Part shown: positions 1 to 64,000 of the stretch, piece after piece
How positions within the stretch are numbered: the stretch's first letter is position 1
How the letters are laid out: every line of letters begins with the position of its first letter
Assembly: GCA_964187785.1 (NCBI GenBank)
Contig: OZ076409.1
Span: 9,488,001 to 9,552,000, forward strand
Source of the DNA: Amphiscolops sp. MND2022
Lineage: Eukaryota
DNA: 64,000 nucleotides
Direction: 5' to 3'
The notes under the pieces: generated by a model
What the model was told of the DNA's origin: nothing
The model's database searches: none
Seen by the model: only the letters and a program-made list of their open reading frames with translations
Position numbers and translations under genes: made by a program

Positions 1-1539
1 TTGGGGAGCAATTGGGTGGGAGTCTCTAGCCACCTTCTTTGCTTCCTGAAGGGCAATCCCTAGAATTTCCTTCCCATCCTTGTCAAACAGTGGGGTGCCA
101 GGAATTTCCATGCGAATTCGGTGTTCTTTCGTCAAATGAGTGTCTGAACGGTAATGCGAAATTAATTCCAACGGTCCCCGGCTCATCAGCGATAGTTCCG
201 TCCTACATACTCTACACCACCACTTGTAAGGTGTTTTCTCAGCATCCAGAGGACCGGTTGCGGAAAATTTAAGTACTGGATGTTTCCTGAGCATACTCAC
301 TGTCAGTGAGTACCTAGGTCTCCTCCTCTTGCCATGTGTTGTCTGTTGCCTTTCATGCCCTTCAGATGACAGAGGTCTGGACGATGAGGGTCCGGGAAGG
401 TCTTCCTGACTTGATGTAGCTAGGAGTGTAGGATCCAGAGTGTGATCCACGATAGTTAGCGATAAGGGCTGATTAGCATCTACCCCTTCGCCGGACATGA
501 AGTTCTGTGGGATTCGTTCTAAGACACTACTTAGTGTCAGAATCTCCTGCCGAGTGACGTTAAGGCTGGGATAGGCAACGCCAGTAAAGTCCCCTTCAGT
601 AGGAGCAGTGCGGGTGGTTTCTTGAAGTCCAAGATTTCCAATCTCATAATTGGCGGGGTCATCGAGTAGAGTGGGAATTTCCCCCGTAGCGTCATCAAGT
701 AAAGTTGGAGTCAAATACTGCCCGAGTTGGAAAGGAGAAGCCTGGGCAATTTGGGGGGCAGGATAAGTCCCGGTAAAGTCATGCTGTAATACTGGATTAA
801 AATCGCCCATGTTAGTGGTGGGGGTAGTTGCAGCTGTTTCACCAAGATTGACACGTCTATCTGGGGAGTGTAATTCAGCTCTCTGTTTTGGTTCCTGTGC
901 TGAGCAGTTCTCTTCACGATTCACAGATGCAGGGGTAGTTACTACTTCTATACCCTCGTCAATGCTGAGAGGTTGAGCACTAGGAGACACAAAGGGAACT
1001 TGGAGACTGGCTGTTCTAGGCGAAGCTACTCCTAGTGGGGTAAACACTTTGTCAGGCGTCTTTACAGAAGGAGACTTTTCTGAAGTGGCGGAAGTTTTGT
1101 GAGGCGATTTTTCTGGTGAAGTCCGAGAAGTCCAGAGTTCAACTAAAACAATGATCTATTACCTAATGAAAGAAGGAAGTGGATCTGATCTAGCAAGCGA
1201 AACACGTTTGAAAATGCCTGAAACCGGACGCGGGGACAGGAAATGAAAGTAGAACGGAAGTAGCTTAGAAGTTCGAAGCGGAAACGTTTCAAAAAACCCG
1301 AATTTGGACTAGACATTTTCGCTAGCCATTTTCAAGCTGCAAGCCTGGCCAGCTTTGCAAAAAACCAAAAAGTCTCAAATCTGAATCAAAATGAACCAAA
1401 TCAAAACAAATGAGTTGAGCTTACCGGACATCGGATTGAGAGGTAAATCACTCCAAAAGTCGTCGCGGTGATGTGGCGATTGATCTTTTCTGGATCTTCG
1501 TTTGCCTGAAGAACCTGACCCGCCAGGTGTAGAATCCAT
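1..1539 (-). CDS. Spliced BED-type zinc-finger protein, 5' part (exon 1539-1425, intron 1424-1143, exon 1142 to beyond window start)
   Basis: Manual translation; absent from the ORF track because the frame runs off the window. ATG at 1539 (MDSTPGGSGSSGKRRSRK...), GTAAG donor at 1424 and TTTTAG acceptor at 1143, both phase 1. A stop-free 380-codon frame follows: S/T/P-rich linker, KRRRPR NLS-like patch, then WWCRVCRTELSLMSRGPLELISHYRSDTH (CxxC...H...H). Confidence 0.85.
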
Positions 1540-1907
1540 TATCCCACAAGAGTAATGAAATTATGCGAATTTGAAATTTTCCTGCTGGAAATGTTATGTA
1601 AAGAAGTCGGGGAAGATATGGATGAACTGCTTCTGTATGTGTGAACTACGACTAAAGACTGAACAAGGAAATTAACAATAAGTTGACTGAAAATGCAATA
1701 TACGTAAGAAGGCGTGGCGTAAAAGAAGGCAAAGAGCAAATGATGCAAGTTTGCGCAAATGTGCAAGAGAATACTATAATCTGATTGGTTAATTAAATGT
1801 CAATTTCGTCTGCCAGCGTGATTGATTGACTCATTGTGGATTCTGGATGAGAGAATACATGCAAATACGCTAATACGAACCAAATTGGAATGGTTTATAT
1901 GCTAGAG

Positions 1908-2056
1908 CATACGGCAGTATGCGGATCGACTAACAGCGAGTATACGGCAGTATGCGGAATTGCAGTGACGAGTATGCGGCAGTATGCGGAATTGCAGGCA
2001 AGGACTATGCGGCAGTATGCGGATCGAGTAATGACGCATACTCGGCATCCTGCAGT
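1908..2056 (+). repeat. Array of bipartite motif TATGCGG-CAG-TATGCGG, about 33-bp period
   Basis: Copies start at about 1908, 1941, 1973, 2006 and 2039 (degenerate). Half-sites are 10 bp apart and the sequence between units is variable. Confidence 0.85.
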
Positions 2057-2683
2057 TTTCGCTGTATGTATTCCAAAGGAGTGGATTAATATTGTCAATG
2101 ATTAGAAGCGTATGAATGGATGGTATTATGCAATATTACGAAGCAACTACATATTCTTAATGACAAAACACATGTGATACTATTAACGTGTGAATACGAC
2201 ACTGATGCTCTTTTGATTTTAATATGTTTTCAAAAGTCTAGACTGCTGGTACCCTTTGCAAGTTTTCCTAAATGGATTTACCAATAAACATGTAAACTTA
2301 TTTGCACTATTGCTAACCCTGTTGCATTTTTCAAAATGCAGGACCGGGATTAAACTGTGTTTTTCCTTAAAAATAAACTTTGATCCTGTAATAATCTGAA
2401 TTTGAAATGAAACATTCACGTTAATATTTTCTATTTTCATGTTTACCAAGTCATGAAGGATTAAATATATTTAATTCTGAACTGTTTAAATGAATACTTC
2501 CATGAAAATATTTCTTAGCTAGTTACTTTGAAGTTAGGATGAATTTGTTTATATATCATTTGAATATCAGAGGAAAACTGTAAGCTTTGATGATGACTGA
2601 TGATCCGTTGGAGCGTTAACTGAAACACCTTTTATGGAAATTGTTTACAACTTATTATGGATGAAACCCGAAAACCTATCCTC

Positions 2684-2690
2684 TATAAAA
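2684..2690 (+). promoter_or_regulatory. Putative TATA box of the 2894-3933 gene
   Basis: TATAAAA about 200 bp upstream of ATG 2894; AATAAA at 3985-3990 just after the stop. Confidence 0.4.
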
Positions 2691-2893
2691 CCCTTATAAG
2701 GGAAGTTAAAGGATCAGAACATGACACGCAATTTTTCCGCGGGTTTTCCTCCAAAGTCAGAAGGAAAGAGAAGAGAGATCACCATATGGTTTTCAATTCA
2801 ATTCACATTCAGCAGCTCTTTCACTCCAAATAAGTTTGTGAGAACTTTCTCTAAAAAATACACTACAGTAGAACCCAACAATAAAACAGAAGA

Positions 2894-3933
2894 ATGCGAA
2901 CCAACATAGACGAGATCTCTTCGCCCTCAGTTATCGACGTTTCCAGTGAGCCCGGGGAAGAGTTTATGGTGGAACCAGGAAATGTTCAAGCTCTGGACGA
3001 GAGATTCCGAGTGGGAGGCCCTTCCTCAGATGCCATGTCAGCCTTTGTGGGCGCAGCCGCCGCAACTCTGTTTCCCTCCTTTTCGATTCCCTACCAAACT
3101 GAGGAGGTCATTGATACTGATGGATCACAGATCGAAAGACAACTGATGGAACTGGTGGAGGAACACTCGAGCAATGGTTCAGTCTCGCCACCATCGTTTA
3201 TAGATACAGAATTCGAAGAATCCCCAGAGTCCCCAGATGAACTGGAAAAAAGTGGAAGCATGCCTGCGAATAGCTATGGCCGTCCGACCGCCTCAATTTT
3301 ACCGACTCCAAGGGGTCTTGGTAGGGGCAGAGGAACGGTTACCTGTCCTGTGCCGACATACCCACCTGGTTACTTGCCTCAAACGAGCAACTTTGACCTA
3401 ACAAGAAATGACATACAGGAAGTACAACCAGTGAATCCTGGTTCTGGGAACAGTGTCTATCAAAACAGACCAATTATTGCCAACCCAAATTTTCCTTTTA
3501 TTAGTATGCCACTACAGCAGAACGTCGTCCCAATGATGATCCAAATTCCACAGAACGCACCCAATTTCATAGCCAGCCCAGGAGGTTTGCATGCCCAACA
3601 ACAAGCACGCTATGGATTTACAGTACAAACTACCCACAGTACAAGTTTCCTGTTGTTGCCCCCCAGAGAGAGAGAGACGCATATCGCCTGTCCCCCACTG
3701 TGATGCCCAACATCGCTGGTTTTTGCGACTGGTGTGGCAGGACGTATGATCAAATCGGGTTGGAGATTCTCGGGGAGTACCTCCTCGCAACAGCGTATGA
3801 AGCGGAAACTGTGAGAGATCGCAATGTAAGGTCACGAGCTTTCATCGATGGATTTGAGGCAGCCCTGTTCACTTTCAAAAATGCAGGACTGTCGCAACCC
3901 AGAACTTGCGTGGGATCCGGAGAGCAACAGTAG
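2894..3933 (+). pseudogene. Accessory ORF of unknown function (about 345 aa), split by one frameshift near 3660-3678
   Basis: ORF 2894-3703 and ORF 3700-3933 join if the frame shifts in the CCCCC/(AG)n run, giving ...RERDAYRLSPTVMPNIAGFCDWCGRTYD.... Acidic, Pro/Gln-rich N-part; CxxC-containing C-terminal domain. Confidence 0.55.
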
Positions 3934-4218
3934 TTGAAGCGAACAGTGTGTCTGACCATCGTCTGAAAACTGTGAAACTTTCACAATAAACAATTTGTTT
4001 TATTTGTTTTCATTTTGCCTTTTCTCTTTTTCGAAAGTCATGTAAATAACTTGTACAATTTAATGTGAAAAGGGCCTAGTTTTACATGTCATTGAGAGCA
4101 AACAATTGCATAAAACCCGAGTTAGAGTAAAGGAAACACGTGTTGATGAGCAATATGTTACGTAACATTGATTCTTATTTAGCCCAATTTAGTTCAAATA
4201 CCATTTTGTGCTGACGAC

Positions 4219-4405
4219 TATGCGGTAGTCTGCGGTTCGAGCAGTACCGCATACTCGTCATTATGCGTTATTTTGTCAAGATTCACTATGCGGCACCCTA
4301 CAGTTCGAGGAGTGACGCATACTCGTCACTATACGTTTTTTTTTGCAGAAACACTATGCGGTATTCTGCGGATTGTGTAGTGACGTATACTCGTCATTAT
4401 GCGGT
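4219..4405 (+). repeat. Second array of the element-A motif (TATGCGG/TACTCGT variants), about 33-35 bp period
   Basis: Copies at about 4219, 4252, 4286, 4320, 4355 and 4388, e.g. TATGCGGTAGTCTGCGG and TACTCGTCATTATGCGG. Confidence 0.8.
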
Positions 4406-4838
4406 TTTAGCAGGACCTTCTATATAGCTTTGGAAGCTGAAGTAATGCTATTTGGAAACCATCTTAAATGTATTTTATATCGCATTCTAGGTAATTTCCA
4501 GGGTTTTCCCTAGTCCTTTCCTTAAATATACTTAGAACGTGATGCAATTCAGCTGATGCTATAAATAGAATGACGTTACCCTGACGTAATCCTATTTTTG
4601 TCTTTTCCAAATAATGATTGCAGTAAAAATGAGTGTCATGGTATTTTTGGAGCTATTTCATTCTAAAAACTGAAGGAGAATTCATTCAATCCTGAACTGT
4701 CAACAAGTGCAGTTGCTTCTTCAAACATCTGTAAACCTTTTGGTAATTTGCTGATACTCTAGTGTCTTGTTATTTCAAATAGACAAGATAATTCAAATTC
4801 TCCCCCAAAAGCCAAAAACCATTTTCACCCAAAGCAAT

Positions 4839-5418
4839 ATGGGAAACAAACGCAATAGACGATCTAGGAGATTAGAGACTCCTTCCCCAGAAAGAGAAGT
4901 GGAAGTAACTCAAGTAGGAATACCCATTACAGGTAATGAGACTTTAACTAATTCTAATACGGTTGTTCAAGAAAATTTAGGTGAAAACAATTCAGAGGGC
5001 CAGTTGATCGAACCCAGTGTAGTTAGTAATGAAATTCAAGCCTGGACCCAAATTATGGAACAAAAGACTAATGATCGAATTGAAAAAATGAGAGAAGAGA
5101 TGGAAAACAATCTGGAAACAATCTTAAAAGAGATAAAGTCTAACAAAAGCGCTTCTACGGCAACAAATCCAAGGTCAGAAATTAACGAAAACATAGATCA
5201 GCAACCGTCGGGATCCAAAATAGATAGGTCTAATGGAGTTCACGCATCAAACATTGGAAATTCTGATTCTGAAAATGACGATTATCCTCTTAGGGCTTCT
5301 AAAATGAAAGATCTTAGACATCCTGCAAAGCCTTTGTTTCGAGCTGAATCAGATGTAGACGTAACTATACATTCAGACGAAGAGTCTGATGCAGAGAGCC
5401 TAGGTGAGGATTATCACA
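4839..5418 (+). pseudogene. gag: Gag N-terminal segment embedded in the presumed 3' LTR of element A
   Basis: MGNKRNRRSRR..., a coiled-coil stretch (EKMREEMENNLETILKEIK) and an acidic tail ending EDYH. Same organisation as the LTR-embedded gag start of element B. The remainder of the ORF-track call reads flanking DNA and B's LTR. Confidence 0.55.
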
Positions 5419-5440
5419 GCACGACAATAAATACAATATA

Positions 5441-7683
5441 TGTCGAGCCCTACCCTGTGGGTCGGCTTTGAAGAACTTTGCGATGTTGAAGGTAAGTTAT
5501 TTTCATCATTTTTACTAATAACTGCCATCAATAAGTTCTTCAGTTGACTAAATTCGCTTTGTAACTCATTTATCTTCTTCTCATAGTTCTCTTTTATTTC
5601 AGACAATTGGGACGAGATATCTGAAGGTTCGTTATTGTCAGAGTCATTGGCGGACGATTGAGCCATGTCTGGATCTATTGGAGGAGATGTTCCTGACGAG
5701 GAATGTATAACTCTACCGCTTCTAAGTTCAGTGCCTTGGTCCGGATTTATGTATTCGAGAGAAAAGAATTATGAGTGAAGACTGAATTATCTGAGATGTG
5801 TTTTCGATGTATCTTGCTGATTTAACTGAATGTTCGATCCCAAAATTCACTAATTTGAACTGAGATGTTTTAGAAAGTAGTCGTACAAATAAGTAAGCAG
5901 TTATATAAGGAAAAGAAAACTAGCAAGTTATTCAGAAGAAGTTCATCCAATGTTCATCGCAGTCGTAGATGTACCAAGAAATTACTCAGTTTAAATTTCT
6001 CAATTTCTGAAGATGAAATAGAGATGTGTTTTCTGACTTTTGCGTGTTAAAATATCCAACTTGTCGGTAGCTTGTCGCAATTCGGGCTGAGTAATATTTA
6101 ATGGCGGTCCAAATTACAGCAGTTCACGTGTCTTTTCGGTTGGTAAGACGCTAAATCTCTTACCAACCTTCTCTCATTGGCTGTTACCAGCTGGTGTTAA
6201 AATGGTAAGTCACGTGACCGGTGTTGTGAACTGCCGCAAAGTGGCCACGCACCATGGTACATCTACATGTGTTAATGGTGTTTTAGTCATCAATTTACAG
6301 TGTCGCAATTGCCTGCACATAACATCATGGTTTCTATAGTAACTAAAATGGACTCAAATTATTCAATAACGCACTAATTTCAAGCAAATTTAAGGTAAAG
6401 CACACTTTGGGATGGGAAAACGATGTTTTCCGCTGATTCTAGCACCAAAATCAATGATTTAAAACTTGAAGATGGAAATGCGATGAACTTGTAAGAATAT
6501 TTGCTGATTTCCAAGTATAGTTTAGCTCTGGATGAAAATGCGATGAATGGTAGTCTTTCTCGCTCGGAAATCAACACAATTCAAACTGACGATGACAAAA
6601 GGATGAACTCCATGTACAATTTGTCAATTTCCAGCACAGATTCAAATGACGATGAATTAGGGATGAATCCAGTCGATAAACGCTAATTCTAATACAGGAG
6701 ATTTTTGGCGATGGGTTTAGGATGAACTTGTCAGTTAAAACAGCAAATACCAGAGCAATACAAATTGACGATGAGTTTGGGATGAACTCACCGGTTAAAA
6801 CACCGAATACTAAAGCAGTTCGATTTAGCGATGAGTTTAGGATGAACTCACCCACTAAAATGGTTACTTTTCTGCACAAACGAAATCAAGATGAATTGAG
6901 GATGGGTTTACTAAACAAATCAGATAACCAGCACTTTCACTCTTTTTAGGATGAATTAAGGATGTACTTTCTCATTTCTCTTCTGTACTAGTGAACGCGA
7001 TGAATAAAGGATGGACTACTGTTCTTTAGAAACGAGAAGCACATTCAGGAATTACTAAATGAAATAATCACGATGAATTAAAGATGAGTTTTACTAGAAT
7101 AAGTCCCATAAAATCCGCTGATGGATTTCTGATGAAAGTCAGTTTAAAGTCCCATGTTTTGTTCACTCGCAAACTTTAAGGATGGGATTGCGGTGAACTT
7201 TGGTTAAAAGCACCGTTGAACCCGCTGATGGATCCAAGTGAAATTTCTGATCAGATCAAAATCGTCATCAAATTCGACGATGAATTTGTGATGAATTTAA
7301 TAGAATTTGTCACAACTACATACTCTGAGGCGGGGAGTTAGTAGAAGTTATATTTTCCATTACTTCCAATATTCCTCGGTCCAGTCTGACCGGAAAACTT
7401 CTCTCCCTTGTCGTGACAAACCAATATTTGAAATATAGCACTTTCAAGGCTAGATTCTGGCAAGATCATTTATGCGGACACCGGAACTAGAGCGCTCAGT
7501 ATTAAGTAAATATATATAACTCACACTCAAAAGGGGAAGGGATTAAAGTACAAGTAACGTAGGGTTGCTCACAACCATGGCCCTTATTATATGACATCAT
7601 ATTGCCCATATCTAAGTACATAAGACATAATATTTACATTACAGATATTAAGTAGATTACATTTCCATCATGCTGGCATGACA
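5441..7683 (-). repeat. 3' LTR of element B (2243 bp)
   Basis: Matches 22000-23833 except for a 411-bp block (6625-7035), a 2-bp indel and about 8 substitutions seen by eye. Confidence 0.95.
6411..7293 (+). repeat. LTR array of GATG-N7-GATG motifs, mostly 60-bp period
   Basis: Motifs start at 6411, 6471, 6531, 6591, 6651, 6710, 6770, 6830, 6890, 6950, 6999, 7072, 7120, 7181 (variant) and 7279; the intervening sequence is divergent. Confidence 0.9.
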
Positions 7684-7697
7684 CTCCCCGGGGCGGG
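7684..7697 (-). other. Putative short polypurine tract of element B
   Basis: Minus strand reads CCCGCCCCGGGGAG directly before the LTR start TGTCATG; only the last 6 nt are purines. Confidence 0.5.
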
Positions 7698-8986
7698 ATT
7701 TGGATTGAGAGTGCAGGGGCCAAATGTGCAGAGGATGGTTGTCTCGGCGTTGGCTTCGACTGGTTCCTTCGTTTGGTTAGGGAGAAAATTGGTCCTTCGT
7801 TCGTTCTGAATTGGCATTTCCTTCGTTTGTTCTGTCCTGTGTGTATCTTCTCTGAGAAGAGGACTATCGGCAATCGTCATGTCTGGCTTCATTCTGGGTG
7901 ATTTCGGTTAAAAATTTCGACGCGGCAACTCTAATTCTTGGCCCATCGAATGTCCGCTGATCTGCATTTTATTGGTTGTCATGCTTTTGGTGGGAGCTCA
8001 GTCTGTCGATTGTTTCGGTGGAAATCTCGATTTCCTGGTGAAAAGATTTCCTCAGGCCGCCTACGCTAAGTAAACATTCTGCTAGTTTCGTTGACAATTT
8101 GGCAGTAAATCGGCGCCATTTCTTGTCTGCCGAAGTTTCCCGGGATGAATGAACGATGAATTGTTTACTCAGCGAGACATCGATGTTGACTTAACAGACG
8201 GCTGGCGCCGCCGCTCTGTCAATCTCCGCGATAGGAAAGAGATGATTTTGTTGTCATAGCAACCGTCACTGTCGCTTCCGCTGTCTGATTTTCTCAGCGA
8301 TGAGAAAGAGATGAAATCGTCGCCATAGCAACTGCTGCTAAATTCTGATTGGCGGAAAACTGAATTTTCTGAACTGGAGGAAACTCAACCGGTTGTTAAC
8401 AAACATTCTCATCCGTGAATCATCTTCCGTCAAGTCGGTTTTGAAAATCGCCACGATTTCCTTTGCGCGTTTCCGCTCAACTTCGTCGGCATTGATCTGA
8501 GACTGGCAGCTGTCATCAAAATCAAATACTTGAAGCTTTTGTAGTCAAATTCTGGGGGGCGATTCATTTTCAGAGAAAATTGCTAAGTTGGTTGAAACTG
8601 GGAAGAAAAGTGTAGAGAGTCATTGAAATCGGAGAGTTTTCATCGATTTTTCATCTTCTGAATTTCAAGTATTTGGTTTGTCCTGTCGCTCAAGCAGCAT
8701 TCGCGCTCTTTAAAGTTTTTCGTGAATTTGTAATCTCGCAATCATGGTTGATCAGGCCATTTAATTACTGATCAAATTCTTGTCCTCAGATTCTTCGATT
8801 TCGTTCCTTTCTTCACTCTCTTCCGTTCCTTTTCAGATTGTTTTGCAATTCTTCACGATGTCGGATATCCACTCCGTCTATTCGTTACCGGAGACCGAGG
8901 CCACAGAAAATAAGTGCACTATTTTTTCTCTTCTTCACAAACGGGTTAGGGAATAATTAGGAACTGAAGGCGTGTCTTGGTTTTAG

Positions 8987-11900
8987 CGGACTCCGTTCAC
9001 TCTGTCGGCAGGCATCATTTCCGAGCTGACTACATTGCAGACAGTTCCGCCTCAAGAGGCTCCAATCCATGCAGCATCTCACGCACCTCAGTATCAACCT
9101 GAGCAGCAAATTGAACAGGCCCCTAACGTCCCGCATCTTCCGCAGTGTAAGTTCTTTCCTTTCAGATCATCATCTCAGTCTACAATCTCTTCTTTTCTCA
9201 TCCCCGATCCATTCAGACGCTGACTCTTTCCGTTACTGTTTAGATCACTATCCCTGGTATGCCTCCCTCGGTAGCATCACCTTCGGGTGGTATGATCGCC
9301 ACATGCGGGACATGCTACGAGATAGCATCCAGCAATTTAGTGAGTTGACTCCATTTTACTTTCCTCCTGTACTAAGGCATCGTCCGGACACTCCGATGTA
9401 ATTCCGATGTAAACATCTCATCTGCATGTAGTGCCCTACGCGGTCGGTTACCTCATAAAATTCATTTTTAGGATGAATTTAGGATGTATCATGAATATCC
9501 ACAGTTTTCATGGCTGATTCGTTGCGAATTCCATTTTGAGGGTGGATTTGAGATGAATTCTTCTCCTGTCTTCTTTCTTCGCGCGGCGTACGCGCACTTT
9601 CTTCTTCATTCGTCGTCGTCTGATTTCTGTTTCCTTCTTTCAGGTACAACGCCTATCCATGCCCCGAGACCGCGTCCCATCACCTATTCTATCGGGATCG
9701 GGACCAGTGACTTCGGTGATGGCAGTGTTGACGTCAGCACACAAGGAGGGCCTCCTCAACTCAACCTCTCCTCGTTCCTCAATGAACTGTCGCTAACTGG
9801 AGTGAGTTCTCCTGTCAGGCAGGCGCCAGTGTCTGTACTGTCGCCAGTGTTGAGGCGATCTTTCACCGTTGCTAGTCCTCCTCCTGCTCGTATTACTCTC
9901 GACGCTGCTGTAAATGCTGTTGTCGATTGTAGAGACATGGCCATCAATGCCTGTGTGGGCGTTGCAGATCAAACTGTCCAAGCTGTCACTGAAACTGGAG
10001 ATGCTGCTACCTGCTATGATCCTCCAGCGATTACTCCACCGTCTTCTCCTCCTCCACCGATTGCTGATGTTCCTGGGGCAGTTGACGTTGACGTTGCCCC
10101 GTCCGAGGTTCCCTCAGCTGGCACCACCGAGACCCTACTGGAAATCCCTGACGATTTCTCATTTCGTAGTACTCCGTCTGGCGTGTCTGCTCCAGGGAGT
10201 GTTGCGTCCAATGTGGCTACTGCTGACATCGAGAAGTCTCCAATGGGACCCAGCCTGTTGGACTCCGATGACGAGCCCATTGCATCTCGTCTGCCAGGTT
10301 AACTAAACAGCTTTAAACCGGTGAAGTATCTGATCAGTAGATTTTCATTCATTTCCTTCTTCGTTTTTACTTTCACTAGCATTTTTCACGTTTTTCTTCT
10401 TTTCTATCCATTTTCCATCGTTTTTCTGTTTTCACTATATGGTTTTCTGCAGTTTTCCATTTTCCATCACTTTCTCATCGTCAAAAGTTTTGAACAATAG
10501 TCTTTTCGCTCTCTGGTCCTTTTTTAGAACTTTCCATCTCTTTTACATCTTTAAAATTCCTCGTTTCGGTTTTCGCTATTTTTCAGTGTTTTCTTTTCAG
10601 TTTACATCTCTTTTTCATCGTTAAGTTGTTTTCGCTCTAAAATATCTCAATTTTGGTTTAAAGTCGTTCTATTCATCTCTTTTCCATCGTTCGAGTTTTT
10701 CATTCTTTAAAGTTTCCATTTTTCATTCTGGTGGTGTGCAAACACATCTCTTTTTCATCTTTTCGTTTTTTCTTCGTTTTTCGCTTATATTTCCTATGAA
10801 AATATTATTTTACATCATGTTTTCATCACTCCGGGTGAACTTTTTTGGTTTTTACTTGTGACTTTTGCATTTTTCGATTTTTCTGATGTGTAACAGATGA
10901 TTTTAGTCGTTGTCTATGATGGTTTGTAATGGTATTACTTTTGCTATATTGTGTGGTTGTGATTATCAGGAAAGAAAGTGATCAAGTCTGGATGGTTTGA
11001 TCATCCATACTGCGGGCTGGCGCTAGGATATGCACGCAATCACGAGTCGCGCATGTCGTATGTGCGATGTCTAATGTGCAAGAGAGATGTTAAGGTGGGC
11101 AGCCGAGGCATTACCACCTTTATGGAGCACTGCCGAGGCCTAGGCCATCATCGGCTGGATTGTGTGGTACGGCTGCACCGAGGGCTACCGTTGCGGCGAC
11201 GTGATGGAACTCTCATGACAAGTGACGAAAGTGCAGAATGCCGTGTGAACCTGGAGGGGGTGTCCGTGCCTTTCATAGAGACCTGTCCATCACTTAATGT
11301 GGTGGAAGTTTTCGAGTTGGAGGGTGCTGGACGACCTGTGTGGGGCGACGAAGAGGAAGGGGAAGACTGGCCAGAGCGAACTGTTCGTCTGTTTATTTGC
11401 TTTGTTGTGGACGCCCTATATCGTGATTGTCAGTTTGCCAGTGTCACAAACCTGTGGGAAGTGTTGGTGGCTTCCGATCCCCAACATGCGGTCTTGTTTG
11501 GGGCGCAATGCGGATTGAACGATGTCATGGTAAGCGTCTACTCGTATGTTTTTTAGTCATACTTTTGGCCATTATGTGTTCTTCTAGTTTTAGTAGTGGG
11601 TGGGGGGTAGGGTGGATGCTATTTTTATGTTTTATTCACAGCGTTTTTGTTTTAGAGCGTGATCGTATTAGGGCTGTGGCCGTACGTGATGCGGCGACTG
11701 ATCACTGTCTGGACCGATAGCACTTACAGTAGCTTCCATTTGTCAGTTGTGGGAGGGCGCGTGACAGGGACTGTTACAGTGTGTGTGTTAGACGGGGTCA
11801 AGCTTTACTGTGTGTTTAGCTTCACTGTGGCTCGAGACTGGGAAAGCAGGGTAATCACATGGCTAGTGAACATGTGGTGCTGTATGCTCGGTGAGCCAGT

Positions 11901-13446
11901 CCCACTTGGACTGTGTTGCGATGAGTTGCCGCAGCTGGGTGGGCTCTTTCGAAGCAGGACAGGAGTCGGATCATTGGACGTGAAGTCTCTGGGTCTGTCA
12001 GATGTCAGTCGGGCAATTGTGGATGTGTCCGGATCAGTGCTGGGGGGTACAGACATTCACGTGGTACTGAACAATTTACAGAAACGTCTCAAAGGATACG
12101 TGAAAGATCCTCTGTTGCTAGGATGCCCTCAACTTCTGCAAGTACGTAGTATATTAGAGAATTGGTTGATGTAATAATTTTAGTGTTGTGCAGGTGTGTA
12201 GGCGTGATGTAATTGTTTGATTTTATCGAATTGATTGGGATGGTATTATTTACATTTTAGGCGATTCTTACCGGCGAGGTGTACATTTGGACCCTGGCCG
12301 ATGTGTGCGAGGGGTTACGGACGAACTGGTCTGACATCTTATGCTTGCTACGCTTCGCTAGTGGTGAAGGGCCTTTGGATGCCTTAGACTTGACACTACG
12401 TGCTGAGATCGGCATTCCGATTAGACTCCGTGTTCTTGGTCTTGTGTACCGTGCTTGTTAGTAATACTTTAGTTCTGTAAGTTACGGGGGGGTTTTGGTT
12501 TTTTTGTTGAGATCGAGTTGGAAGCTATACGGTTGTGGGTGTAATGTTAAACCTGGTTGTTTCTTGTGATAATTGTGATTCGTGTTTTTCAGTGATCAGC
12601 TCCTACGAGAAGAGTTTTGGGTCTTCGACGTTGCGCGCGTGCTACTGGGCAATTGAGAGTGCTGCCTTTGTGAAGTCACTGATGATGATGCTAGTAGAGG
12701 AAGAAAAGCTACCATCGGAATTGGACATTCGTGGATGGCTCTTTCTGAATGTGGAAAGCTATGAAATCTCAGAAGTGAAACATCAGGTGTTGCTGGACGG
12801 ATTTCGTTGTGTGGACGATCAAGGCTCGAATGCCGCTCTATATGAAGAGGATTTGTCACTTGTTCCGGTTTTCATTCTAACCGTTGTGAAGACTGTTATT
12901 AATCTGCCAGGTGTGCGAGACGATCTGTCGTTTGTGCGCAGTGTTTTCAGTATGCCCTGTCTGAGTTTTGTTGCAGAGGACGTCCTATTAGACGAGATCA
13001 GGATTTTCACTGATGTGCTTGTGGATCTGGGTCGGATCACCCGTGCGGAGCAGGGTCGGATGGAACGTGGCTTTCTGGATTTCCTTGTCAATATCCGACG
13101 TGACCCGGGACTAGCAGGACGTACAGAGGGTTGTTCTGTCATCGATCTTCTTCGCCATTGTTCTAGTGGTGGCGCTCAGAATCTGCTTCGCAGTGTTTTA
13201 TGCCTACATGGAGGAGTTCAGAGCAGAAGCAGTCTTTGCTGCGATGGATTTGGGCAGTTAAGTAGCGATGTCACGAGTTGTGTTTGTGCTGTGATTTTGG
13301 CCTATTTGTCTGCTAATCATATCCAAAGTTATGACAGTGTGAGCGGCCCTTTGTTAGAGGAAGTGACTGAGTCACATCGACGATTGGTCAATTTGGCGGA
13401 GCTGGACGAGGGTATGTTGTGGGACGACATCGGAATTGTGGCCTGA
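8987..13446 (+). CDS. Multi-exon antisense accessory gene of element B: low-complexity N-terminus, BED zinc finger and degenerate hAT-transposase-like body (about 1010 aa or more)
   Basis: Exons 8987-9146, 9217-9339, 9644-10297, 10970-11529, 11656-12141, 12261-12456 and 12593-13446. All six introns are GT..AG and phase-compatible (1,1,1,0,0,1); total 3033 nt = 1011 codons. Zinc finger CLMCKRDVKVGSRGITTFMEHCRGLGHH. The first exon is unresolved (candidate ATG 8858 with a damaged donor near 8910). The frame continues past TGA 13446 to TAA 13530. Confidence 0.8.
10405..10827 (-). repeat. Intronic array of the element-B motif (CATC-N7-CATC on plus strand), about 70-bp period
   Basis: Starts at 10405 (variant), 10465, 10535, 10605, 10674, 10745 and 10813. 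Confidence 0.88.
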
Positions 13447-13838
13447 GAAGATTATCGTCTCCAATTGTATGCGAAGCTAGGATACACGCTTAGTGGGGAA
13501 CGAGCTGCCAGTCCGGAGATCGGCAATTAATGATTGAGATCCAACTGTAAACTCCGTTGTTTGAAACTTTTGTTTTGCTTTGCTCGATTTTATATTATAG
13601 TTAGTATTTTGTTATCATAATGGGTTGCCAAGAGAAATGAGAATACTGGGAGGGGGGAAAATTAAAAGGCTACGTCGGAAAGTTCGGTAGCTTGTATTTA
13701 CAAGTTAAATGATGTGGCACCCGAATTGTTTTTCTCTTGAGATACTAGTTAGTGATTGAGGTCGTAGGCAGGTTAGGTTTGCGGATCATTAGTTTCTGCT
13801 GTTAGGTCACGTCATTCAGAGTTTCAAATTTCATCTAG

Positions 13839-14221
13839 CATCGTTTTCACATCGTTTTTGCGTTGTCACAATTCTCAGCTAGTCTTTTTGCGGTAATCAT
13901 CGTTATTACATCTCGTGGGAGTGTAGGTGATTCGGTAGCGTTTCATTTTTGATTTCTCATCTCATTTTCATCACGTTTTCCTCGGTCGGCCGAGCGACGT
14001 TGCGAAAACTGATTTCTCATCTTTTTTACATCGTTTGTTATATGCGATTCATTGCATGTTTGTTACATGTGATTTTTCTACATAGTTCATCGTTTTTTCA
14101 TCTTGCCTTTTAATTTTTGCATTTTTGCTAGTTTTTTGGTGTAATTCATCGTTTTTGCATCGCAAGTTTGACTTGGCAAGTTTTTTGCTCGTTTTGCGGT
14201 ATAGTTCATCTTCTTTTCATC
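13839..14221 (-). repeat. Array of the element-B motif (CATC-N7-CATC), about 60-bp period
   Basis: Starts at 13839, 13898, 13958, 14018, 14088, 14147 and 14207. Confidence 0.88.
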
Positions 14222-15150
14222 GTAATTTTGAAGTTTTGTAATTTTGTGCGTTTTCGTGGCTCTGTGACTCTGACGTTTTCGGGAATGTACTTTTCATATG
14301 GTATGTGCATGTTTTACTCATTTTATACTGTCTCAGTATGATTTTCATTCTCTTTTTAATTTTACATGTCGTTTTGGTGTTCGTGGTATTTTCATAATGT
14401 AATCTTTTAATGGGTTACCCCATTATTTGCATGTTGGTTATTTCTTGATTTTGTTCGTCAATTTGGACAGGGCTTTGTCGTCTCAAAGCCCCTACAAAAC
14501 TAACTGAGAATCCACTAGCCGCTGGATAACCAACGCAGCAAGCTTCATCCGAATATGGTTGTGAGCTCCCCGCCTCAACTAACCAGCACTCTTTTCAGAG
14601 AAATGCCAGCCAGCACGAAGGAATGTTTTTGGCTTCTCGATAGGGGTGTTTTGCTTGTTATGAACTGATGTTTGCTGGGGGGTGCTCACTCCTTTATTCG
14701 TTTTGTAGGTGTTTCGTCAGTTCTTATATTTTGCATGTAAGTTATTAGGCTTCATGTATTTTCGATTGTTTGTTTCATTTTTATTCGTCTAGGTTTGGGT
14801 GGCTTTGGTGTGAATTGCATATATTATCTCGTTCGTTTTTAAACGGTACATGTATATTTCCGTGTGTTACTCATTTGTATTGCATGTAGTTTGGAATTTT
14901 CAATTTCTTTCGTGACGTCATTGATTTGGCAGGTCTTTGAACTTTACATGTATTGATCATTTCATTTTTGTGTCGCATAATTCTGTTTGCATGATTCGAA
15001 ATAAAGTCGGTTGTTTTTTATCGTTTCGTGGAGTTACATGTTGTTTGAGAGTTAGCTGATTTATTGTGATGTTATGTTGATGGTGTTTCCCATCGCAAGG
15101 AGGTTTTGGTAAGTCATTTAATATTTTCGAACTTCCATTTAGACTAAATT

Positions 15151-15685
15151 CATCGTTTTGACATCCTCCAGCGAAGCTAGAGTATTGTGTCAGGTTAACG
15201 ATAAATTCGGTCACGATTTGATGGTAGCGTCCATCACAAATTCATCTCGTTAATTGATTTCATGTAATTTATGAATAATTGGATCGAGTTCATCGCTATT
15301 TCATCCTCTAGCCGAGCTAGAGTCTTATGATAGCATGAACGTGAGTGCGTTCGCATTCTGATGGTATTTTCCATCTCAAATGCATCGCTAGTAAATATTG
15401 CATGTTGATTGGTCGAATTTTTGACTGAGTTCATCACTTTTTAATCTCTCGTGTGTCTGAGCTAAATTTTCATGTGATTTCATCCTTTTTTCATCTCAAA
15501 TTTTTGTGTGTTGTTTTTTCTGGTTTTTTGGTCGTTTTTCATCCGTTTTACATCGTGTTTTGTTTTTATGCGTTTTTCATGTGATTTTTAGTAACTCTTC
15601 ATCCATTTTACATCTTCATGTTCATTTTAAATTGAAATTGCATGTAATTGACTCGTTTTTGTGAATTGTTCATCTTTAACACATC
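15151..15685 (-). repeat. Array of the element-B motif (CATC-N7-CATC) just 3' of pol
   Basis: Starts at 15151, 15232, 15291, 15372, 15432 (variant), 15481, 15540, 15600 and 15671. Confidence 0.88.
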
Positions 15686-15713
15686 GTGTGTTTTGAAATG
15701 TTGTTTTTCTTGG

Positions 15714-18700
15714 CTAACTCGTTACGTTTACTTTGTTGGTCTTTCTCAGAGAGTTTCTGGCTGATGTAATCTCATGAATGAGGAAGTCAGGATATTTTTT
15801 CGGTGTAGGGTTTTCGCGTAACCTGTACCTACTTTGATTGTTTCTAGACGGTCTAGAACTCATCCTTTCCTCATCTTCAGTTTGTGTGTTTGTCTGTTGT
15901 GATTGATTTTCGTGTTGTTCGTCTCTCAGAGGTACTCTTATCCTACTTTCATCGCGGGGGGGGCGGTAGAATAATTTCTTCTTGCGTTCCAAATCTAACT
16001 CTAGGTGGTCTAAAGTTGTTGTGGTCAGTTTCTACTTGCTGATAATCTATTCTCGTGGTTACTTCTGGTGGAATTACTTGTGGACTGTGTTGTTCTTGTA
16101 CCTGCGGAATTATTTCTTCTGAAGGCTCTTCTTCGACTAAGTCTTGATCTAGATTGTCATTCTCATTCTGATCTACTTCGTCGGTCGTCGGAATATTCGA
16201 GTCGAAAATGTCCGTGTCTTCAACCCTTTCAGTGTCTGGGTAGAGATGTTTGGACACGTTGATGTCATCAATCGGAAATTCCGGTTTGAACAATCTCAGT
16301 CGCATGCGATGTACGCACTGAGTTTGGTGTGTGCCTACTTTGCGGATGATGTAGTTGCTATCGGATAGCACTTTCATCACCTTGTACGGTCCTTTCCAAT
16401 GGAAAGTTTTAAACTCTTCTTTGCTTCTCTGAGAGTCGTACTTATGATCTAGTAGGAACACAAATTCATTCACCTTCAGTGGCTGTGCTCGTGCTTTTCT
16501 ATCATAGTACGTTTTGTACTTATGATAGGCGGAAATGATGTTATCTAGATTGTCTCTGAAGATGAAGTTCATTTTGTCTAGAATTTCGTTCACGTCCTTG
16601 CACTTTGTTTCAGCCGGTTTGTTTGCGTTTCGGAATTGCAGATCTAGTGGGTTGTATGGTGTTCTTCCGTGGAAAATTTCAGTTGGTGAACATTTCAGTG
16701 AATCATGATACGTTGTGTTATGGGCCATGATTGCTATGTCGACATAGCGGTCCCATTGTGGTCGGTCTGCCTTTACACTAATTTTAAGGATCTTTTTCAG
16801 TTTCGCGTGCGTTCTCTCCACCATGCCTATTGTCTGTGCGTGCTTTATCGTGGCATGGGAGATGTGAATATCAGCCGCTTTCGCGATTTCAGACAGAAGT
16901 TCAGCCGTGAACGCCGTGCCCTTGTCCGTCAGAATGTGCTTGGGCACATACGCGTGTTTCGTGAAGATCGACAGTAATCCTCTGACTACGGAATGTGTAT
17001 CAGGTCTCTTCAGCGGAACGGCGAACAGGTAGCGTGAAAAAACGTCAACAGCCGTCAGAATGTGTGTAAAACCGTTCGACGCCGGGAGTGGACCAACGAT
17101 GTCTATTTCCAACAGGTCTTCTGGTCCGTCGCACGGGTCGTAGATTTTTTGTAACGGTGGACGTAGTTGCGTTTCTTTTACACTTTTAGATTTCATGCAG
17201 TTTTCACATCCGTCAAGGACTTTTTGAACTTTACAGGCTAAGTTAGGAGAGTAATATCTTTTACGAAGTTCGTACAACATTTTCTTTAAACCAGGGTGTC
17301 CTTGTACCGGGCTGTTATGTAGAGTCCTAATTATTTTCAAAATACAGTCTTCAGGAACAACTAACTGCTTGTGAGACTCCAGTCCCGTGTGATCAAAAAA
17401 CTGTCTGTACAAGACACCGTTTACAACTTGTAGGCGTTTTCGATTTTTGTGCAACTTTTGAAAAAACTGATCTTGCATATTAACTGGGTGTTGCAAAATT
17501 TCAGTACCTTCTAAAAATCTAATCATTTTTTGAAAAACCCAGTTATTTTTCTGGACCTGAATTAGATCGATCCCCTCAGCGGGGCTAACCTGACTCATTA
17601 CCGGGTGTGATAATGATACTTTACGGATGAATTGCGAGAGTTGAATTGGCTCGTCCACGTCTGTGAGGCGGTACGTCAGATGGTTGTCAGTCGCGAAGTC
17701 ATCTGAGGCCGCTGTTCTCTCACAGTTGGTGAACTTCATCCCTTTCCCATCGTCATGAGCCACGTCAGTGCCAGTTGCCAATTTCATCTCTTTGACATCC
17801 TTCTGGCGTTTGCATCTGAGTGGTTCGCTCGTGGGAAAGTAATCAGGCTCGTCTTCCTCCTGTTTTGGTGTACGGGAGGCGATGTCGATCTCGATCCTGT
17901 GAATTGGAATAGTATCAGTCAATTTTAAATGTACACGGTCTTCAGGTCTAATCTCAAGCCGAGATAAGTAGTCCGCTGCGGGATTTTCAACTCCTGGAAC
18001 ATGTGCTAATAAAAAATTGAACTGAAGGGTTTGATCGCAAAAATTCCAAAGTGAAGGCGGGATATGCTTCGCCTGAAAAAATCTAGTCAAGGCCTTATTG
18101 TCAGTCATAACAATGATGGGTTTTTTCGCACCCCACAGAATGTGGCCAAATTCATCGAAGGCAAAGTGCATAGCTAAAAACTCTTTGGCATACATTGTTA
18201 GAGACATCTGGCCGCCCTGAAATTTCTTAGAGCCAAATGCAACAGGGGCGTATGTTTGTTTGACTGACGGGTCAGCATAATCCTCAATTAACAAAACATA
18301 GCCGGCAGCGTGTTCGCTGGCGTCACACATGATTACCAATTGTTTATCAGGTAATGGCAATTTCAGAGACACTTTTGTTGCTTTTAACAAACTTTCATTG
18401 ATTTCAAAAATAGCATCTTTATGTTGTTGATTCAGTTTGAAAGGGACGTCCTTCTTGATCAATTCCTGTAAACAACAAGTTTTATCAGCTAGTCGGGGAA
18501 TATAAGACCTGTAAAAGTTTACAAAACCAAGATAACGTTGCAATGCTTTCACTGAGTTGGGGGGTTTTAATTTGGTCAGATAGTCAGTTACTCGTTTCTC
18601 AATGGGAGCAATACCGGTGCTAGAAATGGTTTTTCCCAAGTACTCAATTTGTTTTTGTCCAAATTCACAATTACTTATGCTAAGTTTAAGACCGGCTTTG

Positions 18701-20807
18701 TTCAGCTGCTGAAAAACAAGTTCAAGGTTATTAATCAGTTCGTCAGGGGTGTGTGCTGCAATTCCAATGTCATCAACATATTGAGCACATCGGTCCGCTT
18801 TGACCAAGAGGTCCAAATACTCACGGACTACACTTGTGAATGATGACAAAGAACGGGTAAGACCTTGGGCTAGACGTAAAAAGGCAAAAGTTCTAGAACC
18901 AAAATTAAACGATAACAGTTGGACAGACTGCTCATCGGCCATTGGAATGCAATGGTAGGCCTGGGAACAATCAAGTTTACAGAAATACTTTTTCCCGGCC
19001 ATGTGTTGGGCAGCGTCAGCAATTGTTTTTACAGGATGGTTGTGTTCACCGTAATCGTTTTTGATCATGTGGTTTATTCTTCTCAAGTCAACTAAAATCC
19101 TCAATTTACCATTTGGTTTACGTTGAGCAAATATCGGAGATGAGTATTTGCTATGAGGCAAAGTAGTTATGATCCCGTACTCTTGCATTAAAGCTAACTC
19201 CACGAGCAAATCGTCCTTCAAATTTGTCGGAGTAGGGAGACTTTGTGAATAAACAGGTTCTTCATGTTGGGGTGTTAGCTTAACTTTAAAATCAGTGTTC
19301 ATGCCAATATCAAAACGATGTCTAGCAAAAATGGAGTTGTACTTTACCAGCAACTCCTCTACCTGTAACCGTTGAGACGGAGTAAGAAGCGAGTCGTCCC
19401 AGTTGAAGTTCTTCAGGAAGTTCATCCGTTGTTCATCGGATTGGGACGGGTCAAGCTTCTCGAGCTCTCGTAGTGCCAGAATCTCATCATAGATTCGTCG
19501 CTCAATTGCGTTGAGTTTGTCTGGCTCACTGCACGTCTCGGGAGTTGGGTACCACTTAGTTGACTTCATTTCAGGGTTCACGAACAGTTGGTTGATCACT
19601 GCTTCCGCCTCATCTGGGTACTTGGTGATCAGGTTCAAGTGTTCGACTGGCATGGGTGTGATGTTTGCCGCCTGATGTGGTGTCGGTATGCGAAAGTGTG
19701 CCAGAGTGGTGTTGGCATCAAGTGTGAACGTGTGGTTGTTCGGGTTGGTGACCTGGATTGTCGTCTTGCCCTCGTCTAGGTCAACCAAAGCTGGAGAAAC
19801 AAGCAAACACGTCTTTCGCATGAATCCAGGTGAGCCCTCAACTGTACCAGTTGTAAGTGAGATGTCCGCGTCACTGTGGACCTGTATCATCACTTGATGG
19901 AGAGGAGGGATCACTGTTCTGGTACTGGAACACAAATCAATTAAACCAGTCTTGAATCTGTTGTTCTTTTGCTGTCTAACTTGCATGGACATCATGTGAT
20001 TAGGGAAGTGGACAAGGTGGTTTTTTATGTCTAAATTGACTGAGTACTTTCAAAGAATGACATTCCAATTAAAATTGTGCCCATTGTTGGAAGGATTAGG
20101 AACGTTTCTTCGAAGACTTTTCCAGCAACGTAAAATCTAAGTAAGACTTGCTTACGTACTGGGACTAAGTTCCCGTTTGCTATTTGAATTTTGAAATTCG
20201 GAGGGGGGAGTTCTTGAAGGATGGCTTCTGGATGAGCCGTTGTTATTTTTCGCAATTATGCTTCAGACATTGCACTTTGAATTGCGCCTGTATCTAAAAG
20301 TGCGCTGTTTTCATATTTGTCAAACTGAAGAGGGACGTAAAGCATTTTATCTTTCTTGTTTAAGTGTAAAGTGGGACTGAGAACGTGAATTTCTGTTTTA
20401 ATTACATGTTTTTTAGCTTTTGAAACGTTAATACTACTCTGTTTTGCATGTTTTTTAATACTATGCCGTTTGTCGATTGTTGAGTGTGAAGTCGAGTCGT
20501 CGTCAAGATGGTTGGTTTCCATCTCTTTGGCATCTTCCACCTGCCTCATGGTGTTTTGTTGCCAGTTCATCGTTTGTTCATCGTTGATTTCAGCGAGTGG
20601 AGAAAAGCGGCTGCCGTTGCGTTGACGTGCAATTCCCATCGCTTTTTCATCGTTGGAAAGTCTTCGCTGATAGACGTCGTCAGCTTTTGGTCGTTTGTCC
20701 AGTGAAGGCTGCCATTTCTTCATTGGACGGTTGTGTGTAGTCGGTTGAGTCGAAAGTCGTTTGTCGCGCGTTGTATTTCTAGCGGGCGGAAACCGTGGCT
20801 GAATCAA
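15714..20807 (-). pseudogene. pol: Pol polyprotein of element B (protease, RT, RNase H, integrase) with three lesions
   Basis: LLDTGA protease; RT motifs KLDCSQAY and YVDD; RNase H CDAS...EFLA...TDN; integrase H-H-C-C, DIVGP..TDKG..VER and WKGPY. In-frame TAA at 20256-20258, a frameshift near 20045 and another in the G-run near 15960. Confidence 0.95.
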
Positions 20808-22309
20808 AAACCCTGGTTAATGTCTTCATCAGAGTAGCTTAGTTGTTCGTCGTCCTCAGTAATTGCTTGCATTGGATTCATCAGCTTTTGCTGTCGTTTT
20901 AAATCTTGTCGTCTAGCCTTGTTGTCGTCCTGTGAATTTGTTGTGTATGGAATCTTTCCATATGCAGAGCTGCTTTCCTTGGGAATGCGTCGCCTGCAGT
21001 CTCTTGCAGAGTGGCCGGTGTATCCACAAATCTGGCAAACCAGCTTGGGATTGTACTTCGGTTTGTCTGTGTCGGTTGCTTTCTTCATCGGAATTGCATC
21101 TTCTTTCTTAATGCCGTTTGCTTCGTCACGTTGTCGGGCGCGGCATTCTGTTTTGCGGTGACCTGTCTTTCCGCAGTAGAAGCATTGTCCCTCAAATCGT
21201 TTTCGTTCTGTCGGTTGTGTTGTCGTCGTTGTTGCTGGTTTAATCGTTGTGTTGGTCGTTGGGACCGAGGATGTGACCGCGTTAAATGGTTGAATTGTCG
21301 TAGGTGGCGCAACGTACTGTTGGTACTGGTACTTTCTCATCAAGTATGTCTTGATTTCTTCTGGTGAGCTCTCCTCCTTATTGGCCATCGTAAGTTCTTG
21401 TTGTATTTCGACTGGGAGTTTACCGAACAAGAACATTTTGATGATTTTATCCGCTTCTTCCCCAAATGCTTGTTTCGCAGTCTTTTTCAAGTTTTTGAGG
21501 AAGTCGCTGAATGTTTCTGTGGTGGGATCGTAACGGGCTTGATCCCATTTGTAGCGAGCTACTTCTTTAAGGTCCTCTTTCGCGAATTCTTTCCTGAAGA
21601 GGTCGAGCACATCTGTCAGTGTTGCTAGTGGCGTTATCTGGATGGATTGCCAGTATTCTATTGCATCATCTCTCAAAAGGCTTTGAAAGAAGTGGAGTTT
21701 GTTCTCTTCGGTGATTTTGTTGGCGAGCGGGCTAAGGTGGTTGAGGAGAAGGTGCTCGAATTCCACGAATTTGTCTTTTTGGCCTCTGAAATTTGGGACG
21801 TGTGTCTGTAGTAATTTCGTGTTGGTGGTGGTGCTTTTGATTCGTTGGGGGATCGTCTCGATTGCATTGAGTAGTCGTTCCTCATTGCTTCTAGGAGTTG
21901 ATTCACCTTCTTCGTCCGAGTCGTCTTCCTGGTATCGCCTGAAGTTTGTGAAGCTGGATGTCGGGCTGGTGGAGCGGGTTTCTGTAACTCCTGTCACCAT
22001 GTCGAGCCCTACTCTGTGGGTCGGCTTTGAAGAACTTTGCGATGTTGAAGGTAAGTTATTTTCATCATTTTTACTAATAACTGCCATCAATAAGTTCTTC
22101 AGTTGACTAAATTCGCTTTGTAACTCATTTATCTTCTTCTCATAGTTCTCTTTTATTTCAGACAATTGGGACGAGATATCTGAAGGTTCGTTATTGTCAG
22201 AGTCATTGGCGGACGATTGAGCCATGTCTGGATCTATTGGAGAAGATGTTCCTGACGAGGAATGTATAACTCTACCGCTTCTAAGTTCAGTGCCTTGGTC
22301 CGGATTCAT
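20804..22309 (-). CDS. gag: Gag of element B (501 aa) with two CCHC zinc knuckles
   Basis: Capsid-like region VPNFRGQKDKFVEFE...LRDDAIEYW; knuckles CFYCGKTGHRKTEC and CQICGYTGHSARDC; ends on a GGGTTTT slippery heptamer. Confidence 0.95.
   Translation of the reverse strand: MNPDQGTELRSGRVIHSSSGTSSPIDPDMAQSSANDSDNNEPSDISSQLSEIKENYEKKINELQSEFSQLKNLLMAVISKNDENNLPSTSQSSSKPTHRVGLDMVTGVTETRSTSPTSSFTNFRRYQEDDSDEEGESTPRSNEERLLNAIETIPQRIKSTTTNTKLLQTHVPNFRGQKDKFVEFEHLLLNHLSPLANKITEENKLHFFQSLLRDDAIEYWQSIQITPLATLTDVLDLFRKEFAKEDLKEVARYKWDQARYDPTTETFSDFLKNLKKTAKQAFGEEADKIIKMFLFGKLPVEIQQELTMANKEESSPEEIKTYLMRKYQYQQYVAPPTTIQPFNAVTSSVPTTNTTIKPATTTTTQPTERKRFEGQCFYCGKTGHRKTECRARQRDEANGIKKEDAIPMKKATDTDKPKYNPKLVCQICGYTGHSARDCRRRIPKESSSAYGKIPYTTNSQDDNKARRQDLKRQQKLMNPMQAITEDDEQLSYSDEDINQGF
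21986..21999 (-). promoter_or_regulatory. Primer-binding site of element B
   Basis: TGGTGACAGGAGTT immediately follows the LTR end ...CTCGACA. It resembles the complement of a tRNA-Leu 3' end; isoacceptor not certain. Confidence 0.8.
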
Positions 22310-23833
22310 GTATTCGAGAGAAAAGAATTATGAGTGAAGACTGAATTATCTGAGATGTGTTTTCGATGTATCTTGCTGATTTAACTGAATGTTCGATCCC
22401 AAAATTCACTAATTTGAACTGAGATGTTTTAGAAAGTAGTCGTACAAATAAGTAAGCAGTTATATAAGGAAAAGAAAACTAGCAAGTTATTCAGAAGAAG
22501 TTCATCCAATGTTCATCGCAGTCGTCGATGTACCAAGAAATTACTCAGTTTAAATTTCTCAATTTCTGAAGATGAAATAGAGATGTGTTTTCTGACTTTT
22601 GCGTGTTAAAATATCCAACTGGTCGGTAGCTTGTCGCAATTCGGGCTGAGTAATATTTAATGGCGGTCCAAATTACAGCAGTTCACGTGTCTTTTCGGTT
22701 GGTAAGACGCTAAATCTCTTACCAACCTTCTCTCATTGGCTGTTACCAGCTGGTGTTAAAATGGTAAGTCACGTGACCGGTGTTGTGAACTGCCGCAAAG
22801 TGGCCACGCACCATGGTACATCTACATGTGTTAATGGTGTTTTAGTCATCAATTTACAGTGTCGCAATTGCCTGCACATAACATCATGGTTTCTATAGTA
22901 ACTAAAATGGACTCAAATTATTCAATAACGCACTAATTTCAAGCAAATTTAAGGTAAAGCACACCTTGGGATGGGAAAACGATGTTTTCCGCTGATTCTA
23001 GCACCAAAATCAATGATTTAAAACTTGAAGATGGAAATGCGATGAACTTGTAAGAATATTTGCTGATTTCCAAGTATAGTTTAGCTCTGGATGAAAATGC
23101 GATGAATGGTAGTCTTTCTCGCTCGGAAATCAACACAATTCAAACTGACGATGACAAAAGGATGAACTCCATGTACAATTTGTGAAGCACATTCAGGAAT
23201 TACTAAATGAAATAATCACGATGAATTAAAGATGAGTTTTACTAGAATAAGTCCCATAAAATCCGCTGATGGATTTCTGATGAAAGTCAGTTTAAAGTCC
23301 CATGTTTTGTTCACTCGCAAACTTTAAGGATGGGATTGCGATGAACTTTGGTTAAAAGCACCGTTGAACCCGCTGATGGATCCAAGTGAAATTTCTGATC
23401 AGATCAAAATCGTCATCAAATTCGACGATGAATTTGTGATGAATTTAATAGAATTTGTCACAACTACATACTCTGAGGCGGGGAGTTAGTAGAAGTTATA
23501 TTTTCCATTACTTCCAATATTCCTCGGTCCAGTCTGACCGGAAAACTTCTCTCCCTTGTCGTGACAAACCAATATTTATGAAATATAGCACTTTCAAGGC
23601 TAGATTCTGGCAAGATCATTTATGCGGACACCGGAACTAGAGCGCTCAGTATTAAGTAAATATATATAACTCACACTCAAAAGGGGAAGGGATTAAAGTA
23701 CAAGTAACGTAGGGTTGCTCACAACCATGGCCCTTATTATATGACATCATATTGCCCATATCTAAGTACATAAGACATAATATTTACATTACACATATTA
23801 AGTAGATTACATTTCCATCATGCTGGCATGACA
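22000..23833 (-). repeat. 5' LTR of element B (1834 bp)
   Basis: Direct repeat of 5441-7683 with a 411-bp deletion at the 23183/23184 junction; contains the first 103 codons of gag. Confidence 0.95.
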
Positions 23834-24849
23834 ATATATTTATTGCTGAAGTTGAATCAAACAATATATTTACTTTACTTTTTTTGAAAAAATATATTCG
23901 AATAGAATATTTCACCAGAGTTTTAATGTCTGAATAACTTGGAAGTAACTTGTTGTAGTAGCTGAAATTACACTCCTCTGTAACATTGTTGTTAGGAAGG
24001 AAGCGGCACTCCTTAGCAACTGCATACATACATGGTTGGAAGCATTTAGTGTTTGCTGCACTAGAAATCAGACACGGCTTAACGTTCCTTTTTTTTCCCA
24101 ATTTCATCAAAGTACACACACTTAATCACCGATACATGAAATCAATTTCTGGCTTTTTTATATTGGGTAACTCTAGCGATGGGCTGCTTTTGTAGATCTC
24201 AAAGTTCGGTTGGCGAAAAGTCGTCTTGAAAAAATGACGTAACACACTGTATACAAAAACATCACGTCTTTCATGCGGGTAAGCCATGGGTGGCAACTGT
24301 TGATTTCGTTCATTTTTGCAAAAGTTTCTGTGGAGACAACTGTAGCTGTTTTAACCCAACTTGTTTTCCAACTGAGTGAACGTCTCTGGTATCTCAGTTG
24401 GTATTTCTAAAAAACTGAGAGAAAAACGTAAGCAAATATGTTACTTGAAGTACTCCAGATGTATATTTCAGGTAATTCAGGCCTTCATCAGACCTAAAAA
24501 ATACTAGAGAACAAAAAAGGTTTTGGACGCTTGACGAAAACGTATCCTTGATATTGATGTTGCCGGCGAGATGCTCCTTCATTGCGATTAGAGGACCTGT
24601 CTGATAGCGAGAGCCTCCACTTGTAAAAAAATGTTTCTTTTTGGTACAAAAATATTGCGTGATATTCAATTACTCTGTACAAGGATGTCCAGCTTGTCGC
24701 ATTGGGAGATTTTGAAAGAATTGTTCTGATTCAACAACTTTCCGCAAGAGAAAAACACTTCTGATTTCTTTCTACATTGCTGAAATGATTACACTTTTTT
24801 GACAACAGATTTAGAGTGACTAGGAGTTTTTTATGATTGTTCTCAACCC

Positions 24850-27800
24850 CAGGATCATTGATGGAGAAATGGTTGCTAAGCGAAAGAATCCAGATGAAAA
24901 CCGTTTGGGTTCTAGAAAATATAAGATTTTCCCCTCTTTCTTTTCCTCCTTCTCAATTCTGGCCCGAGGGTCCTGGGGGCGTTTCCTCTTCCGGTAGAAA
25001 GTCTGCGGGCTTTTGTACCTTCTATGGCTGTGGTGTCCCTTTGTTTCTAGTCCACAGATTTTCCTGTAATATATACAACTGTTTTAGTCAATTTATTTCT
25101 AGCCCCCCAAAATTTCCAGTACAAGGTATGCTACCGTATCTTTTCGGTTTTTTTGCTTTCTCGGTTTGATGGCCTTATCTTTGTTTTTAGGTTCTCACCC
25201 GATATCTCACCGTCTGTGTGTAGTTGTATTGCGTTCTCTTCCTGATTTGTCCACCTTGGCGCATATCGTCAGTCCGTTCGGACGTGTCATACATTTTCTG
25301 TGTCACGATCTCTTCTGCTTCCGGCATTTCTTCATCGTCATCTTCGACTTCTTCTTCCGTATCACTTTCTGTTGATTTGCAGTTTTGGACGATTTTAATT
25401 TTGCCGTTCAAAATGTCGCGTAGTATTTCGACCATCTGCCCTATTTGCCATCTAGACCCCGCAGGCAGTGTTTATTTTTCGGTTTGTTTCTCCGTTGGTG
25501 TTCATGGCCCGCTCTCTCTTCACTTTTCTTTCGGTCTGAAATTGTAATCCCGAAATACATTTGCCGTTAAATATTTTATCACTGTCCGTTTTTACGGTAC
25601 TTTCGGTCCCGCTTACTGCGGTTTGTATTTTTTTTGGAACTTTCCTTCTGAGGACTTGTTGGTTATAGTTCTTTTCAACAAATGAAATAGGATATCAACA
25701 GATTTTTTCTTTTTCGGTGATTTCGGTCCCTCACTCAGCTGTTTCTCTTCGATCTTCGTCTTTGCCATTTTGACGTGGTTGGTTAATTCACCTTCCGCAT
25801 CAGGGCCCACATAAACTGATATTTTTTCTGTTCGGTGCTGAAACAGTTATTTTTGACCAATTAGACAAATTTGTTATTTTGGGGCTTTAACATATCTCGT
25901 TAATTCTGTTCTTGGCTCTCTACCGTGATGTAGTTCAAACGGTGGTATTTTAATGTCGTGTGTATTGTAAAGCGCATTACCCATAGCGCTCAATTTACGC
26001 CTTCGGTTAAAGTAATTCGGTCTTCCAAGTTTTCTATTTTAAGAGTTTTGACTGTTTGAATTGCTTATTCCACCACTAAAAATTAAACACGTTTCCGGTA
26101 TGCTTTCGAGTTGTGTAGTGTTCTATTTCAATTTTACGGCTTTTACAAAATGGTTGGTATTCTTTGAAATGAATGCTTCTCTTTTATCGGACCTTTTTTT
26201 CTGGTATTCAATACAAATTAAAGTTACTAGACAGGAAGTTTATTACTTCTTTTGTTTCCGGAGTTTCGCATATTTTCGTGGTCGGCCATTTACTAAATAT
26301 GTCTATCGCGATAAGTATTTGCATTTCACTGTTCAAATTTTTGTTGTGTAGTTTTCCGGTAAAGTCTGTTTGGAGTTCTTGACCGGGTTCGGATAGTTTT
26401 TCTAAGTTTCCGTAATGTTTTTCCGGCTATTTGTTTTTGGGATGTTTAGCTGATGCTAGGCATGCTGTGAAGTCCTTCACTTTTGTCTCTATGTCTTGTT
26501 TCATGTCCGGCCACCAAAATATCTTCGCTTCAGACGTCATTTTTGTAATGCTGGAGTGACCGAATTGTAGAATATCCAATAGTCTTAGTCTGGGATCGAT
26601 GGGTATGACGAATTGGTTGTCAACACATACCAGACGCTATGTGATCGAGAGTTTGTCAAAGACAGTACGGTAGCCATCCCGAATAATTTTTTGTCCTCCA
26701 GGCGCATGCTCTTTCTCACTCGAGTCAGTCGAGAGTAGCTGCGGTTTGATTGCTGTCTTTGAGATCTGTGTCTTTAGATCAAACATAAATTCGAACTCGG
26801 GTTTTTTGGTATGTACCTCCGTGATTTTCCTGCTTGATGTGAGTTTCCCGACGATGTGGTTTATCTGTATATATTTTGCTTCCTTGCCATCGATATTGTT
26901 TTTTGTCAAATCTACAATCGGTAAGTTATCGCCTGGCATGATCACACTATCTTCTGTTTCAATAATCTCTCGTTCTAGCTCTCCTTCTTCCCGTAATTCT
27001 TCCGGTTGCTCTTCTTGGTCTTCGTTTATTGGTTGTTAACCGTCCCCAGTCTGTTTGCTCTCCGGATCAATTCGGCATCTATTTCGGCATATTCCTCTCT
27101 ACTTCGTTTGTTTGGTCGGAATGGAGAAAAAAACTGTGCAATGTGTTTGGTGGTCGTACCGTCGTCTCAATGTTACCGGTCGGGAGAGTGCATTTTCTTG
27201 CTCCACCAATCTTCTCGTTTCGGAGTTGTTACTACTCCTTCTAATAATATCCATCATTTCTCGTGTAACTCCTCAATAGTAGAAATTTTCTCGGTCTATT
27301 TCTAGTGGTTCTAATGCTTGGTGACTCCGTATAGAGATGAACGTTCTTTCCGTAGAGATAAAGTCGGAATTTCTCTAAATTTCCGCCAATAGTTCTAGTT
27401 CACCGGTTGAATATTTCTTTTCGGTTTCGTTCAAATATCTACTGTCTTATGCTATTGGTTTTGCATTTCTGTCATCTTGTTTTTGCCATATTGTAATTCC
27501 GAGTCCTGTTGTGATGGCATCGGTTGTTACCATATTGTCTTTGTCTTTCGCGTAGTGTGCTAGGCATGGGCATTTGGTTAGCGACTGCTTTTTCCCCGAA
27601 ATCTTCTTCTTGTTCGGTTCCCCAATTCCACGTTTCATTTTCTTTAATAGTCTTTGGGTCGATCCGTTCTCTCCAAAAATTTCGGTAGGATTCTTGCCAA
27701 ATATTGAATTGCTCCGAGAAATGATTTTAAATCTTTTGTATTTTCCGGTAAGTTAAAGCTTAGGATGGCTTCTACTTTTTCTTCGTTCGGTTTTATTCCG

Positions 27801-30020
27801 TTTTTGTCGATTTCAAGTCCCAGTCATTTTGTTTCTTTCACAAAAAATTCCGTTTCCGTCTTGCTGGCTCGGTAACCGTTTTTTTCTAATTTATTCAAAA
27901 TATCGAATAGCTTTTTGTCGTGTTCATGTTCATTTCCGCGTGTTACCATATTTATATCATCTAGCCAAGCTGGAGTGCAATATCCGAGTGTTCGGTCAGT
28001 TTTCTCTCAGTTTTGACCCTCTCTGACTTTAGGGCCAAGTCCGTAAAAACCGTTTTTGAATCTATAGTAGCCGCTAAAACCCTCCGGTTAATGCAAAAAC
28101 GCATTAGCGGCTAGTTTTTGTAGAATTTTTCATTTGGCTGTATGCGTAATCTAGATCGATTTTTGAAGTAAATGGTTGCACTGTTCGATCACGATTTATT
28201 TCTACCGAAAATTGATTCAATAGCAGTTCCATGTTTGGCATGTGTGGTCACATTTTTGTTACAACTTTCAATTACTTTTGGAGAATATAGAGCTATTTTC
28301 ACCGATTTATTAATTTTCCCCGTGATAACTACCGGGGATACAAAACAGTCTTCGCCAACGCCCTCTGCTTTTCCTAGGTGTCCGAATTTTATTAATTTCT
28401 CCAGTTCTCTTCCTACGTCTTCTTGTAGAAGTAGAGGTACAGGTCGAGAATTTTGTTTTACCGAAATTGTCCGGGTTCCAGTTGTATCTTTATTTCGGTG
28501 TCTTTTATCATTTCGTTGTTTTCAAATAAGTGGGGAAATTTCTTCATGATTTTCTCTCTTCTGATTGATTGTTCTCGGGAATTGTATTTTGCCTATAGGT
28601 AATTTGAATGTTTTCATCCAGCCCATTCCGATTAATGGCGTTACTTCCGTTCTTTCGATACTCAATGCTACCTTTTTTTGTTGATTGCTTTGGTACTTCA
28701 TATTCACCTGTGTTTTCTCAGGAAGTTTACTTCGTTCTTATTTACGTCTTGGTATCTATCTGTTATCTTCTGTATTTCGGTAGATTTCAGTATTCTCTCG
28801 TTGGGTGGCATTATTGTTATTGGTGACCGGTGTCAATGATAATTTTTTTTCGTTTACTTTGATTGTTGCCGTGTAGTGTTTGTTTTGATTTCTTTGATGT
28901 GATTTATGCTTTCTTCTGATCCACTTGTTGATTCGTCCTGTTCCTGTGTTTCTTCCACTGTTGGTCTTTTCACTGTTCGGTTGTTGTATGTTCTTTGTCT
29001 ACCAACTTTTGCAAAATGGCCCTTCTTTCAGCATTTATTACAGTTTGCTTCTGTTGACGGGCATTTATGTATCGGTGACCAATTCGGTGCGTTACAGAAT
29101 CTGCATGGTCGGTTTCCCAAAGTTCTGTTTTTTGGTTTTGCCCCGAATTTTTCCATTCGATGTATTGGTTCTTCCTTTATTATCTATTTTTCTTTCGTTG
29201 AGAATAATGATTCCGGTATAGTGTTCTTTTTGTTTTTTTTTGTGTGTGTATTTTGTTTCAATATTTCATTCGTTTTCTTTAATTCCAGTGTTTTTTCTCT
29301 CCTAATTTTATCCCGTATATTTTGCCGATTAATACAGTCATATACTTGGAGATTAAGAACTCTTCGGCTGAAATGGTATTAAAGTTACAATCTTTTTCGA
29401 TTTCGATTATTCGTCTCCAAACTTTTTCGGGTGTTTCCTCTTCTGATTGTTTCGCCCGGTAGAAGTCTCCTCGATTATGGTGTTTCGTTTCGGTAAATAG
29501 TGTTCGGTGTATAATCGGACCAAATTCTTGATGTTTATACTGTCCTGATCCGTCTCGTATTCTGCTCGGTTTACCTGGAAAAGTGCTTCCGATCCTACTC
29601 CCCAGATAAAATCTTCTTGTATTGCTTGTTCTTTTCCGGCCCAATTGGTATCGGTAACATCTTGTGCCTTGAGTAGGGGTGTAACATTGATTTTGTGTTC
29701 CCGTTTCGTAATTTTTTTGATTCTTTCTAGCCATTGTCTCGGTGTGAACTCCGGATTCCCGTCTGTGGCTTTAGTTTTAAGGTTTGGTACGGTGTTTTTT
29801 TCTGTCATGGTTTTCAATTTGTTTTAAAATTGGCTGACTGCGCCATGTTCTATTCTATTCTAATAAACTCGAATCTAAGAAACGAGGAATTTGAAAAATA
29901 GACTCTCGAGCTATTTCTCTAACTAAAATTCAGATACAAACTATATATAATGATGTATCATATTTAATGTATGTGTAAAGATTGTTTATCAACAATATCA
30001 GGTATTCTAGACACATGACA
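24850..30020 (-). mobile_element. Decayed Ty3/Gypsy retrotransposon (element C); 3' LTR not found
   Basis: Fragmented gag (FTPRQWLERIKK, Cys/His knuckles at about 29005-29110), protease IIDTG (about 28824-28843), RT WLDDI (about 27950-27967), RNase H TTDA and integrase remnants; many stops and frameshifts. Confidence 0.88.
29846..30020 (-). repeat. Probable 5' LTR of element C (about 175 bp), followed by a tRNA-Ser-like PBS
   Basis: Minus strand TGTCATGTG...GAATAGAACA, then TGGCGCAGTCAGCC (29845-29832) just upstream of gag. There is no partner LTR to confirm the outer edge. Confidence 0.6.
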
Positions 30021-30672
30021 GAAGTTTGTAGTTTTGTAGTTTGTGAACCGAAGTTCGGTAGAGGTCAGGAACCGGAATGAACCGAATATAATACTTTTAA
30101 CTCTTCACCGTGCAAATTCGGCAGCATTCAGAGGTGTCTCTTCAATTACTGTTGGCGCTAGTCCTCCACTAGAATCTTTACTTTCAGCACACCAAAAATA
30201 CTCGTGAAAAATTTGCGAAACAGGTGCCTAACCTTCTTGGCAAATGCTTAGCCAGAATCAACAGCACTTTTTGTCACTGCAACTTTCGCTTCACTTTTTC
30301 GCTTCGCTTTGAAAATTTTTTTGAGCGTGGTGTGATGGGCGATCTCCCGGGAATTACTCAGCCTCCTCTGATGTTGTTCTTGAAAAGCTATTCTTTATAT
30401 GATTCACAACAACATTCAACAGTATCTTGCCTGACGTTAAAGCCAGCGCAAAATCTTGTATCAATTCGACAATTTCTAATATATATTGACTGATTATTTC
30501 GAAACTGCTCTCCACTGTTTTCTAGCGTTTGGTAATTCCTTCCGATGTCTTATTTAGTTTTTATTATTTTCCGCCCTCATAGAATGGGGGAGGAAAATCA
30601 TAATCTGTATTGCGTTTTATTACAAATTCTCCCAAAACTCCTTTTTTATTACATCATTCACTCATTATTTTA

Positions 30673-30850
30673 GTCACCGTGGCACAGTTGGTAGTCCGTC
30701 TGCCTGCAATGCACGAAGTCACGGGTTCGAACCCGTGTTGATGAGTTATTTTTTTTGTAGCGGATCAGGAGGTCACGTGTTCGAACCCGTATTGATGCGT
30801 TATTTTTTTATAACGGAAAATATCCCGGCGCTTAGGGGGCATCTTGTTTT
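30673..30850 (+). mobile_element. tRNA-derived SINE-like repeat with duplicated B-box segment
   Basis: A-box TGGCACAGTTGG (30680) and B-box GGTTCGAACCC (about 30725), a second GTTCGAACCC near 30779, and T-runs; no acceptor-stem pairing. Confidence 0.65.
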
Positions 30851-30900
30851 ATATTTAACGCATGCTTCTTTCTGCGCAGGTGTTCAACAAGGTTCTCTGC

Positions 30901-31169
30901 TGTACTGACCTACATTAATAACCAATAGTATTTAGATGTTTATAGAATGTTCTAGAATGTACATTTATTTGTTATTGAATGATTGTAAATCTCTACTCCC
31001 TCAGAGAGAGAAAACGAATAATCAGTATTCAGTTGACTTCCTTTTTGTTCTACTTCTAACACCTCGAACTAGTTGTAATAAAGTAAGCTAGCTAGCCTGT
31101 CTCTCAGCCGCTTTTAGTAGTTGTGAATAAGACCATCCAAAGAAGTAACCAACCATTAAAAGCAGCACA
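30901..31169 (+). repeat. 5' LTR of element D
   Basis: Direct repeat of 48705-48973; contains AATAAA. Confidence 0.96.
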
Positions 31170-31401
31170 ATTTGGTGCGACTTGTAAAGCCCTTTTCTCC
31201 TGGATGATTTCTCTTCTCTCAACAATCATACAAATACCCCTCTCCATATTTGAAATTCTCTGGAATTGCAGTGAAATCTTTCTAGAATTCCTTGAAAGTT
31301 TAGTCTGTGACTTTCTGAATTTCATCAATAAATACATCATCGTTCGAAACACAATTTCTCCACTACAAAAATCAATTTAAATATAACAAATTTTCTTCAC
31401 T

Positions 31402-31635
31402 ACCGGTTTATCACGTTTTCTAACACGTTGGCACGGTTCTTTTTCCTGTTCTTTTGCCATACCGGTTTATCACGTTTTCCAATACGTTGAAACGGTTTCA
31501 TTTCGGACTGATTTATCCAAAGTGACACAGTTCTGTTCTCTATACTGATTTATCACAGCTAATCCGGAAGCTTGTTGAAACAGTTCTTTGACGTTTGTCT
31601 GGTTTATCAAGGTTTTCTAACACCTTTGACACAGC
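31402..31635 (+). other. Five-copy RNA stem-loop array in the 5' leader of element D
   Basis: Units ACYG-RTTTA-TCA-(inner hairpin)-TGA-MA-CRGT at about 31402, 31461, 31507, 31544 and 31599, with compensatory base changes. Confidence 0.75.
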
Positions 31636-33001
31636 AACTTTCTTCAATCCTGCTATCTTGAACGTCAGGTGGACTCCTGGTGTAATAGTTGATTGAGTGC
31701 ATGTTCAGCTCCGCTCACCTATAAGCACATACGTCTCAAGATCAACTTCGTGTTGGCAGAAAACCTGGATTTTCTACTTTTACGTTTCGGATCCATTTTC
31801 TACGAAAAATTCCTACAAACTAGTTTTCAGAAATAGACTCTGAATACAAAAAAAGGGCAACCAAGAATATCTACAACAAACAATCAGGCACTATTCCATT
31901 TCTTTTCCAATTGTCGACATCCAATACAAATAATTTCACAAAAATTTAAACAAAACAAATAACTTCAAAACCTTAATACAACAAAAATAACAACACAATA
32001 TACACTTAACCTTATATCTAGTACTTCCAATAGTAATAATTTTAACATAATCCTACAGATCAAATATTTTAACAAAATACCACATACAATTCTCACAACT
32101 CTTTTGCTTTAAAACTTAAAATAAGGCATGTAAATAACACAAACACAATAAAGTTAGTTTTATACTTTCAGGCACCCACAATTCCTATCCCCTCCCGTAA
32201 GACTTAGCCAATCAGACAGCCTCACCAGCTTACTCTGATTCTAAGACTGACTAAAAACCTTAGTTAAGTGTAAACGTCTTTAAGGAGAATCGAGAGGACA
32301 CCGAACTACGTTCGAATCTTCAAAATTCTCAGAAAGTAAAAGTAAAAGTAAAAGAAACAAAGATCAAACTTTGATCTTGATCAGTATTGATCAGACTTTG
32401 GATAGTGGACGTTGATTGTTCAGAGTTCCACTCCTTTAGTCTTAAAACACACAACCCACTTAAAATTAAAACAATCTTAGTTTTTCTGGACGTGTCAGTA
32501 TCCGTATGTTAGACACCTTAAAGTGATCCAGACTTAAAATAACATTTAGTTTCTGTTAGCAATCCTTTGAGGTTGAATACAGATCCTACTGCATCCGCTT
32601 CTTTTCTCTTTCCAAAACTATTAACTTCTCAAACAACATCAAATTATAATACAAATTATATGAACCCCAACATATACAACCAAGCAATTTATCCTTTCAA
32701 CTTTTACATTCCGCCAATTAGCTCCCTTCAAAACCCTACAGTAAACGATTTTGAAAGATTAATTGAACGATATCAACAAAATTTTTTCTTTATCATAAAT
32801 CAACAACGACATTACCCAAGAGCTCCAACTTAGAAAATATCTAAAAAAATTAAATGCAACGTTCTCACCTTCACACTATAACATGTGGGAAAAGGTTACC
32901 ACAGTAGTACTCATTACAACATACACGTTTTGTGTCTTATTTATAGTTTGTGTTCTTCTTGAAAAAAATACTTACGGTGATAAGAGACAAACTTTAGAAA
33001 A

Positions 33002-35800
33002 ATGTCCTTAACAACAACCTATTTACCTTTTCAAACCCCCATCATTAAAAATGCAAAAGTTGTAGAATTAGAACTAAACCCATTCCTACAAAACATTATT
33101 TCACATTATACACAACCACTCCCATTTGAAAATGAACCACACACAATTGAAACAATCCCTCTTATTAGAGAACATTTAGACACATACCTTTTCTATATTA
33201 GATACAAAGTTTTAACAATCACCGAAGAATACCCAACTTTTCAAATCTCCTTTCTTCAACAAAGACTTAATTCATCTCATATATACAGAAGAACAATAAA
33301 CCCAATAAACCTTCAAGTTCCTATTAAACAAGTTTTTCATGCTTTTCTAAACAATGTAAAAGACCACAACTTCGCACAGGAAATTCCAAAATTTAGTCCA
33401 AATGCACTCGACGACCTTCAACGATACATAGACAATTTCGACGTAGAAATTATTGAAAAATTAGTTAATCCTGAAGATAATCCCCATCATTGGTTACAAG
33501 CTGATATATTACGAATTCAAAATTTCATCTACCATTACTTCAAAGACTTAACATTAAATGACCAAACAATTCCTCAGATCAAAGTAATATCTTTATTTCT
33601 CAAACCCAACAACAAAATCAATCTGAAAACTATAACGACAATGAGTTTACTACCCAAGAATCTACAATTTCAACACATAATCCATCACAAACAGGGACAT
33701 CAACATCAGTACATACTCAATCTTTTAGAGTTCCCACTAGAGTTGTAAACCAAAGACAAACTACACATAGTCCTCAATCTCACTTAGCTACATCTCCAAA
33801 CCGTAATATAACTTTTAACCTTCCACATACAGATGACACACACGATGAAACCCATGATACATTCCAGGATGATATTCTGACTACATCTAGTGCTCAGAAT
33901 ACTTCTGTTAATGTTGCATCTCCAACAAGAACTAATCCTGATTACACAAGATACATCACTCGACCTAGATATGATCCTCCATCAATTCCTTCCGCCTTTC
34001 GCTCAAACAGATCGACCTCTTCCAACAACAATTTTAATGATAATCCCCAAACTTCCAATCGATATTACGATCCATTTAATTATAACTTTTATCCTCTATC
34101 AAATACAACTAACAATACAAATACCAACCAACATCACTCTCAAATTAATACAACTTCAACAACACAAAACCCCTTCATACAATTATCAAATACCAATACT
34201 TCACAGAATATATATTCTCAAAATCAAGGAACCTCGTATACTTCCACTTCTTATTCTAATATCACACAGGATTCTCAAAGAAGACTTCATAATCCTCCAC
34301 TTACACATATACCAACTGATCCTCTGTATCAAATGCATCCAAATCCAAATCCTAACCCTAATCCTAATCCATTACCACCAAATACAATCCAACATATACC
34401 TCCTCAACTCACACAACAATTAGCCCCTACACCCCAATGTTTACAAATGCCACAAGATACCTTTATAAACATGTCCGCTTCAATACCATAACCTATGAAA
34501 CCTTTTGATGGTTTGGACCATTCTTATACCCCTGAAGAATATCTACAACAAATCGAAGCAAGATTACCCTTCGCCATAGGTGAAGAACCTCAAAATAATC
34601 CTATAAAATACAAATCTTGGCATAACAGACGCATGGCTTACATACAATGTTCATTAACAGGAACAGCTCTCGATTGGTACACTAACCTCCATATATCATA
34701 TAAACAACAATGGAATTCTTTTGTACAATTATTCAAAAAACAATTCTCATCTCAAAAACTGCTTACTACGCTCAAGTAGAAGCTATGTCACTCATGAAAA
34801 AGGATAATGAAACAGTTCGCCACTTCGCCCTTAGAGTACAACAATTAGTTAAAAAGGGATGGTGTAATGAAAATGCAGCTACCATAAATCTCAAAAATAA
34901 TGAAATCTTTACAAAATTGTTACCAAAGAAGTTAAAAGATTTTGCCCATAAACGACAAGTTAAACATGTATCAACATTACTTGAACCTTCAATACCATTT
35001 CACACACTTGTTAGACATGTCGATTCTGAAGATATTGCTAATGAAAAAATTAGAACTAACGACTTAGCTCTAGAAATAATCAAAGTATCGCTTGAAGATG
35101 ATACTAACAAAAAAGAATTTGAACATGAAGATCAGATAATGGTTACTCAATCTGGAGACCCAAATAACAAAAGTAAACCAGCGTATAGAAAATATTGTTC
35201 CTATTGTCACAAAAATAATCATAGTATTTCAAATTGTTATCAAAAACAACGTGATGACGAATACCAGAAATACAATAACTAAAGATCACGAACTCCTCAA
35301 CAATACAATATTTTCGCAGTAAACCTAATAATCCTCAAGAAAATCGAAAAGACACTACAAATCCTTACTCCTCAGATAATGATCGTAATAAATATAATCA
35401 AAATTACTATAATGATAGATACAGAAACAATGATAGATATCGTAGCAATAGTAGAGAATATTCGCAAAACAACTATAGATCAAACTCTCGACAAAGATAT
35501 TATAATCGATCCCGAAGTCCGTATAGATCTCGATTTGATAGTTATTATCAAAGAAGAACTCCATCTATATCTCCATATAGATCTCCATACAGAAATAACT
35601 CAAATTACAGATATAATTCTCGCTCAAGATACAGATCTCGTTCTCAATCACAAGGAAACTCTTTTAAACGATATAATTATCCATATAGATCTCCATCAAG
35701 ACCTAGAGATTTTAGATCAAGATCTAGAACACCCTCAAGAAACAGACAACAAAACAGAATAAATCAAGTAGACGTTAAATCTGCAAAAGAATATGATAGT
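33002..35800 (+). pseudogene. gag: Extended Gag of element D, broken by frameshifts and stops
   Basis: PFDGLDHSYTPEEYLQQIE...LTGTALDWY capsid-type motif and CSYCHKNNHSISNC knuckle, preceded by a long N-terminal and N/T/P-rich region and followed by an Arg/Ser/Tyr-rich tract. Confidence 0.85.
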
Positions 35801-38800
35801 ACAAAATTTGAAATCCACACCTGTCAAATAACTGAAATAGCTAATACAATCACTCTTTATAGTTGGTTTTATCCACAATATATTCACGCTTCTGAAACAA
35901 ATGATAACATACTACCTTCAAAATTAGAAATCTTATTCCTCTTAGATACTGGAGCATCCATATCTGTTTTGAATTTACCAACATTTCATGTAATTTCCAA
36001 ACAATTAAACATCAATGTTCCAACTAACCTCCAAAACAAAAGAGCCAAAACTCTTACAGTTGCAAACCAAACTGAAGTACCAATAATACATTATATTTCG
36101 ATGACCTGTTTCACTGAAGTAAATCACAAAACACGATCCTTCAACATCGATTTCGCCGTAGCAAATATCAAATACAACACTCTTGGAACACCCTTTTTCG
36201 AAAAACACATCCAAAATATTGATTTTCAACAAAATATTATGACGTACATAGAACAACATCCAAAGCTTCCAACAAAAACAACATTTTCCACATTTACAGA
36301 AAAAGATTACCCATATATTTTTTACATTTATACTATTAAATGTAAGGAACCAATTCACTTTAAACCAAGGTCAGGAAAAACCATACATTTCCCAATTGAA
36401 AACTATTCAAATTTACATTTTGAACTTGAAGATAATACAAAATTCTATCCAACAAACCCATATACATATTTCTTACAAAAATTCAAAAATATCTTTCATT
36501 TCTTAGATATGATAGTCAATGAAAAAAGCAAAGACGCATGTGCAACTATAATTCAAAACTTTACATCTTACCCAGCTACATTACCACGGGGAATTATTGG
36601 ATATATAGAAATACCTATTACTCAAACAACTCCTCCTCACTACAGAGTTAACGATGTAAATTCACTTATTCACTCTGTAATACATGCGTATCACCCTGAT
36701 ACCACAACTCCGATTAAACAAAATCCATATGTAGAAATGAACTTATGTACTAGGGTAACACCACAATCCCTATTAGAAATTAACAAGATAGAAATCAACG
36801 ACAAAACACTTCAACTTCCTATACCTTCTGTTACTGGAAACATTCGACCCTCAGATAAAATTCGAAAAGATTTCCCTCCATTACCCTATTCTACAGAAAA
36901 TCAACAATTCAAAAAGAAGTTCAATTTTGAATACTCAGATTTAACTGACACAGAATATGTAAACCTCTGCAATATTCTGATTGATAACCAAAATTGTTAC
37001 GCCAAACATAAGAACGACGTAGGAAAGATTAATACTCCCTTTCGAATTAGAATAAAAGATAATTGTAAACTTCACACACAAAGACCTTCTAAAGTACCTA
37101 TTCACTATAGAGATAGACTAAATAAACTTTTATTAGAACTTGAAAAATACAACATCATAAAACAAATTGGTTCAACAACAGATGAAAAACATACTATTGG
37201 AACAACATTTTTAAACACTTTAATTATTATCCCAAAAGGAGACGCAATAAAAGTTGTTTTAGACGCAAGACATCTAAACTCAAACACTAACCAAGAACTT
37301 GAATCTTGGCCTATTGAACCTTTAGCTCCTCAATTAGCTAGAGCCAATAAAAATACAAATCAACTATTGATCTAATGTATGCATATGCTCATACACCATT
37401 AGACGAAGAAACAATTAAACTTACAGGATTTTCATCCGGTGACAAATTATACGCCTTTATCCGTGGGTTTTATGGATTAAAAGGACTTCCAAACTTTTTT
37501 ACAAAACAAATGTCAACTTTCTTTAGATCGCTTATAGACAAACGTTCTGCGTTAGTTTATATAGATGATATTCTATTACTCGCAAATGAAAAACAAGAAA
37601 TGTTTGAACTTATTAAAGAATTACATACAATAGCATCCCGAGAAAATCTCAAACTTGCACCTGAAAAATCATTCTACATGTTACTCAAAGTAAAATTCTT
37701 TGGACATGAAATTGGTAACGACACAATTAAACCAATTCCATCCAAAATTGAAGCTATTAAAAGAATTCCATCACCAACAGAAAAGAAAGATGTTATGCAA
37801 TTTCTTGGCAGTGTTAACTTTTATTCAAAATTCATTGAAAAACTTCATGTAAACCTTAAACCATTGTATACATTACTACATGATGATGTTAAATTTCAAT
37901 GGACACCTGAATTAGAAAAAATATTTCAAAATGTTAAAAATACAATGACAGCAAACACTGAATTAACAATACGCATCCATTTTTCATAACAGTAGATGCT
38001 TCGTTAGTAGGTTTAGGCGCAGTCTTATTCCAAATGAACGAAGAAAATAAGATGAAAGTAATCTCTTATAACTCCAGAATTCTTAACACACAAGAACAAA
38101 AACTTTCAACTTTAGATAGAGAACTTCTTGCAATAGTTTACGCATTGCAAATATATGAATTTTTGATCATTGGATCTCCTCATCCTATATACCTCTTCAC
38201 AGATCACAAGCCTTTACTACATTGTTTCGCAAAGAAAGGAAATCTTAGTCCTAGATTCTATAGAGCACAAATGCAACTAACCAAATTCTCCAAACTAAAA
38301 ATCATTCATACCCCTGGAAAAAATTTAACTGTAGCAGATATGCTTTCACGAACCTTTACAAAAGAACAGCTACAAGTACACCAATTACGACACAAACAAT
38401 TACCACCTCAAATAGATTTCTCTATCATGAAAGATAATCAACTCAAACCAGTACATTATTTAGTAAAACATGAAGAAATAAAATATAATCAAAAGAATGA
38501 TTGTCATCCTATCCTTGCTGACTACGGAGACGACCAATTCTCTATCCGTATAAATAACAAAGGAGAAGAAATACACATAAAGCCTTTAGATTCCTTCTCT
38601 TTTCAATCTATTGTTCCATTCGAATCAAAATATAAAACGCCTACAAAAAACCAAGCAAAATCTCTTTTACAACAATCGACAATTCTTAATGATACTGACA
38701 TTCTTAGTGATGAAGATGAAAGAACTCAATCAAATAATATACAACAACAAAACTCAGACATAATAAAAGTACACACCCTTGCAATACAATATCCTACCAA

Positions 38801-40697
38801 ATCCGACTATTGTAAACAACAAGTTCCATTTTTTGATCCATCCTTTTTCAAATACAAAAAATATTTTAATTACTTCTTCCTACCAGAAGATACACAAATA
38901 ACCATTGAAACAATAAAAGCTCAACAAAACCAAGATACTGTTTTACAAAAGGTTTACCAAAGGATACTTAATAATGAAAGACCCTTACAAATAGACCCAA
39001 CAATTGCAGTTAATTCTTTCTTATTAGTATATTACAAAATCTTCAACCAATTATATATTAATCATGATACAAAAATTATCCACATAGATTATCCTAATCT
39101 TCACGATTCCAACCTGAATCAAAGAGACAAAATATGTCTACCATTTAAACTTTTCCACGCAGCTTTTAACAAACTTCATGCTCATGGACATTCAGGAATA
39201 AAAATATCCATCAAAGCTTTCAACCAATTTTACTTCATACCGTACTTGAATAAATGGATGTCAATATTCATCCATGATTGTATTGAATGCCAACAAAATA
39301 AACATATTAACCAAAAATTACAAACTGCATCTATACAAACCTTCTCAGAAAATGCTTCATATTTTAATTACCGAATATCAATGGATACAAAAGGACCTAT
39401 AAACCCACCATCAAATCAAAATTCATACATTCATGTTATAGTAGACGCTTTTAGTCACTTTGTAGTAACAGTACCTATAAAACAAAATAATGCTCAAAAC
39501 GCTGTTAACTCATTACTACATCATTGGATAACAAAATTTGGACCTCCTGTATATCTAGTTACCGACCGTGGAACAGAATACATTAATTCAGAATTTGCAA
39601 ATCTTTGTACCACAATGGGAATAAGACATTCACCAAGAACTCCTTATGCACCATGGACAAATGGTTTAGTTGAAAATCAAAACAGAAATCTTGGAACTCA
39701 TCTCAGACTTTTCTTACATAACACTCCAGAAAATTGGTCAACTCAAGTTCATATGTATGCTTATGCACATAATTCACAACCACTTTCTGAATTAAACTTA
39801 TCTCCATATGAAATAGTATTCCATACTATACCCAGAATTCAAATCAACTTTGAACTCAATCTCCAAAGAGATACATATAGAAATTGTACTTCTCAATATT
39901 GTCAAGAATTACCACTTCATACACACTACGACAAATCAAATCTAAACCCTTTCTTTCATAAAATTTTTGTCTAAACCAATTCCACAATGGATCTTAGCTA
40001 CTGAAACTGCTATGATACAGATATACCATACAGTATATGAAAACACAAAAAGAAAGATTAATTCCTATGCTTATTTTAACAAATCATATCACAATCCAAG
40101 ACCCTTAGATATTGGTACATTTGTACTAAAAAAGAAATTTTCTCCATGTTCATTTTTCCGATAAATTAAAACCTCTAAGAATTGGCCCATTCAAAATTAT
40201 TAACAAAATCTCCGACATAACATATGAAATTGTTAATCAAGATGGTTATACATCGCACATACATAGAAATCATTTAATTCTTTATCATCCAAAAGAACCA
40301 GTTATTTTTCCTTTCCTACAACAATATAATCCTCATTTATTTAATGACTGTCATTCAAACATAAACGATCAAATAATTAACTCTGATGAAGACAAATTTA
40401 CTGACGAAGAACAATTTCCTTCCACAACATCTAATAAAGAAACGGATATACCATTCACGATTGACTTACAACCAGAATCATTTAGCCAATATTCTTCATT
40501 TCCATATAAACAAAAAGAACAAATTCCTCAAAATACCTACCTGGATAACCAATCAGATATTCATGACTATGATAATTTTATTAATCCCCGAAGACACTCC
40601 TATAATAGATACAATTTCCGCCCACAACCAAGAAAAGACTACCGACTTTTCCTTGGTGAAAACGATATAATTTCACTTTCTCAAAAATCCTGCTGAA
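35801..40697 (+). pseudogene. pol: Pol of element D (protease, RT, RNase H, integrase), frameshifted
   Basis: FLLDTGAS (Asp codon at 35945), VLDARHLN, YIDD, VDAS/DRELLA/TDHKPL, HAHGH..CIEC, MDTKGP..TDRG..VEN and IGPF. Frameshifts near 37350, 37970, 39960 and 40130. Confidence 0.95.
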
Positions 40698-40869
40698 ATA
40701 CGGAATACAGAAAGAAACACACAAAGAAAATTTGAGAGAAAAGCAAAAGTTTGAAGCTTACTGTGAAACTGAATGAAAAAAATTTTACAAGTGATATTAA
40801 ACGAAAGAAATCGATATGAAACTATAACTACTTTATAAATTGAAACAAACTACCTTAACACAAAGATTT

Positions 40870-42328
40870 CAAAATTGATAGACATATTCACTCGCCATCA
40901 TCAACCACAAATAACTCTTCTTCTAGTTCAACACATTCACTCCAAAGATTACCTGAATATACAGCATATTTAAACTCAGATACAGACATACTGGATTCCT
41001 CATCCTCAAATCCCAGTCCATCCGCTCCATATACTCCTGATAGAGTACCAACAACACCCACCAATACACCTATAACCCAAACTCGAACATTAATATTAAC
41101 AACTCAATCACAACCTCTTTCACGAAATCTAACATTTGTAGAAACAAATTCACCACTTTCTGACTCTAATGATGAAACACCTACAATACCAAATACACAA
41201 GATACTTCAAATATTTTAAATAGACCTCCTCTTCCACCGATTACTACCACTCGTTCTATTCATATCCCTGATCCTAGCTCAGTCCTACAATACATAAATT
41301 CTTGTCCACACAAAGTACCAACCGCAACGAAAACAAAAAGAAAAACTCCTTTACCTATATTACCACAAAATCTTGATTTACCATCATCAAGTAATACTCC
41401 AATAACATTTTTACCTGCACCTTCATTGAAATCACCAACGAAGAAAACACAACAACACCCAACTCCTTCATCATCTGAACTAAGTTCATTCACATTTTCT
41501 CAAATATATCCCAAGCTTGAATTACAACGTGTACATTAAACCACCACCTCTTCTTTAACAGATTTATATCATAAAGATAAAGATTCTGACTCAACTGCTA
41601 GTACTAGAGTACCAAGACATAATTAAAACCTTCGATCTCAACAACAAAGAAATTCTCAAGAATTACAATCTTTAACTAGTTCAAGTACAAACTCAAGACT
41701 ACTTCGACAGCACGCCCAACCCAGATTGGACACTTCTTCTCTTTCCTCATCTCAACCCACTATACCATCTTCTCTATCACCACCATTTCAAATCACATCA
41801 GGATTTGAAACAGCCTCTCTTCTTTCTGAAGAGCCAGTAACTATATCAGATAGCGCAGCTAATTTTTCACGAGTTTACTCACCTAGTTCAATAGCATCAA
41901 ACTCTTCCATACAATTACCTGAATATTTTTTAGAAGATTTCTCAAGACCTCCATCACCAATTCCTCACGAATATCCTATTCGTGTTAATTCAAAAATTGT
42001 TCGCACGCTTAACGAAGATCCTCGATACACGGTCTTACCTGCAAGATTTATAAACAACAGTTCACTCTCAACTCAAAGAAAACAAAGAGAACTACGAAGA
42101 TTACAAGAACGACAACTCACATTAAAATTTGAAGTAGAAGTCACATTCAACTCGTTAGGACCTCATCCATTCTCTCTTTCAACAAGAGTAGCACACAAAA
42201 CAACCCCATCACCATTCATAGTCACATCCATTTCTTACCTTTGTGACGCAGATTTACTTGATATTAGAACAGGACATATAAACTTTTTTAATCCCTACTC
42301 CGGACTCAATTATAGATCGATATTTTAA
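40870..42328 (+). pseudogene. Ser/Thr/Pro-rich ORF between pol and env, interrupted
   Basis: Open frame at about 40870-41540 (...SNPSPSAPYTPD...RPPLPPIT...) plus ORF 41726-42328; no recognisable domain. Confidence 0.5.
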
Positions 42329-42330
42329 CC

Positions 42331-44889
42331 ATGAACCAAACCACCTTTACCCTATATTTAATATACATAATACAAGTTGTTAAATACACATATATAATAC
42401 ACATAGTCCACTCTTTAGTTCACCCTTCAACTGTTCCTAAAGTTGACACCACCAATTCTGAAAATCATATTTCAGACCAAGATCCTAACACTTTAAACTT
42501 GATGGTATCTCATTATTATTGTGCAAACCAAAACAACTGAAGACAATTCAGTTTATTAAATGTAGAACCATGTAAACAAGCACCCTCAGATATACAACAC
42601 ACAAAAACCCAAGCAACAGTTTATGTTAGAGCAAAAGCTAAAAGAATAAAAGCCTTTAAATGCGAAGCATATATAAAGACTGAGAAAGTCTGGTGTTCAC
42701 AAACATTCACATCTAGTAGACGATATGATCGTTTTAAATGGGGACAAAACACATTAGAACTTCCAAAAATATTGGACCCTATTGAATGCAAAAATATGAT
42801 CAGATATTTAAACGCGACTGATAGCGAAGAACTAAACAACTACAATATACAAAACTCTTTCTCATTGTTCGACGATAGTAATTATCAAAACACAATTGAA
42901 CGAATTCAGACACCATTTAGAGTAAAAAAATTGAATACATGGCATATTGGAACCTTCGTATTTGATGAAAATTATCCTGACTGGATAGTTAATGTTACAC
43001 AAAATACATACTCCAGATGTCGATCAGACCGAGAACATTTAATTACCCGACAAAGTTGGAAACTTAGAATTGTTAACACCGCAATAGATTATGACGATAA
43101 AAACAATCAATTAATACATGACGGACACATATTACCATGTTATCATTCAGACGGATTTTGTAAGACAACGACCAAAACTCCATATACATTAACATGGTTT
43201 GATGAAAAATTTTGCCTCATATTTCAACTTCAAGAATTCATTGGTAGAATGACACGAATCAAAGATAGATACTGGATAGAAACCGATACCTTCATTGAAA
43301 CTTCAAACATCACACAAAAACTTCAAACCGAAGGAATACAAGGAACAAGATATCCTAATGTAAAAACACCACAATCAAAAGTAAGCAATCCAAGCCTTTC
43401 TCGATTTGAAATATACCCAATTGAACAAACCTTCTGTGGAAAACCTGAACCATTATTTTCAACACAATATGATGACATCTTTGTTACATACTTAGATGGT
43501 TTTGATATGAACACAGGATTACCAAAACCACACTCAATAATTGACCAAACAATTAGTGGAAATATAAAATATGATGATTCAAACAAAAGGTATATATTCC
43601 CTGCATTGAATATATCAAACAATTTTGCCACTTTAGATTATGATGCCCACATTAATACAAAAATTGATTTCACAATAAATCATGTATTTAAATCCATGGC
43701 AGTACAAGAACTAAACACTCTTCATACAAAATGTGAACTGGAAAGAACTCAACTATTAACGATCTTAGCTATGTCAGTTAAAAATCCTCAATTAGCCGGT
43801 TTTCTTTTAACTGGAAATCGTAGTAACTTTCTCTACGTTGAAGGATCTACAGCATGGCTGTATGATTGCCCTCATTTTATATCACCACTATACAAGGCAG
43901 ACAAATGCTTTGATAGAATTCCTATACACTACAGAGAAACGATAATGTATGTTGACCCAATAACAAGACAAACTTTTAACTATGCAACACCAATTGAATG
44001 TGGAAATAACCCACAAAAAATAATAGAAATAGATCCAGATTCTAACGACGGAGATTTTTATGTGTTAACACCAGAACCACTTAAACGAGAAGCACCACAA
44101 ATGTTTAAACCTACCCAAATTAAAACAACAATCACTCCTAATACATTTACCGCCCAAGATGCCGGTATATACTCAAATGCAGAATTAGATCAATTCTGGA
44201 ATAGAGTACTATTTGCTAAACATTCTGACACAACTCTCCAATTACTTGGAAAATCATTAAGCTATGATTTCATCTCAATGCATAATGATAAACACTCATA
44301 CTCAGGACATAATCCCTATAATCATTTAAGGATTGGAGTACATGACCACTTGTTAAACCTTTTACCACTTTTTAACCCTGACTGGTTCAGTCAAGCATTC
44401 ATTAATTTCTTTGGATATCCGTGTTATGTTTTAACTCAATGTGGAATTTATTTTTCAACATTTCTTTTTATTAGAGAAGTTTTAACATTTTTACTCAAAT
44501 TCTACAGAACAATTAGCATAAAATATAATCTCCAAAGCAACATTTCCATTTTCAGTTCAATAGCCCATGGATTTTTTAATATAGTTACATCGGAAATGGT
44601 AACCGATTTAAACAATACAGGAAAACGAAAACGGATATAACCTGAACACAAAATTACAACAAGTGAAAATGATAATATCCTATTGCCGGAAAAAGAATTA
44701 AACAAACAACGAAGACACTCTGATACTGACTCCCCTTATTTACCTCCTAAATATTCCAGTAAGAATTCAACATTTCAATCACCGCAAAAGACACACCCAA
44801 CTAATGTAAACGATATTAATTCTCAGGACTATGACCCAATAATGTCAAATGTAAGAGCTGTACGGAAAGTCCTGCTAAAGTCTTTATAA
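42331..44889 (+). pseudogene. env: Envelope glycoprotein, class III fusogen-like (herpes gB / chuvirus G type); two in-frame stops
   Basis: ORFs 42331-42540, 42772-44640 and 44683-44889 share one frame (stops at 42538 and 44638). Cys pattern YYC..FSLLNVEPC..AFKC..WC and CELERTQLLTILAMSVKNPQLAGFLL..EGSTAWLYDC..CFDRIPI..YVDPITR..IEC, N-glycosylation sequons, and a C-terminal hydrophobic segment. Confidence 0.82.
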
Positions 44890-45394
44890 AATTCAATCCC
44901 TTCTAGCTGAAAAGCAATAACTTAAAAAACAAATTAACCTCAGAAAAAGTTCAAAAAATTATCAACTAAATTCTTCTCAGTATTAACTTTCATTCAAACC
45001 CAAATTCTCACTCGGACCGGTCTCTCCTTTTCAACTCAACAACAAATTCACTTGCCCACCACAACTCAACTCTCAACCAGAAGACTTCAACTGGATTTTC
45101 AGTCCATCTAAAAGACCGAAATCACAGAAGTTTCTATTCCTGGAATAGATGCCACTGTGATTGTTGATGTTTTCAACCCATCATTGACTCAGTATTCCCA
45201 TATTGTAAGTACAATTTAAACTTTAATTTTACCAAACAATTTAATGGATGAAAAAGATATAACGAAATTTTTCCTTATTATTAGAAATAATATAATCAAA
45301 CATTATAATCATTATTTTAGCTCTACAAAAACACGCAAGTTTAAATAATGGAATCCTTGCCCGAATTGATGTAGTTAACTCTAATCCCTCTGAA

Positions 45395-46636
45395 TTGCTT
45401 GCATCCCCTTTGAATATAACTATTCAACAAAATGTTAACGAAGATAATAACTATTCTTCCAACTCTCAAGAACCCATAGAAACTATTCCTATTGAACAAG
45501 TAGATCATGTTAACGCAAGATCTCAAAAAAGAAAGTACCAAGATATAACTGCAAACAAACCTTTTATGGAATCTGGCGCTTGCCCTCCTTTCATAAAACC
45601 AATTAAACAAGATGAAGATAGAGATTGTGAATTAGTTCCTATTCTCTCGTCAAAACACTTCACCTTTCAATCTCAGTTAACTTCGTTATACATGATTCCA
45701 ACAAAATACAAATTCATCATCAGAGAATTTAAAAATGATTATCATACATCAATTGCTTCAAAATTGATTACCCCATATGATTGGTGGTTAAACAATAAAG
45801 TGAAAATTTTCTCACTCCAATACAACTTCCTCAGACCATCTCCATATGATCTTCGAACAGAAGAAAATGATGCAAATTTTTTGCCATACCAAATCAAAAA
45901 GGCTCACCACATGACTTATCAAAAGTTTCTTCAATATAAAGAGCCCGATAATTATATATTCTTCAGTTCCAAATATACATCGCCATTCACTTTCAACTCA
46001 GAATATTTAATAGATCATACCAAAACAAAAGGAAAACTCAGAAATTATGACCCGCTGAAACAAAGTTTTCTCTTCCTTCCAAATGATAACCCAAAGAGAC
46101 CAATCATTGTACCACAAGAATACCTCATTCTGAACGACGATTCGTTACTACAAGAAGATATACCTCAACATATATCTGATCCTCTTCCTCCACTTCAACA
46201 TATAGCCTCTCAACCTTTGGGAGACTGTGAAAAATCTTATTTTCACGCAATGACCAAAAAGGGATATTCGAATAATGAATTAATTTTCATTATTTCTCAT
46301 CTGCTTTCACTTCTTACAAATGGAAATCACAAAGAATATAAAAAGGCAAAACAAGAATCGCCTAAGAAAACCAAAAATGATATTCCCCAACCACAAAGTT
46401 TTCGCCCAACAGACGAATTACAGAAATATACAGAAATTCTGAATATCATAAAACCGTATCATCATCCGAACCGAGATATTCTTATAACAATCGCTGAAAT
46501 CGTGAATACCCTTGAACAAGCTCGAAGCATAATACAAAATATCGTATTTGATACAAGAATTAGCCAATCAGCTTTGTGCATTCGCACATCTTTAGACGAA
46601 TTCAACTACACTATTGAAAAAATGCATCGATCTTAA
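45395..46636 (+). CDS. Accessory ORF of element D, unknown function (about 410 aa)
   Basis: Long stop-free frame in AT-rich DNA downstream of env and inside the LTR boundaries; true start unresolved. Confidence 0.6.
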   Translation: MLASPLNITIQQNVNEDNNYSSNSQEPIETIPIEQVDHVNARSQKRKYQDITANKPFMESGACPPFIKPIKQDEDRDCELVPILSSKHFTFQSQLTSLYMIPTKYKFIIREFKNDYHTSIASKLITPYDWWLNNKVKIFSLQYNFLRPSPYDLRTEENDANFLPYQIKKAHHMTYQKFLQYKEPDNYIFFSSKYTSPFTFNSEYLIDHTKTKGKLRNYDPLKQSFLFLPNDNPKRPIIVPQEYLILNDDSLLQEDIPQHISDPLPPLQHIASQPLGDCEKSYFHAMTKKGYSNNELIFIISHLLSLLTNGNHKEYKKAKQESPKKTKNDIPQPQSFRPTDELQKYTEILNIIKPYHHPNRDILITIAEIVNTLEQARSIIQNIVFDTRISQSALCIRTSLDEFNYTIEKMHRS

Positions 46637-47046
46637 CTGGTAATTATGGGATAATCACTTTAAAATTGTTAACACTTATCACTTAATCTCTTAACAACCT
46701 GTCAAAATTAATTGAGTCTACACGCATATGCCTGCTATGCACGATTATAATACATGCTTGATGTTAAAATACTCTTTTAAAATAAAATAACATAAAAAAA
46801 TTTCAATCACGACATTAAAATTTTCAACAAAATTCCTCAATTGCTCCTCCTTTTAATGGACCGATTTCAACAAATAAGTACTTATATGAAAGATATTTAA
46901 ATACCCTTCAAAAGACTTCCAAAATACAACAACTCAATTCTTAAAATTAAAAAGATATAACATCCCAAAGTTCAATAAAAAAAAATGTCAACTACGAAAC
47001 TCTATTTTCAAAGGAACTTTATTGTAAACAAACTAATCTATTTTAG

Positions 47047-47638
47047 GTGAATATCGTCACAACTGCTTCTTTAGCATTCCTTCCTCCTCTCAGGCCACCC
47101 ATTCAAGAAGAATTCCAAAGTATCGTCTACAACTTTCAACGAAATTTTCCCATTCTTCAATATGACAACTATTCATTCTGGCGACATAGACTGCCCGATA
47201 GCTCCTCTTCTTTCAATTTCTTCAGCTCGATTGCAATCCTTGATCCTGAAAAAGCATTTAAAGACATTGAATGCGCCGCTTAGAACAGACAAAAAGGCAG
47301 ACCCACAACTTACAAGGATGATATTGCTTAATATGTTCCAAATATTCCAAATAACAAGAATAAATTTCGACCAATATCTCCATATTCATAAACATCCTGA
47401 CACTTATTCAACCCAACGAGACGCCACTACCCAAACAGAACATACTACCATCAAGCCCAAACGTTTAGTACGAAATCTATCCAATAGAATGCGTTCTGAA
47501 ATGGAAAAACAACGTCTAAATTCTTATTGGCCTTCAGACGATAACGATGATACTGACGAGGAACTTCAAAAAGACCCTCCAGAAGCACTTATAGATGATA
47601 ATTATCCGCACAAAACATTTACTTACGTTTCTTTCTAA
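47047..47638 (+). CDS. Possible further accessory exon/ORF(s) of element D
   Basis: Two overlapping ORFs beginning right after a TTTTTAG acceptor-like site at 47046; acidic C-terminus. Confidence 0.35.
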
Positions 47639-48704
47639 TATCAACAGACGCCATCAACAGCACCCGTCCACTCCCATATTCGAATCCCACATCTTCAACG
47701 ATTGATCGTCGCAGATCAGCACCCATCTTCAACTTCATCGCCGCCCAACAGTTGCCCATCTTCATTCATCTGCTGACCCTTCTTCATCCATCTTCCAATC
47801 TTCAATCGTCACCCATCCAATTCTCAGCCGAAGATGATCGATAATTAATAATAAAGAAAACTCAAAGAAAAAACATTGTGCATGATAACATATCGAAAAG
47901 TTTCAAACTCATCTAATATTTAAATGAATTCAAACTCTTACCGAAAATATTCACTATGTAGTTATTGTTTCAAATTTCTTACCCACCCACATTTATTTGC
48001 CCACAAATCCTTTTTTCACACCTGTACCGATATTTATTTGCTTTATTTTTAAAGAATAATTAGTAATAATTATTATTTTTCGGTGCTATCCTATCCAAAA
48101 AATTCACAAATATTATCAACAAATCTTTTCAAATTTCAACAAAACCAGCTCAAAATTAGATCAAGCACATTGTTCAAATCAAATTCGAATAATGACAAAC
48201 CCAAATTCTCGACGTTTTCAACATTTGTTACATAACAAACCCGCCAAAGTTAATCACAACCTGAAATCTTTTCAGACAAATTTCACGCTCGATGGAAAAA
48301 TTTTCTCTTCTCAACGATATTATTTCAATGACTCTTTGACCTTTAATTCGTATGATGTTTGCTCACGTTTGTTCAATGCGAAGTTCTTTCAAAAACTTCA
48401 ACAGAAGCATAAAATTGAGCATCTACTAGTTCAAAAAACAAGCCGACGAAAGCATAGTGAAAAAGAACACTTTGACGCTTTTTGAACTGTAGTCGCACCT
48501 ACGAGGTGTCAATCAAAATTTTGACAATTCGAGGTACACTAATGAGTCGAACTTACACCACTCTTAACGAGACTTATGCCAATCATCCATCTAATGAAAA
48601 ATGTTAACTAGCTGAAACGCTAAGAACATTTAAACAAAAATTTTTCTTCATTTCAATTAATGATGCTACTTTAAAATTTCATTTTATTTAAAAAACGGGT
48701 TGGA

Positions 48705-48973
48705 TGTACTGACCTACATTAATAACCAATAGTATTTAGATGTTTATAGAATGTTCTAGAATGTACATTTATTTGTTATTGAATGATTGTATATCTCTAC
48801 TCCCTCAGAGAGAGAAAACTAATAATCAGTATTCAGTTGACTTCCTTTTTGTTCTACTTCTAACACCTCGAACTAGTTGTAATAAAGTAAGCTAGCTAGC
48901 CTGTCTCTCAGCCGCTTTTAGTAGTTGTGAATAAGACCATCCAAAGAAGTAACCAACCATTAAAAGCAGCACA
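48705..48973 (+). repeat. 3' LTR of element D
   Basis: Direct repeat of 30901-31169. Confidence 0.96.
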
Positions 48974-51900
48974 CTGCTTTGCTATGACTAACAGTTTTAT
49001 CGCATGCAATACAGAAAGGAAAAGTAGATGGCCATTTGCATAAAAACATTCTTTGTTTTCTGAGATATTTGAATAACACTTTTTTGTTTTATAGTGAAGC
49101 ATTGGTATGGAATGAAATGTTTTTTTTTAGTCGGCGCTCTACCTCAAGTCTGATGCCAGAGTATAACAGTGGTATTTTTCAGATTTCAAAACAAAAAATC
49201 ATAAGATTTTAAAATTCGAAACTTTCGAAAAAAAAGTTCAAAAAAAGAACCTCCAGACCCTCAAATTCTGCGTCTCACGGGTGGCATCAAATTTCGTCAT
49301 CCTGGTTTGTTGAATTTGATTGCAAAAAAAACAAGACAAAAAGCAAAAGAATTAGAACAATGATCAATAAAATCCATTTTACTTAATAATTGGAAAAGTT
49401 TTTCGCCATTGTTGCCGGTCTAAAAGAACTCCGATAATAGTTTGCTTGGAGTATTGTACATTTTAGGAATAGTTGTCGGTGAATTTCATGTCACTCACTA
49501 TTCGCGGCAATCATGACAAGTCATCTTTCTAAAGTTTCAAGTGCCCATTTCTCCCTACCCATTTCAAGTAGCTTCACACATTTCTTCTGTCAATTTTTTT
49601 GGCAGTTGCATGGATGCTACGGATGCGTATTGTCTTTCTCGTGAGTTTTGTTATTCCGCGAACTTTCCAAGTTTCAGTGATCGATAATCGATAAATAAAA
49701 CAAAGGCGAGAATTTTTTAAGCAACCTTTCGAAACAAAACTTACTTGTCAACCTTCTAAGTGTCAAAATGGCTCGCTGAAAAAGTAGCAGGTGGACTTTC
49801 TTGGAATTTTGTTGCTCTTTTTATGCCGTTTTATAAGTTTAGAAAAGTTGACAACCTGGCTTTTTTGTTTAATTAGCCGCGATTTGCAGGCACCTATTTA
49901 AGTCGCGATTCTCTCGACGAAGCGAACCAAGAGTTAGGTGTTCCACAGGTTTTTTTATACTGAATGGTTAGCAGGCCGCATCGGGCAGTAATTGTTTCCA
50001 GTTAATCAACGTTCATTCAGTTTTCCCCTTTTTTGAGTTCAACTTGTCTCTTTCAGGGCCTCGGTTCTTGTTTGGCAAAAGAACGCCACACAACATTCAA
50101 TAATTTTCGAAAGCGAAAGAAACATCCTACTTTTCACTGAGTAGCGGAAATAATTAGTAAATAAGTCTTCAAATAAACAGGGTTTCTTTATATTTAAACA
50201 CAGTGCTTCCACGAATAAACAAAACAGTGCTTTCAAGTAAATACGGGTGAGGTGAGTAATATGGACAGTAACTACCCGAAAACTTAAAAACAAAATGCTT
50301 CCCAACAAATACGGGTACGTACTATCGGCACCGGGTAATCGAACACAAAACTTCAATTGAATGGGAATGATTTTCAACGTGTTTCTCAGCTCACTAATTA
50401 GAGAAATAGTTAAAATTGTATGTATAATTTTTTATGAGGGGCCTGGCTACTCAATGTCTTCTTTTTTCACTCAATTTTTTTCTGAACACATAACTGTTCT
50501 CTACAAAGTTTCTCTCTCTCTCTTGTTTCCGAGCAGGTTTCGTTTTCTTATTTTATTGCGTCCGGGGACATCGGTTTTCGTTAATCTGTTGATTTCCTAA
50601 TTTTTTGTTGTTGTTCGTCGTTCGGTTCTCAGGTATTTGAATCAGCAGGAAACTGCTCAGTGTTTTTGTAGATATATTTATTTTACTCGTATTCAACCTG
50701 CCTTGACGTTGGCGGTTGCAAGTGAGACAATAAAGAAAACAAGCCGCCCCTTTATTGCAGCTGACAACGCTGATTCGGCGCCTCACAGACTATTATTTCA
50801 ATAAAGCTGTCAGCTTCCCGCAATTGTTCAATAGCTCAACGCCATTGTAAATGCTCAAAACTGAGGCAGTTGATAAATTATTCCTCGATGAAAAATATAA
50901 TGCAATGAACAAAAGTGTTTCACTTGAAAGAGCATTCGCCGCACTGTCAGGGGTCTTACTTCGCTAATACTTCATCTGCAGCTGTCGGAGCGTAATGCGC
51001 TTTGCATAGTTAATCAGGTTTTGCGTAAAGCTGCTTGGAGAATTCAGCTGTCGCGCTGATAAAAGCATCGATAAAAGGCGCACCGAGGCGTTTCGAACGA
51101 TATACAACACCACTGTTTGCATCGGCCGTATGGGTCATTTCCAAATTAGGGTTTGGGTTTTTTTCTCGAACTTCGAATATCTCTCAATTAGAAACTCGCA
51201 GTGTCTCAATTTGAACCTAGCAGAATATTTTCAATGCCCCAATAACTTATAGGATGCTAAATATTAGCTTCATGATGCCCTATTGTTGAATTAGGCGTGT
51301 TTGAATTTTTTGGGTTCTAGGTTTCAGTGTTTCCGGATTGTCAATAGTTTGAGCGTACCTCTGGTCAAACGACAAAAACACTATTTGGGAATGATGCATA
51401 CTCAGTTTAGAGTTGTTCACATCTCGTTCAAGCGATATTGACGGGCCCTGGAAATTGGTTTAGGGGTTCTTTCTAGAACTTCCCTTTGTTGTCAATTTAC
51501 CAACTTCCAGGTTCGAAAACGAGGGTCGGGGTGATTTTAGCAACCTAAAGTTTTGCATATAGGTAGTCGATTATCGCTAGTTTATGTATGCCAAATTTCG
51601 TTCAAGTCTGGCGATATGTAGGACCGGAAGTCTAGCGAACAAAAACGTGGTCATCATGAAATTTCTAAAATTGCCCCTGGTCGACCTACCCCAGTTCCGG
51701 TGTCGTTTCTCAAAATGGGTTGAGTGAACGAGTATCAAATTTTGCGAGTAGGTAGTCAATGATCATTGGTATAATTGTGCAAAGTTTCATCCAAATCGGA
51801 CAACTTTTCGGGTAAAAGGGCTGGCGGGGAAAAAGTGGTCGGGTGGCAGAAAACCGTTCTTGCGGGTTTAAAAGAACTAGCGTTCGGGTAATCGTAACAA

Positions 51901-53699
51901 ACTGAAATTTTGCGTGGTAGCACGACCTCTAGTGGATCGATACCAAGTTTCATCTAAATCGGATCATTTTTAAAGTAAAAGGGCAAGCGAGGAAAAAATA
52001 CTTGAATCTAATACTCTATTTTCCTTTTGCTGTGACGTCACACGTTGCTGCGGTTAACGAAGCTAGTTCTCACTCATTCATGACGTAATAATCCCCCCGC
52101 AGCGCTGTAGCGGTCTTTCCTGAGCGAACTCCAGCATAGTGCGCAAATCTCATGCGTGCGCAGTCTTTTTTATTCCATTCCTTAGTGAATATGCTTTGAT
52201 TGTATTCAAATTGTTCATTTTTCATGCTCGGTATTGGTCACGTGCTGTATGCAAGTACTCTGCTACGCTTTGTGCTTTAATAAAATAATGCCGCTGCCGC
52301 GACGCGACGCGCGCGGAGAATAGGAATACAATGCGTCCCAATTTTTATGCCTGTAGAACTTTTCTACAATAAGAAGTAATGTTCATTATTAAGAAATAAT
52401 TTTGAAAAAACTCATTGTGTGTGCCAAAAAGTATCGAGAAAATTCTGTGAGACTGCACGCTACAAATTCGTTGAAAGAAACGTTCACAAAACTTTCGGCT
52501 AATTAGGTTTTTTCCAGAAACAACACAACCGTTTATAGAAAAGCGGCAGAATAATCTGTATTCCTGTTTTTTGGCAAGTTTTCATCATTCTAAACATTAA
52601 ATTAGGTGAGTTATTGGCTAGCTAATAACCTTTTCGAAATTTTCAAAATGTTGCAGCTATATAGTGCAACTTTCCCGAAAAAAAAACCTTTTCCGAAATT
52701 GTTGAAATTTTTCCGACTTTGGCACCATCATATGCGATTTTTGTTGTTGTTGTTGTTGTTGTTGTTGTTAAGAATTTTCAGCAAAATGAATCTAATGCTC
52801 TATTTTCTTTTTGCTGTGACGTCACACGTTGCTGCGGTTAACGAAGCTAGTTCTCACTCATTCATGACGTAATAATCCCCCCGCAGCGCTGTAGCGGTCT
52901 TTCCTGAGCGAACTCCAGCATAGTGCGCAAATCTCATGCGTGCGCAGTCTTTTTTATTCCATTCCTTAGTGAATATGCTTTGATTGTATTCAAATTGTTC
53001 ATTTTTCATGCTCGGTATTGGTCACGTGCTGTATGCAAGTACTCTGCTACGCTTTGTGCTTTAATAAAATAATGCCGCTGCCGCGACGCGACGCGCGCGG
53101 AGAATAGGAATACAATGCGTCCCAATTTTTATGCCTGTAGAACTTTTCTACAATAAGAAGTAATGTTCATTATTAAGAAATAATTTTGAAAAAACTCATT
53201 GTGTGTGCCAAAAAGTATCGAGAAAATTCTGTGAGACTGCACGCTACAAATTCGTTGAAAGAAACGTTCACAAAACTTTCGGCTAATTAGGTTTTTTCCA
53301 GAAACAACACAACCGTTTATAGAAAAGCGGCAGAATAATCTGTATTCCTGTTTTTTGGCAAGTTTTCATCATTCTAAACATTAAATTAGGTGAGTTATTG
53401 GCTAGCTAATAACCTTTTCGAAATTTTCAAAATGTTGCAGCTATATAGTGCAACTTTCCCGAAAAAAAAACCTTTTCCGAAAATGTTGAAATTTTTCCGA
53501 CTTTGGCACCATCATATGCGATTTTTGTTGTTATTGTTGTTGTTGTTGTTAAGAATTTTCAGCAAAACTGCTGATGGGAATTCAACTAACTTCTGCAATT
53601 GGCACATGCACAGAATATTTTCCAGGTGAATAACTTATGCTCATTCTACGTTGCTTCAAAACATTTCCACATAAATGATAATATTCGTCCATTCAGACC

Positions 53700-54180
53700 A
53701 ATGGGTTCAAAAAAGTTGACTTCTCTTGAAAATGAATTTGCAGTCCTTGCAGTTCTGATATAGAAGTTCTCTCGGAGTTTTTCCGTTCATACTTTTGGGA
53801 TGGTGAATAATGAACTTCTAGTCCGCGATAAATTCGGCTGGTGTGTTTTAAGTAATGGTGAATGCTGTGGTCTGTCTTTTGAGTGATGTTTTCATAGTGA
53901 TAATAAGTCGTTTAAATGAAAGAAGGCAGGAGAAGATTGAAGAAGACTCAATTGAATTGTTTCATTAGATCTAGGTATGATGAGTAGCATTTGAGTACTT
54001 TCTTTTGGAATTTCTTGCTTCGTGTTAGGAACCAAGTTCTCAAAGCAAAGGAAACTATCGGCCGAATCATCGGCGATTTATAGATGCTGACTTTGCATTT
54101 TTCATCCTTATTTCTGGATACTTTCCTCTTCATAAAGTAAAATGTCTTGTTTCCTTGCCTCAGTCGATTTTGAAAAAGTT
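53700..54180 (-). pseudogene. Decayed non-LTR (LINE) ORF2 C-terminal fragment; second copy at about 56640-57125
   Basis: SIYKSPMIRPIVSFALRTW resembles the post-RT lYks.vRP.leya..vW motif of CR1/Jockey-type LINEs. Confidence 0.45.
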
Positions 54181-54282
54181 CTGATGGTTTCAGCGCGTTG
54201 TCTCGTTGGACCCCTGAAGCTTTGTGTCACAGTCCGCGTCCGGGCTGGGTTAAACTAAAACAAACTAAAATTAAATCTCTAG

Positions 54283-54508
54283 AATTCATTCCAAATTGCT
54301 CGTCAAAACTACGTCACTAGCGTGGCAGCTAGCTAAAATTTCATTTCAAATAAACGCCAGCATGACGTCACAGCTGTGGCAGCTAGTTAGAAATCATTCC
54401 AAATTCACGTCGCGACTACGTCACTGCATTGACAGCTAGCTAGAATTTCATTTCAAATAAACGCCAGCATGACGTCACAGCTATGGCAGCTAGTTAGAAA
54501 TCATTCCT
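54283..54508 (+). repeat. Roughly 55-60 bp minisatellite (ACGTCAC...GCAGCTAG core), about 4 units; repeated at about 57225-57450
   Basis: Alternating units TCATTCCAAATT..CTACGTCAC and TCATTTCAAATAAACGCCAGCATGACGTCAC. Confidence 0.75.
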
Positions 54509-57500
54509 AAATCCCTAAATTCCCATCAGACTAAGATTGAATTCGAACGGAATACGGTGTTTAAGCCAAGATGTTTCAGACTAACCTAAAATAACATTGT
54601 TTTAACACTATTTAAAATGGAGAGTCATAGTTTATCTTCAATTTGTGTTAATAAAGAGCAGTCTAAGCAGGCTTTTTAAATGTATGTTTTGATTACCTAA
54701 TTTAATAATTTCATTGGATATTTGACGAAGTCGTGTCGCCTTTTATTGTTGCTCAAAGGTGTTGCTCTTAACTTTAATCAGATAAACAACTGTTAATTGT
54801 TGAAACATTTAATAGTTTAGCCTCATGTAAATCAGTCACTCTCTTAGCATCACCAAATTGCCTAAATCAAGATAATTAGTCATAATTTTCTTCAAGTAAC
54901 AATTCAAAATCAGGTATTAGTTACTCTCAATTAGAAACTCGCAGTGTCTCAATTTGAACCTAGCAGAATATTTTCAATGCCCCAATAACTAATAGGATGC
55001 TAAATATTAGCTTCATGATGCCCTATTGTTGAATTAGGCGTGTTTGAATTTTTTGGGTTCTAGGTTTCAGTGTTTCCGGATTGTCAATAGTTTGAGCGTA
55101 CTTATGGTCAAACGACAAAAACACTATTTGGGAATGATGCATACTCAGTTTAGAGTTGTTCACATCTCGTTCAAGCGATATTGACGGGCCCTGGAAATTG
55201 GTTTAGGGGTTCTTTCTAGAACTTCCCTTTGTTGTCAATTTACCAACTTCCAGGTTCGAAAACGAGGGTCGGGGTGATTTTAGCAACCTAAAGTTTTGCA
55301 TATAGGTAGTCGATTATCGCTAGTTTATGTATGCCAAATTTCGTTCAAGTCTGGCGATATGTAGGGCCGAAGTCTAGCGAACAAAAACGTGGTCATCATG
55401 AAATTTCTAAAATTGCCCCTGGTCGACCTACCCCAGTTCCGGTGTCGTTTCTCAAATTTGGTTGAGTGAACGAATATCAAATTTTGCGAGTAGGTAGTCA
55501 ATGATCATTGGTATAATTGTGCAAAGTTTCATCCAAATCGGACAACATGTCGGGTAAAAGGGCTGGCGGGGAAAAAGTGGTCGGGTGGCAGAAAACCGTT
55601 CTTGCGGGTTTAAAAGAACTAGCGTTCGGGTAATCGTAACAAACTGAAATTTTGCGTGGTAGCACGACCTCTAGTGGATCGATACCAAGTTTCATCTAAA
55701 TCGGATCATTTTTAAAGTAAAAGGGCAAGCGAGGAAAAAATACTTGAATCTAATACTCTATTTTCCTTTTGCTGTGACGTCACACGTTGCTGCGGTTAAC
55801 GAAGCTAGTTCTCACTCATTCATGACGTAATAATCCCCCCGCAGCGCTGTAGCGGTCTTTCCTGAGCGAACTCCAGCATAGTGCGCAAATCTCATGCGTG
55901 CGCAGTCTTTTTTATTCCATTCCTTAGTGAATATGCTTTGATTGTATTCAAATTGTTCATTTTTCATGCTCGGTATTGGTCACGTGCTGTATGCAAGTAC
56001 TCTGCTACGCTTTGTGCTTTAATAAAATAATGCCGCTGCCGCGACGCGACGCGCGCGGAGAATAGGAATACAATGCGTCCCAATTTTTATGCCTGTAGAA
56101 CTTTTCTACAATAAGAAGTAATGTTCATTGTTAAGAAATAATTTTGAAAAAACTCATTGTGTGTGTCAAAAAGTATCGAGAAAATTCTGTGAGACTGCAC
56201 GCTACAAATTCGTTGAAAAAAACGTTCACAAAACTTTCGGCTAATTAGGTTTTTTCCAGAAACAACACAACCGTTTATAGAAAAGCGGCAGATTAATCTG
56301 TATTCCTGTTTTTTGGCAAGTTTTCATCATTCTAAACATTAAATTAGGTGAGTTATTGGCTAGCTAATAACCTTTTCGAAATTTTCAAAATGTTGCAGCT
56401 ATAAAGTGCAACTTTCCCGAAAAAAACCTTTTCCGAAATTGTTGAAATTTTTCCGACTTTGGCACCATATGAGATTTTTGTTGTTGTTGTTGTTAAGAAG
56501 TTTCAGCAAAACTGCTGATGGGAATTCAACTAACTTCTGCAATTGGCACATGCACAGAATATTTTCCAGGTGAATAACTTATGCTCATTCTACGTTGCTT
56601 CAAAACATTTCCACATAAATGATAATATTCGTCCATTCAGACCAATGGGTTCAAAAAAGTTGACTTCTCTTGAAAATGAATTTGCAGTCCTTGCAGTTCT
56701 GATATAGAAGTTCTCTCGGAGTTTTTCCGTTCATACTTTTGGGATGGCGAATAATGAACTTCTAGTCCGCGATAAATTCGGCTGGTGTGTTTTAAGTAAT
56801 GGTGAATGCTGTGGTCTGTCTTTTGAGTGATGTTTTCATAGTGATAATAAGTCGTTTAAATGAAAGAAGGCAGGAGAAGATTGAAGAAGACTCAATTGAA
56901 TTGTTTCATTAGATCTAGGTATGATGAGTAGCATTTGAGTACTTTCTTTTGGAATTTCTTGCTTCGTGTTAGGAACCAAGTTCTCAAAGCAAAGGAAACT
57001 ATCGGCCGAATCATCGGCGATTTATAGATGCTGACTTTGCATTTTTCATCCTTATTTCTGGATACTTTCCTCTTCATAAAGTAAAATGTCTTGTTTCCTT
57101 GCCTCAGTCGATTTTGAAAAAGTTCTGATGGTTTCAGCGCGTTGTCTCGTTGGACCCCTGAAGCTTTGTGTCACAGTCCGCGTCCGGACTGGGTTAAACT
57201 AAAACAAACTAAAATTAAATCTCTAGAATTCATTCCAAATTGCTCGTCAAAACTACGTCACTAGCGTGGCAGCTAGCTAAAATTTCATTTCAAATAAACG
57301 CCAGCATGACGTCACAGCTGTGGCAGCTAGTTAGAAATCATTCCAAATTCACGTCGCGACTACGTCACTGCATTGACAGCTAGCTAGAATTTCATTTCAA
57401 ATAAACGCCAGCATGACGTCACAGCTATGGCAGCTAGTTAGAAATCATTCCTAAATCCCTAAATTCCCATCAGACTAAGATTGAATTCGAACGGAATACG

Positions 57501-58389
57501 GTGTTTAAGCCAAGATGTTTCAGACTAACCTAAAATAACATTGTTTTAACACTATTTAAAATGGAGAGTCATAGTTTATCTTCAATTTGTGTTAATAAAG
57601 AGCAGTCTAAGCAGGCTTTTTAAATGTATGTTTTGATTACCTAATTTAATAATTTCATTGGATATTTGACGATGTCGTGTCGCCTTTTATTGTTGCTCAA
57701 AGGTGTTGCTCTTAACTTTAATCAGATAAACAACTGTTAATTGTTGAAACATTTAATAGTTTAGCCTCATGTAAATCAGTCACTCTCTTAGCATCACCAA
57801 ATTGCCTAAATCAAGATAATTAGTCATAACTTTCTTCAAGTAACAATTCAAAATCAGGTATTAGTTGTTCACGTCAGCGTCATCTCCGCGTCGGTTTTTT
57901 ACGAACCAAAGCAGTAAAACGGGGAAATATTTCCGGTTTGACAGACTGAAGTAATATCTACTTCCTGCTTGGGAGGAAACAAAAGGACGCCGGAATGAAA
58001 TGATATGATCATGGTTGATGACAAACACTAGATTAGAATTGCCGTGGTTAAAAATTGGCGAATGCTAACGCAGATCAAAATTTTGCCGCAAAATACAGGA
58101 AATGACTAATATCTCGATGGAAATTAAAGTACGCGAGTATGAACAGATGATGCTAGGTGGGTATATATAGATTGTATATGTAAAATTATTCATTCAATTT
58201 GTTATTCAACCTGCGTTTCAGTTTTGTTCTTATTTTCGTTTGAATATCTACCTTTGTTAAACGCAAAACTCAAAACCTAAATTTTAAAAACATTGTTCAA
58301 AACAATCATATCTTCATCAAGATATCAACTAGAGGTCGGAAAACGGTCCAGCTGGAGATTAGCAGAAAACATCCATAATAGCCAAAGTA

Positions 58390-58820
58390 GTGATTGACCA
58401 AAGTTCGTAACACTTTGAATAAATCCGTGGGAAACATAGTTTCATCATCCAATTTAAATTGAATCTGATTGCCTTTAAATGTTATGTAGGTGAATTTTAG
58501 CGCTGATAGCTTCATTTCATTCCCATACACCCAACGTACAATTTCATCAATGTCATGCTGAATCTTGTGAATATCGTTGTTGATGAAAGGGAAAATTGCA
58601 TCGTCAGCATGGAGATACGGTTCACTAAATCGAAAGACGTTAGGCATGTCATTGATAAAAAATGCAAAATAAAAGGGGTCCGAATATGGATTCCTGAGGG
58701 ACCCCACTTGTTACGCATTTTGTTGACGATGAGATGTTCGAGGAAGCAACCACTGATTCCCATGTTTCTAATTTGTTTCAGAAGTTCGCAATGTTCCGAA
58801 AAGATAATTCTGTTTCTCAA
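58390..58820 (-). pseudogene. Non-LTR retrotransposon (CR1/Jockey-like) reverse transcriptase fragment
   Basis: Frameshifted GVPQ-S-GP region followed by FINDMP...YLHADD...IQHDIDEIVRW..NEMKLS. Confidence 0.85.
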
Positions 58821-61081
58821 ATGAAAAATGTCTCAAATTGACACCGAAAATGACCAAAAACGCAAAATTGTCTCATTTTCAAAGTTTTTAATGCAGTTTT
58901 TTCCAAGTTTTCGACAAACTCCGGAAATTGGATAAGGTCTACAAGGAATGGATTTGTTGTCCAGTATGCTTAGTGGAGAGATAACTGCAGTTTTTTAGAT
59001 AAAAAGTTTCTGGAATTGACATCAAAAAAGACAAAAAATTCAGTAAGGTAAAAGTTTCAAATTGCTCCAGATGATAAAACTATATCCACAACACATTTTT
59101 AAAAGAAAGTTTACAAATTTTATTGCAGCGAGTTTCCTCAGAATGATCCTAACAATGCAAAGTTAGAATATTCAAGATTTTCTTACATTTTTAGGCAGTT
59201 TTCGTACAATTTTGGAGCTACTTCCTTGCATAAAAAGGTTTTAGCGAATCAACAATGACTAATCCTGGTATCAAGTAGGCAATTTTGATGATATTATTTC
59301 ATCTTTTTGTTGGAATTAACCTCAAAGCACCCAAAATCCATTGAACAACAAAAAGGCACGTTTTTGAAAAAGTATTCCCAATTTTTGTTCAAATCACAAA
59401 ATATTTCGAAGAATAGAAGTTCCATTTACCCGAGCGCTTTGAAATAATAGGGTACTTGAAACGCAATTTGGGAAAAAAGTAGGACAAAGATCGTCGAGTT
59501 TACAACAAAGGTGACAAAAGTTGCGGTTTTCCTCGATTTTCGACAACATCTTGGACCTTTTCCGAACTTTTACTTCAATCAGAAAACCCATAGGCTCAGG
59601 GTAGAAACGAGTAGCTACCGATAGTGTTTCGAAAAGATATCAGACAAGCTTGCTCGCACAATTTTCAAAAACTTCATTTGAAAAAGTGAATTTTGACCTT
59701 GTTTGTCAAATGAAAACTTTTGGAGCTATTAGCGCGGGTTAGAATGGTCTAAGCATTCAACAACAACTAAACTCGGTGTCCAGTAGGCTTTTGAAGATAC
59801 ATCTGTGAATTCATGTTAGAAAAGTTCCTCAGGTTGTTCCCAAAGTTGTTGAAAATATTTTTATTTTGACACTTCTGGTGGAACTATGTGCAATAATATA
59901 ACAAACTGGGACCGCTCAAGTTTCTTAAACTTGCAAATGACCAAGTTTCAAGCTGATACCAAAATCTCAGTGCCAAAAATTGCGCCAAAAATACGGCTGA
60001 AACTACTTTTCCCCCAACAGGAGTCGCAAAAAGCCAATTTTTTGATTTTTTTCGGTAAAGTCCTATGATGGCGAAACAAATTTCAGCTCACAAACTACTT
60101 TTCTCATTCCGAAATCAGCTATGAAATCAAGGGGGTACCCTTCGACCAAATGAAAATTTCGGAATGACGCACAGAGCCGCAAAAAATTGAATTGAGGTAT
60201 TTTCCACAATCAAGAAGAAACCTCATCAGTTCCACATGATCAAAAGTAACGAAGAGGTCACCCTCAAAACTCGGAAAACTTATTTCGTATACAGAAAACC
60301 TCAAAAATTACGGATTGCCAAAAATTGTTTTCGAAAAAATCGAAACTTTTCTTTTTTTTGGGTCAGTCGCATAGTGCCGAAAAAAACAAAAACTGGCCAG
60401 CTGTCGCAGAAATAATAAAAGAGGCGTTTCCTTTAAAAATGGGCTAATCAAAGCTTTCTTTTCTTCGAACTTCTTTGCGTTTTTATAGTGCAGTGGCTAT
60501 TCTTGAGCCTTAAATTTTTGTAGTTGTAGAGCAGTTTGTTGCAGTTTTGTTTGGTGCCAAGTGGCAATGTTTTGCTTCCTTTTCAGGGGACACAGAAGAG
60601 ACTGCAGAGTTTTGCTGTTGTTTTCTTTTGCTTGAAACACAACCCAGGAATAGCAATAACACTGTTTTTGATGATCCTGTGACACTTCCTGTGTGCAGAT
60701 TTGATAGTGCGATGAACTACAATGAACTAGCATCGAGTATTAACATCGAGGGGGACCGCCACGGTTGTCACAATACAAACTTTAGACGTTCTTTGAGACG
60801 TTCGTCCACTTTCTGCCTCTCTCTAAAATCCCAAAAGGGCTACCCAACAGAACCTGCGATAAGAGGCTGCTATAACATCCCTTTCATATCTGTGTAATAT
60901 GGTGACGTCACGTCACGCCGTAATCGTATTTGCTTGGGAGTGAAACAAGTTCACCGAGTGTAACAAGAAGATTTCAAATATATACTGCGAGGCACAGCAA
61001 GATATGATTCAAACCACAAACCAATAAATTTCCATTTTTCCATTTTTTGAAAAACGTTATTTGTCGGTCGATTCACAGGAA

Positions 61082-61489
61082 TGGAGGTGTGCACCGGACA
61101 GGAAACTTTCCGTCCGGCCGGACAACCGGACATGTCTGATTGAAGCCGGATACCGGCCGGACCAGACATTTTTTCAACTATAAGCGATGAAGGGCTGTTT
61201 TCAGAATTGGACAATGAGGATTACGAAAAACGAAGCAGGCTTTTACCACAGAGCGGTGAAAAACTATTTTCCCTCCGTCATAATTTAATGAATTTTGATT
61301 CACAGTCCCAAACTCAATATTTCGATGCACATACACTTTTTCTAAGTTAAATATTCCGATTATTTAGGAATATTATTTCAAGATAATATCCGGCCGGACA
61401 TTGTAAAAAGTCCGGCCGGATACCGGACAGGACATTTTCCTGAAATCCGGCCGGATACCGGACCGGACTTGTTGTCCGGTACACCTCTA
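61082..61489. mobile_element. MITE-like non-autonomous DNA transposon with CCGG-rich subterminal repeats
   Basis: Imperfect TIRs TGGAGGTGTGCACCGGACA / TGTCCGGTACACCTCTA and clustered CCGGATACCGG(C)CGGAC motifs at both ends; no TSD found. Confidence 0.65.
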
Positions 61490-61784
61490 GTCGTGAACGT
61501 ATGATGTGTGACCGTTCTTTGGCTTGGAAGAAAAGATGCTAATTTGAATGATTGACCTCAGTGTTCAAAGTTGCTTTCAAACGTTTGTTAACAACTATTT
61601 GCGATTTTGAGTTGAAAATTTTTTATGCATTTCAATTTTTTGTTCACCCAGTAAAACAAGGCAGTGAAACAAACTTTGAAAACATTTTAAGTTAAAGAGC
61701 ATTTTACTGAACTAAGAAAGTAATCAAACTACAACAGTCTTCTATTGAAAGAAAATATTGTTCCGGAGTTGACGATTAAAAGCC

Positions 61785-62095
61785 TCAAAAGTACTTGGAA
61801 TTTGAATTGGAAGTCAGTAAGAACTCCTCTCCAGTTTTCTGTCGACTAAAACGGCTCGAGACAACGTAATACGTCATTCCAACGATGTAATAAATCGCAG
61901 CTGCTATCACCGAATAAAGGTAGACCATGCTTTGTACCCCTTCTTTGATGATACAAGCATACACCAGGAGACATAGCAAGATGCAAATTACAGCACCCGG
62001 CAGTCCGAAAGGGGAGTGGTAAGTATCAGGGTTCAGTTTCTTTGCCTTCAGCACTATATAGGACACGCATTGAAGTATGTACGAAATCAGGGCGC
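61785..62095 (-). CDS. Terminal exon of a host APC-superfamily amino-acid permease
   Basis: TTTCAG acceptor at 62096, then (G)ALISYILQCVSYIVLK...YHSPFGLPGAVICILLCLL...AAAIYYIVGMTYY. The last hydrophobic helices and the Y.SP.G..GA loop are typical of APC permease C-termini; upstream exons were not seen. Confidence 0.7.
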
Positions 62096-63116
62096 CTGAA
62101 ACACATCAAACATTGATTGTGGTGAGCTATTGAAAACAGTGAGACCATTATTGTGTTATTTTGTTCTCAATTTCTGATTGTTGTTGATACGGAAAAGACG
62201 TTTTCCCCCGAATCGTTTCACTTATTTCATTTTTGCCAGTCACAACATTGCTGACTTCGAACTTCACATTCGTCAAAGTTGTCAAGAAAAGTAAAGATTG
62301 TGATTTTAACGAAGGTTGCAGCTAATCAGCAAATTCAAGGAATTGATCGAATTGTTTTGGTGGATGCCTTTTTGATTTCGAACTAACTATTTTCCACTTT
62401 CATTTTCAACTTTTAAATTTTTATTGCTAATCTGGATCATATGAACAAAAGAATAAGCTCCTCCTCCACCCCCGAGCGTACTGGTCTTCAGATGGTGCCA
62501 CTTGGGTGGTCCATGATTCAAAAGGTGAGAAACCCTAGTTGAGACCACAGGAACTTTTTATATGCTGCAGTCCTGCATACATGGTAATTTTTTATTAAAA
62601 CCTTTTTTCATCGGAATTTTTCATCAGCGACCCGACCACATTGTATTTACACTTTGGTTTCTCAACTACTCATCTGATGTGATCACCGCTTCTCAAATAG
62701 AACGCTAATTTGCAGTTTATTAGGTGACTGAAGTAATTTTGCATTAAAATGGCTGTTAAACTGAGAGCAATTTATTTGCTCCTGAAATTAGAACTGCTTC
62801 TTAATGAAACATGCAAAACTTTAGGGCGTAAAATTAAAAAACCGCCAAAACGTTGATGAATCTTTTAACTTAAAAGTTTAGTAAACAGCTTGATAAAAGT
62901 CGAATACAACAGGTAAATATTTTCTCATGAAAGTTTCCGTAAGAGTTTTAGAAAATCATAATAAAAATTGCTGGCAACAATAAAGTACATGCAAAACGTT
63001 CAAGAAGTTTCAACAAGGGAATACAATCAGAGGTGGTAATTGAAACAGGTCGTTTTCATTGAGCGCGTCAGAATGTACATGAGTATCTGACCGAGATATT
63101 TAGATATGACGTGATA

Positions 63117-63857
63117 TCCGGGTTTCCCGACCAGGTTGATCATACTCTGATCCTATATTTTTTCTATGATCTTACCATGATCAATCTGGAATCATATATG
63201 GTCAACCTGCGACCATAAACTTCTGAAAGTTCTGAAAAAGTCTGAAATCATAAATGGTCCAGACTATGATCAAACTGAAATCATGCCGTGACACGCACGA
63301 GTTGCCGTGACACGCACGAGTTGCCGTGACACGTATGAATTGCCGTGACACGCAATTTAGGGAAACATTTTCTGACATTGAGAAACGCCAGCTTTATCGG
63401 CTGAATGCACAACCGTCAACAGAGCCACGTTCGACCTTTTGTATCTCCGAACGATACATGGCAGGTCTCTTCTCAGTAACTTTGATGATGATTTCTACTT
63501 GTTTTGTGATTGTATTGGCACTTTGGCTCGGGAATGTCTAGTATTTTCCTCAGTATATGCGTTAATTGACTACGTTATCCTAGTTTTCTTTTTATGGCTC
63601 CAGGTCGACCATACTCTGGACCATATAATATGATCCAGTATATGGTGAGTCTGTATTGTTTAATGAAATTATGTTGATCATAATATGGGCCATATATGGA
63701 AACAGGTTAATCATAAACTCAATCATATATTGTCCAGAGTATGATCAGCATGGAAGCATAAATTTTTACTGTACAGTGCATGATCAGCCTGGAATCAACT
63801 TTTCTTCATCATGACTAATTTTGATCAACCTCTTTTTGTATGGGAGGGAAACCCGGG
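63117..63857. mobile_element. MITE-like element within the permease intron
   Basis: TIRs TCCGGGTTTCCCGACC / GGGAGGGAAACCCGGG, repeated subterminal TGATCA motifs, and an internal 19-bp tandem GCCGTGACACGCACGAGTT (about 4 copies, 63285-63355). Confidence 0.65.
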
Positions 63858-64000
63858 AACACATGCCAGAAGTGTCTTGGAAATTCTGATAATTATCGAC
63901 CCAATTAACTTTATGGGGGGCTGTTCGTCAGCAGGTGTAACAGGGGGGGTGTTTCATAAGGCTATGGCGGGAGTAGGTAGGGTTGCCATTCCTGATATCC

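Follow-up and report, generated by a model that had tools for sequence, protein, structure and literature searches.

In Retand, a Tat-lineage Gypsy element of plants, the region from pol to the 3' LTR holds antisense open reading frames (ORFs) for a probable DNA-binding domain together with tandem repeats that are specific to each family (PMC11963269). The additional antisense ORFs of Retand, Grande (gene23), RIRE2 and PvRetro13 are of unknown function and are thought to be regulatory (PMC11963269; PMC7264820). In Arabidopsis, the VANC proteins of VANDAL transposons act on their own family and target short motifs, often non-coding tandem repeats, which differ between related elements (PMC5735166).

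We analysed a 64,000-nt stretch of the Amphiscolops sp. MND2022 genome (GCA_964187785.1 OZ076409.1:9488001-9552000; hereafter the window), in which two complete Ty3/Gypsy elements, A and B, of 16–18 kb each were located. As far as the available parts of the sources go, Retand is the closest known architecture, and the design of an antisense gene with arrays has a precedent there. Shared features are a long region between pol and the 3' LTR, an antisense ORF and family-specific arrays in that region. Elements A and B differ in that Pfam scans of their antisense exons did not find Transposase_28 (TRP28, PF04195), and in that their gene comprises no fewer than five or six exons, with ~930 codons; the word 'intron' does not occur for Retand-type ORFs in the available parts of PMC11963269 and PMC7264820. 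Their arrays occupy U3 and an intron as well and consist of short paired motifs spaced by one helical turn, and the antisense gene is hypervariable on near-identical backbones. With the VANC system, as described in the accessible part of its source, A and B share a predicted element-encoded protein and family-specific short-motif arrays. VANDALs are Mutator-like DNA transposons, whereas A and B are retroelements; VANC binding and loss of silencing have been demonstrated, whereas for A and B both would be predictions; and the A and B motifs are unchanged among subfamilies. Among retroviral antisense genes, HBZ of HTLV-1 encodes a small bZIP factor, whereas the A/B-type protein would have ~930 residues and a CCHH finger, with expression and splicing predicted.

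In our best explanation, A and B would be members of a single giant Ty3/Gypsy lineage in which a spliced accessory gene has been retained antisense to gag-pol. The most likely role of its product is that of a trans-acting nuclear regulator of the transcription or chromatin state of its own element. Taken as a whole (lineage, accessory regulator gene, selected arrays and recombining cassettes), this explanation has in our view an even chance of being correct.

Two neighbouring Ty3/Gypsy elements

The elements and their parts were placed as follows (window coordinates; negative values lie upstream of the window).

1–5418, plus strand: 3' part of element A (whole element 16.0 kb, −10612 to 5418), from the LTR pair, target-site duplication and primer-binding site
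3890–5418, plus strand: 3' LTR of A (TG...CA), including the gag start and ~220 gag codons
5419–5440, no strand: host DNA between A and B, 22 bp, with one duplication copy per element (GCACG, TATAT)
5441–23833, minus strand: element B, complete 18.4 kb Ty3/Gypsy, from LTRs, duplication, primer-binding site and Pfam
5441–7683, minus strand: 3' LTR of B, 2243 bp, gag start inside, array longer by ~410 bp than in the 5' LTR
15949–20049, minus strand: B pol (RT, RNase H, integrase), from Pfam
20256–22327, minus strand: B gag (two CCHC knuckles) and protease frame, from ORFs and Pfam
22000–23833, minus strand: 5' LTR of B, with an array at 22970–23441

Element A starts 10.6 kb before the window, which begins downstream of its gag and pol. 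The LTRs of A (−10612 to −9085 and 3890–5418) were 98.95% identical over 1530 bp, and those of B (5441–7683 and 22000–23833) 99.4–99.5% identical. Target-site duplications were GCACG for A and TATAT for B, and the same primer-binding site (TGGTGACAGGAG) was present after the LTR in both. The original prediction had assigned region 1–5418 to an LTR element, and the LTR pair, the GCACG duplication and the primer-binding site bore this out. Pfam matches on B were, in order, zf-CCHC (1.8e-7), RVT_1 (1.5e-20), RT_RNaseH (2.6e-16), Integrase_H2C2 (2.1e-13) and rve (1.1e-13), with a weak match only for the protease (0.096). Based on paired LTRs, TG..CA ends, duplications, primer-binding sites and gag-pol domain order, A and B are Ty3/Gypsy LTR retrotransposons. 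Their pol proteins shared 42% identity over 970 amino acids.

A predicted antisense gene with a conserved zinc finger

1 to 1155, minus strand: large exon of the A antisense gene, open frame running on to −251 (469 codons), CCHH finger at ~216–73
9644–10297, plus strand: B exon E3, a Pro/Ser/Asp-rich variable module, from periodicity, dN/dS and the gene model
10298–10969, plus strand: B intron with an array at 10465–10827 (6 units), conserved although the flanking exons diverge
10970–11529, plus strand: B zinc-finger exon (C33, C36, H53 and H59 of the exon translation)
11656–12141, plus strand: B exon E5, from periodicity, dN/dS and the gene model
12261–12456, plus strand: B exon E6, from the gene model
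12593–13446, plus strand: B exon E7 with the stop at its end, ~30–70 codons longer in other subfamilies

Each element had been proposed to carry an intron-containing gene antisense to gag. The antisense orientation was confirmed and introns were inferred, but in both elements the gene sits clear of gag, in the interval from pol to the 3' LTR. The introns were deduced from 3-base-periodic coding blocks separated by GT-AG stretches. They are antisense to the genomic RNA and would therefore survive reverse transcription. In the B gene model, five GT-AG exons joined into 915 open codons with the sole stop at the end, and the splice dinucleotides were conserved in at least 80% of 11 copies; exons upstream of E3 ended at 9146 and 9339. 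The predicted B product of ~930 residues consists of a variable proline- and acid-rich head, the conserved CCHH finger and ~600 residues that fall into no known family. Our searches linked none of the exons to a protein family, a solved structure or a named relative. The large A exon was 3-base periodic across seven A-type copies, with an invariant finger and KRRRP motif.

Both finger peptides quoted in the original prediction were recovered, that of A in the minus-strand frame 1–1155 and that of B in the plus-strand frame 10963–11556. Their proposed homology also held, with 14 identities in 48 positions (pairwise E 4e-4) and a profile-to-profile E of 0.0017 over 50 columns, at a probability of only 15.7%. 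Homology between the A and B genes was weak but collinear in three separate exons.

Codon identity of the antisense gene across copies was ~0.40 at position 3 versus ~0.8 at positions 1 and 2. The dN/dS, where computable, was 0.06–0.08 in the finger exon, 0.07–0.14 in E5 and 0.22–0.34 in E3, a range (0.06–0.34) indicating that the gene is under purifying selection. Genome-wide, the three gene families had 3108, 6591 and 3894 candidates, and 133 of the 150 scored finger-exon matches were free of stops. The finger was the most conserved part: 40 of the 82 N-terminal exon positions were invariant versus 26 of the 104 after them. The absence of a known domain or named relative in our searches would suit open frames that arose by chance or a captured host gene in decay. 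This explanation is very improbable and, going by the alignments, already contradicted by the selection signal, since dN/dS is low at saturated synonymous divergence and the frames are open in diverged subfamilies, with conserved splice sites and five exons that join in an open frame. The antisense gene is very probably functional.

The finger ligands are C33-x2-C36-x16-H53-x5-H59 in B and C-x2-C-x15-H-x5-H in A. In the AF2 model of the B finger exon (pLDDT 86.5), strands 30–33 and 38–41 and helix 47–54 (pLDDT >90 there) place the ligands on a β-hairpin and a helix, the C-x2-C...H-x(3-5)-H/C arrangement of zf-BED (PF02892). A pair of aromatic residues before the finger is a feature of BED domains. 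The finger resembles the BED fingers of hAT transposases and ZBED proteins in its CCHH pattern, such an aromatic pair, the hairpin and helix of the model, and sub-threshold zf-BED matches. Nevertheless, the BED membership that had been claimed was not supported: zf-BED was the commonest Pfam match, but always below the cut-off (8 of 46 relatives, best E 0.0016). The B finger exon scored 12.9 bits (E 0.12; gathering cut-off 20.6), and zf-BED was absent from whole-ORF Pfam scans of A and B at E ≤ 0.1. Fold comparison was likewise weak; the first Foldseek match of the finger-exon model was Hermes (8edg_A), but at an E of 1.4, and the solved BED domain of ZBED1 (2ct5) ranked 46th (E 4.5, TM 0.41, rmsd 4.0 Å over 53). 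The suggested hAT ancestry found no support, as Pfam, PDB-sequence and fold searches gave no hAT core. Neither the RNase H-like DDE core nor the dimerisation domain of hAT matched any exon in Pfam, and the PDB profile searches were empty. The E5 model (pLDDT 46) had a strand-strand-strand-helix order compatible with an RNase H-like fold, which is unreliable at this pLDDT, and gave no Foldseek match at E ≤ 0.001.

The finger model fitted small spliceosomal zinc-finger chains, which we take to have matrin-type fingers, at least as well as the solved BED domain, so an RNA-binding (U1/matrin-like) finger has to be considered. The repeated motifs would then act in genomic or antisense RNA, for instance in export, packaging or dimerisation. 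The best superpositions (7onb_M, Z 3.8, rmsd 1.9 Å over 47 residues; 8qo9_G, Z 3.4) and the His-x5-His spacing agree with this reading, but Z values below 4 on a 47-residue finger do not discriminate, and zf-met and zf-C2H2_jaz had one weak Pfam member each versus eight for zf-BED. Weighing these points and the array orientations described below, we regard RNA binding as improbable.

A divergent, cassette-like antisense gene on near-identical backbones

In eight of the nine copies with alignable pol, codon positions 1 and 2 were 96–99% identical and position 3 was 0.83–0.98 identical. The ninth had identities of 0.89, 0.93 and 0.67 by codon position, and pol similarity was lost in a tenth copy. 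The antisense coding sequence was 45–75% identical between copies, with a pS of 0.41–0.83. Judged from these alignments, copies with near-identical pol have reached synonymous saturation in the antisense coding sequence, a new observation.

Region-specific hypermutation during replication could produce such a pattern in place of recombination of old alleles. Consistent with this, divergence was restricted to the antisense gene, and its small introns were as diverged as third codon positions. On the other hand, divergence was arranged in block-wise mosaics, one copy being 0.89–0.97 identical to B over 10063–10363 and 0.6–0.78 beyond. Ten copies whose finger exon differed by 0.5% differed by up to 36% in E3, and E3 and the block from the finger to E7 assorted independently. 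Young copies had no excess of exon change (0.5–1.1% versus 3.2% in the array intron), and the array intron was conserved within the diverged gene. Hypermutation is thus a quite improbable explanation. The antisense gene instead behaves, in these comparisons, as a recombining, hypervariable cassette with independently assorting modules, which is also new here.

In the recombination reading, anciently diverged coding versions would move between near-identical backbones, with the conserved array-bearing segments as common flanks. Exchange may occur by recombination during reverse transcription or by gene conversion between genomic copies, which fit equally well. Many diverged cassettes on near-identical backbones are expected under diversifying or frequency-dependent pressure, such as host repression.

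Paired-motif arrays and their possible binders

1905–2023, plus strand: A array 1, period 33, TATGCGG pairs spaced by 10 bp, lying between ORF3 and the start of the antisense gene, kept in 7/7 A-type copies
2885–3933, plus strand: A sense-strand ORF3, two frames in the window copy, no known domain in Pfam
4217–4403, plus strand: A array 2, TATGCGG, period 68, inside the LTR, from comparison of A-type copies
6411–7293, plus strand: B LTR array, GATG-N7-GATG every ~60 bp (CATC on the element sense strand)
13839–14221, minus strand: B array 3, 7 units, from the motif count
15151–15875, minus strand: B array 4, 10 matches at ~60–190 bp spacing, immediately beyond the pol end

The element-specific paired-motif arrays of the original prediction were strongly enriched, and within the window each was confined to its own element. 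TATGCGG-N3-TATGCGG with at most one mismatch had 5 matches (0.00 expected), TATGCGG 13 (2.9 expected), of which 11 lay within 1918–4404, and GATG-N7-GATG 67 (1.98 expected), of which 66 lay within 5795–23441. The matches formed phased arrays with periods of 33 and 68 bp in A and of ~60–80 bp in B. In an unbiased count of paired words, GATG/CATC at 11 bp ranked first in 11/11 B-type copies, and CCGCAT(A) at 10 bp ranked first in six of the seven A-type copies and second in the other. Every copy examined, 11 of B type and 7 of A type, kept the arrays in position, and the antisense-gene intron held one array in A and B alike. Within the array units, 8 core bases were kept in every unit, and the other 52 positions had a pairwise identity of 0.36–0.42. 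We hold it highly probable that the arrays are selected; they would be superfamily-specific cis-regulatory sites in U3, in one gene intron and beside pol.

Orientation bears on the RNA-binding reading. The three A arrays run in the same direction on the sense strand, with one exception, which agrees with it. In B, the LTR arrays and the internal arrays run in opposite directions, which speaks against it and favours recognition of double-stranded DNA.

Host-factor site arrays are common in LTRs and untranslated regions of retroelements, so the presence of arrays is by itself no pointer to a binder encoded by the element. The arrays may be sites for a host transcription or insulator factor, comparable to the host-factor sites of Drosophila gypsy, with an antisense protein that serves an unrelated function (RNA export, immune evasion or inter-element competition). 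This explanation fits their location, since U3 and the adjacent non-coding DNA are where one would expect enhancers, and it fits a constant motif beside a strongly diverged protein. In a third family of the antisense gene, the 9.2 kb examined also lacked paired arrays, and an array adjoining that copy was missing from 4/4 other copies. Against host factors, the related superfamilies A and B use wholly different motifs in the same paired one-turn geometry, the protein is most conserved in its finger, and an array sits in the gene intron of both. We regard host-factor sites as a plausible explanation with less than an even chance.

A per-family co-evolution of protein and motif had also been predicted. 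It found no support among 11 B-type and 7 A-type copies, as the motif was unchanged inside each superfamily while identity of the finger-exon protein dropped to 61% (B) or 44% (A). One contrast is therefore all that remains, namely that finger and motif both differ between A and B. That the finger protein binds the arrays is possible, with a likelihood similar to that of host-factor sites. In an extended and rather unlikely version, the conserved finger would anchor the protein to its own arrays, the variable modules would form an arms-race interface with host silencing or rival lineages, and the conserved array segments would double as sites of binding and as flanking homology when cassettes are exchanged in reverse transcription. 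If true, such a specificity system, carried by a retroelement and switching cassettes, has not been described for Gypsy elements as far as our literature searches show.

ORF3 of element A formed a single frame of 347–373 codons in five of the six other A-type copies and of 298 codons in the sixth.

Structure of elements A and B and their motif arrays

The limits of element A were obtained by self-comparison after 20 kb upstream of the window had been added (negative positions). Positions 1–5418, which the original prediction had placed within an LTR element, are the 3′ part of a complete element. It has a pair of 1530-bp LTRs (98.95% identical, TG..CA ends), a 5-bp target duplication (GCACG) and a primer-binding site, TGGTGACAGGAG, directly after the 5′ LTR. 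The primer-binding site is common to A and B, and the LTRs of B are 99.4–99.5% identical, with the duplication TATAT. Both elements merit the label giant (16.0 and 18.4 kb), and just 22 bp separate them in their tail-to-tail arrangement. The gag of B contains two CCHC knuckles and is followed by a weak protease match, reverse transcriptase (RT), RNase H and integrase (Pfam). The pol proteins of A and B share 42% identity across 970 residues; a homologue search with pol returned only ENA proteins without names. In both elements the gag frame opens within the LTR, which holds about 220 of its codons in A and about 100 in B, so that the primer-binding site falls inside the gag reading frame.

Features of elements A and B (window positions)
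-10612 to -9085 and 3890-5418, + strand: LTRs of A
5441-7683 and 22000-23833, - strand: LTRs of B
4755-5418: gag start within the LTR of A (from frames and LTR limits)
5441-5768 and 22000-22327: gag starts within the LTRs of B (from frames and LTR limits)
9644-10297, + strand: predicted B antisense exon E3 (this and the next four from GT/AG edges and periodicity)
10970-11529, + strand: predicted finger exon
11656-12141, + strand: predicted exon E5
12261-12456, + strand: predicted exon E6
12593-13446, + strand: predicted exon E7
Both LTRs; 10465-10827; 13839-14221; 15151-15875 (one gap of about 190 bp): GATG arrays of B (from motif positions)
LTR; upstream of the antisense gene; one intron of the gene: TATGCGG arrays in the 7 A-type copies

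The paired-motif arrays reported for the two elements are genuine, their counts in the window far exceeding chance. TATGCGG-N3-TATGCGG (at most one mismatch) had 5 matches against 0 expected, and TATGCGG alone had 13 against 2.9, of which 11 lay within 1918–4404. For GATG-N7-GATG, 67 matches were found against 2.0 expected, 66 of them within 5795–23441. The GATG pairs recur at intervals of 59–81 bp in five arrays, whose neighbouring units share no more than the pair of GATG cores and a handful of adjacent bases; pairwise identity at the remaining 52 positions was 0.36–0.42. Tandem Repeats Finder overlooked most of these arrays. Units in the LTR arrays were placed by the positions of motif matches, as a fixed 60-bp register slips by 1 bp, making its core identity of 0.44 meaningless. 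In B, the GATG array of the 3′ LTR exceeds that of the 5′ LTR by about 410 bp, or some 7 units (6625–7035 versus 23183/23184); array length has changed inside this one element. An Rfam scan of the window returned no family.

A predicted spliced antisense gene with a BED-like finger

The zinc-finger gene opposite gag-pol, between pol and the 3′ LTR, was modelled from an alignment of B with ten further B-type copies (genomic relatives of B; finger-exon identity 61–87%). Strong 3-base periodicity ran along the plus strand from 9644 to about 13500, with an identity of about 0.40 at one codon position versus about 0.8 at the others, and was broken by short aperiodic stretches edged by conserved GT and AG dinucleotides. 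The five exons thus delimited join into 915 open codons with a sole stop at the end, and an extra upstream exon ending at 9339 leads to the first methionine (about 928 codons). Where computable, dN/dS was 0.06–0.08 in the finger exon, 0.07–0.14 in E5 and 0.22–0.34 in E3. The antisense gene of A gave the same signals in seven copies. Together, these signals indicate that the predicted gene is real and selected. E7 of the B copy in the window stops about 30–70 codons before that of several other subfamilies (13446 versus about 13520–13600). Its last-exon frame has 311 codons versus 343–383 in those subfamilies, and codon periodicity in the alignment runs on beyond the stop at 13446.

Both finger peptides quoted in the original prediction were found in the sequence, with identity at 14 of 48 positions (E 4e-4). 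A tblastn comparison of the A and B antisense regions gave nothing at E ≤ 0.01; with the limit relaxed to E ≤ 5, nothing was prominent but the finger, at E 0.014, and a stretch of 15 residues, at E 0.023. Profile comparison matched the two genes at three collinear places: E was 0.0017 for the finger, 0.013 for the end of the exon after it and 1.7e-4 for the C-terminal exon, where the match covered 154 columns. By these links, the antisense gene probably predates the split of A and B rather than having been captured twice.

The finger had been called a BED finger. BED-like is a fair description, given the ligand pattern and the sub-threshold zf-BED matches, but membership of the family is not supported, as B scored 12.9 bits against a cut-off of 20.6. 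The hAT origin that was also proposed is possible. No antisense exon attained a Pfam threshold; zf-BED was the commonest match, found in 8 of 46 relatives and always below threshold, with a best E of 0.0016. Searching 1.84 billion representative proteins with a profile gave 89 matches, all short fragments without names save one spurious lipocalin and a 564-residue three-finger protein, and a cluster look-up of the matches gave no named protein. The three-finger protein (P0077, from ENA) has three tandem C-x2-C...H-x5-H fingers, each after a W...D-rich stretch; its Pfam matches (ZNF592-like, 9e-6; zf-BED, 0.0045) were both below cut-off.

The confident AF2 model of the B finger exon (pLDDT 86.5) contained a hairpin-helix finger. 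Fold searches with it did not discriminate between finger classes; the C-terminal helical hairpin dominated them, and they barely probed the finger. Foldseek placed the Hermes transposase at rank 1, but at E 1.4. Comparison with a solved BED domain gave a TM of 0.41, and the finger segment scored Z 3.4–3.8 on small spliceosomal finger chains. The strand order of the E5 model would fit an RNase H-like fold; with a pLDDT of 46 the model is too uncertain for fold comparison, which gave no match. PDB sequence searches with profiles of the B finger exon and the A C-terminal exon returned nothing meaningful, and the ESM Atlas gave no usable match.

Diverged antisense genes, near-identical backbones and constant motifs

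In nine of the ten extra B-type copies pol could be aligned; the tenth loses similarity near 15360. In eight of the nine, identity to B was 93–99% at the first two codon positions and 0.83–0.98 at the third (ninth copy: 0.89/0.93/0.67). The LTR, 5′ region, array intron and 13960–15950 of these copies were mostly 85–99% identical. Their antisense coding sequences were just 45–75% identical, with pS of 0.41–0.83, at or near synonymous saturation (NG86 pS above 0.75 was read as saturation, not signal). Since equal mutation rates cannot yield saturation in one gene and 2–17% in another on the same molecule, the alignments imply that old, selected versions of the gene must move between young backbones via recombination. 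Region-specific hypermutation could also give a divergent gene, but is unlikely because exons of young copies carry no excess change. Mosaic blocks were seen, one copy being 0.89–0.97 identical to B over 10063–10363 and 0.6–0.78 beyond. Among ten copies with a mean finger-exon difference of 0.5%, differences reached 36% in E3 and 12% in the array intron. Conserved array segments are located at the cassette junctions.

The original prediction had motif and protein co-evolving family by family. This was not supported within either group, where the motifs stayed constant while the proteins diverged: GATG-N7-GATG arrays were kept at the same places in 11 of 11 B-type copies (finger-exon proteins down to 61% identity), and TATGCGG arrays at three places in 7 of 7 A-type copies (proteins down to 44%). 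Each group lacked the motif of the other, save for single TATGCGG words in the LTRs of B. Within the protein, conservation was highest in the finger region. The pattern fits a pairing of finger and array at superfamily level, but as a single contrast.

We consider a spliced antisense accessory regulator the best reading, with a logic like that of HBZ or plant antisense ORFs, in which the arrays would act as cis sites kept by selection. Binding of the arrays by the element's own finger protein is possible, though we lean somewhat against it; in the main rival reading, they are bound by host factors. A lesser rival is a role at the RNA level, with an RNA-binding finger. The LTR arrays of B are inverted relative to its internal arrays, which favours recognition of DNA.

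A third family of the antisense gene comprised 3894 candidates, and no paired arrays were found in the 9.2 kb looked at of one copy. GATTCCATGC pairs, 10 bp apart with a period of 32, adjoin that copy (L039, G000:C1:9444400-9454399, reverse-complement 20-760). This array was rejected as a third-family feature: paired arrays were absent elsewhere in that copy, and none of four other copies had it at the matching place, which makes another element its probable source.

Known systems and other elements in and near the window

Little is understood of the accessory genes that LTR retroelements carry, and antisense ones are known mainly from plants, with unknown function. According to excerpts of PMC11963269, the region from pol to the 3′ LTR of plant Retand elements holds antisense ORFs that encode a probable DNA-binding domain (TRP28), together with tandem repeats specific to each family, a combination and position that A and B share as far as those excerpts go. 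PMC7264820 reviews further plant elements that have antisense ORFs, and VANC proteins bind motifs that are specific to a family and often arranged in tandem (PMC5735166; both sources in part). No description of an intron-containing antisense gene of this kind in Gypsy elements was found in the open-access literature. As far as that literature shows, the large predicted multi-exon finger gene, the paired one-turn motifs also in U3 and an intron, and the hypervariable recombining cassettes are new.

With thousands of copies of a large, selected antisense gene with predicted splicing and sharply defined arrays, this lineage makes direct tests possible of whether the finger binds the arrays and whether the protein activates or de-silences its own family. 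Saturated divergence of the antisense gene against near-identical pol in the same copies is unusual, and provides a natural setting in which to study modular evolution driven by recombination, and possibly host-element conflict, in a retroelement. In annotation, such intron-bearing element genes could pass for host genes.

A-type copies have a sense-strand ORF3 whose end overlaps the beginning of the 3′ LTR (window 2885-3933, + strand; 1588-2685, - strand, in the stretch L033). It has 347–373 codons in five of six other A-type copies and 298 in the remaining one; in the A copy of the window, a change of frame breaks it in two. It had no Pfam family and no counterpart in B. Upstream of A, another element (L011, window -19997 to -16357, + strand) has three long sense ORFs of 395, 449 and 179 codons.

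A third giant element, which encodes RT, RNase H and integrase, occupies 30901-48973 (+ strand); 17.8 kb separate its terminal repeats of 269 nt. The ORF at 42541-44640 in this element matched Pfam Monjiviricetes_fusion, a viral fusion glycoprotein (3.7e-24), which identifies it as a predicted env-like gene of negative-strand-RNA-virus type; no family was found for several other sense ORFs of the element. Window 51181-56774 is a local duplication with units of about 3.7 kb at 98–100% identity, within which an extra repeat occurs at 52003/52787, spaced 784 bp.

What the first reader, a model, noticed from the sequence alone, without database searches (positions are those of the whole stretch)
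5794..23441. GATG-N7-GATG occurs about 50 times in element B, clustered in non-coding DNA with spacing near multiples of 10 bp
Seen: arrays in both LTRs (about 60-bp period), in intron 10298-10969 (about 70-bp period), at 13839-14221 and at 15151-15685 (gaps 81, 59, 81, 60, 49, 59, 60, 71). Singletons occur near 5794, 5944, 6012, 8145, 8299, 8410, 8641 and 9472. Only the two 4-mers and their 11-bp offset are conserved; the spacers diverge. LTR arrays read GATG on the plus strand while internal arrays read CATC, so orientation relative to the genomic RNA is not fixed. Inference: this is a double-stranded DNA signal under selection, bound by a dimer or multimer on one helix face, or tied to nucleosome phasing. 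A plain minisatellite or an RNA signal would not show this pattern.
Basis: partly seen in the sequence, partly recalled or inferred. Interest (0 to 1): 0.85.

Follow-up and report, generated by a model that had tools for sequence, protein, structure and literature searches.

The report
Retrotransposon docking lattice with own finger
A jumping gene carries 55 copies of a two-part DNA word (GATG, seven bases, GATG), spaced in step with the DNA helix and written even into its coding sequence, and it also carries a backwards, intron-split gene for a zinc-finger-like protein that likely binds this word, which would give the element a private label for regulating or protecting its own copies.

Summary
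GATG-N7-GATG occurs 66 times in 5794-23441 (55 counting one LTR) against 0.9 in shuffles; no other spacing is enriched. One-mismatch versions are not enriched, array flanks are barely above random identity, and 7 copies sit in gag-pol as D-x-x-x-M codons (0.7 expected). So both half-sites are under DNA-level selection. Site-to-site distances are helically phased (10.0-bp lattice; p about 0.001). Corrections: the spacer is not free (A/T at its centre, purines beside each GATG), and the motif is not confined to non-coding DNA. New: this Ty3/gypsy element carries an antisense, multi-exon gene of about 1000 codons with a BED-like C2H2 finger. It belongs to a multi-copy family whose predicted recognition helix is its most conserved part. 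A sister element next door has a homologous finger with another helix and arrays of another spaced repeat (weak evidence, n=2). Best reading (0.55): sites for the element's own finger protein, working like plant VANC. Binding, expression and function are untested, and no DNA of relatives could be fetched. A host factor is the main rival (0.25).

The parts
5441..7683 (-). 3' LTR of element B (TG...CA on the minus strand), 2243 bp; 17 motif copies, 16 reading GATG on +
   Evidence: flanked by ATATA target duplication; short purine tract before it
6411..7293 (+). LTR array: 10 consecutive sites at 59-60 bp, then gaps 49, 73, 48, 159
5795..6026 (.). three single sites around the predicted TATA box and leader of the LTR (5795+, 5944-, 6012+)
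8144..8655 (.). four single sites between the 3' LTR and the start of the antisense gene
8860..13533 (+). antisense multi-exon gene (predicted exons 8988-9146, 9244-9339, 9644-10297, 10970-11529, 11656-12141, 12261-12445, 12600-13446; first exon uncertain); about 995 codons open to an in-frame stop at 13444, where most close relatives continue for 28 residues
   Evidence: GT-AG introns give one open frame; relatives; splicing not shown by RNA
10970..11529 (+). exon with the BED-like finger C-x2-C-x16-H-x5/6-H (predicted helix SRGITTF), followed by three predicted helices
9395..9486 (+). two sites in predicted intron 9340-9643
10465..10899 (-). intron array: 6 sites at 68-71 bp plus one opposite-strand site at 10885
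13839..14221 (-). array of 7 sites, gaps 59-60 and 70
15068..15875 (-). array of 8 exact sites plus one one-mismatch site (15432), gaps 81, 59, 81, 60, 49, 59, 60, 71; outliers at 15068 (+) and 15861 (-)
15949..20049 (-). pol ORF (RT, RNase H, integrase); motif sites at 17737, 17785 and 19423 in frame as D-x-x-x-M
20050..20816 (-). gag-protease linker and protease region, interrupted in this copy by an in-frame stop at 20256-20258 and a frame change near 20050; motif sites at 20520, 20568, 20637 (in frame) and 20220 (+)
   Evidence: protease motif LLDTG is recalled, not hit by Pfam
20804..22309 (-). gag with two CCHC knuckles; the ATG lies inside the LTR and the frame runs through the PBS; motif site at 21086 in frame
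21985..21999 (-). primer-binding site beginning TGG directly after the 5' LTR
22000..23833 (-). 5' LTR, 1834 bp; 8 substitutions against the 3' LTR; lacks 411 bp (7 sites) that the 3' LTR has; 11 motif copies
1..1155 (-). neighbouring element A: exon encoding a homologous finger protein (P0167, predicted helix SRGPLEL), cut by the window edge
   Evidence: (prob 92%, E 5.6e-7)
1910..2044 (+). element A internal array of TRCGG-N5-TGCG (10-bp offset), period 32-33
4217..4411 (+). element A second array, homologous to the first, period 68, upstream of a TATA-like box and a gag-like start ending at the LTR end 5418

Best explanation
The motif is a helically phased array of DNA sites kept by selection across the whole retrotransposon, and it is likely read by the zinc-finger-like protein predicted from the element's own antisense gene. 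Shown by sequence: the motif, its selection, its phasing, the antisense reading frame and a finger family with a conserved predicted recognition helix. Inferred: two BED-like fingers, one per GATG, would sit head to tail in successive major grooves 11 bp apart, with the A/T-rich spacer's minor groove facing the protein. Pairs set every 48-81 bp on a 10-bp lattice would let an oligomer coat LTRs, introns, spacers and flexible coding linkers on one face. The most likely purpose is a family-specific label that keeps integrated copies open or transcribed (VANC-like anti-silencing or trans-activation; about 0.3 overall); autoregulation or insulation is the next option. An origin of the gene from a hAT transposase is a recalled resemblance that the tools did not confirm.
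For: Selection on both half-sites: 55 exact against 22 one-mismatch sites, where other spacings give 14-42 one-mismatch counts; neutral decay at the flank rate would give 7-10 one-mismatch sites per exact site. 7 of the 8 D-x-x-x-M in gag-pol use the codons that spell the motif; synonymous shuffles give 0.71, and 0 of 2000 reach 7. Phasing p about 0.001 on 13 collapsed gap classes. Candidate binder in cis: zf-BED in 11 of 30 family members at E up to 1 (best 0.002); ZBED2 BED domain among 3 PDB hits (E 0.26); ESM Atlas neighbours CGGBP1-like, zf-C2H2_12 and zf-BED clusters at 0.87-0.90; the model shows two strands then helices over the finger. The helix is the most conserved segment (0.94 identity against 0.54-0.62 for the linker and the helices after it). 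The gene is multi-copy: clusters of 26-50 members in 7 of 8 looked up. The Hermes BED domain reads a 4-bp word that needs an A/T-rich flank and binds pairs cooperatively (PMC10368747, passages). The sister element A has a homologous finger with a different helix and a different spaced repeat, and no GATG-N7-GATG. Stretches C and D gave no finger hit and no such motif.
Against: No binding, expression or chromatin data. The finger scores below Pfam's zf-BED cut-off (15 against 20.6 bits), and the Atlas recognition value (2209) is under its 2300 mark. DNA around relatives could not be fetched, so it is not shown that the other family members lie in LTR elements or carry the motif. The co-variation rests on two elements. 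A's arrays are young tandem repeats (76-89% matches), its best pair scores only 4.85 against a shuffle maximum of 4.81, and a solo-LTR reading of A is not excluded. Linkage alone makes gene and motif differ together between families. The solved Hermes pair is quasi-palindromic, not a direct repeat. CpG o/e does not separate B (0.73-1.28) from array-free C (1.10), so there is no methylation footprint. This copy's gene has a late stop.
Confidence: 0.55

Rival explanations
1. The sites recruit a host DNA-binding protein (activator, insulator or pioneer factor), as the 12 Su(Hw) sites of Drosophila gypsy do; the finger gene does something else or binds other DNA.
For: Precedent: a 340-bp gypsy insulator with 12 clustered sites in A/T-rich spacers (PMC2374998, passages). 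The largest LTR array lies 500-960 bp upstream of a TATA box with a CCAAT box in between, an enhancer position. All selection and phasing results fit this reading equally well.
Against: The lattice covers introns, spacers and coding linkers over 17 kb rather than one insulator block. The neighbours A, C and D in the same genome do not use the word. The element carries its own finger gene with a conserved helix.
Confidence: 0.25
2. The element's own protein, or integrase or Gag, uses the lattice on the cDNA or the pre-integration complex (compaction, nuclear import, target tethering) rather than on integrated chromatin, or the word is an RNA signal.
For: Sites run along the whole element; all 7 coding sites and 31 of 38 internal sites read GATG on the genomic RNA strand.
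Against: 16 of 17 LTR sites have the opposite orientation. Orientation follows the locally A-rich strand (45 of 55). No RNA structure signal in 4 array stretches. Helical phasing points to duplex DNA.
Confidence: 0.09
3. The arrays set nucleosome rotation or DNA bending with no sequence-specific reader.
For: The lattice fits 10.0 bp, not 10.5; 35 of 55 spacers hold an A-tract-like run.
Against: Nucleosome positioning is degenerate (established knowledge) and would not hold 8 bases invariant with no one-mismatch excess, nor fix synonymous codons. A-rich DNA or a protein surface also gives about 10 bp per turn (recalled).
Confidence: 0.07
4. Neutral tandem duplication (minisatellite), or left-over subterminal repeats of a DNA transposon nested in the element.
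For: Parts of the LTR array are recent duplicates (period 60, 78% matches); slippage could spread units.
Against: Flanks are at 0.34-0.37 identity (0.27-0.33 expected from composition) while cores are intact; the four arrays are unrelated to each other outside the motif yet share gap classes. Coding sites exist. No TIR-plus-TSD pair brackets the antisense gene, and the motif fills the LTRs.
Confidence: 0.04

Closest known systems
VANC anti-silencing proteins and their target motifs in Arabidopsis VANDAL (Mutator-like) transposons (PMC5735166, passages read)
   Same: A transposon-encoded accessory gene; a short motif piled up in introns, intergenic and terminal non-coding DNA, often as tandem arrays; family-specific motifs.
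   Different: Here an LTR retrotransposon, probably not of a plant; a BED-like finger instead of the MAIN-like VANC fold (PMC13547354, passages); a bipartite 4+4 direct repeat on a helical lattice that also enters coding DNA; binding and anti-silencing untested.
Retand/Tat plant Ty3/gypsy elements with antisense TRP28 ORFs and tandem arrays between pol and the 3' LTR (PMC11963269, PMC7264820, passages read)
   Same: A long pol-to-3'LTR region with an antisense gene of predicted DNA-binding function and repeat arrays.
   Different: No TRP28 domain here; a multi-exon gene with a finger; the arrays are one conserved motif in diverged units, present also in LTRs and gag-pol. The passages seen do not link ORF and arrays as protein and site.
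hAT transposase BED domains and subterminal repeats: Hermes (PMC10368747) and domesticated CGGBPs (PMC8097297), passages read
   Same: A finger predicted to read a 4-bp word with an A/T-rich flank, in cooperative pairs, at many dispersed sites; diverse specificities among relatives.
   Different: Sites are not at transposon ends; no TIRs; direct rather than palindromic pairs; the gene rides in a retrotransposon; a hAT catalytic body is not demonstrated.
Drosophila gypsy insulator bound by host Su(Hw) (PMC2374998, passages read)
   Same: Clustered protein-binding sites with A/T-rich spacers in a Ty3/gypsy element.
   Different: One 340-bp block and a host protein there; an element-wide phased lattice and a candidate element-encoded reader here.

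Membership tests
Ty3/gypsy LTR retrotransposon | TG...CA LTRs, target duplication, PBS and purine tract | tested here: met
   LTRs 5441-7683 and 22000-23833, ATATA on both sides, TGG-starting PBS, short purine tract
Ty3/gypsy LTR retrotransposon | gag with CCHC; pol order RT-RNase H-integrase | tested here: met
   zf-CCHC, RVT_1, RT_RNaseH, Integrase_H2C2, rve in this order
BED zinc finger | C-x2-C...H...H ligands with an upstream aromatic, two strands and a helix | tested here: met
   the pattern's role is recalled; model pLDDT about 50-89 over this part
BED zinc finger | Pfam zf-BED above the gathering score, or a fold match to a solved BED domain | tested here: inconclusive
   15 bits against 20.6; best member E 0.002; ZBED2, E 0.26; fold searches of a low-confidence model gave no clear match
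BED zinc finger | sequence-specific DNA binding | not testable with these tools
   needs EMSA, PBM or SELEX
hAT transposase (source of the gene) | RNase H-like DDE body and C-terminal hAT dimerisation domain | tested here: inconclusive
   no Pfam hAT family for exons or relatives; no PDB hit; models too weak. The likeness in exon order and spacing is recalled only.
hAT transposon nested in the element | terminal inverted repeats with an 8-bp duplication around the gene | tested here: not met
   none with at least 10 of 12 TIR matches and a near-perfect 8-9-bp duplication
VANC/VANDAL system | carried by a Mutator-like DNA transposon; VANC (MAIN-like) domain | tested here: not met
   the carrier is an LTR element; no such Pfam family
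VANC/VANDAL system | short motif accumulated in introns, intergenic and terminal DNA as arrays | tested here: met
   7-10 sites per kb in LTR, introns and spacer; 0 in antisense exons; 0.7-0.8 per kb in pol and gag
VANC/VANDAL system | protein and motif co-vary between families | tested here: inconclusive
   two elements only; no DNA of relatives
VANC/VANDAL system | protein binds the motif and removes silencing | not testable with these tools
   no chromatin or binding data
Retand-type antisense ORF | antisense ORF and repeat arrays between pol and 3' LTR | tested here: met
Retand-type antisense ORF | TRP28 (PF04195) domain | tested here: not met
   no hit

The most novel reading that the evidence does not exclude
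A clade of LTR retrotransposons, probably of an animal, captured a hAT-type BED-finger gene, keeps it antisense and spliced, and uses it as a private chromatin reader. Each family paints its whole length, codons included, with a helically phased lattice of a direct-repeat word matched to its finger's helix, a VANC-like anti-silencing code evolved independently in a retroelement, with finger and word diversifying together.
Probability: 0.3. Interest if true: 0.88.

Novelty: new variant of a known kind. Interest (0 to 1): 0.72.

Why it matters
Antisense extra genes and repeat arrays of LTR elements are long known, and reviews call their function unknown (PMC7264820, PMC11963269). Here both occur with a precise, testable link: a predicted finger, an 8-base bipartite word and a fixed geometry. 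If true, sequence-specific self-recognition of the VANC type would not be limited to plant DNA transposons. A family of natural finger variants with matching motifs would also offer a recognition code that can be read from one genome. Selection that bends gag-pol codons to a DNA motif is notable whichever protein binds.

Tried and rejected
No whole genome is held for this window. No RNA holder was listed; this says nothing on expression. No related loci: the finger alignment in metagenome contigs (357 stretches, none confirmed), pol in viral (1 stretch) and metagenome contigs (61 stretches), none confirmed. A triple-motif scan of viral contigs gave 75 loci, none similar to element B by blastn or tblastn; treated as unrelated. 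A longer-protein search with the finger exon found none of 882 candidates (weak evidence). Structure models were low-confidence (pLDDT 57 and 59.5), and five fold searches gave no clear match, so a hAT fold is neither shown nor excluded. The dimer prediction of the finger exon gave no verdict (alignment not used). A co-occurrence test of gag and pol with the finger gene failed because those exact ORFs are not in the collection. An HMM shuffle test returned no output; the Smith-Waterman control in the same call worked. A third half-site at -11 or +22 was rejected (1 and 0 of 55). A nested DNA transposon was rejected. D's top spaced pair (AGCC, offset 12, 3 copies) is two LTR copies of one site plus one. 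CpG o/e was uninformative. Literature: ten searches listed no paper whose title or abstract start describes a BED-finger gene in an LTR element or this motif; most subscription papers are not in the library, two VANC papers were not held, and no supplements were read.
Full report
The element. The stretch 5441-23833 is a Ty3/gypsy LTR retrotransposon on the minus strand. Its LTRs (5441-7683 and 22000-23833) begin TG and end CA, are flanked by ATATA, and differ by 8 substitutions, a 2-bp indel and a 411-bp segment absent from the 5' LTR. A PBS follows the 5' LTR; gag has two CCHC knuckles and starts inside the LTR; pol has RT, RNase H and integrase in gypsy order. This copy's protease region is interrupted by a stop and a frame change. 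The host is a eukaryote, probably an animal: this is inferred from GT-AG introns, from the taxa of the Atlas neighbours and from a neighbouring element with a Monjiviricetes-type fusion gene. It was not identified.

The motif is real. There are 66 exact copies in 5794-23441 and 1 in the rest of the window; other spacings give 0-4. Counting one LTR, there are 55 against 0.9 in block shuffles. With all identical-word pairs at offsets 6-20 competing, its score is 59 against a shuffle maximum of 4.6 (0 of 40 shuffles). Density is 7-10 per kb in the LTR, two introns and the spacer before pol, 0 in the antisense exons, and 0.7-0.8 in pol and gag.

It is under selection as DNA. One-mismatch sites number 22, within the 14-42 seen at other spacings, whereas neutral decay at the flank rate predicts 7-10 per exact site (a rough estimate, and array units were anchored on the motif). 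Flank identity within arrays is 0.34-0.37 (0.27-0.33 from composition); between arrays it is at background. All 7 coding sites read D-x-x-x-M in frame, and 7 of the 8 such peptides in gag-pol use the motif's codons; synonymous shuffles give 0.71 and codon shuffles 0.17, with 0 of 2000 reaching 7. Both orientations occur, the GATG strand being the locally A-rich one in 45 of 55. Four array stretches show no RNA fold signal on either strand.

Phasing. The 33 same-strand gaps of at most 100 bp fall at 48-49, 59-60, 68-71 and 81, with outliers 73 and 77. Collapsed to 13 classes across arrays, phasing at 10-11 bp has p about 0.001 against uniform gaps. Over 101 pair distances up to 250 bp the best period is 10.0 (R 0.80; 0.17 at 10.5), also without the LTR array (56 distances). 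These distances are not independent, and 11-bp slippage between the half-sites could help create gap classes, though only 1 of 55 sites has a third half-site nearby.

The element carries a candidate reader. Between the 3' LTR and pol, on the opposite strand, GT-AG introns join seven exons into one frame of about 995 codons (the first exon is uncertain, and no RNA run was listed). After a long low-complexity N-terminus comes C-x2-C-x16-H-x5/6-H. Homolog searches found 41 relatives of this exon among 99 candidates (29 aligned), 94 at greater depth and 27 of the last exon among 1179 (23 aligned). All those with a source shown are unnamed ENA proteins. Seven of 8 clusters looked up hold 26-50 members; of the 15 members listed for each exon's own cluster, 5 share contig lengths. 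The window copy stops 28 residues early, while 14 of 15 listed members of its cluster end in the common C-terminus. The predicted helix is the most conserved segment among close families (0.94). Across 46 distinct fingers RGITTF occurs in 22, and distant clades carry other helices. Evidence for a BED finger is consistent but sub-threshold: zf-BED in 11 of 30 members, 15 bits against a cut-off of 20.6, ZBED2 at E 0.26, Atlas neighbours from CGGBP1-like and zf-BED clusters. The rest of the protein resembles a catalytically degenerate hAT transposase in my recall only; Pfam, PDB and fold searches neither confirmed nor excluded this.

A second data point next door. Region 1-5418 ends in a gag-like start at an LTR end. 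A relative of that ORF runs into the same PBS-encoded residues as B, and two contig lengths each hold two members, so A looks like a sister element whose 3' LTR ends at 5418. Its minus-strand ORF P0167 has the same layout and a homologous finger (hhalign 92%, E 5.6e-7; HMM E 6e-6 among 1112 window segments) with the helix SRGPLEL. A has no GATG-N7-GATG, but has two homologous arrays of TRCGG-N5-TGCG with a 10-bp offset (6 copies; 0.02 in shuffles for this pattern chosen after the fact). This is weak: the arrays are young tandem repeats, the unbiased score is marginal (4.85 against 4.81), and the element is cut by the window edge.

Mechanism. Shown: motif, selection, phasing, open antisense frame, finger family. 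From the literature: the Hermes BED domain binds a 4-bp word that needs an A/T-rich flank, and pairs bind cooperatively through DNA shape (PMC10368747, passages); hAT-derived CGGBPs show diverse specificities (PMC8097297, passages); VANC binds a short motif piled up in introns, intergenic and terminal DNA and removes silencing family by family (PMC5735166, passages). Inferred: two fingers read the two GATGs one turn apart with the A/T spacer facing the protein, and an oligomer coats the element along the 10-bp lattice, keeping its copies open or active. Anti-silencing as the specific job is about 0.3; CpG content gives no support either way.

Relation to known systems. It works most like VANC but is not a member: the carrier and the domain differ. 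It shares the antisense-gene-plus-arrays layout of Retand elements (PMC11963269, PMC7264820, passages) without their TRP28 domain. PMC13547354, PMC13317346 and PMC12859917 (passages) discuss VANC only for plant DNA transposons in what I saw. Ten searches (listings only, except the papers named) showed no description of this motif or of a BED-finger gene in an LTR element; the library lacks most subscription papers, and supplements were not read. Earlier AI notes of this scan report similar lattices and antisense zinc-cluster genes in fungal retrotransposons. They are unchecked leads: they suggest that the design recurs, and one warns that linkage can mimic co-evolution. Four other look-ups of those notes were empty.

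Verdict. The feature is real and selected, a new variant of a known kind, with a concrete and testable reader. Interest 0.72.

Noticed in passing
window 2885-3933 (+): Two overlapping ORFs inside element A, running opposite to its finger gene: an acidic low-complexity part and a short part with CxxC; no Pfam hit. Possibly a second accessory gene.
   Followed up: partly
window 22309-21999 (-) and 4839-5418 (+): In both B and A a gag-like frame starts inside the LTR. In B it reads through the PBS; in a relative of A (P0279) it stops shortly after the PBS.
   Followed up: partly
window 6625-7035: 411 bp with 7 motif copies present in the 3' LTR and absent from the 5' LTR; the junction is not at a motif.
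   Followed up: partly
window 30881-48973 (+): Gypsy element D with short LTRs, broken pol and an ORF at 42541-44640 matching Pfam Monjiviricetes_fusion (E 4e-24), followed by further unidentified ORFs up to 48485.
   Followed up: no
window 23834-30880 (-): Decayed gypsy-like element C with RT, RNase H and integrase remnants; no spaced motif and no finger gene.
   Followed up: partly
window 51181-57866: Near-identical tandem segments (period about 3.7 kb, with internal 0.8-kb duplication) containing 54/107-bp repeats with TGACGTCA-like words; similar words recur at 63284-63354.
   Followed up: no
window 2025-2044, 4238-4257, 4306-4325: Element A's arrays also hold an inverted pair CGAG-N12-CTCG, with a reversed TGCG half-site inside.
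   Followed up: no

Follow-up and report, generated by a model that had tools for sequence, protein, structure and literature searches.

A candidate eight-exon accessory gene in antisense orientation downstream of pol in an animal Ty3/gypsy-type retrotransposon

Few LTR retrotransposons carry extra genes, and what these do is largely unknown. Antisense examples are on record from plants and a small number of retroviruses; one of them, HBZ of HTLV-1, encodes a small protein of the bZIP type and has a single intron. Introns lying antisense to the genomic RNA are not spliceosomal there, and reverse transcription leaves them as they are. Passages of PMC7264820 and PMC11963269 describe antisense ORFs in the plant Tat/Retand elements (maize Grande gene23, rice RIRE2 and Silene Retand ORF4 with Transposase_28), and a passage of PMC11963269 presents HBZ as a nuclear regulator of which a spliced form exists. 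In animals, the LTR retrotransposons of bdelloid rotifers carry an ORF3 downstream of pol with spliced messages, env-like or of the GDSL or DEDDy kind (passages of PMC5408684). Full-text literature searching yielded no antisense extra gene described in an animal element, with several introns, or related to the protein considered here.

Here we describe such a gene in a 64,000-nucleotide stretch of DNA from Amphiscolops sp. MND2022 (the whole stretch is called "the window"). With a probability of roughly 0.7, we read it as an accessory gene of an animal Ty3/gypsy-type LTR lineage, situated between pol and the 3' LTR in antisense orientation and divided into eight exons.

The carrier element and the exons of its antisense gene

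The carrier is an LTR retrotransposon flanked by a 5-bp target duplication (Table 1). Its Ty3/gypsy-type features are two TG..CA LTRs, the short target duplication, a primer-binding-site-like TGG and gag zinc knuckles, and its pol has the order RT, RNase H, integrase expected of that type (Pfam matches: RVT_1 1.5e-20, RT_RNaseH 2.6e-16, rve 1.1e-13, Integrase_H2C2 2.1e-13). By self-BLAST the two LTRs are 99.5% identical over 5440-6624 vs 21999-23183 and 99.4% identical over 7036-7683 vs 23184-23833, and 411 extra bases (6625-7035) in the 3' LTR are missing from the 5' LTR.

The gene lies on the opposite strand, between pol and the 3' LTR, and comprises seven GT-AG introns and eight exons, the latter predicted to encode ~1045 residues in unbroken copies. 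The stretch between the 3' LTR and the ATG, at 85-96% identity between subfamilies, presumably provides promoter and 5' UTR on the plus strand. The original prediction of a ~1000-residue, intron-bearing gene antisense within a retrotransposon was thus borne out: its seven exons (8987-13530, +) are in phase with GT-AG ends at exactly the coordinates it gave, but the set was incomplete, lacking an eighth, ATG-bearing exon upstream. Splice sites line up in the alignment of three subfamilies. Over 29 loci, the acceptor AG of exons 3 to 8 was present in 19/19, 29/29, 28/28, 28/29, 28/28 and 27/29 of those scored, and the donor GT of exon 1 and of exons 3 to 7 in 17/18, 20/20, 28/28, 27/28, 27/27 and 26/29; the junction 10297/10970, about which the prediction had been doubtful, thus has its GT in 28/28 and its AG in 28/28 loci.

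Table 1. Features of the carrier element and of the antisense gene in the window
Feature	Position	Strand	Remarks
Target-site duplication ATATA, left copy	5436-5440		Identical 5 bases at 23834-23838
Carrier element	5441-23833	-	18.4 kb; Ty3/gypsy-type
3' LTR (2243 bp)	5441-7683	-	Self-BLAST; TG..CA ends on element strand
3' LTR-to-ATG stretch	7684-8857	+	Purine-rich tract adjoining LTR (element strand)
Antisense gene	8858-13530	+	Eight exons
Exon 1	8858-8909	+	ATG, 17 codons + 1 base; exon and frame conserved in all subfamilies
Exon 2	8987-9146	+	tblastn matches start at residue 7, right after the 4-bp duplication
Exon 3	9244-9339	+	Most conserved short exon
Exon 4	9644-10297	+	Pro/Ser/Thr/Val-rich, poorly conserved; without Pfam match
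Exon 5	10970-11529	+	BED-like zinc finger, then ~125 conserved residues
Exon 6	11656-12141	+	Predicted: helix, three strands, helix, more helices
Exon 7 (65 codons)	12261-12456	+	Two invariant Trp residues (alignment)
Exon 8	12593-13530	+	All-helical C-terminal part (model); family stop codon 13528-13530
pol open frame (1366 codons)	15949-20049	-	Reverse transcriptase, RNase H, integrase
Short frame ahead of pol	20256-20816	-	Weak aspartic-protease match, Asp_protease E 0.096 (Pfam)
gag frame with zinc knuckles	20804-22327	-	zf-CCHC 1.8e-07 (Pfam)
5' LTR (1834 bp)	22000-23833	-	Primer-binding-site-like TGG... next on element strand
Target-site duplication ATATA, right copy	23834-23838		

The window copy itself is broken and cannot encode the full protein, owing to three private defects: i) the exon-1 donor (8910-8911) reads AT, against GT in 18/18 other aligned sequences; ii) exon 2 contains a 4-bp tandem duplication (9007-9014), absent from 17/17 comparable copies (alignment of 15 family copies and three references), which shifts its frame relative to exon 1; iii) a TGA stands at 13444-13446, where 19/19 other copies encode Gly, Asn or Asp and read on for 27 codons to the conserved end. 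The frame that the original prediction had followed from 8987 owes its existence solely to the private duplication, and the TGA is a private stop, not a read-through site.

The protein was examined exon by exon; its two structure models reached pLDDT 45 and 62, a low to intermediate confidence. Exon 3 has 81-100% amino-acid identity across the subfamilies with a full-length match, and exon 4, at 50-72% between subfamilies and with indels, is probably disordered. The exon-5 alignment contains a conserved Cys2-His2 finger, with C33, C36, H53, C54, H59, H60 and C64 invariant. For exon 8, the AlphaFold2 model consists of helices throughout (mean pLDDT 61.7).

Spread, selection and mosaic divergence

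The genome contains ~950-980 candidate copies in several subfamilies (first-look counts of 950 with exon 6 and 979 with exon 8). Stop-free sequences made up 131 of the 150 best-scored matches among ~950 for exon 6, and 117/137 of the best-scored among 979 for exon 8. Under a strict criterion, exons 4-8 were all open and full length in only 9/29 loci; thus many copies, the window copy included, have decayed. The gene was present in 19/19 diverged loci (which had been retrieved for the gene itself), although in two of them one exon or the tail went unmatched. Moreover, full elements of three further subfamilies, on other chromosomes, are arranged alike (LTR, antisense gene, pol, gag, LTR), and all eight exons were detected even in subfamilies with exon 8 at 39-41% identity. 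The 27-residue C-terminal tail is kept even in homologues from other assemblies. The gene's place and orientation are thus real at the level of sequence, and so is its exon structure, which is conserved across all subfamilies inspected.

In the first comparison with diverged copies, protein identity was 74-88% for exons 5-7, vs ~72-79% for DNA, and 53-71% for exon 8. Between subfamilies, Nei-Gojobori estimates gave dN of 0.15-0.51 with dS >2 or saturated (dN/dS 0.06-0.11 where defined), while the window copy and a close sibling differed by dN 0.006 and dS 0.008. Low dN with saturated dS between subfamilies thus marks the gene as protein-coding and under strong purifying selection, as far as substitution patterns tell.

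Divergence is a mosaic along the element: dS of pol was 0.14-0.16 vs two of the three subfamilies and 0.35 vs the third, that of gag was 0.72-1.0, and the antisense exons were saturated. Thus gene and pol differ in history, and the gene may be tied less closely to this particular pol lineage than "own gene" implies; such very uneven divergence points to frequent module exchange between lineages. Co-variation of the LTR with the antisense cassette, a test of whether the protein binds its own LTR, was not apparent in the two elements compared: the C1 element had 76-78% LTR identity to the window and 60% exon-8 identity, the C10 element 80-86% and 39%.

Origin of the protein and rival explanations

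The original prediction took the protein to derive from a hAT transposase that had lost catalysis and been recruited by the retrotransposon as a DNA-binding factor. On this reading it would consist of a BED finger, an RNase H-like core whose first Asp is missing, an insertion domain made of helices and, at the C terminus, a degenerate dimerisation region. Several features are consistent with this: zf-BED is the sole Pfam family recurring in exon 5 (9/14 members, best E 0.0016; E 0.12 for the window copy, and every member under Pfam's 20.6-bit cut-off), a genuine hAT transposase of the same genome matches with its own BED finger at E 0.018 only, exon 8 is modelled as all-helical like the hAT insertion domain, which is all-helical, and the order of finger, strands and helices agrees with hAT. 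On the other hand, hAT-related Pfam families had no match in the window exons, in 38 exon-6 members (single chance-level matches to any family) or in 10 exon-8 members; ten diverse exon-8 proteins were unmatched by Dimer_Tnp_hAT (PF05699) at E up to 1, while two native hAT transposases in the same scan scored 5.3e-17 and 3.8e-17. Profiles of exons 5, 6 and 8 aligned by hhalign to five native hAT transposases with probabilities of 0.6%, 0.2% and 0.2%, only a Cys-Cys..His stretch aligning to the finger. When 1.84 billion proteins were searched with the exon-8 profile, 84 matches came back, all of the same family and <=367 residues, with no transposase among them, and the matches to hAT motifs drawn by eye in the original prediction were reproduced by no alignment method. 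As for structure, fold searches with the exon-8 model found no hAT match, Foldseek with the exon-6 model reached a best E of 0.057, and a match to Hermes, obtained with the model of pLDDT 45, lay within 1 Z unit of SRP14 and others, far below the tool's meaningful level. PDB sequence profiles gave best E values of 0.25 (exon 6) and 0.37 (exon 8) and none for exon 5, and the ESM Atlas no usable match for exons 6 and 8. Within the family, conserved acidic residues are absent from the first predicted strand; the invariant C88 is followed by Asp or Glu, and D133 is invariant, with no alignment to hAT reliable enough to place the catalytic Asp, Asp, Glu triad. In the genome itself, none of the 146 PF05699 matches listed fell at the window copy or the retrieved loci, and DUF4371 (PF14291), searched for a Buster-type hAT profile, had no match at E <=1e-15. 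The protein may be a remote hAT/BED relative devoid of catalytic activity, conceivably domesticated as a non-catalytic DNA-binding factor, and we regard the hAT derivation as tentative, with the balance tilted to the doubtful side. A fuller version appears rather unlikely: an animal LTR lineage would have long kept (synonymous sites being saturated) a seven-intron antisense gene derived from a BED-finger hAT-type transposase, needed as a trans-acting DNA-binding factor, with its structured part, exons 5-8, swapped as a cassette between lineages of nearly the same pol. Were it true, this antisense accessory gene with several introns would be the first of its kind described from metazoan LTR elements, and a proven hAT link would mean that one class of mobile element had domesticated the enzyme of another.

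BED-type fingers also occur in host proteins that are not transposases, and a cellular gene unrelated to transposases might instead have been captured with its introns, at the DNA level, by an ancestral element and kept since. Seven introns with ordinary GT-AG ends and the lack of any transposon family detectable in sequence searches would fit such a capture, the origin that a passage of PMC7264820 states for some extra ORFs of LTR elements. It is nonetheless fairly improbable: neither a copy lying outside an element nor an annotated cellular relative came to light (the genome search scored just the best 150 of ~950 candidates and may have missed a diverged host copy), longer homologous proteins sought with exons 5 and 8 did not turn up, and the relatives, 50 of exon 6 (near-length search; without Pfam domains) and 84 of exon 8, are all unnamed exon-sized ORFs. 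That a separate DNA transposon or other element was nested once in this retrotransposon might be suggested by the orientation opposite to gag-pol, nested insertions being common, but is contradicted by the shared position and conserved flanks in every subfamily examined (29 loci in all; flanks 8142-8857 and 13884-14254 common to subfamilies), which makes it very improbable, as the original prediction had argued. Neither the 8-bp target duplication nor the terminal inverted repeats of a hAT transposon were found around the gene, where the flanks are shared element sequence; nine inverted pairs were present, all short, 70-94% identical and inside low-complexity sequence, again as predicted. The retroelement's own motif, which had been read in an intron, amounts only to short words rich in T, with 3-4 copies in each kilobase. 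Open frames arising by chance, or an antisense RNA that is non-coding, would agree with a window copy unable to make the full protein, and yet are contradicted by the substitution pattern: frames are open across subfamilies with saturated synonymous sites and the dN/dS given above, and splice sites and the 27-residue tail are conserved, leaving this reading a negligible chance.

If the gene is an accessory gene of the element, integrated copies would be transcribed from a promoter located within the 3' LTR or immediately interior to it, and their RNA would be spliced. The introns, being antisense to the element's genomic RNA, survive reverse transcription unaltered, and the gene is a clean illustration of such inheritance. 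The product may be a nuclear nucleic-acid-binding protein acting in trans for the element, and by analogy with the Tat/Retand antisense ORFs and HTLV-1 HBZ it could control the element's transcription or guide integration. With ~1045 codons apparently under purifying selection in ~1000 copies, the gene would have to matter to the element, and it offers a handle on the element's self-control of expression or choice of integration site.

Comparison with known systems

Among known systems, the nearest counterparts are the antisense extra ORFs of plant Tat/Retand elements, together with HTLV-1 HBZ. Like the present gene, the Tat/Retand ORF is, in the passages describing it, antisense, located from pol to the 3' LTR and carried, as seems to hold here too, by most copies of a family; both have a long interval from pol to the LTR (2.9-6.6 kb in Retand according to those passages, 8.2 kb here), and a nuclear or DNA-binding role is likewise suspected in the relevant parts of PMC7264820 and PMC11963269. 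One difference is the host, here an animal, in whose genome nuclear-receptor ligand-binding domains were detected but WRKY was not. Another is the seven introns with ~1045 residues here, the word "intron" being absent from the main texts of PMC7264820 and PMC11963269. Moreover, neither Transposase_28 (PF04195) nor SMC was matched in Pfam scans of exons 4-8 or of family members, and as far as Pfam can tell the Tat/Retand proteins are unrelated to this one. HTLV-1 HBZ, HTLV-2 APH-2 and HIV-1 ASP are likewise encoded antisense to gag-pol and close to the 3' LTR; unlike HBZ, the present gene has eight exons, a zinc finger and ~1045 residues, and its promoter in the 3' LTR is putative.

With hAT transposases and domesticated BED relatives (Hermes, ZBED, DAYSLEEPER) the protein shares a BED-like finger followed, ~150 residues on, by a predicted three-strand-plus-helix unit and then by helical sequence, and its model weakly matches Hermes 152-239. 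It differs in having no detectable Dimer_Tnp_hAT, terminal inverted repeats, conserved acidic residue in the first strand or profile similarity to five native transposases. From the ORF3 of bdelloid rotifers the gene differs in being antisense with internal introns, the relevant passages of PMC5408684 being silent on antisense; what the two have in common, going by those passages, is an extra gene downstream of pol in an animal LTR element and its modular sharing between lineages.

The antisense gene and its constraint

The original prediction had proposed seven exons at 8987-13530, and the stop-to-stop frames on the + strand of the 8.2-kb interval connect exactly at the exon joins claimed. 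When diverged copies from the same genome were aligned, GT and AG coincided at every junction, and the introns were far less alike than the exons: for example, against locus L011, elsewhere in the genome, identity in 100-base bins was mostly 61-87% for exonic and 52-60% for intronic sequence. Among 29 loci, the acceptor AG before exons 3-8 was found in 19/19, 29/29, 28/28, 28/29, 28/28 and 27/29 copies respectively and the donor GT after exons 1 and 3-7 in 17/18, 20/20, 28/28, 27/28, 27/27 and 26/29, with the junction most doubted originally (10297/10970) being among the best kept. The gene start had been missed, as an extra upstream exon carrying the ATG and ending in phase 1 is common to all subfamilies. 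The gene therefore has eight exons, whose lengths total 1045 codons in defect-free copies (sum of coordinates).

Judged from its sequence, the antisense stretch is a gene. In tblastn the eight exons were all found, in order, even where protein identity of exon 8 was 39-41%. Between subfamilies (Nei-Gojobori, exons 5-8 summed), dN was 0.15-0.51 and dS was >2 or beyond correction, with dN/dS of 0.06-0.11 where defined. Between the window and a close sibling, dN (0.006) and dS (0.008) would match the expectation of neutral decay after insertion. A first look at the genome gave 950 exon-6 and 979 exon-8 candidates; among the best of these, 131/150 and 117/137 of the scored matches respectively were stop-free. 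Under a strict test exons 4-8 were all open and complete in only 9 of 29 fetched loci, thus decayed copies are common. Searching an exon-8 profile against 1.84 billion proteins yielded 84 relatives, all unnamed and of at most 367 residues; as these are exon-sized, other assemblies must also contain exon 8 as an exon. Several of them were very diverged and still kept the C-terminal tail.

The antisense gene of the window copy itself is dead. Its exon-1 donor is AT (GT in 18/18 other aligned sequences), and exon 2 carries a 4-bp tandem duplication (9007-9014) found in 0/17 comparable copies. The original prediction had asked whether other copies read through TGA 13446: at 13444-13446, 19/19 other copies have a sense codon (Gly in 13, Asn in five, Asp in one) and continue for 27 more codons, ending in a strongly conserved tail, so the stop is private to the window. 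It was because of such private lesions that the frame had been started at 8987 and the read-through question raised.

The carrier element and its neighbourhood

The minus strand of the window, from a host genome of 1.07 Gb, holds a complete LTR retrotransposon whose layout is, on sequence features, Ty3/gypsy-type. Self-BLAST paired 5440-6624 with 21999-23183 (99.5%) and 7036-7683 with 23184-23833 (99.4%); the near-identity of the LTR pair thus marks a young insertion. ATATA, five bases, is identical on both outer sides of the pair, a primer-binding-site-like TGG... directly follows the 5' LTR, and gag and pol are open. The length of 18.4 kb is due to the 8.2 kb between pol and the 3' LTR.

Features of the window
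Feature	Position	Strand	Remark
LTRs	5441-7683 and 22000-23833	-	TG..CA ends on element strand
gag frame with zinc knuckles	20804-22327	-	between LTRs
pol frame, 1366 codons	15949-20049	-	Pfam RVT_1, RT_RNaseH, Integrase_H2C2, rve
Upstream exon of antisense gene	8858-8909	+	ATG start
Stop-to-stop frames of antisense gene	9472-10302, 10963-11556, 11656-12174, 12261-12461, 12511-13446	+	
Segment of 3' LTR, 411 bases	6625-7035		absent from 5' LTR
60-bp unit, 2.5 repeats	6704-6852		within the 411-base segment
Tandem repeats, units of 32-33 bp and 68 bp	1905-2023 and 4217-4403		left of element
Frames without Pfam match	1-1155	-	
	2885-3703, 4755-5471	+	
Second retroelement	33000-47700	+	AT-rich, strongly skewed sequence
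RT_RNaseH, Integrase_H2C2 and rve in one frame	37962-39971	+	second retroelement
699-codon frame	42541-44637	+	Monjiviricetes viral fusion glycoprotein family, E 3.7e-24

The window 5' LTR apparently lost the 411-base segment, since a related element on chromosome C1 has both LTRs full length (2237 bp). The stop-to-stop gag frame extends ~109 codons into the LTR and is therefore repeated in the 3' LTR (21999-22327 and 5440-5770), and an ATG overlaps the primer-binding-site-like TGGTGAC... immediately past the LTR. The N-terminal part of the pol frame (19700-19940) gave a weak dUTPase match (E 0.076, frame residues 38-118), and the domain ahead of RT could be protease-like or dUTPase-like. The 699-codon frame, downstream of the integrase frame, is an env-like gene of negative-strand-RNA-virus type. 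A same-genome domain search placed no WRKY domain; a nuclear-receptor ligand-binding domain lies at G000:C4:50436048-50436581, within an uninterrupted 607-codon frame. The presence of such domains together with the lack of WRKY marks the host as an animal rather than a plant.

To judge from its arrangement, the antisense gene is part of the element. Three elements on other chromosomes are arranged alike, with the antisense gene between the 3' LTR and pol, then gag and the 5' LTR; no inverted repeats bracketing the gene were found, and its flanks are sequence common to elements, which bears out the initial doubt about a simple nested insertion. Divergence differed by module: pol was 97% identical in protein to two related elements with dS of 0.14-0.16 (0.14-0.35 for all three), gag was 87-88% identical to two with dS of 0.86-1.0 (0.72-1.0 for three), LTR identity between compared elements was 76-86%, and antisense exons 5-8 were 39-73% identical with saturated dS, one comparison giving no BLASTN alignment of this stretch at all. 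Within it, introns and synonymous sites were as diverged as the remainder. Exons 1-3 and introns 1-4 go with the recently shared portion, and break points fall in intron 4 or within exon 5, depending on the pair. The uneven divergence reflects old differences that recombination between lineages has reshuffled, not rapid adaptive change, and such a module-wise pattern indicates that this recombination is frequent. In one related element (L039+L020; G000:C10:18060500-18075500), 4467 bp that span part of the LTR and antisense exons 1-4 are tandemly duplicated with 99.96% identity.

The protein and the question of hAT descent

Conservation is high in the short exons 1-3; exon 4 is variable and Pro/Ser/Thr-rich. 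Invariant residues of exon 5 include Cys33, Cys36, His53, His59 and His60, and zf-BED was its sole recurring Pfam family (9/14 members, best E 0.0016, none above cut-off). Exon 6 is predicted to fold as helix, three strands, helix and more helices (low confidence, pLDDT 45), and exon 8 as all-helical (pLDDT 62).

The original prediction had derived the protein from a hAT DNA transposase, a descent to which the BED-like finger in exon 5 does point but which we consider unlikely. In tests run exon by exon, not on the whole spliced protein, no hAT-related Pfam family matched in any scan of window exons or family members, while two native hAT transposases in the same run reached ~1e-17 for the dimerisation domain. 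PDB sequence profile searches returned nothing, and no transposase was among the 84 exon-8 relatives. With hhalign, the exon 5, 6 and 8 profiles gave probabilities of 0.6%, 0.2% and 0.2% respectively against five intact same-genome hAT transposases, finger to finger being the only part aligned. Fold search for exon 8 (Foldseek and 48,161 chains) gave generic helical matches only, and the exon-6 model, a poor one, scored against Hermes level with unrelated folds and far under the tool's telling level. The motif-by-motif hAT equivalences were backed by no alignment.

Proposed working and comparison with known systems

Introns antisense to the genomic RNA escape removal and are therefore copied back into DNA, an established logic that fits the hundreds of copies in which they occur here. 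Judging from the finger, the pattern of selection and analogues, an antisense promoter may lie in or near the 3' LTR, the message would be spliced, and its product may be a nuclear protein that binds nucleic acids and works for the element in trans. Co-variation of LTR and antisense cassette, a simple test of binding to its own LTR, gave no signal. In retroviruses, the classic example of a spliced antisense gene is HBZ.

Excerpts on plant Tat/Retand elements (Grande, RIRE2, Retand) describe them as marked by extra ORFs that lie in antisense orientation between pol and the 3' LTR, with a suspected nuclear or DNA-binding role and unknown function (PMC7264820, PMC11963269), while an excerpt on rotifer LTR elements reports uptake of extra genes downstream of pol and does not state antisense orientation (PMC5408684). 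Full-text literature searches yielded no antisense extra gene of an animal element, none with multiple introns, and nothing on this protein. As far as those excerpts go, the present gene resembles the Tat/Retand ORFs in being antisense and lying between pol and the 3' LTR; to the antisense extra ORFs known from plant elements it would add an animal host and several introns.
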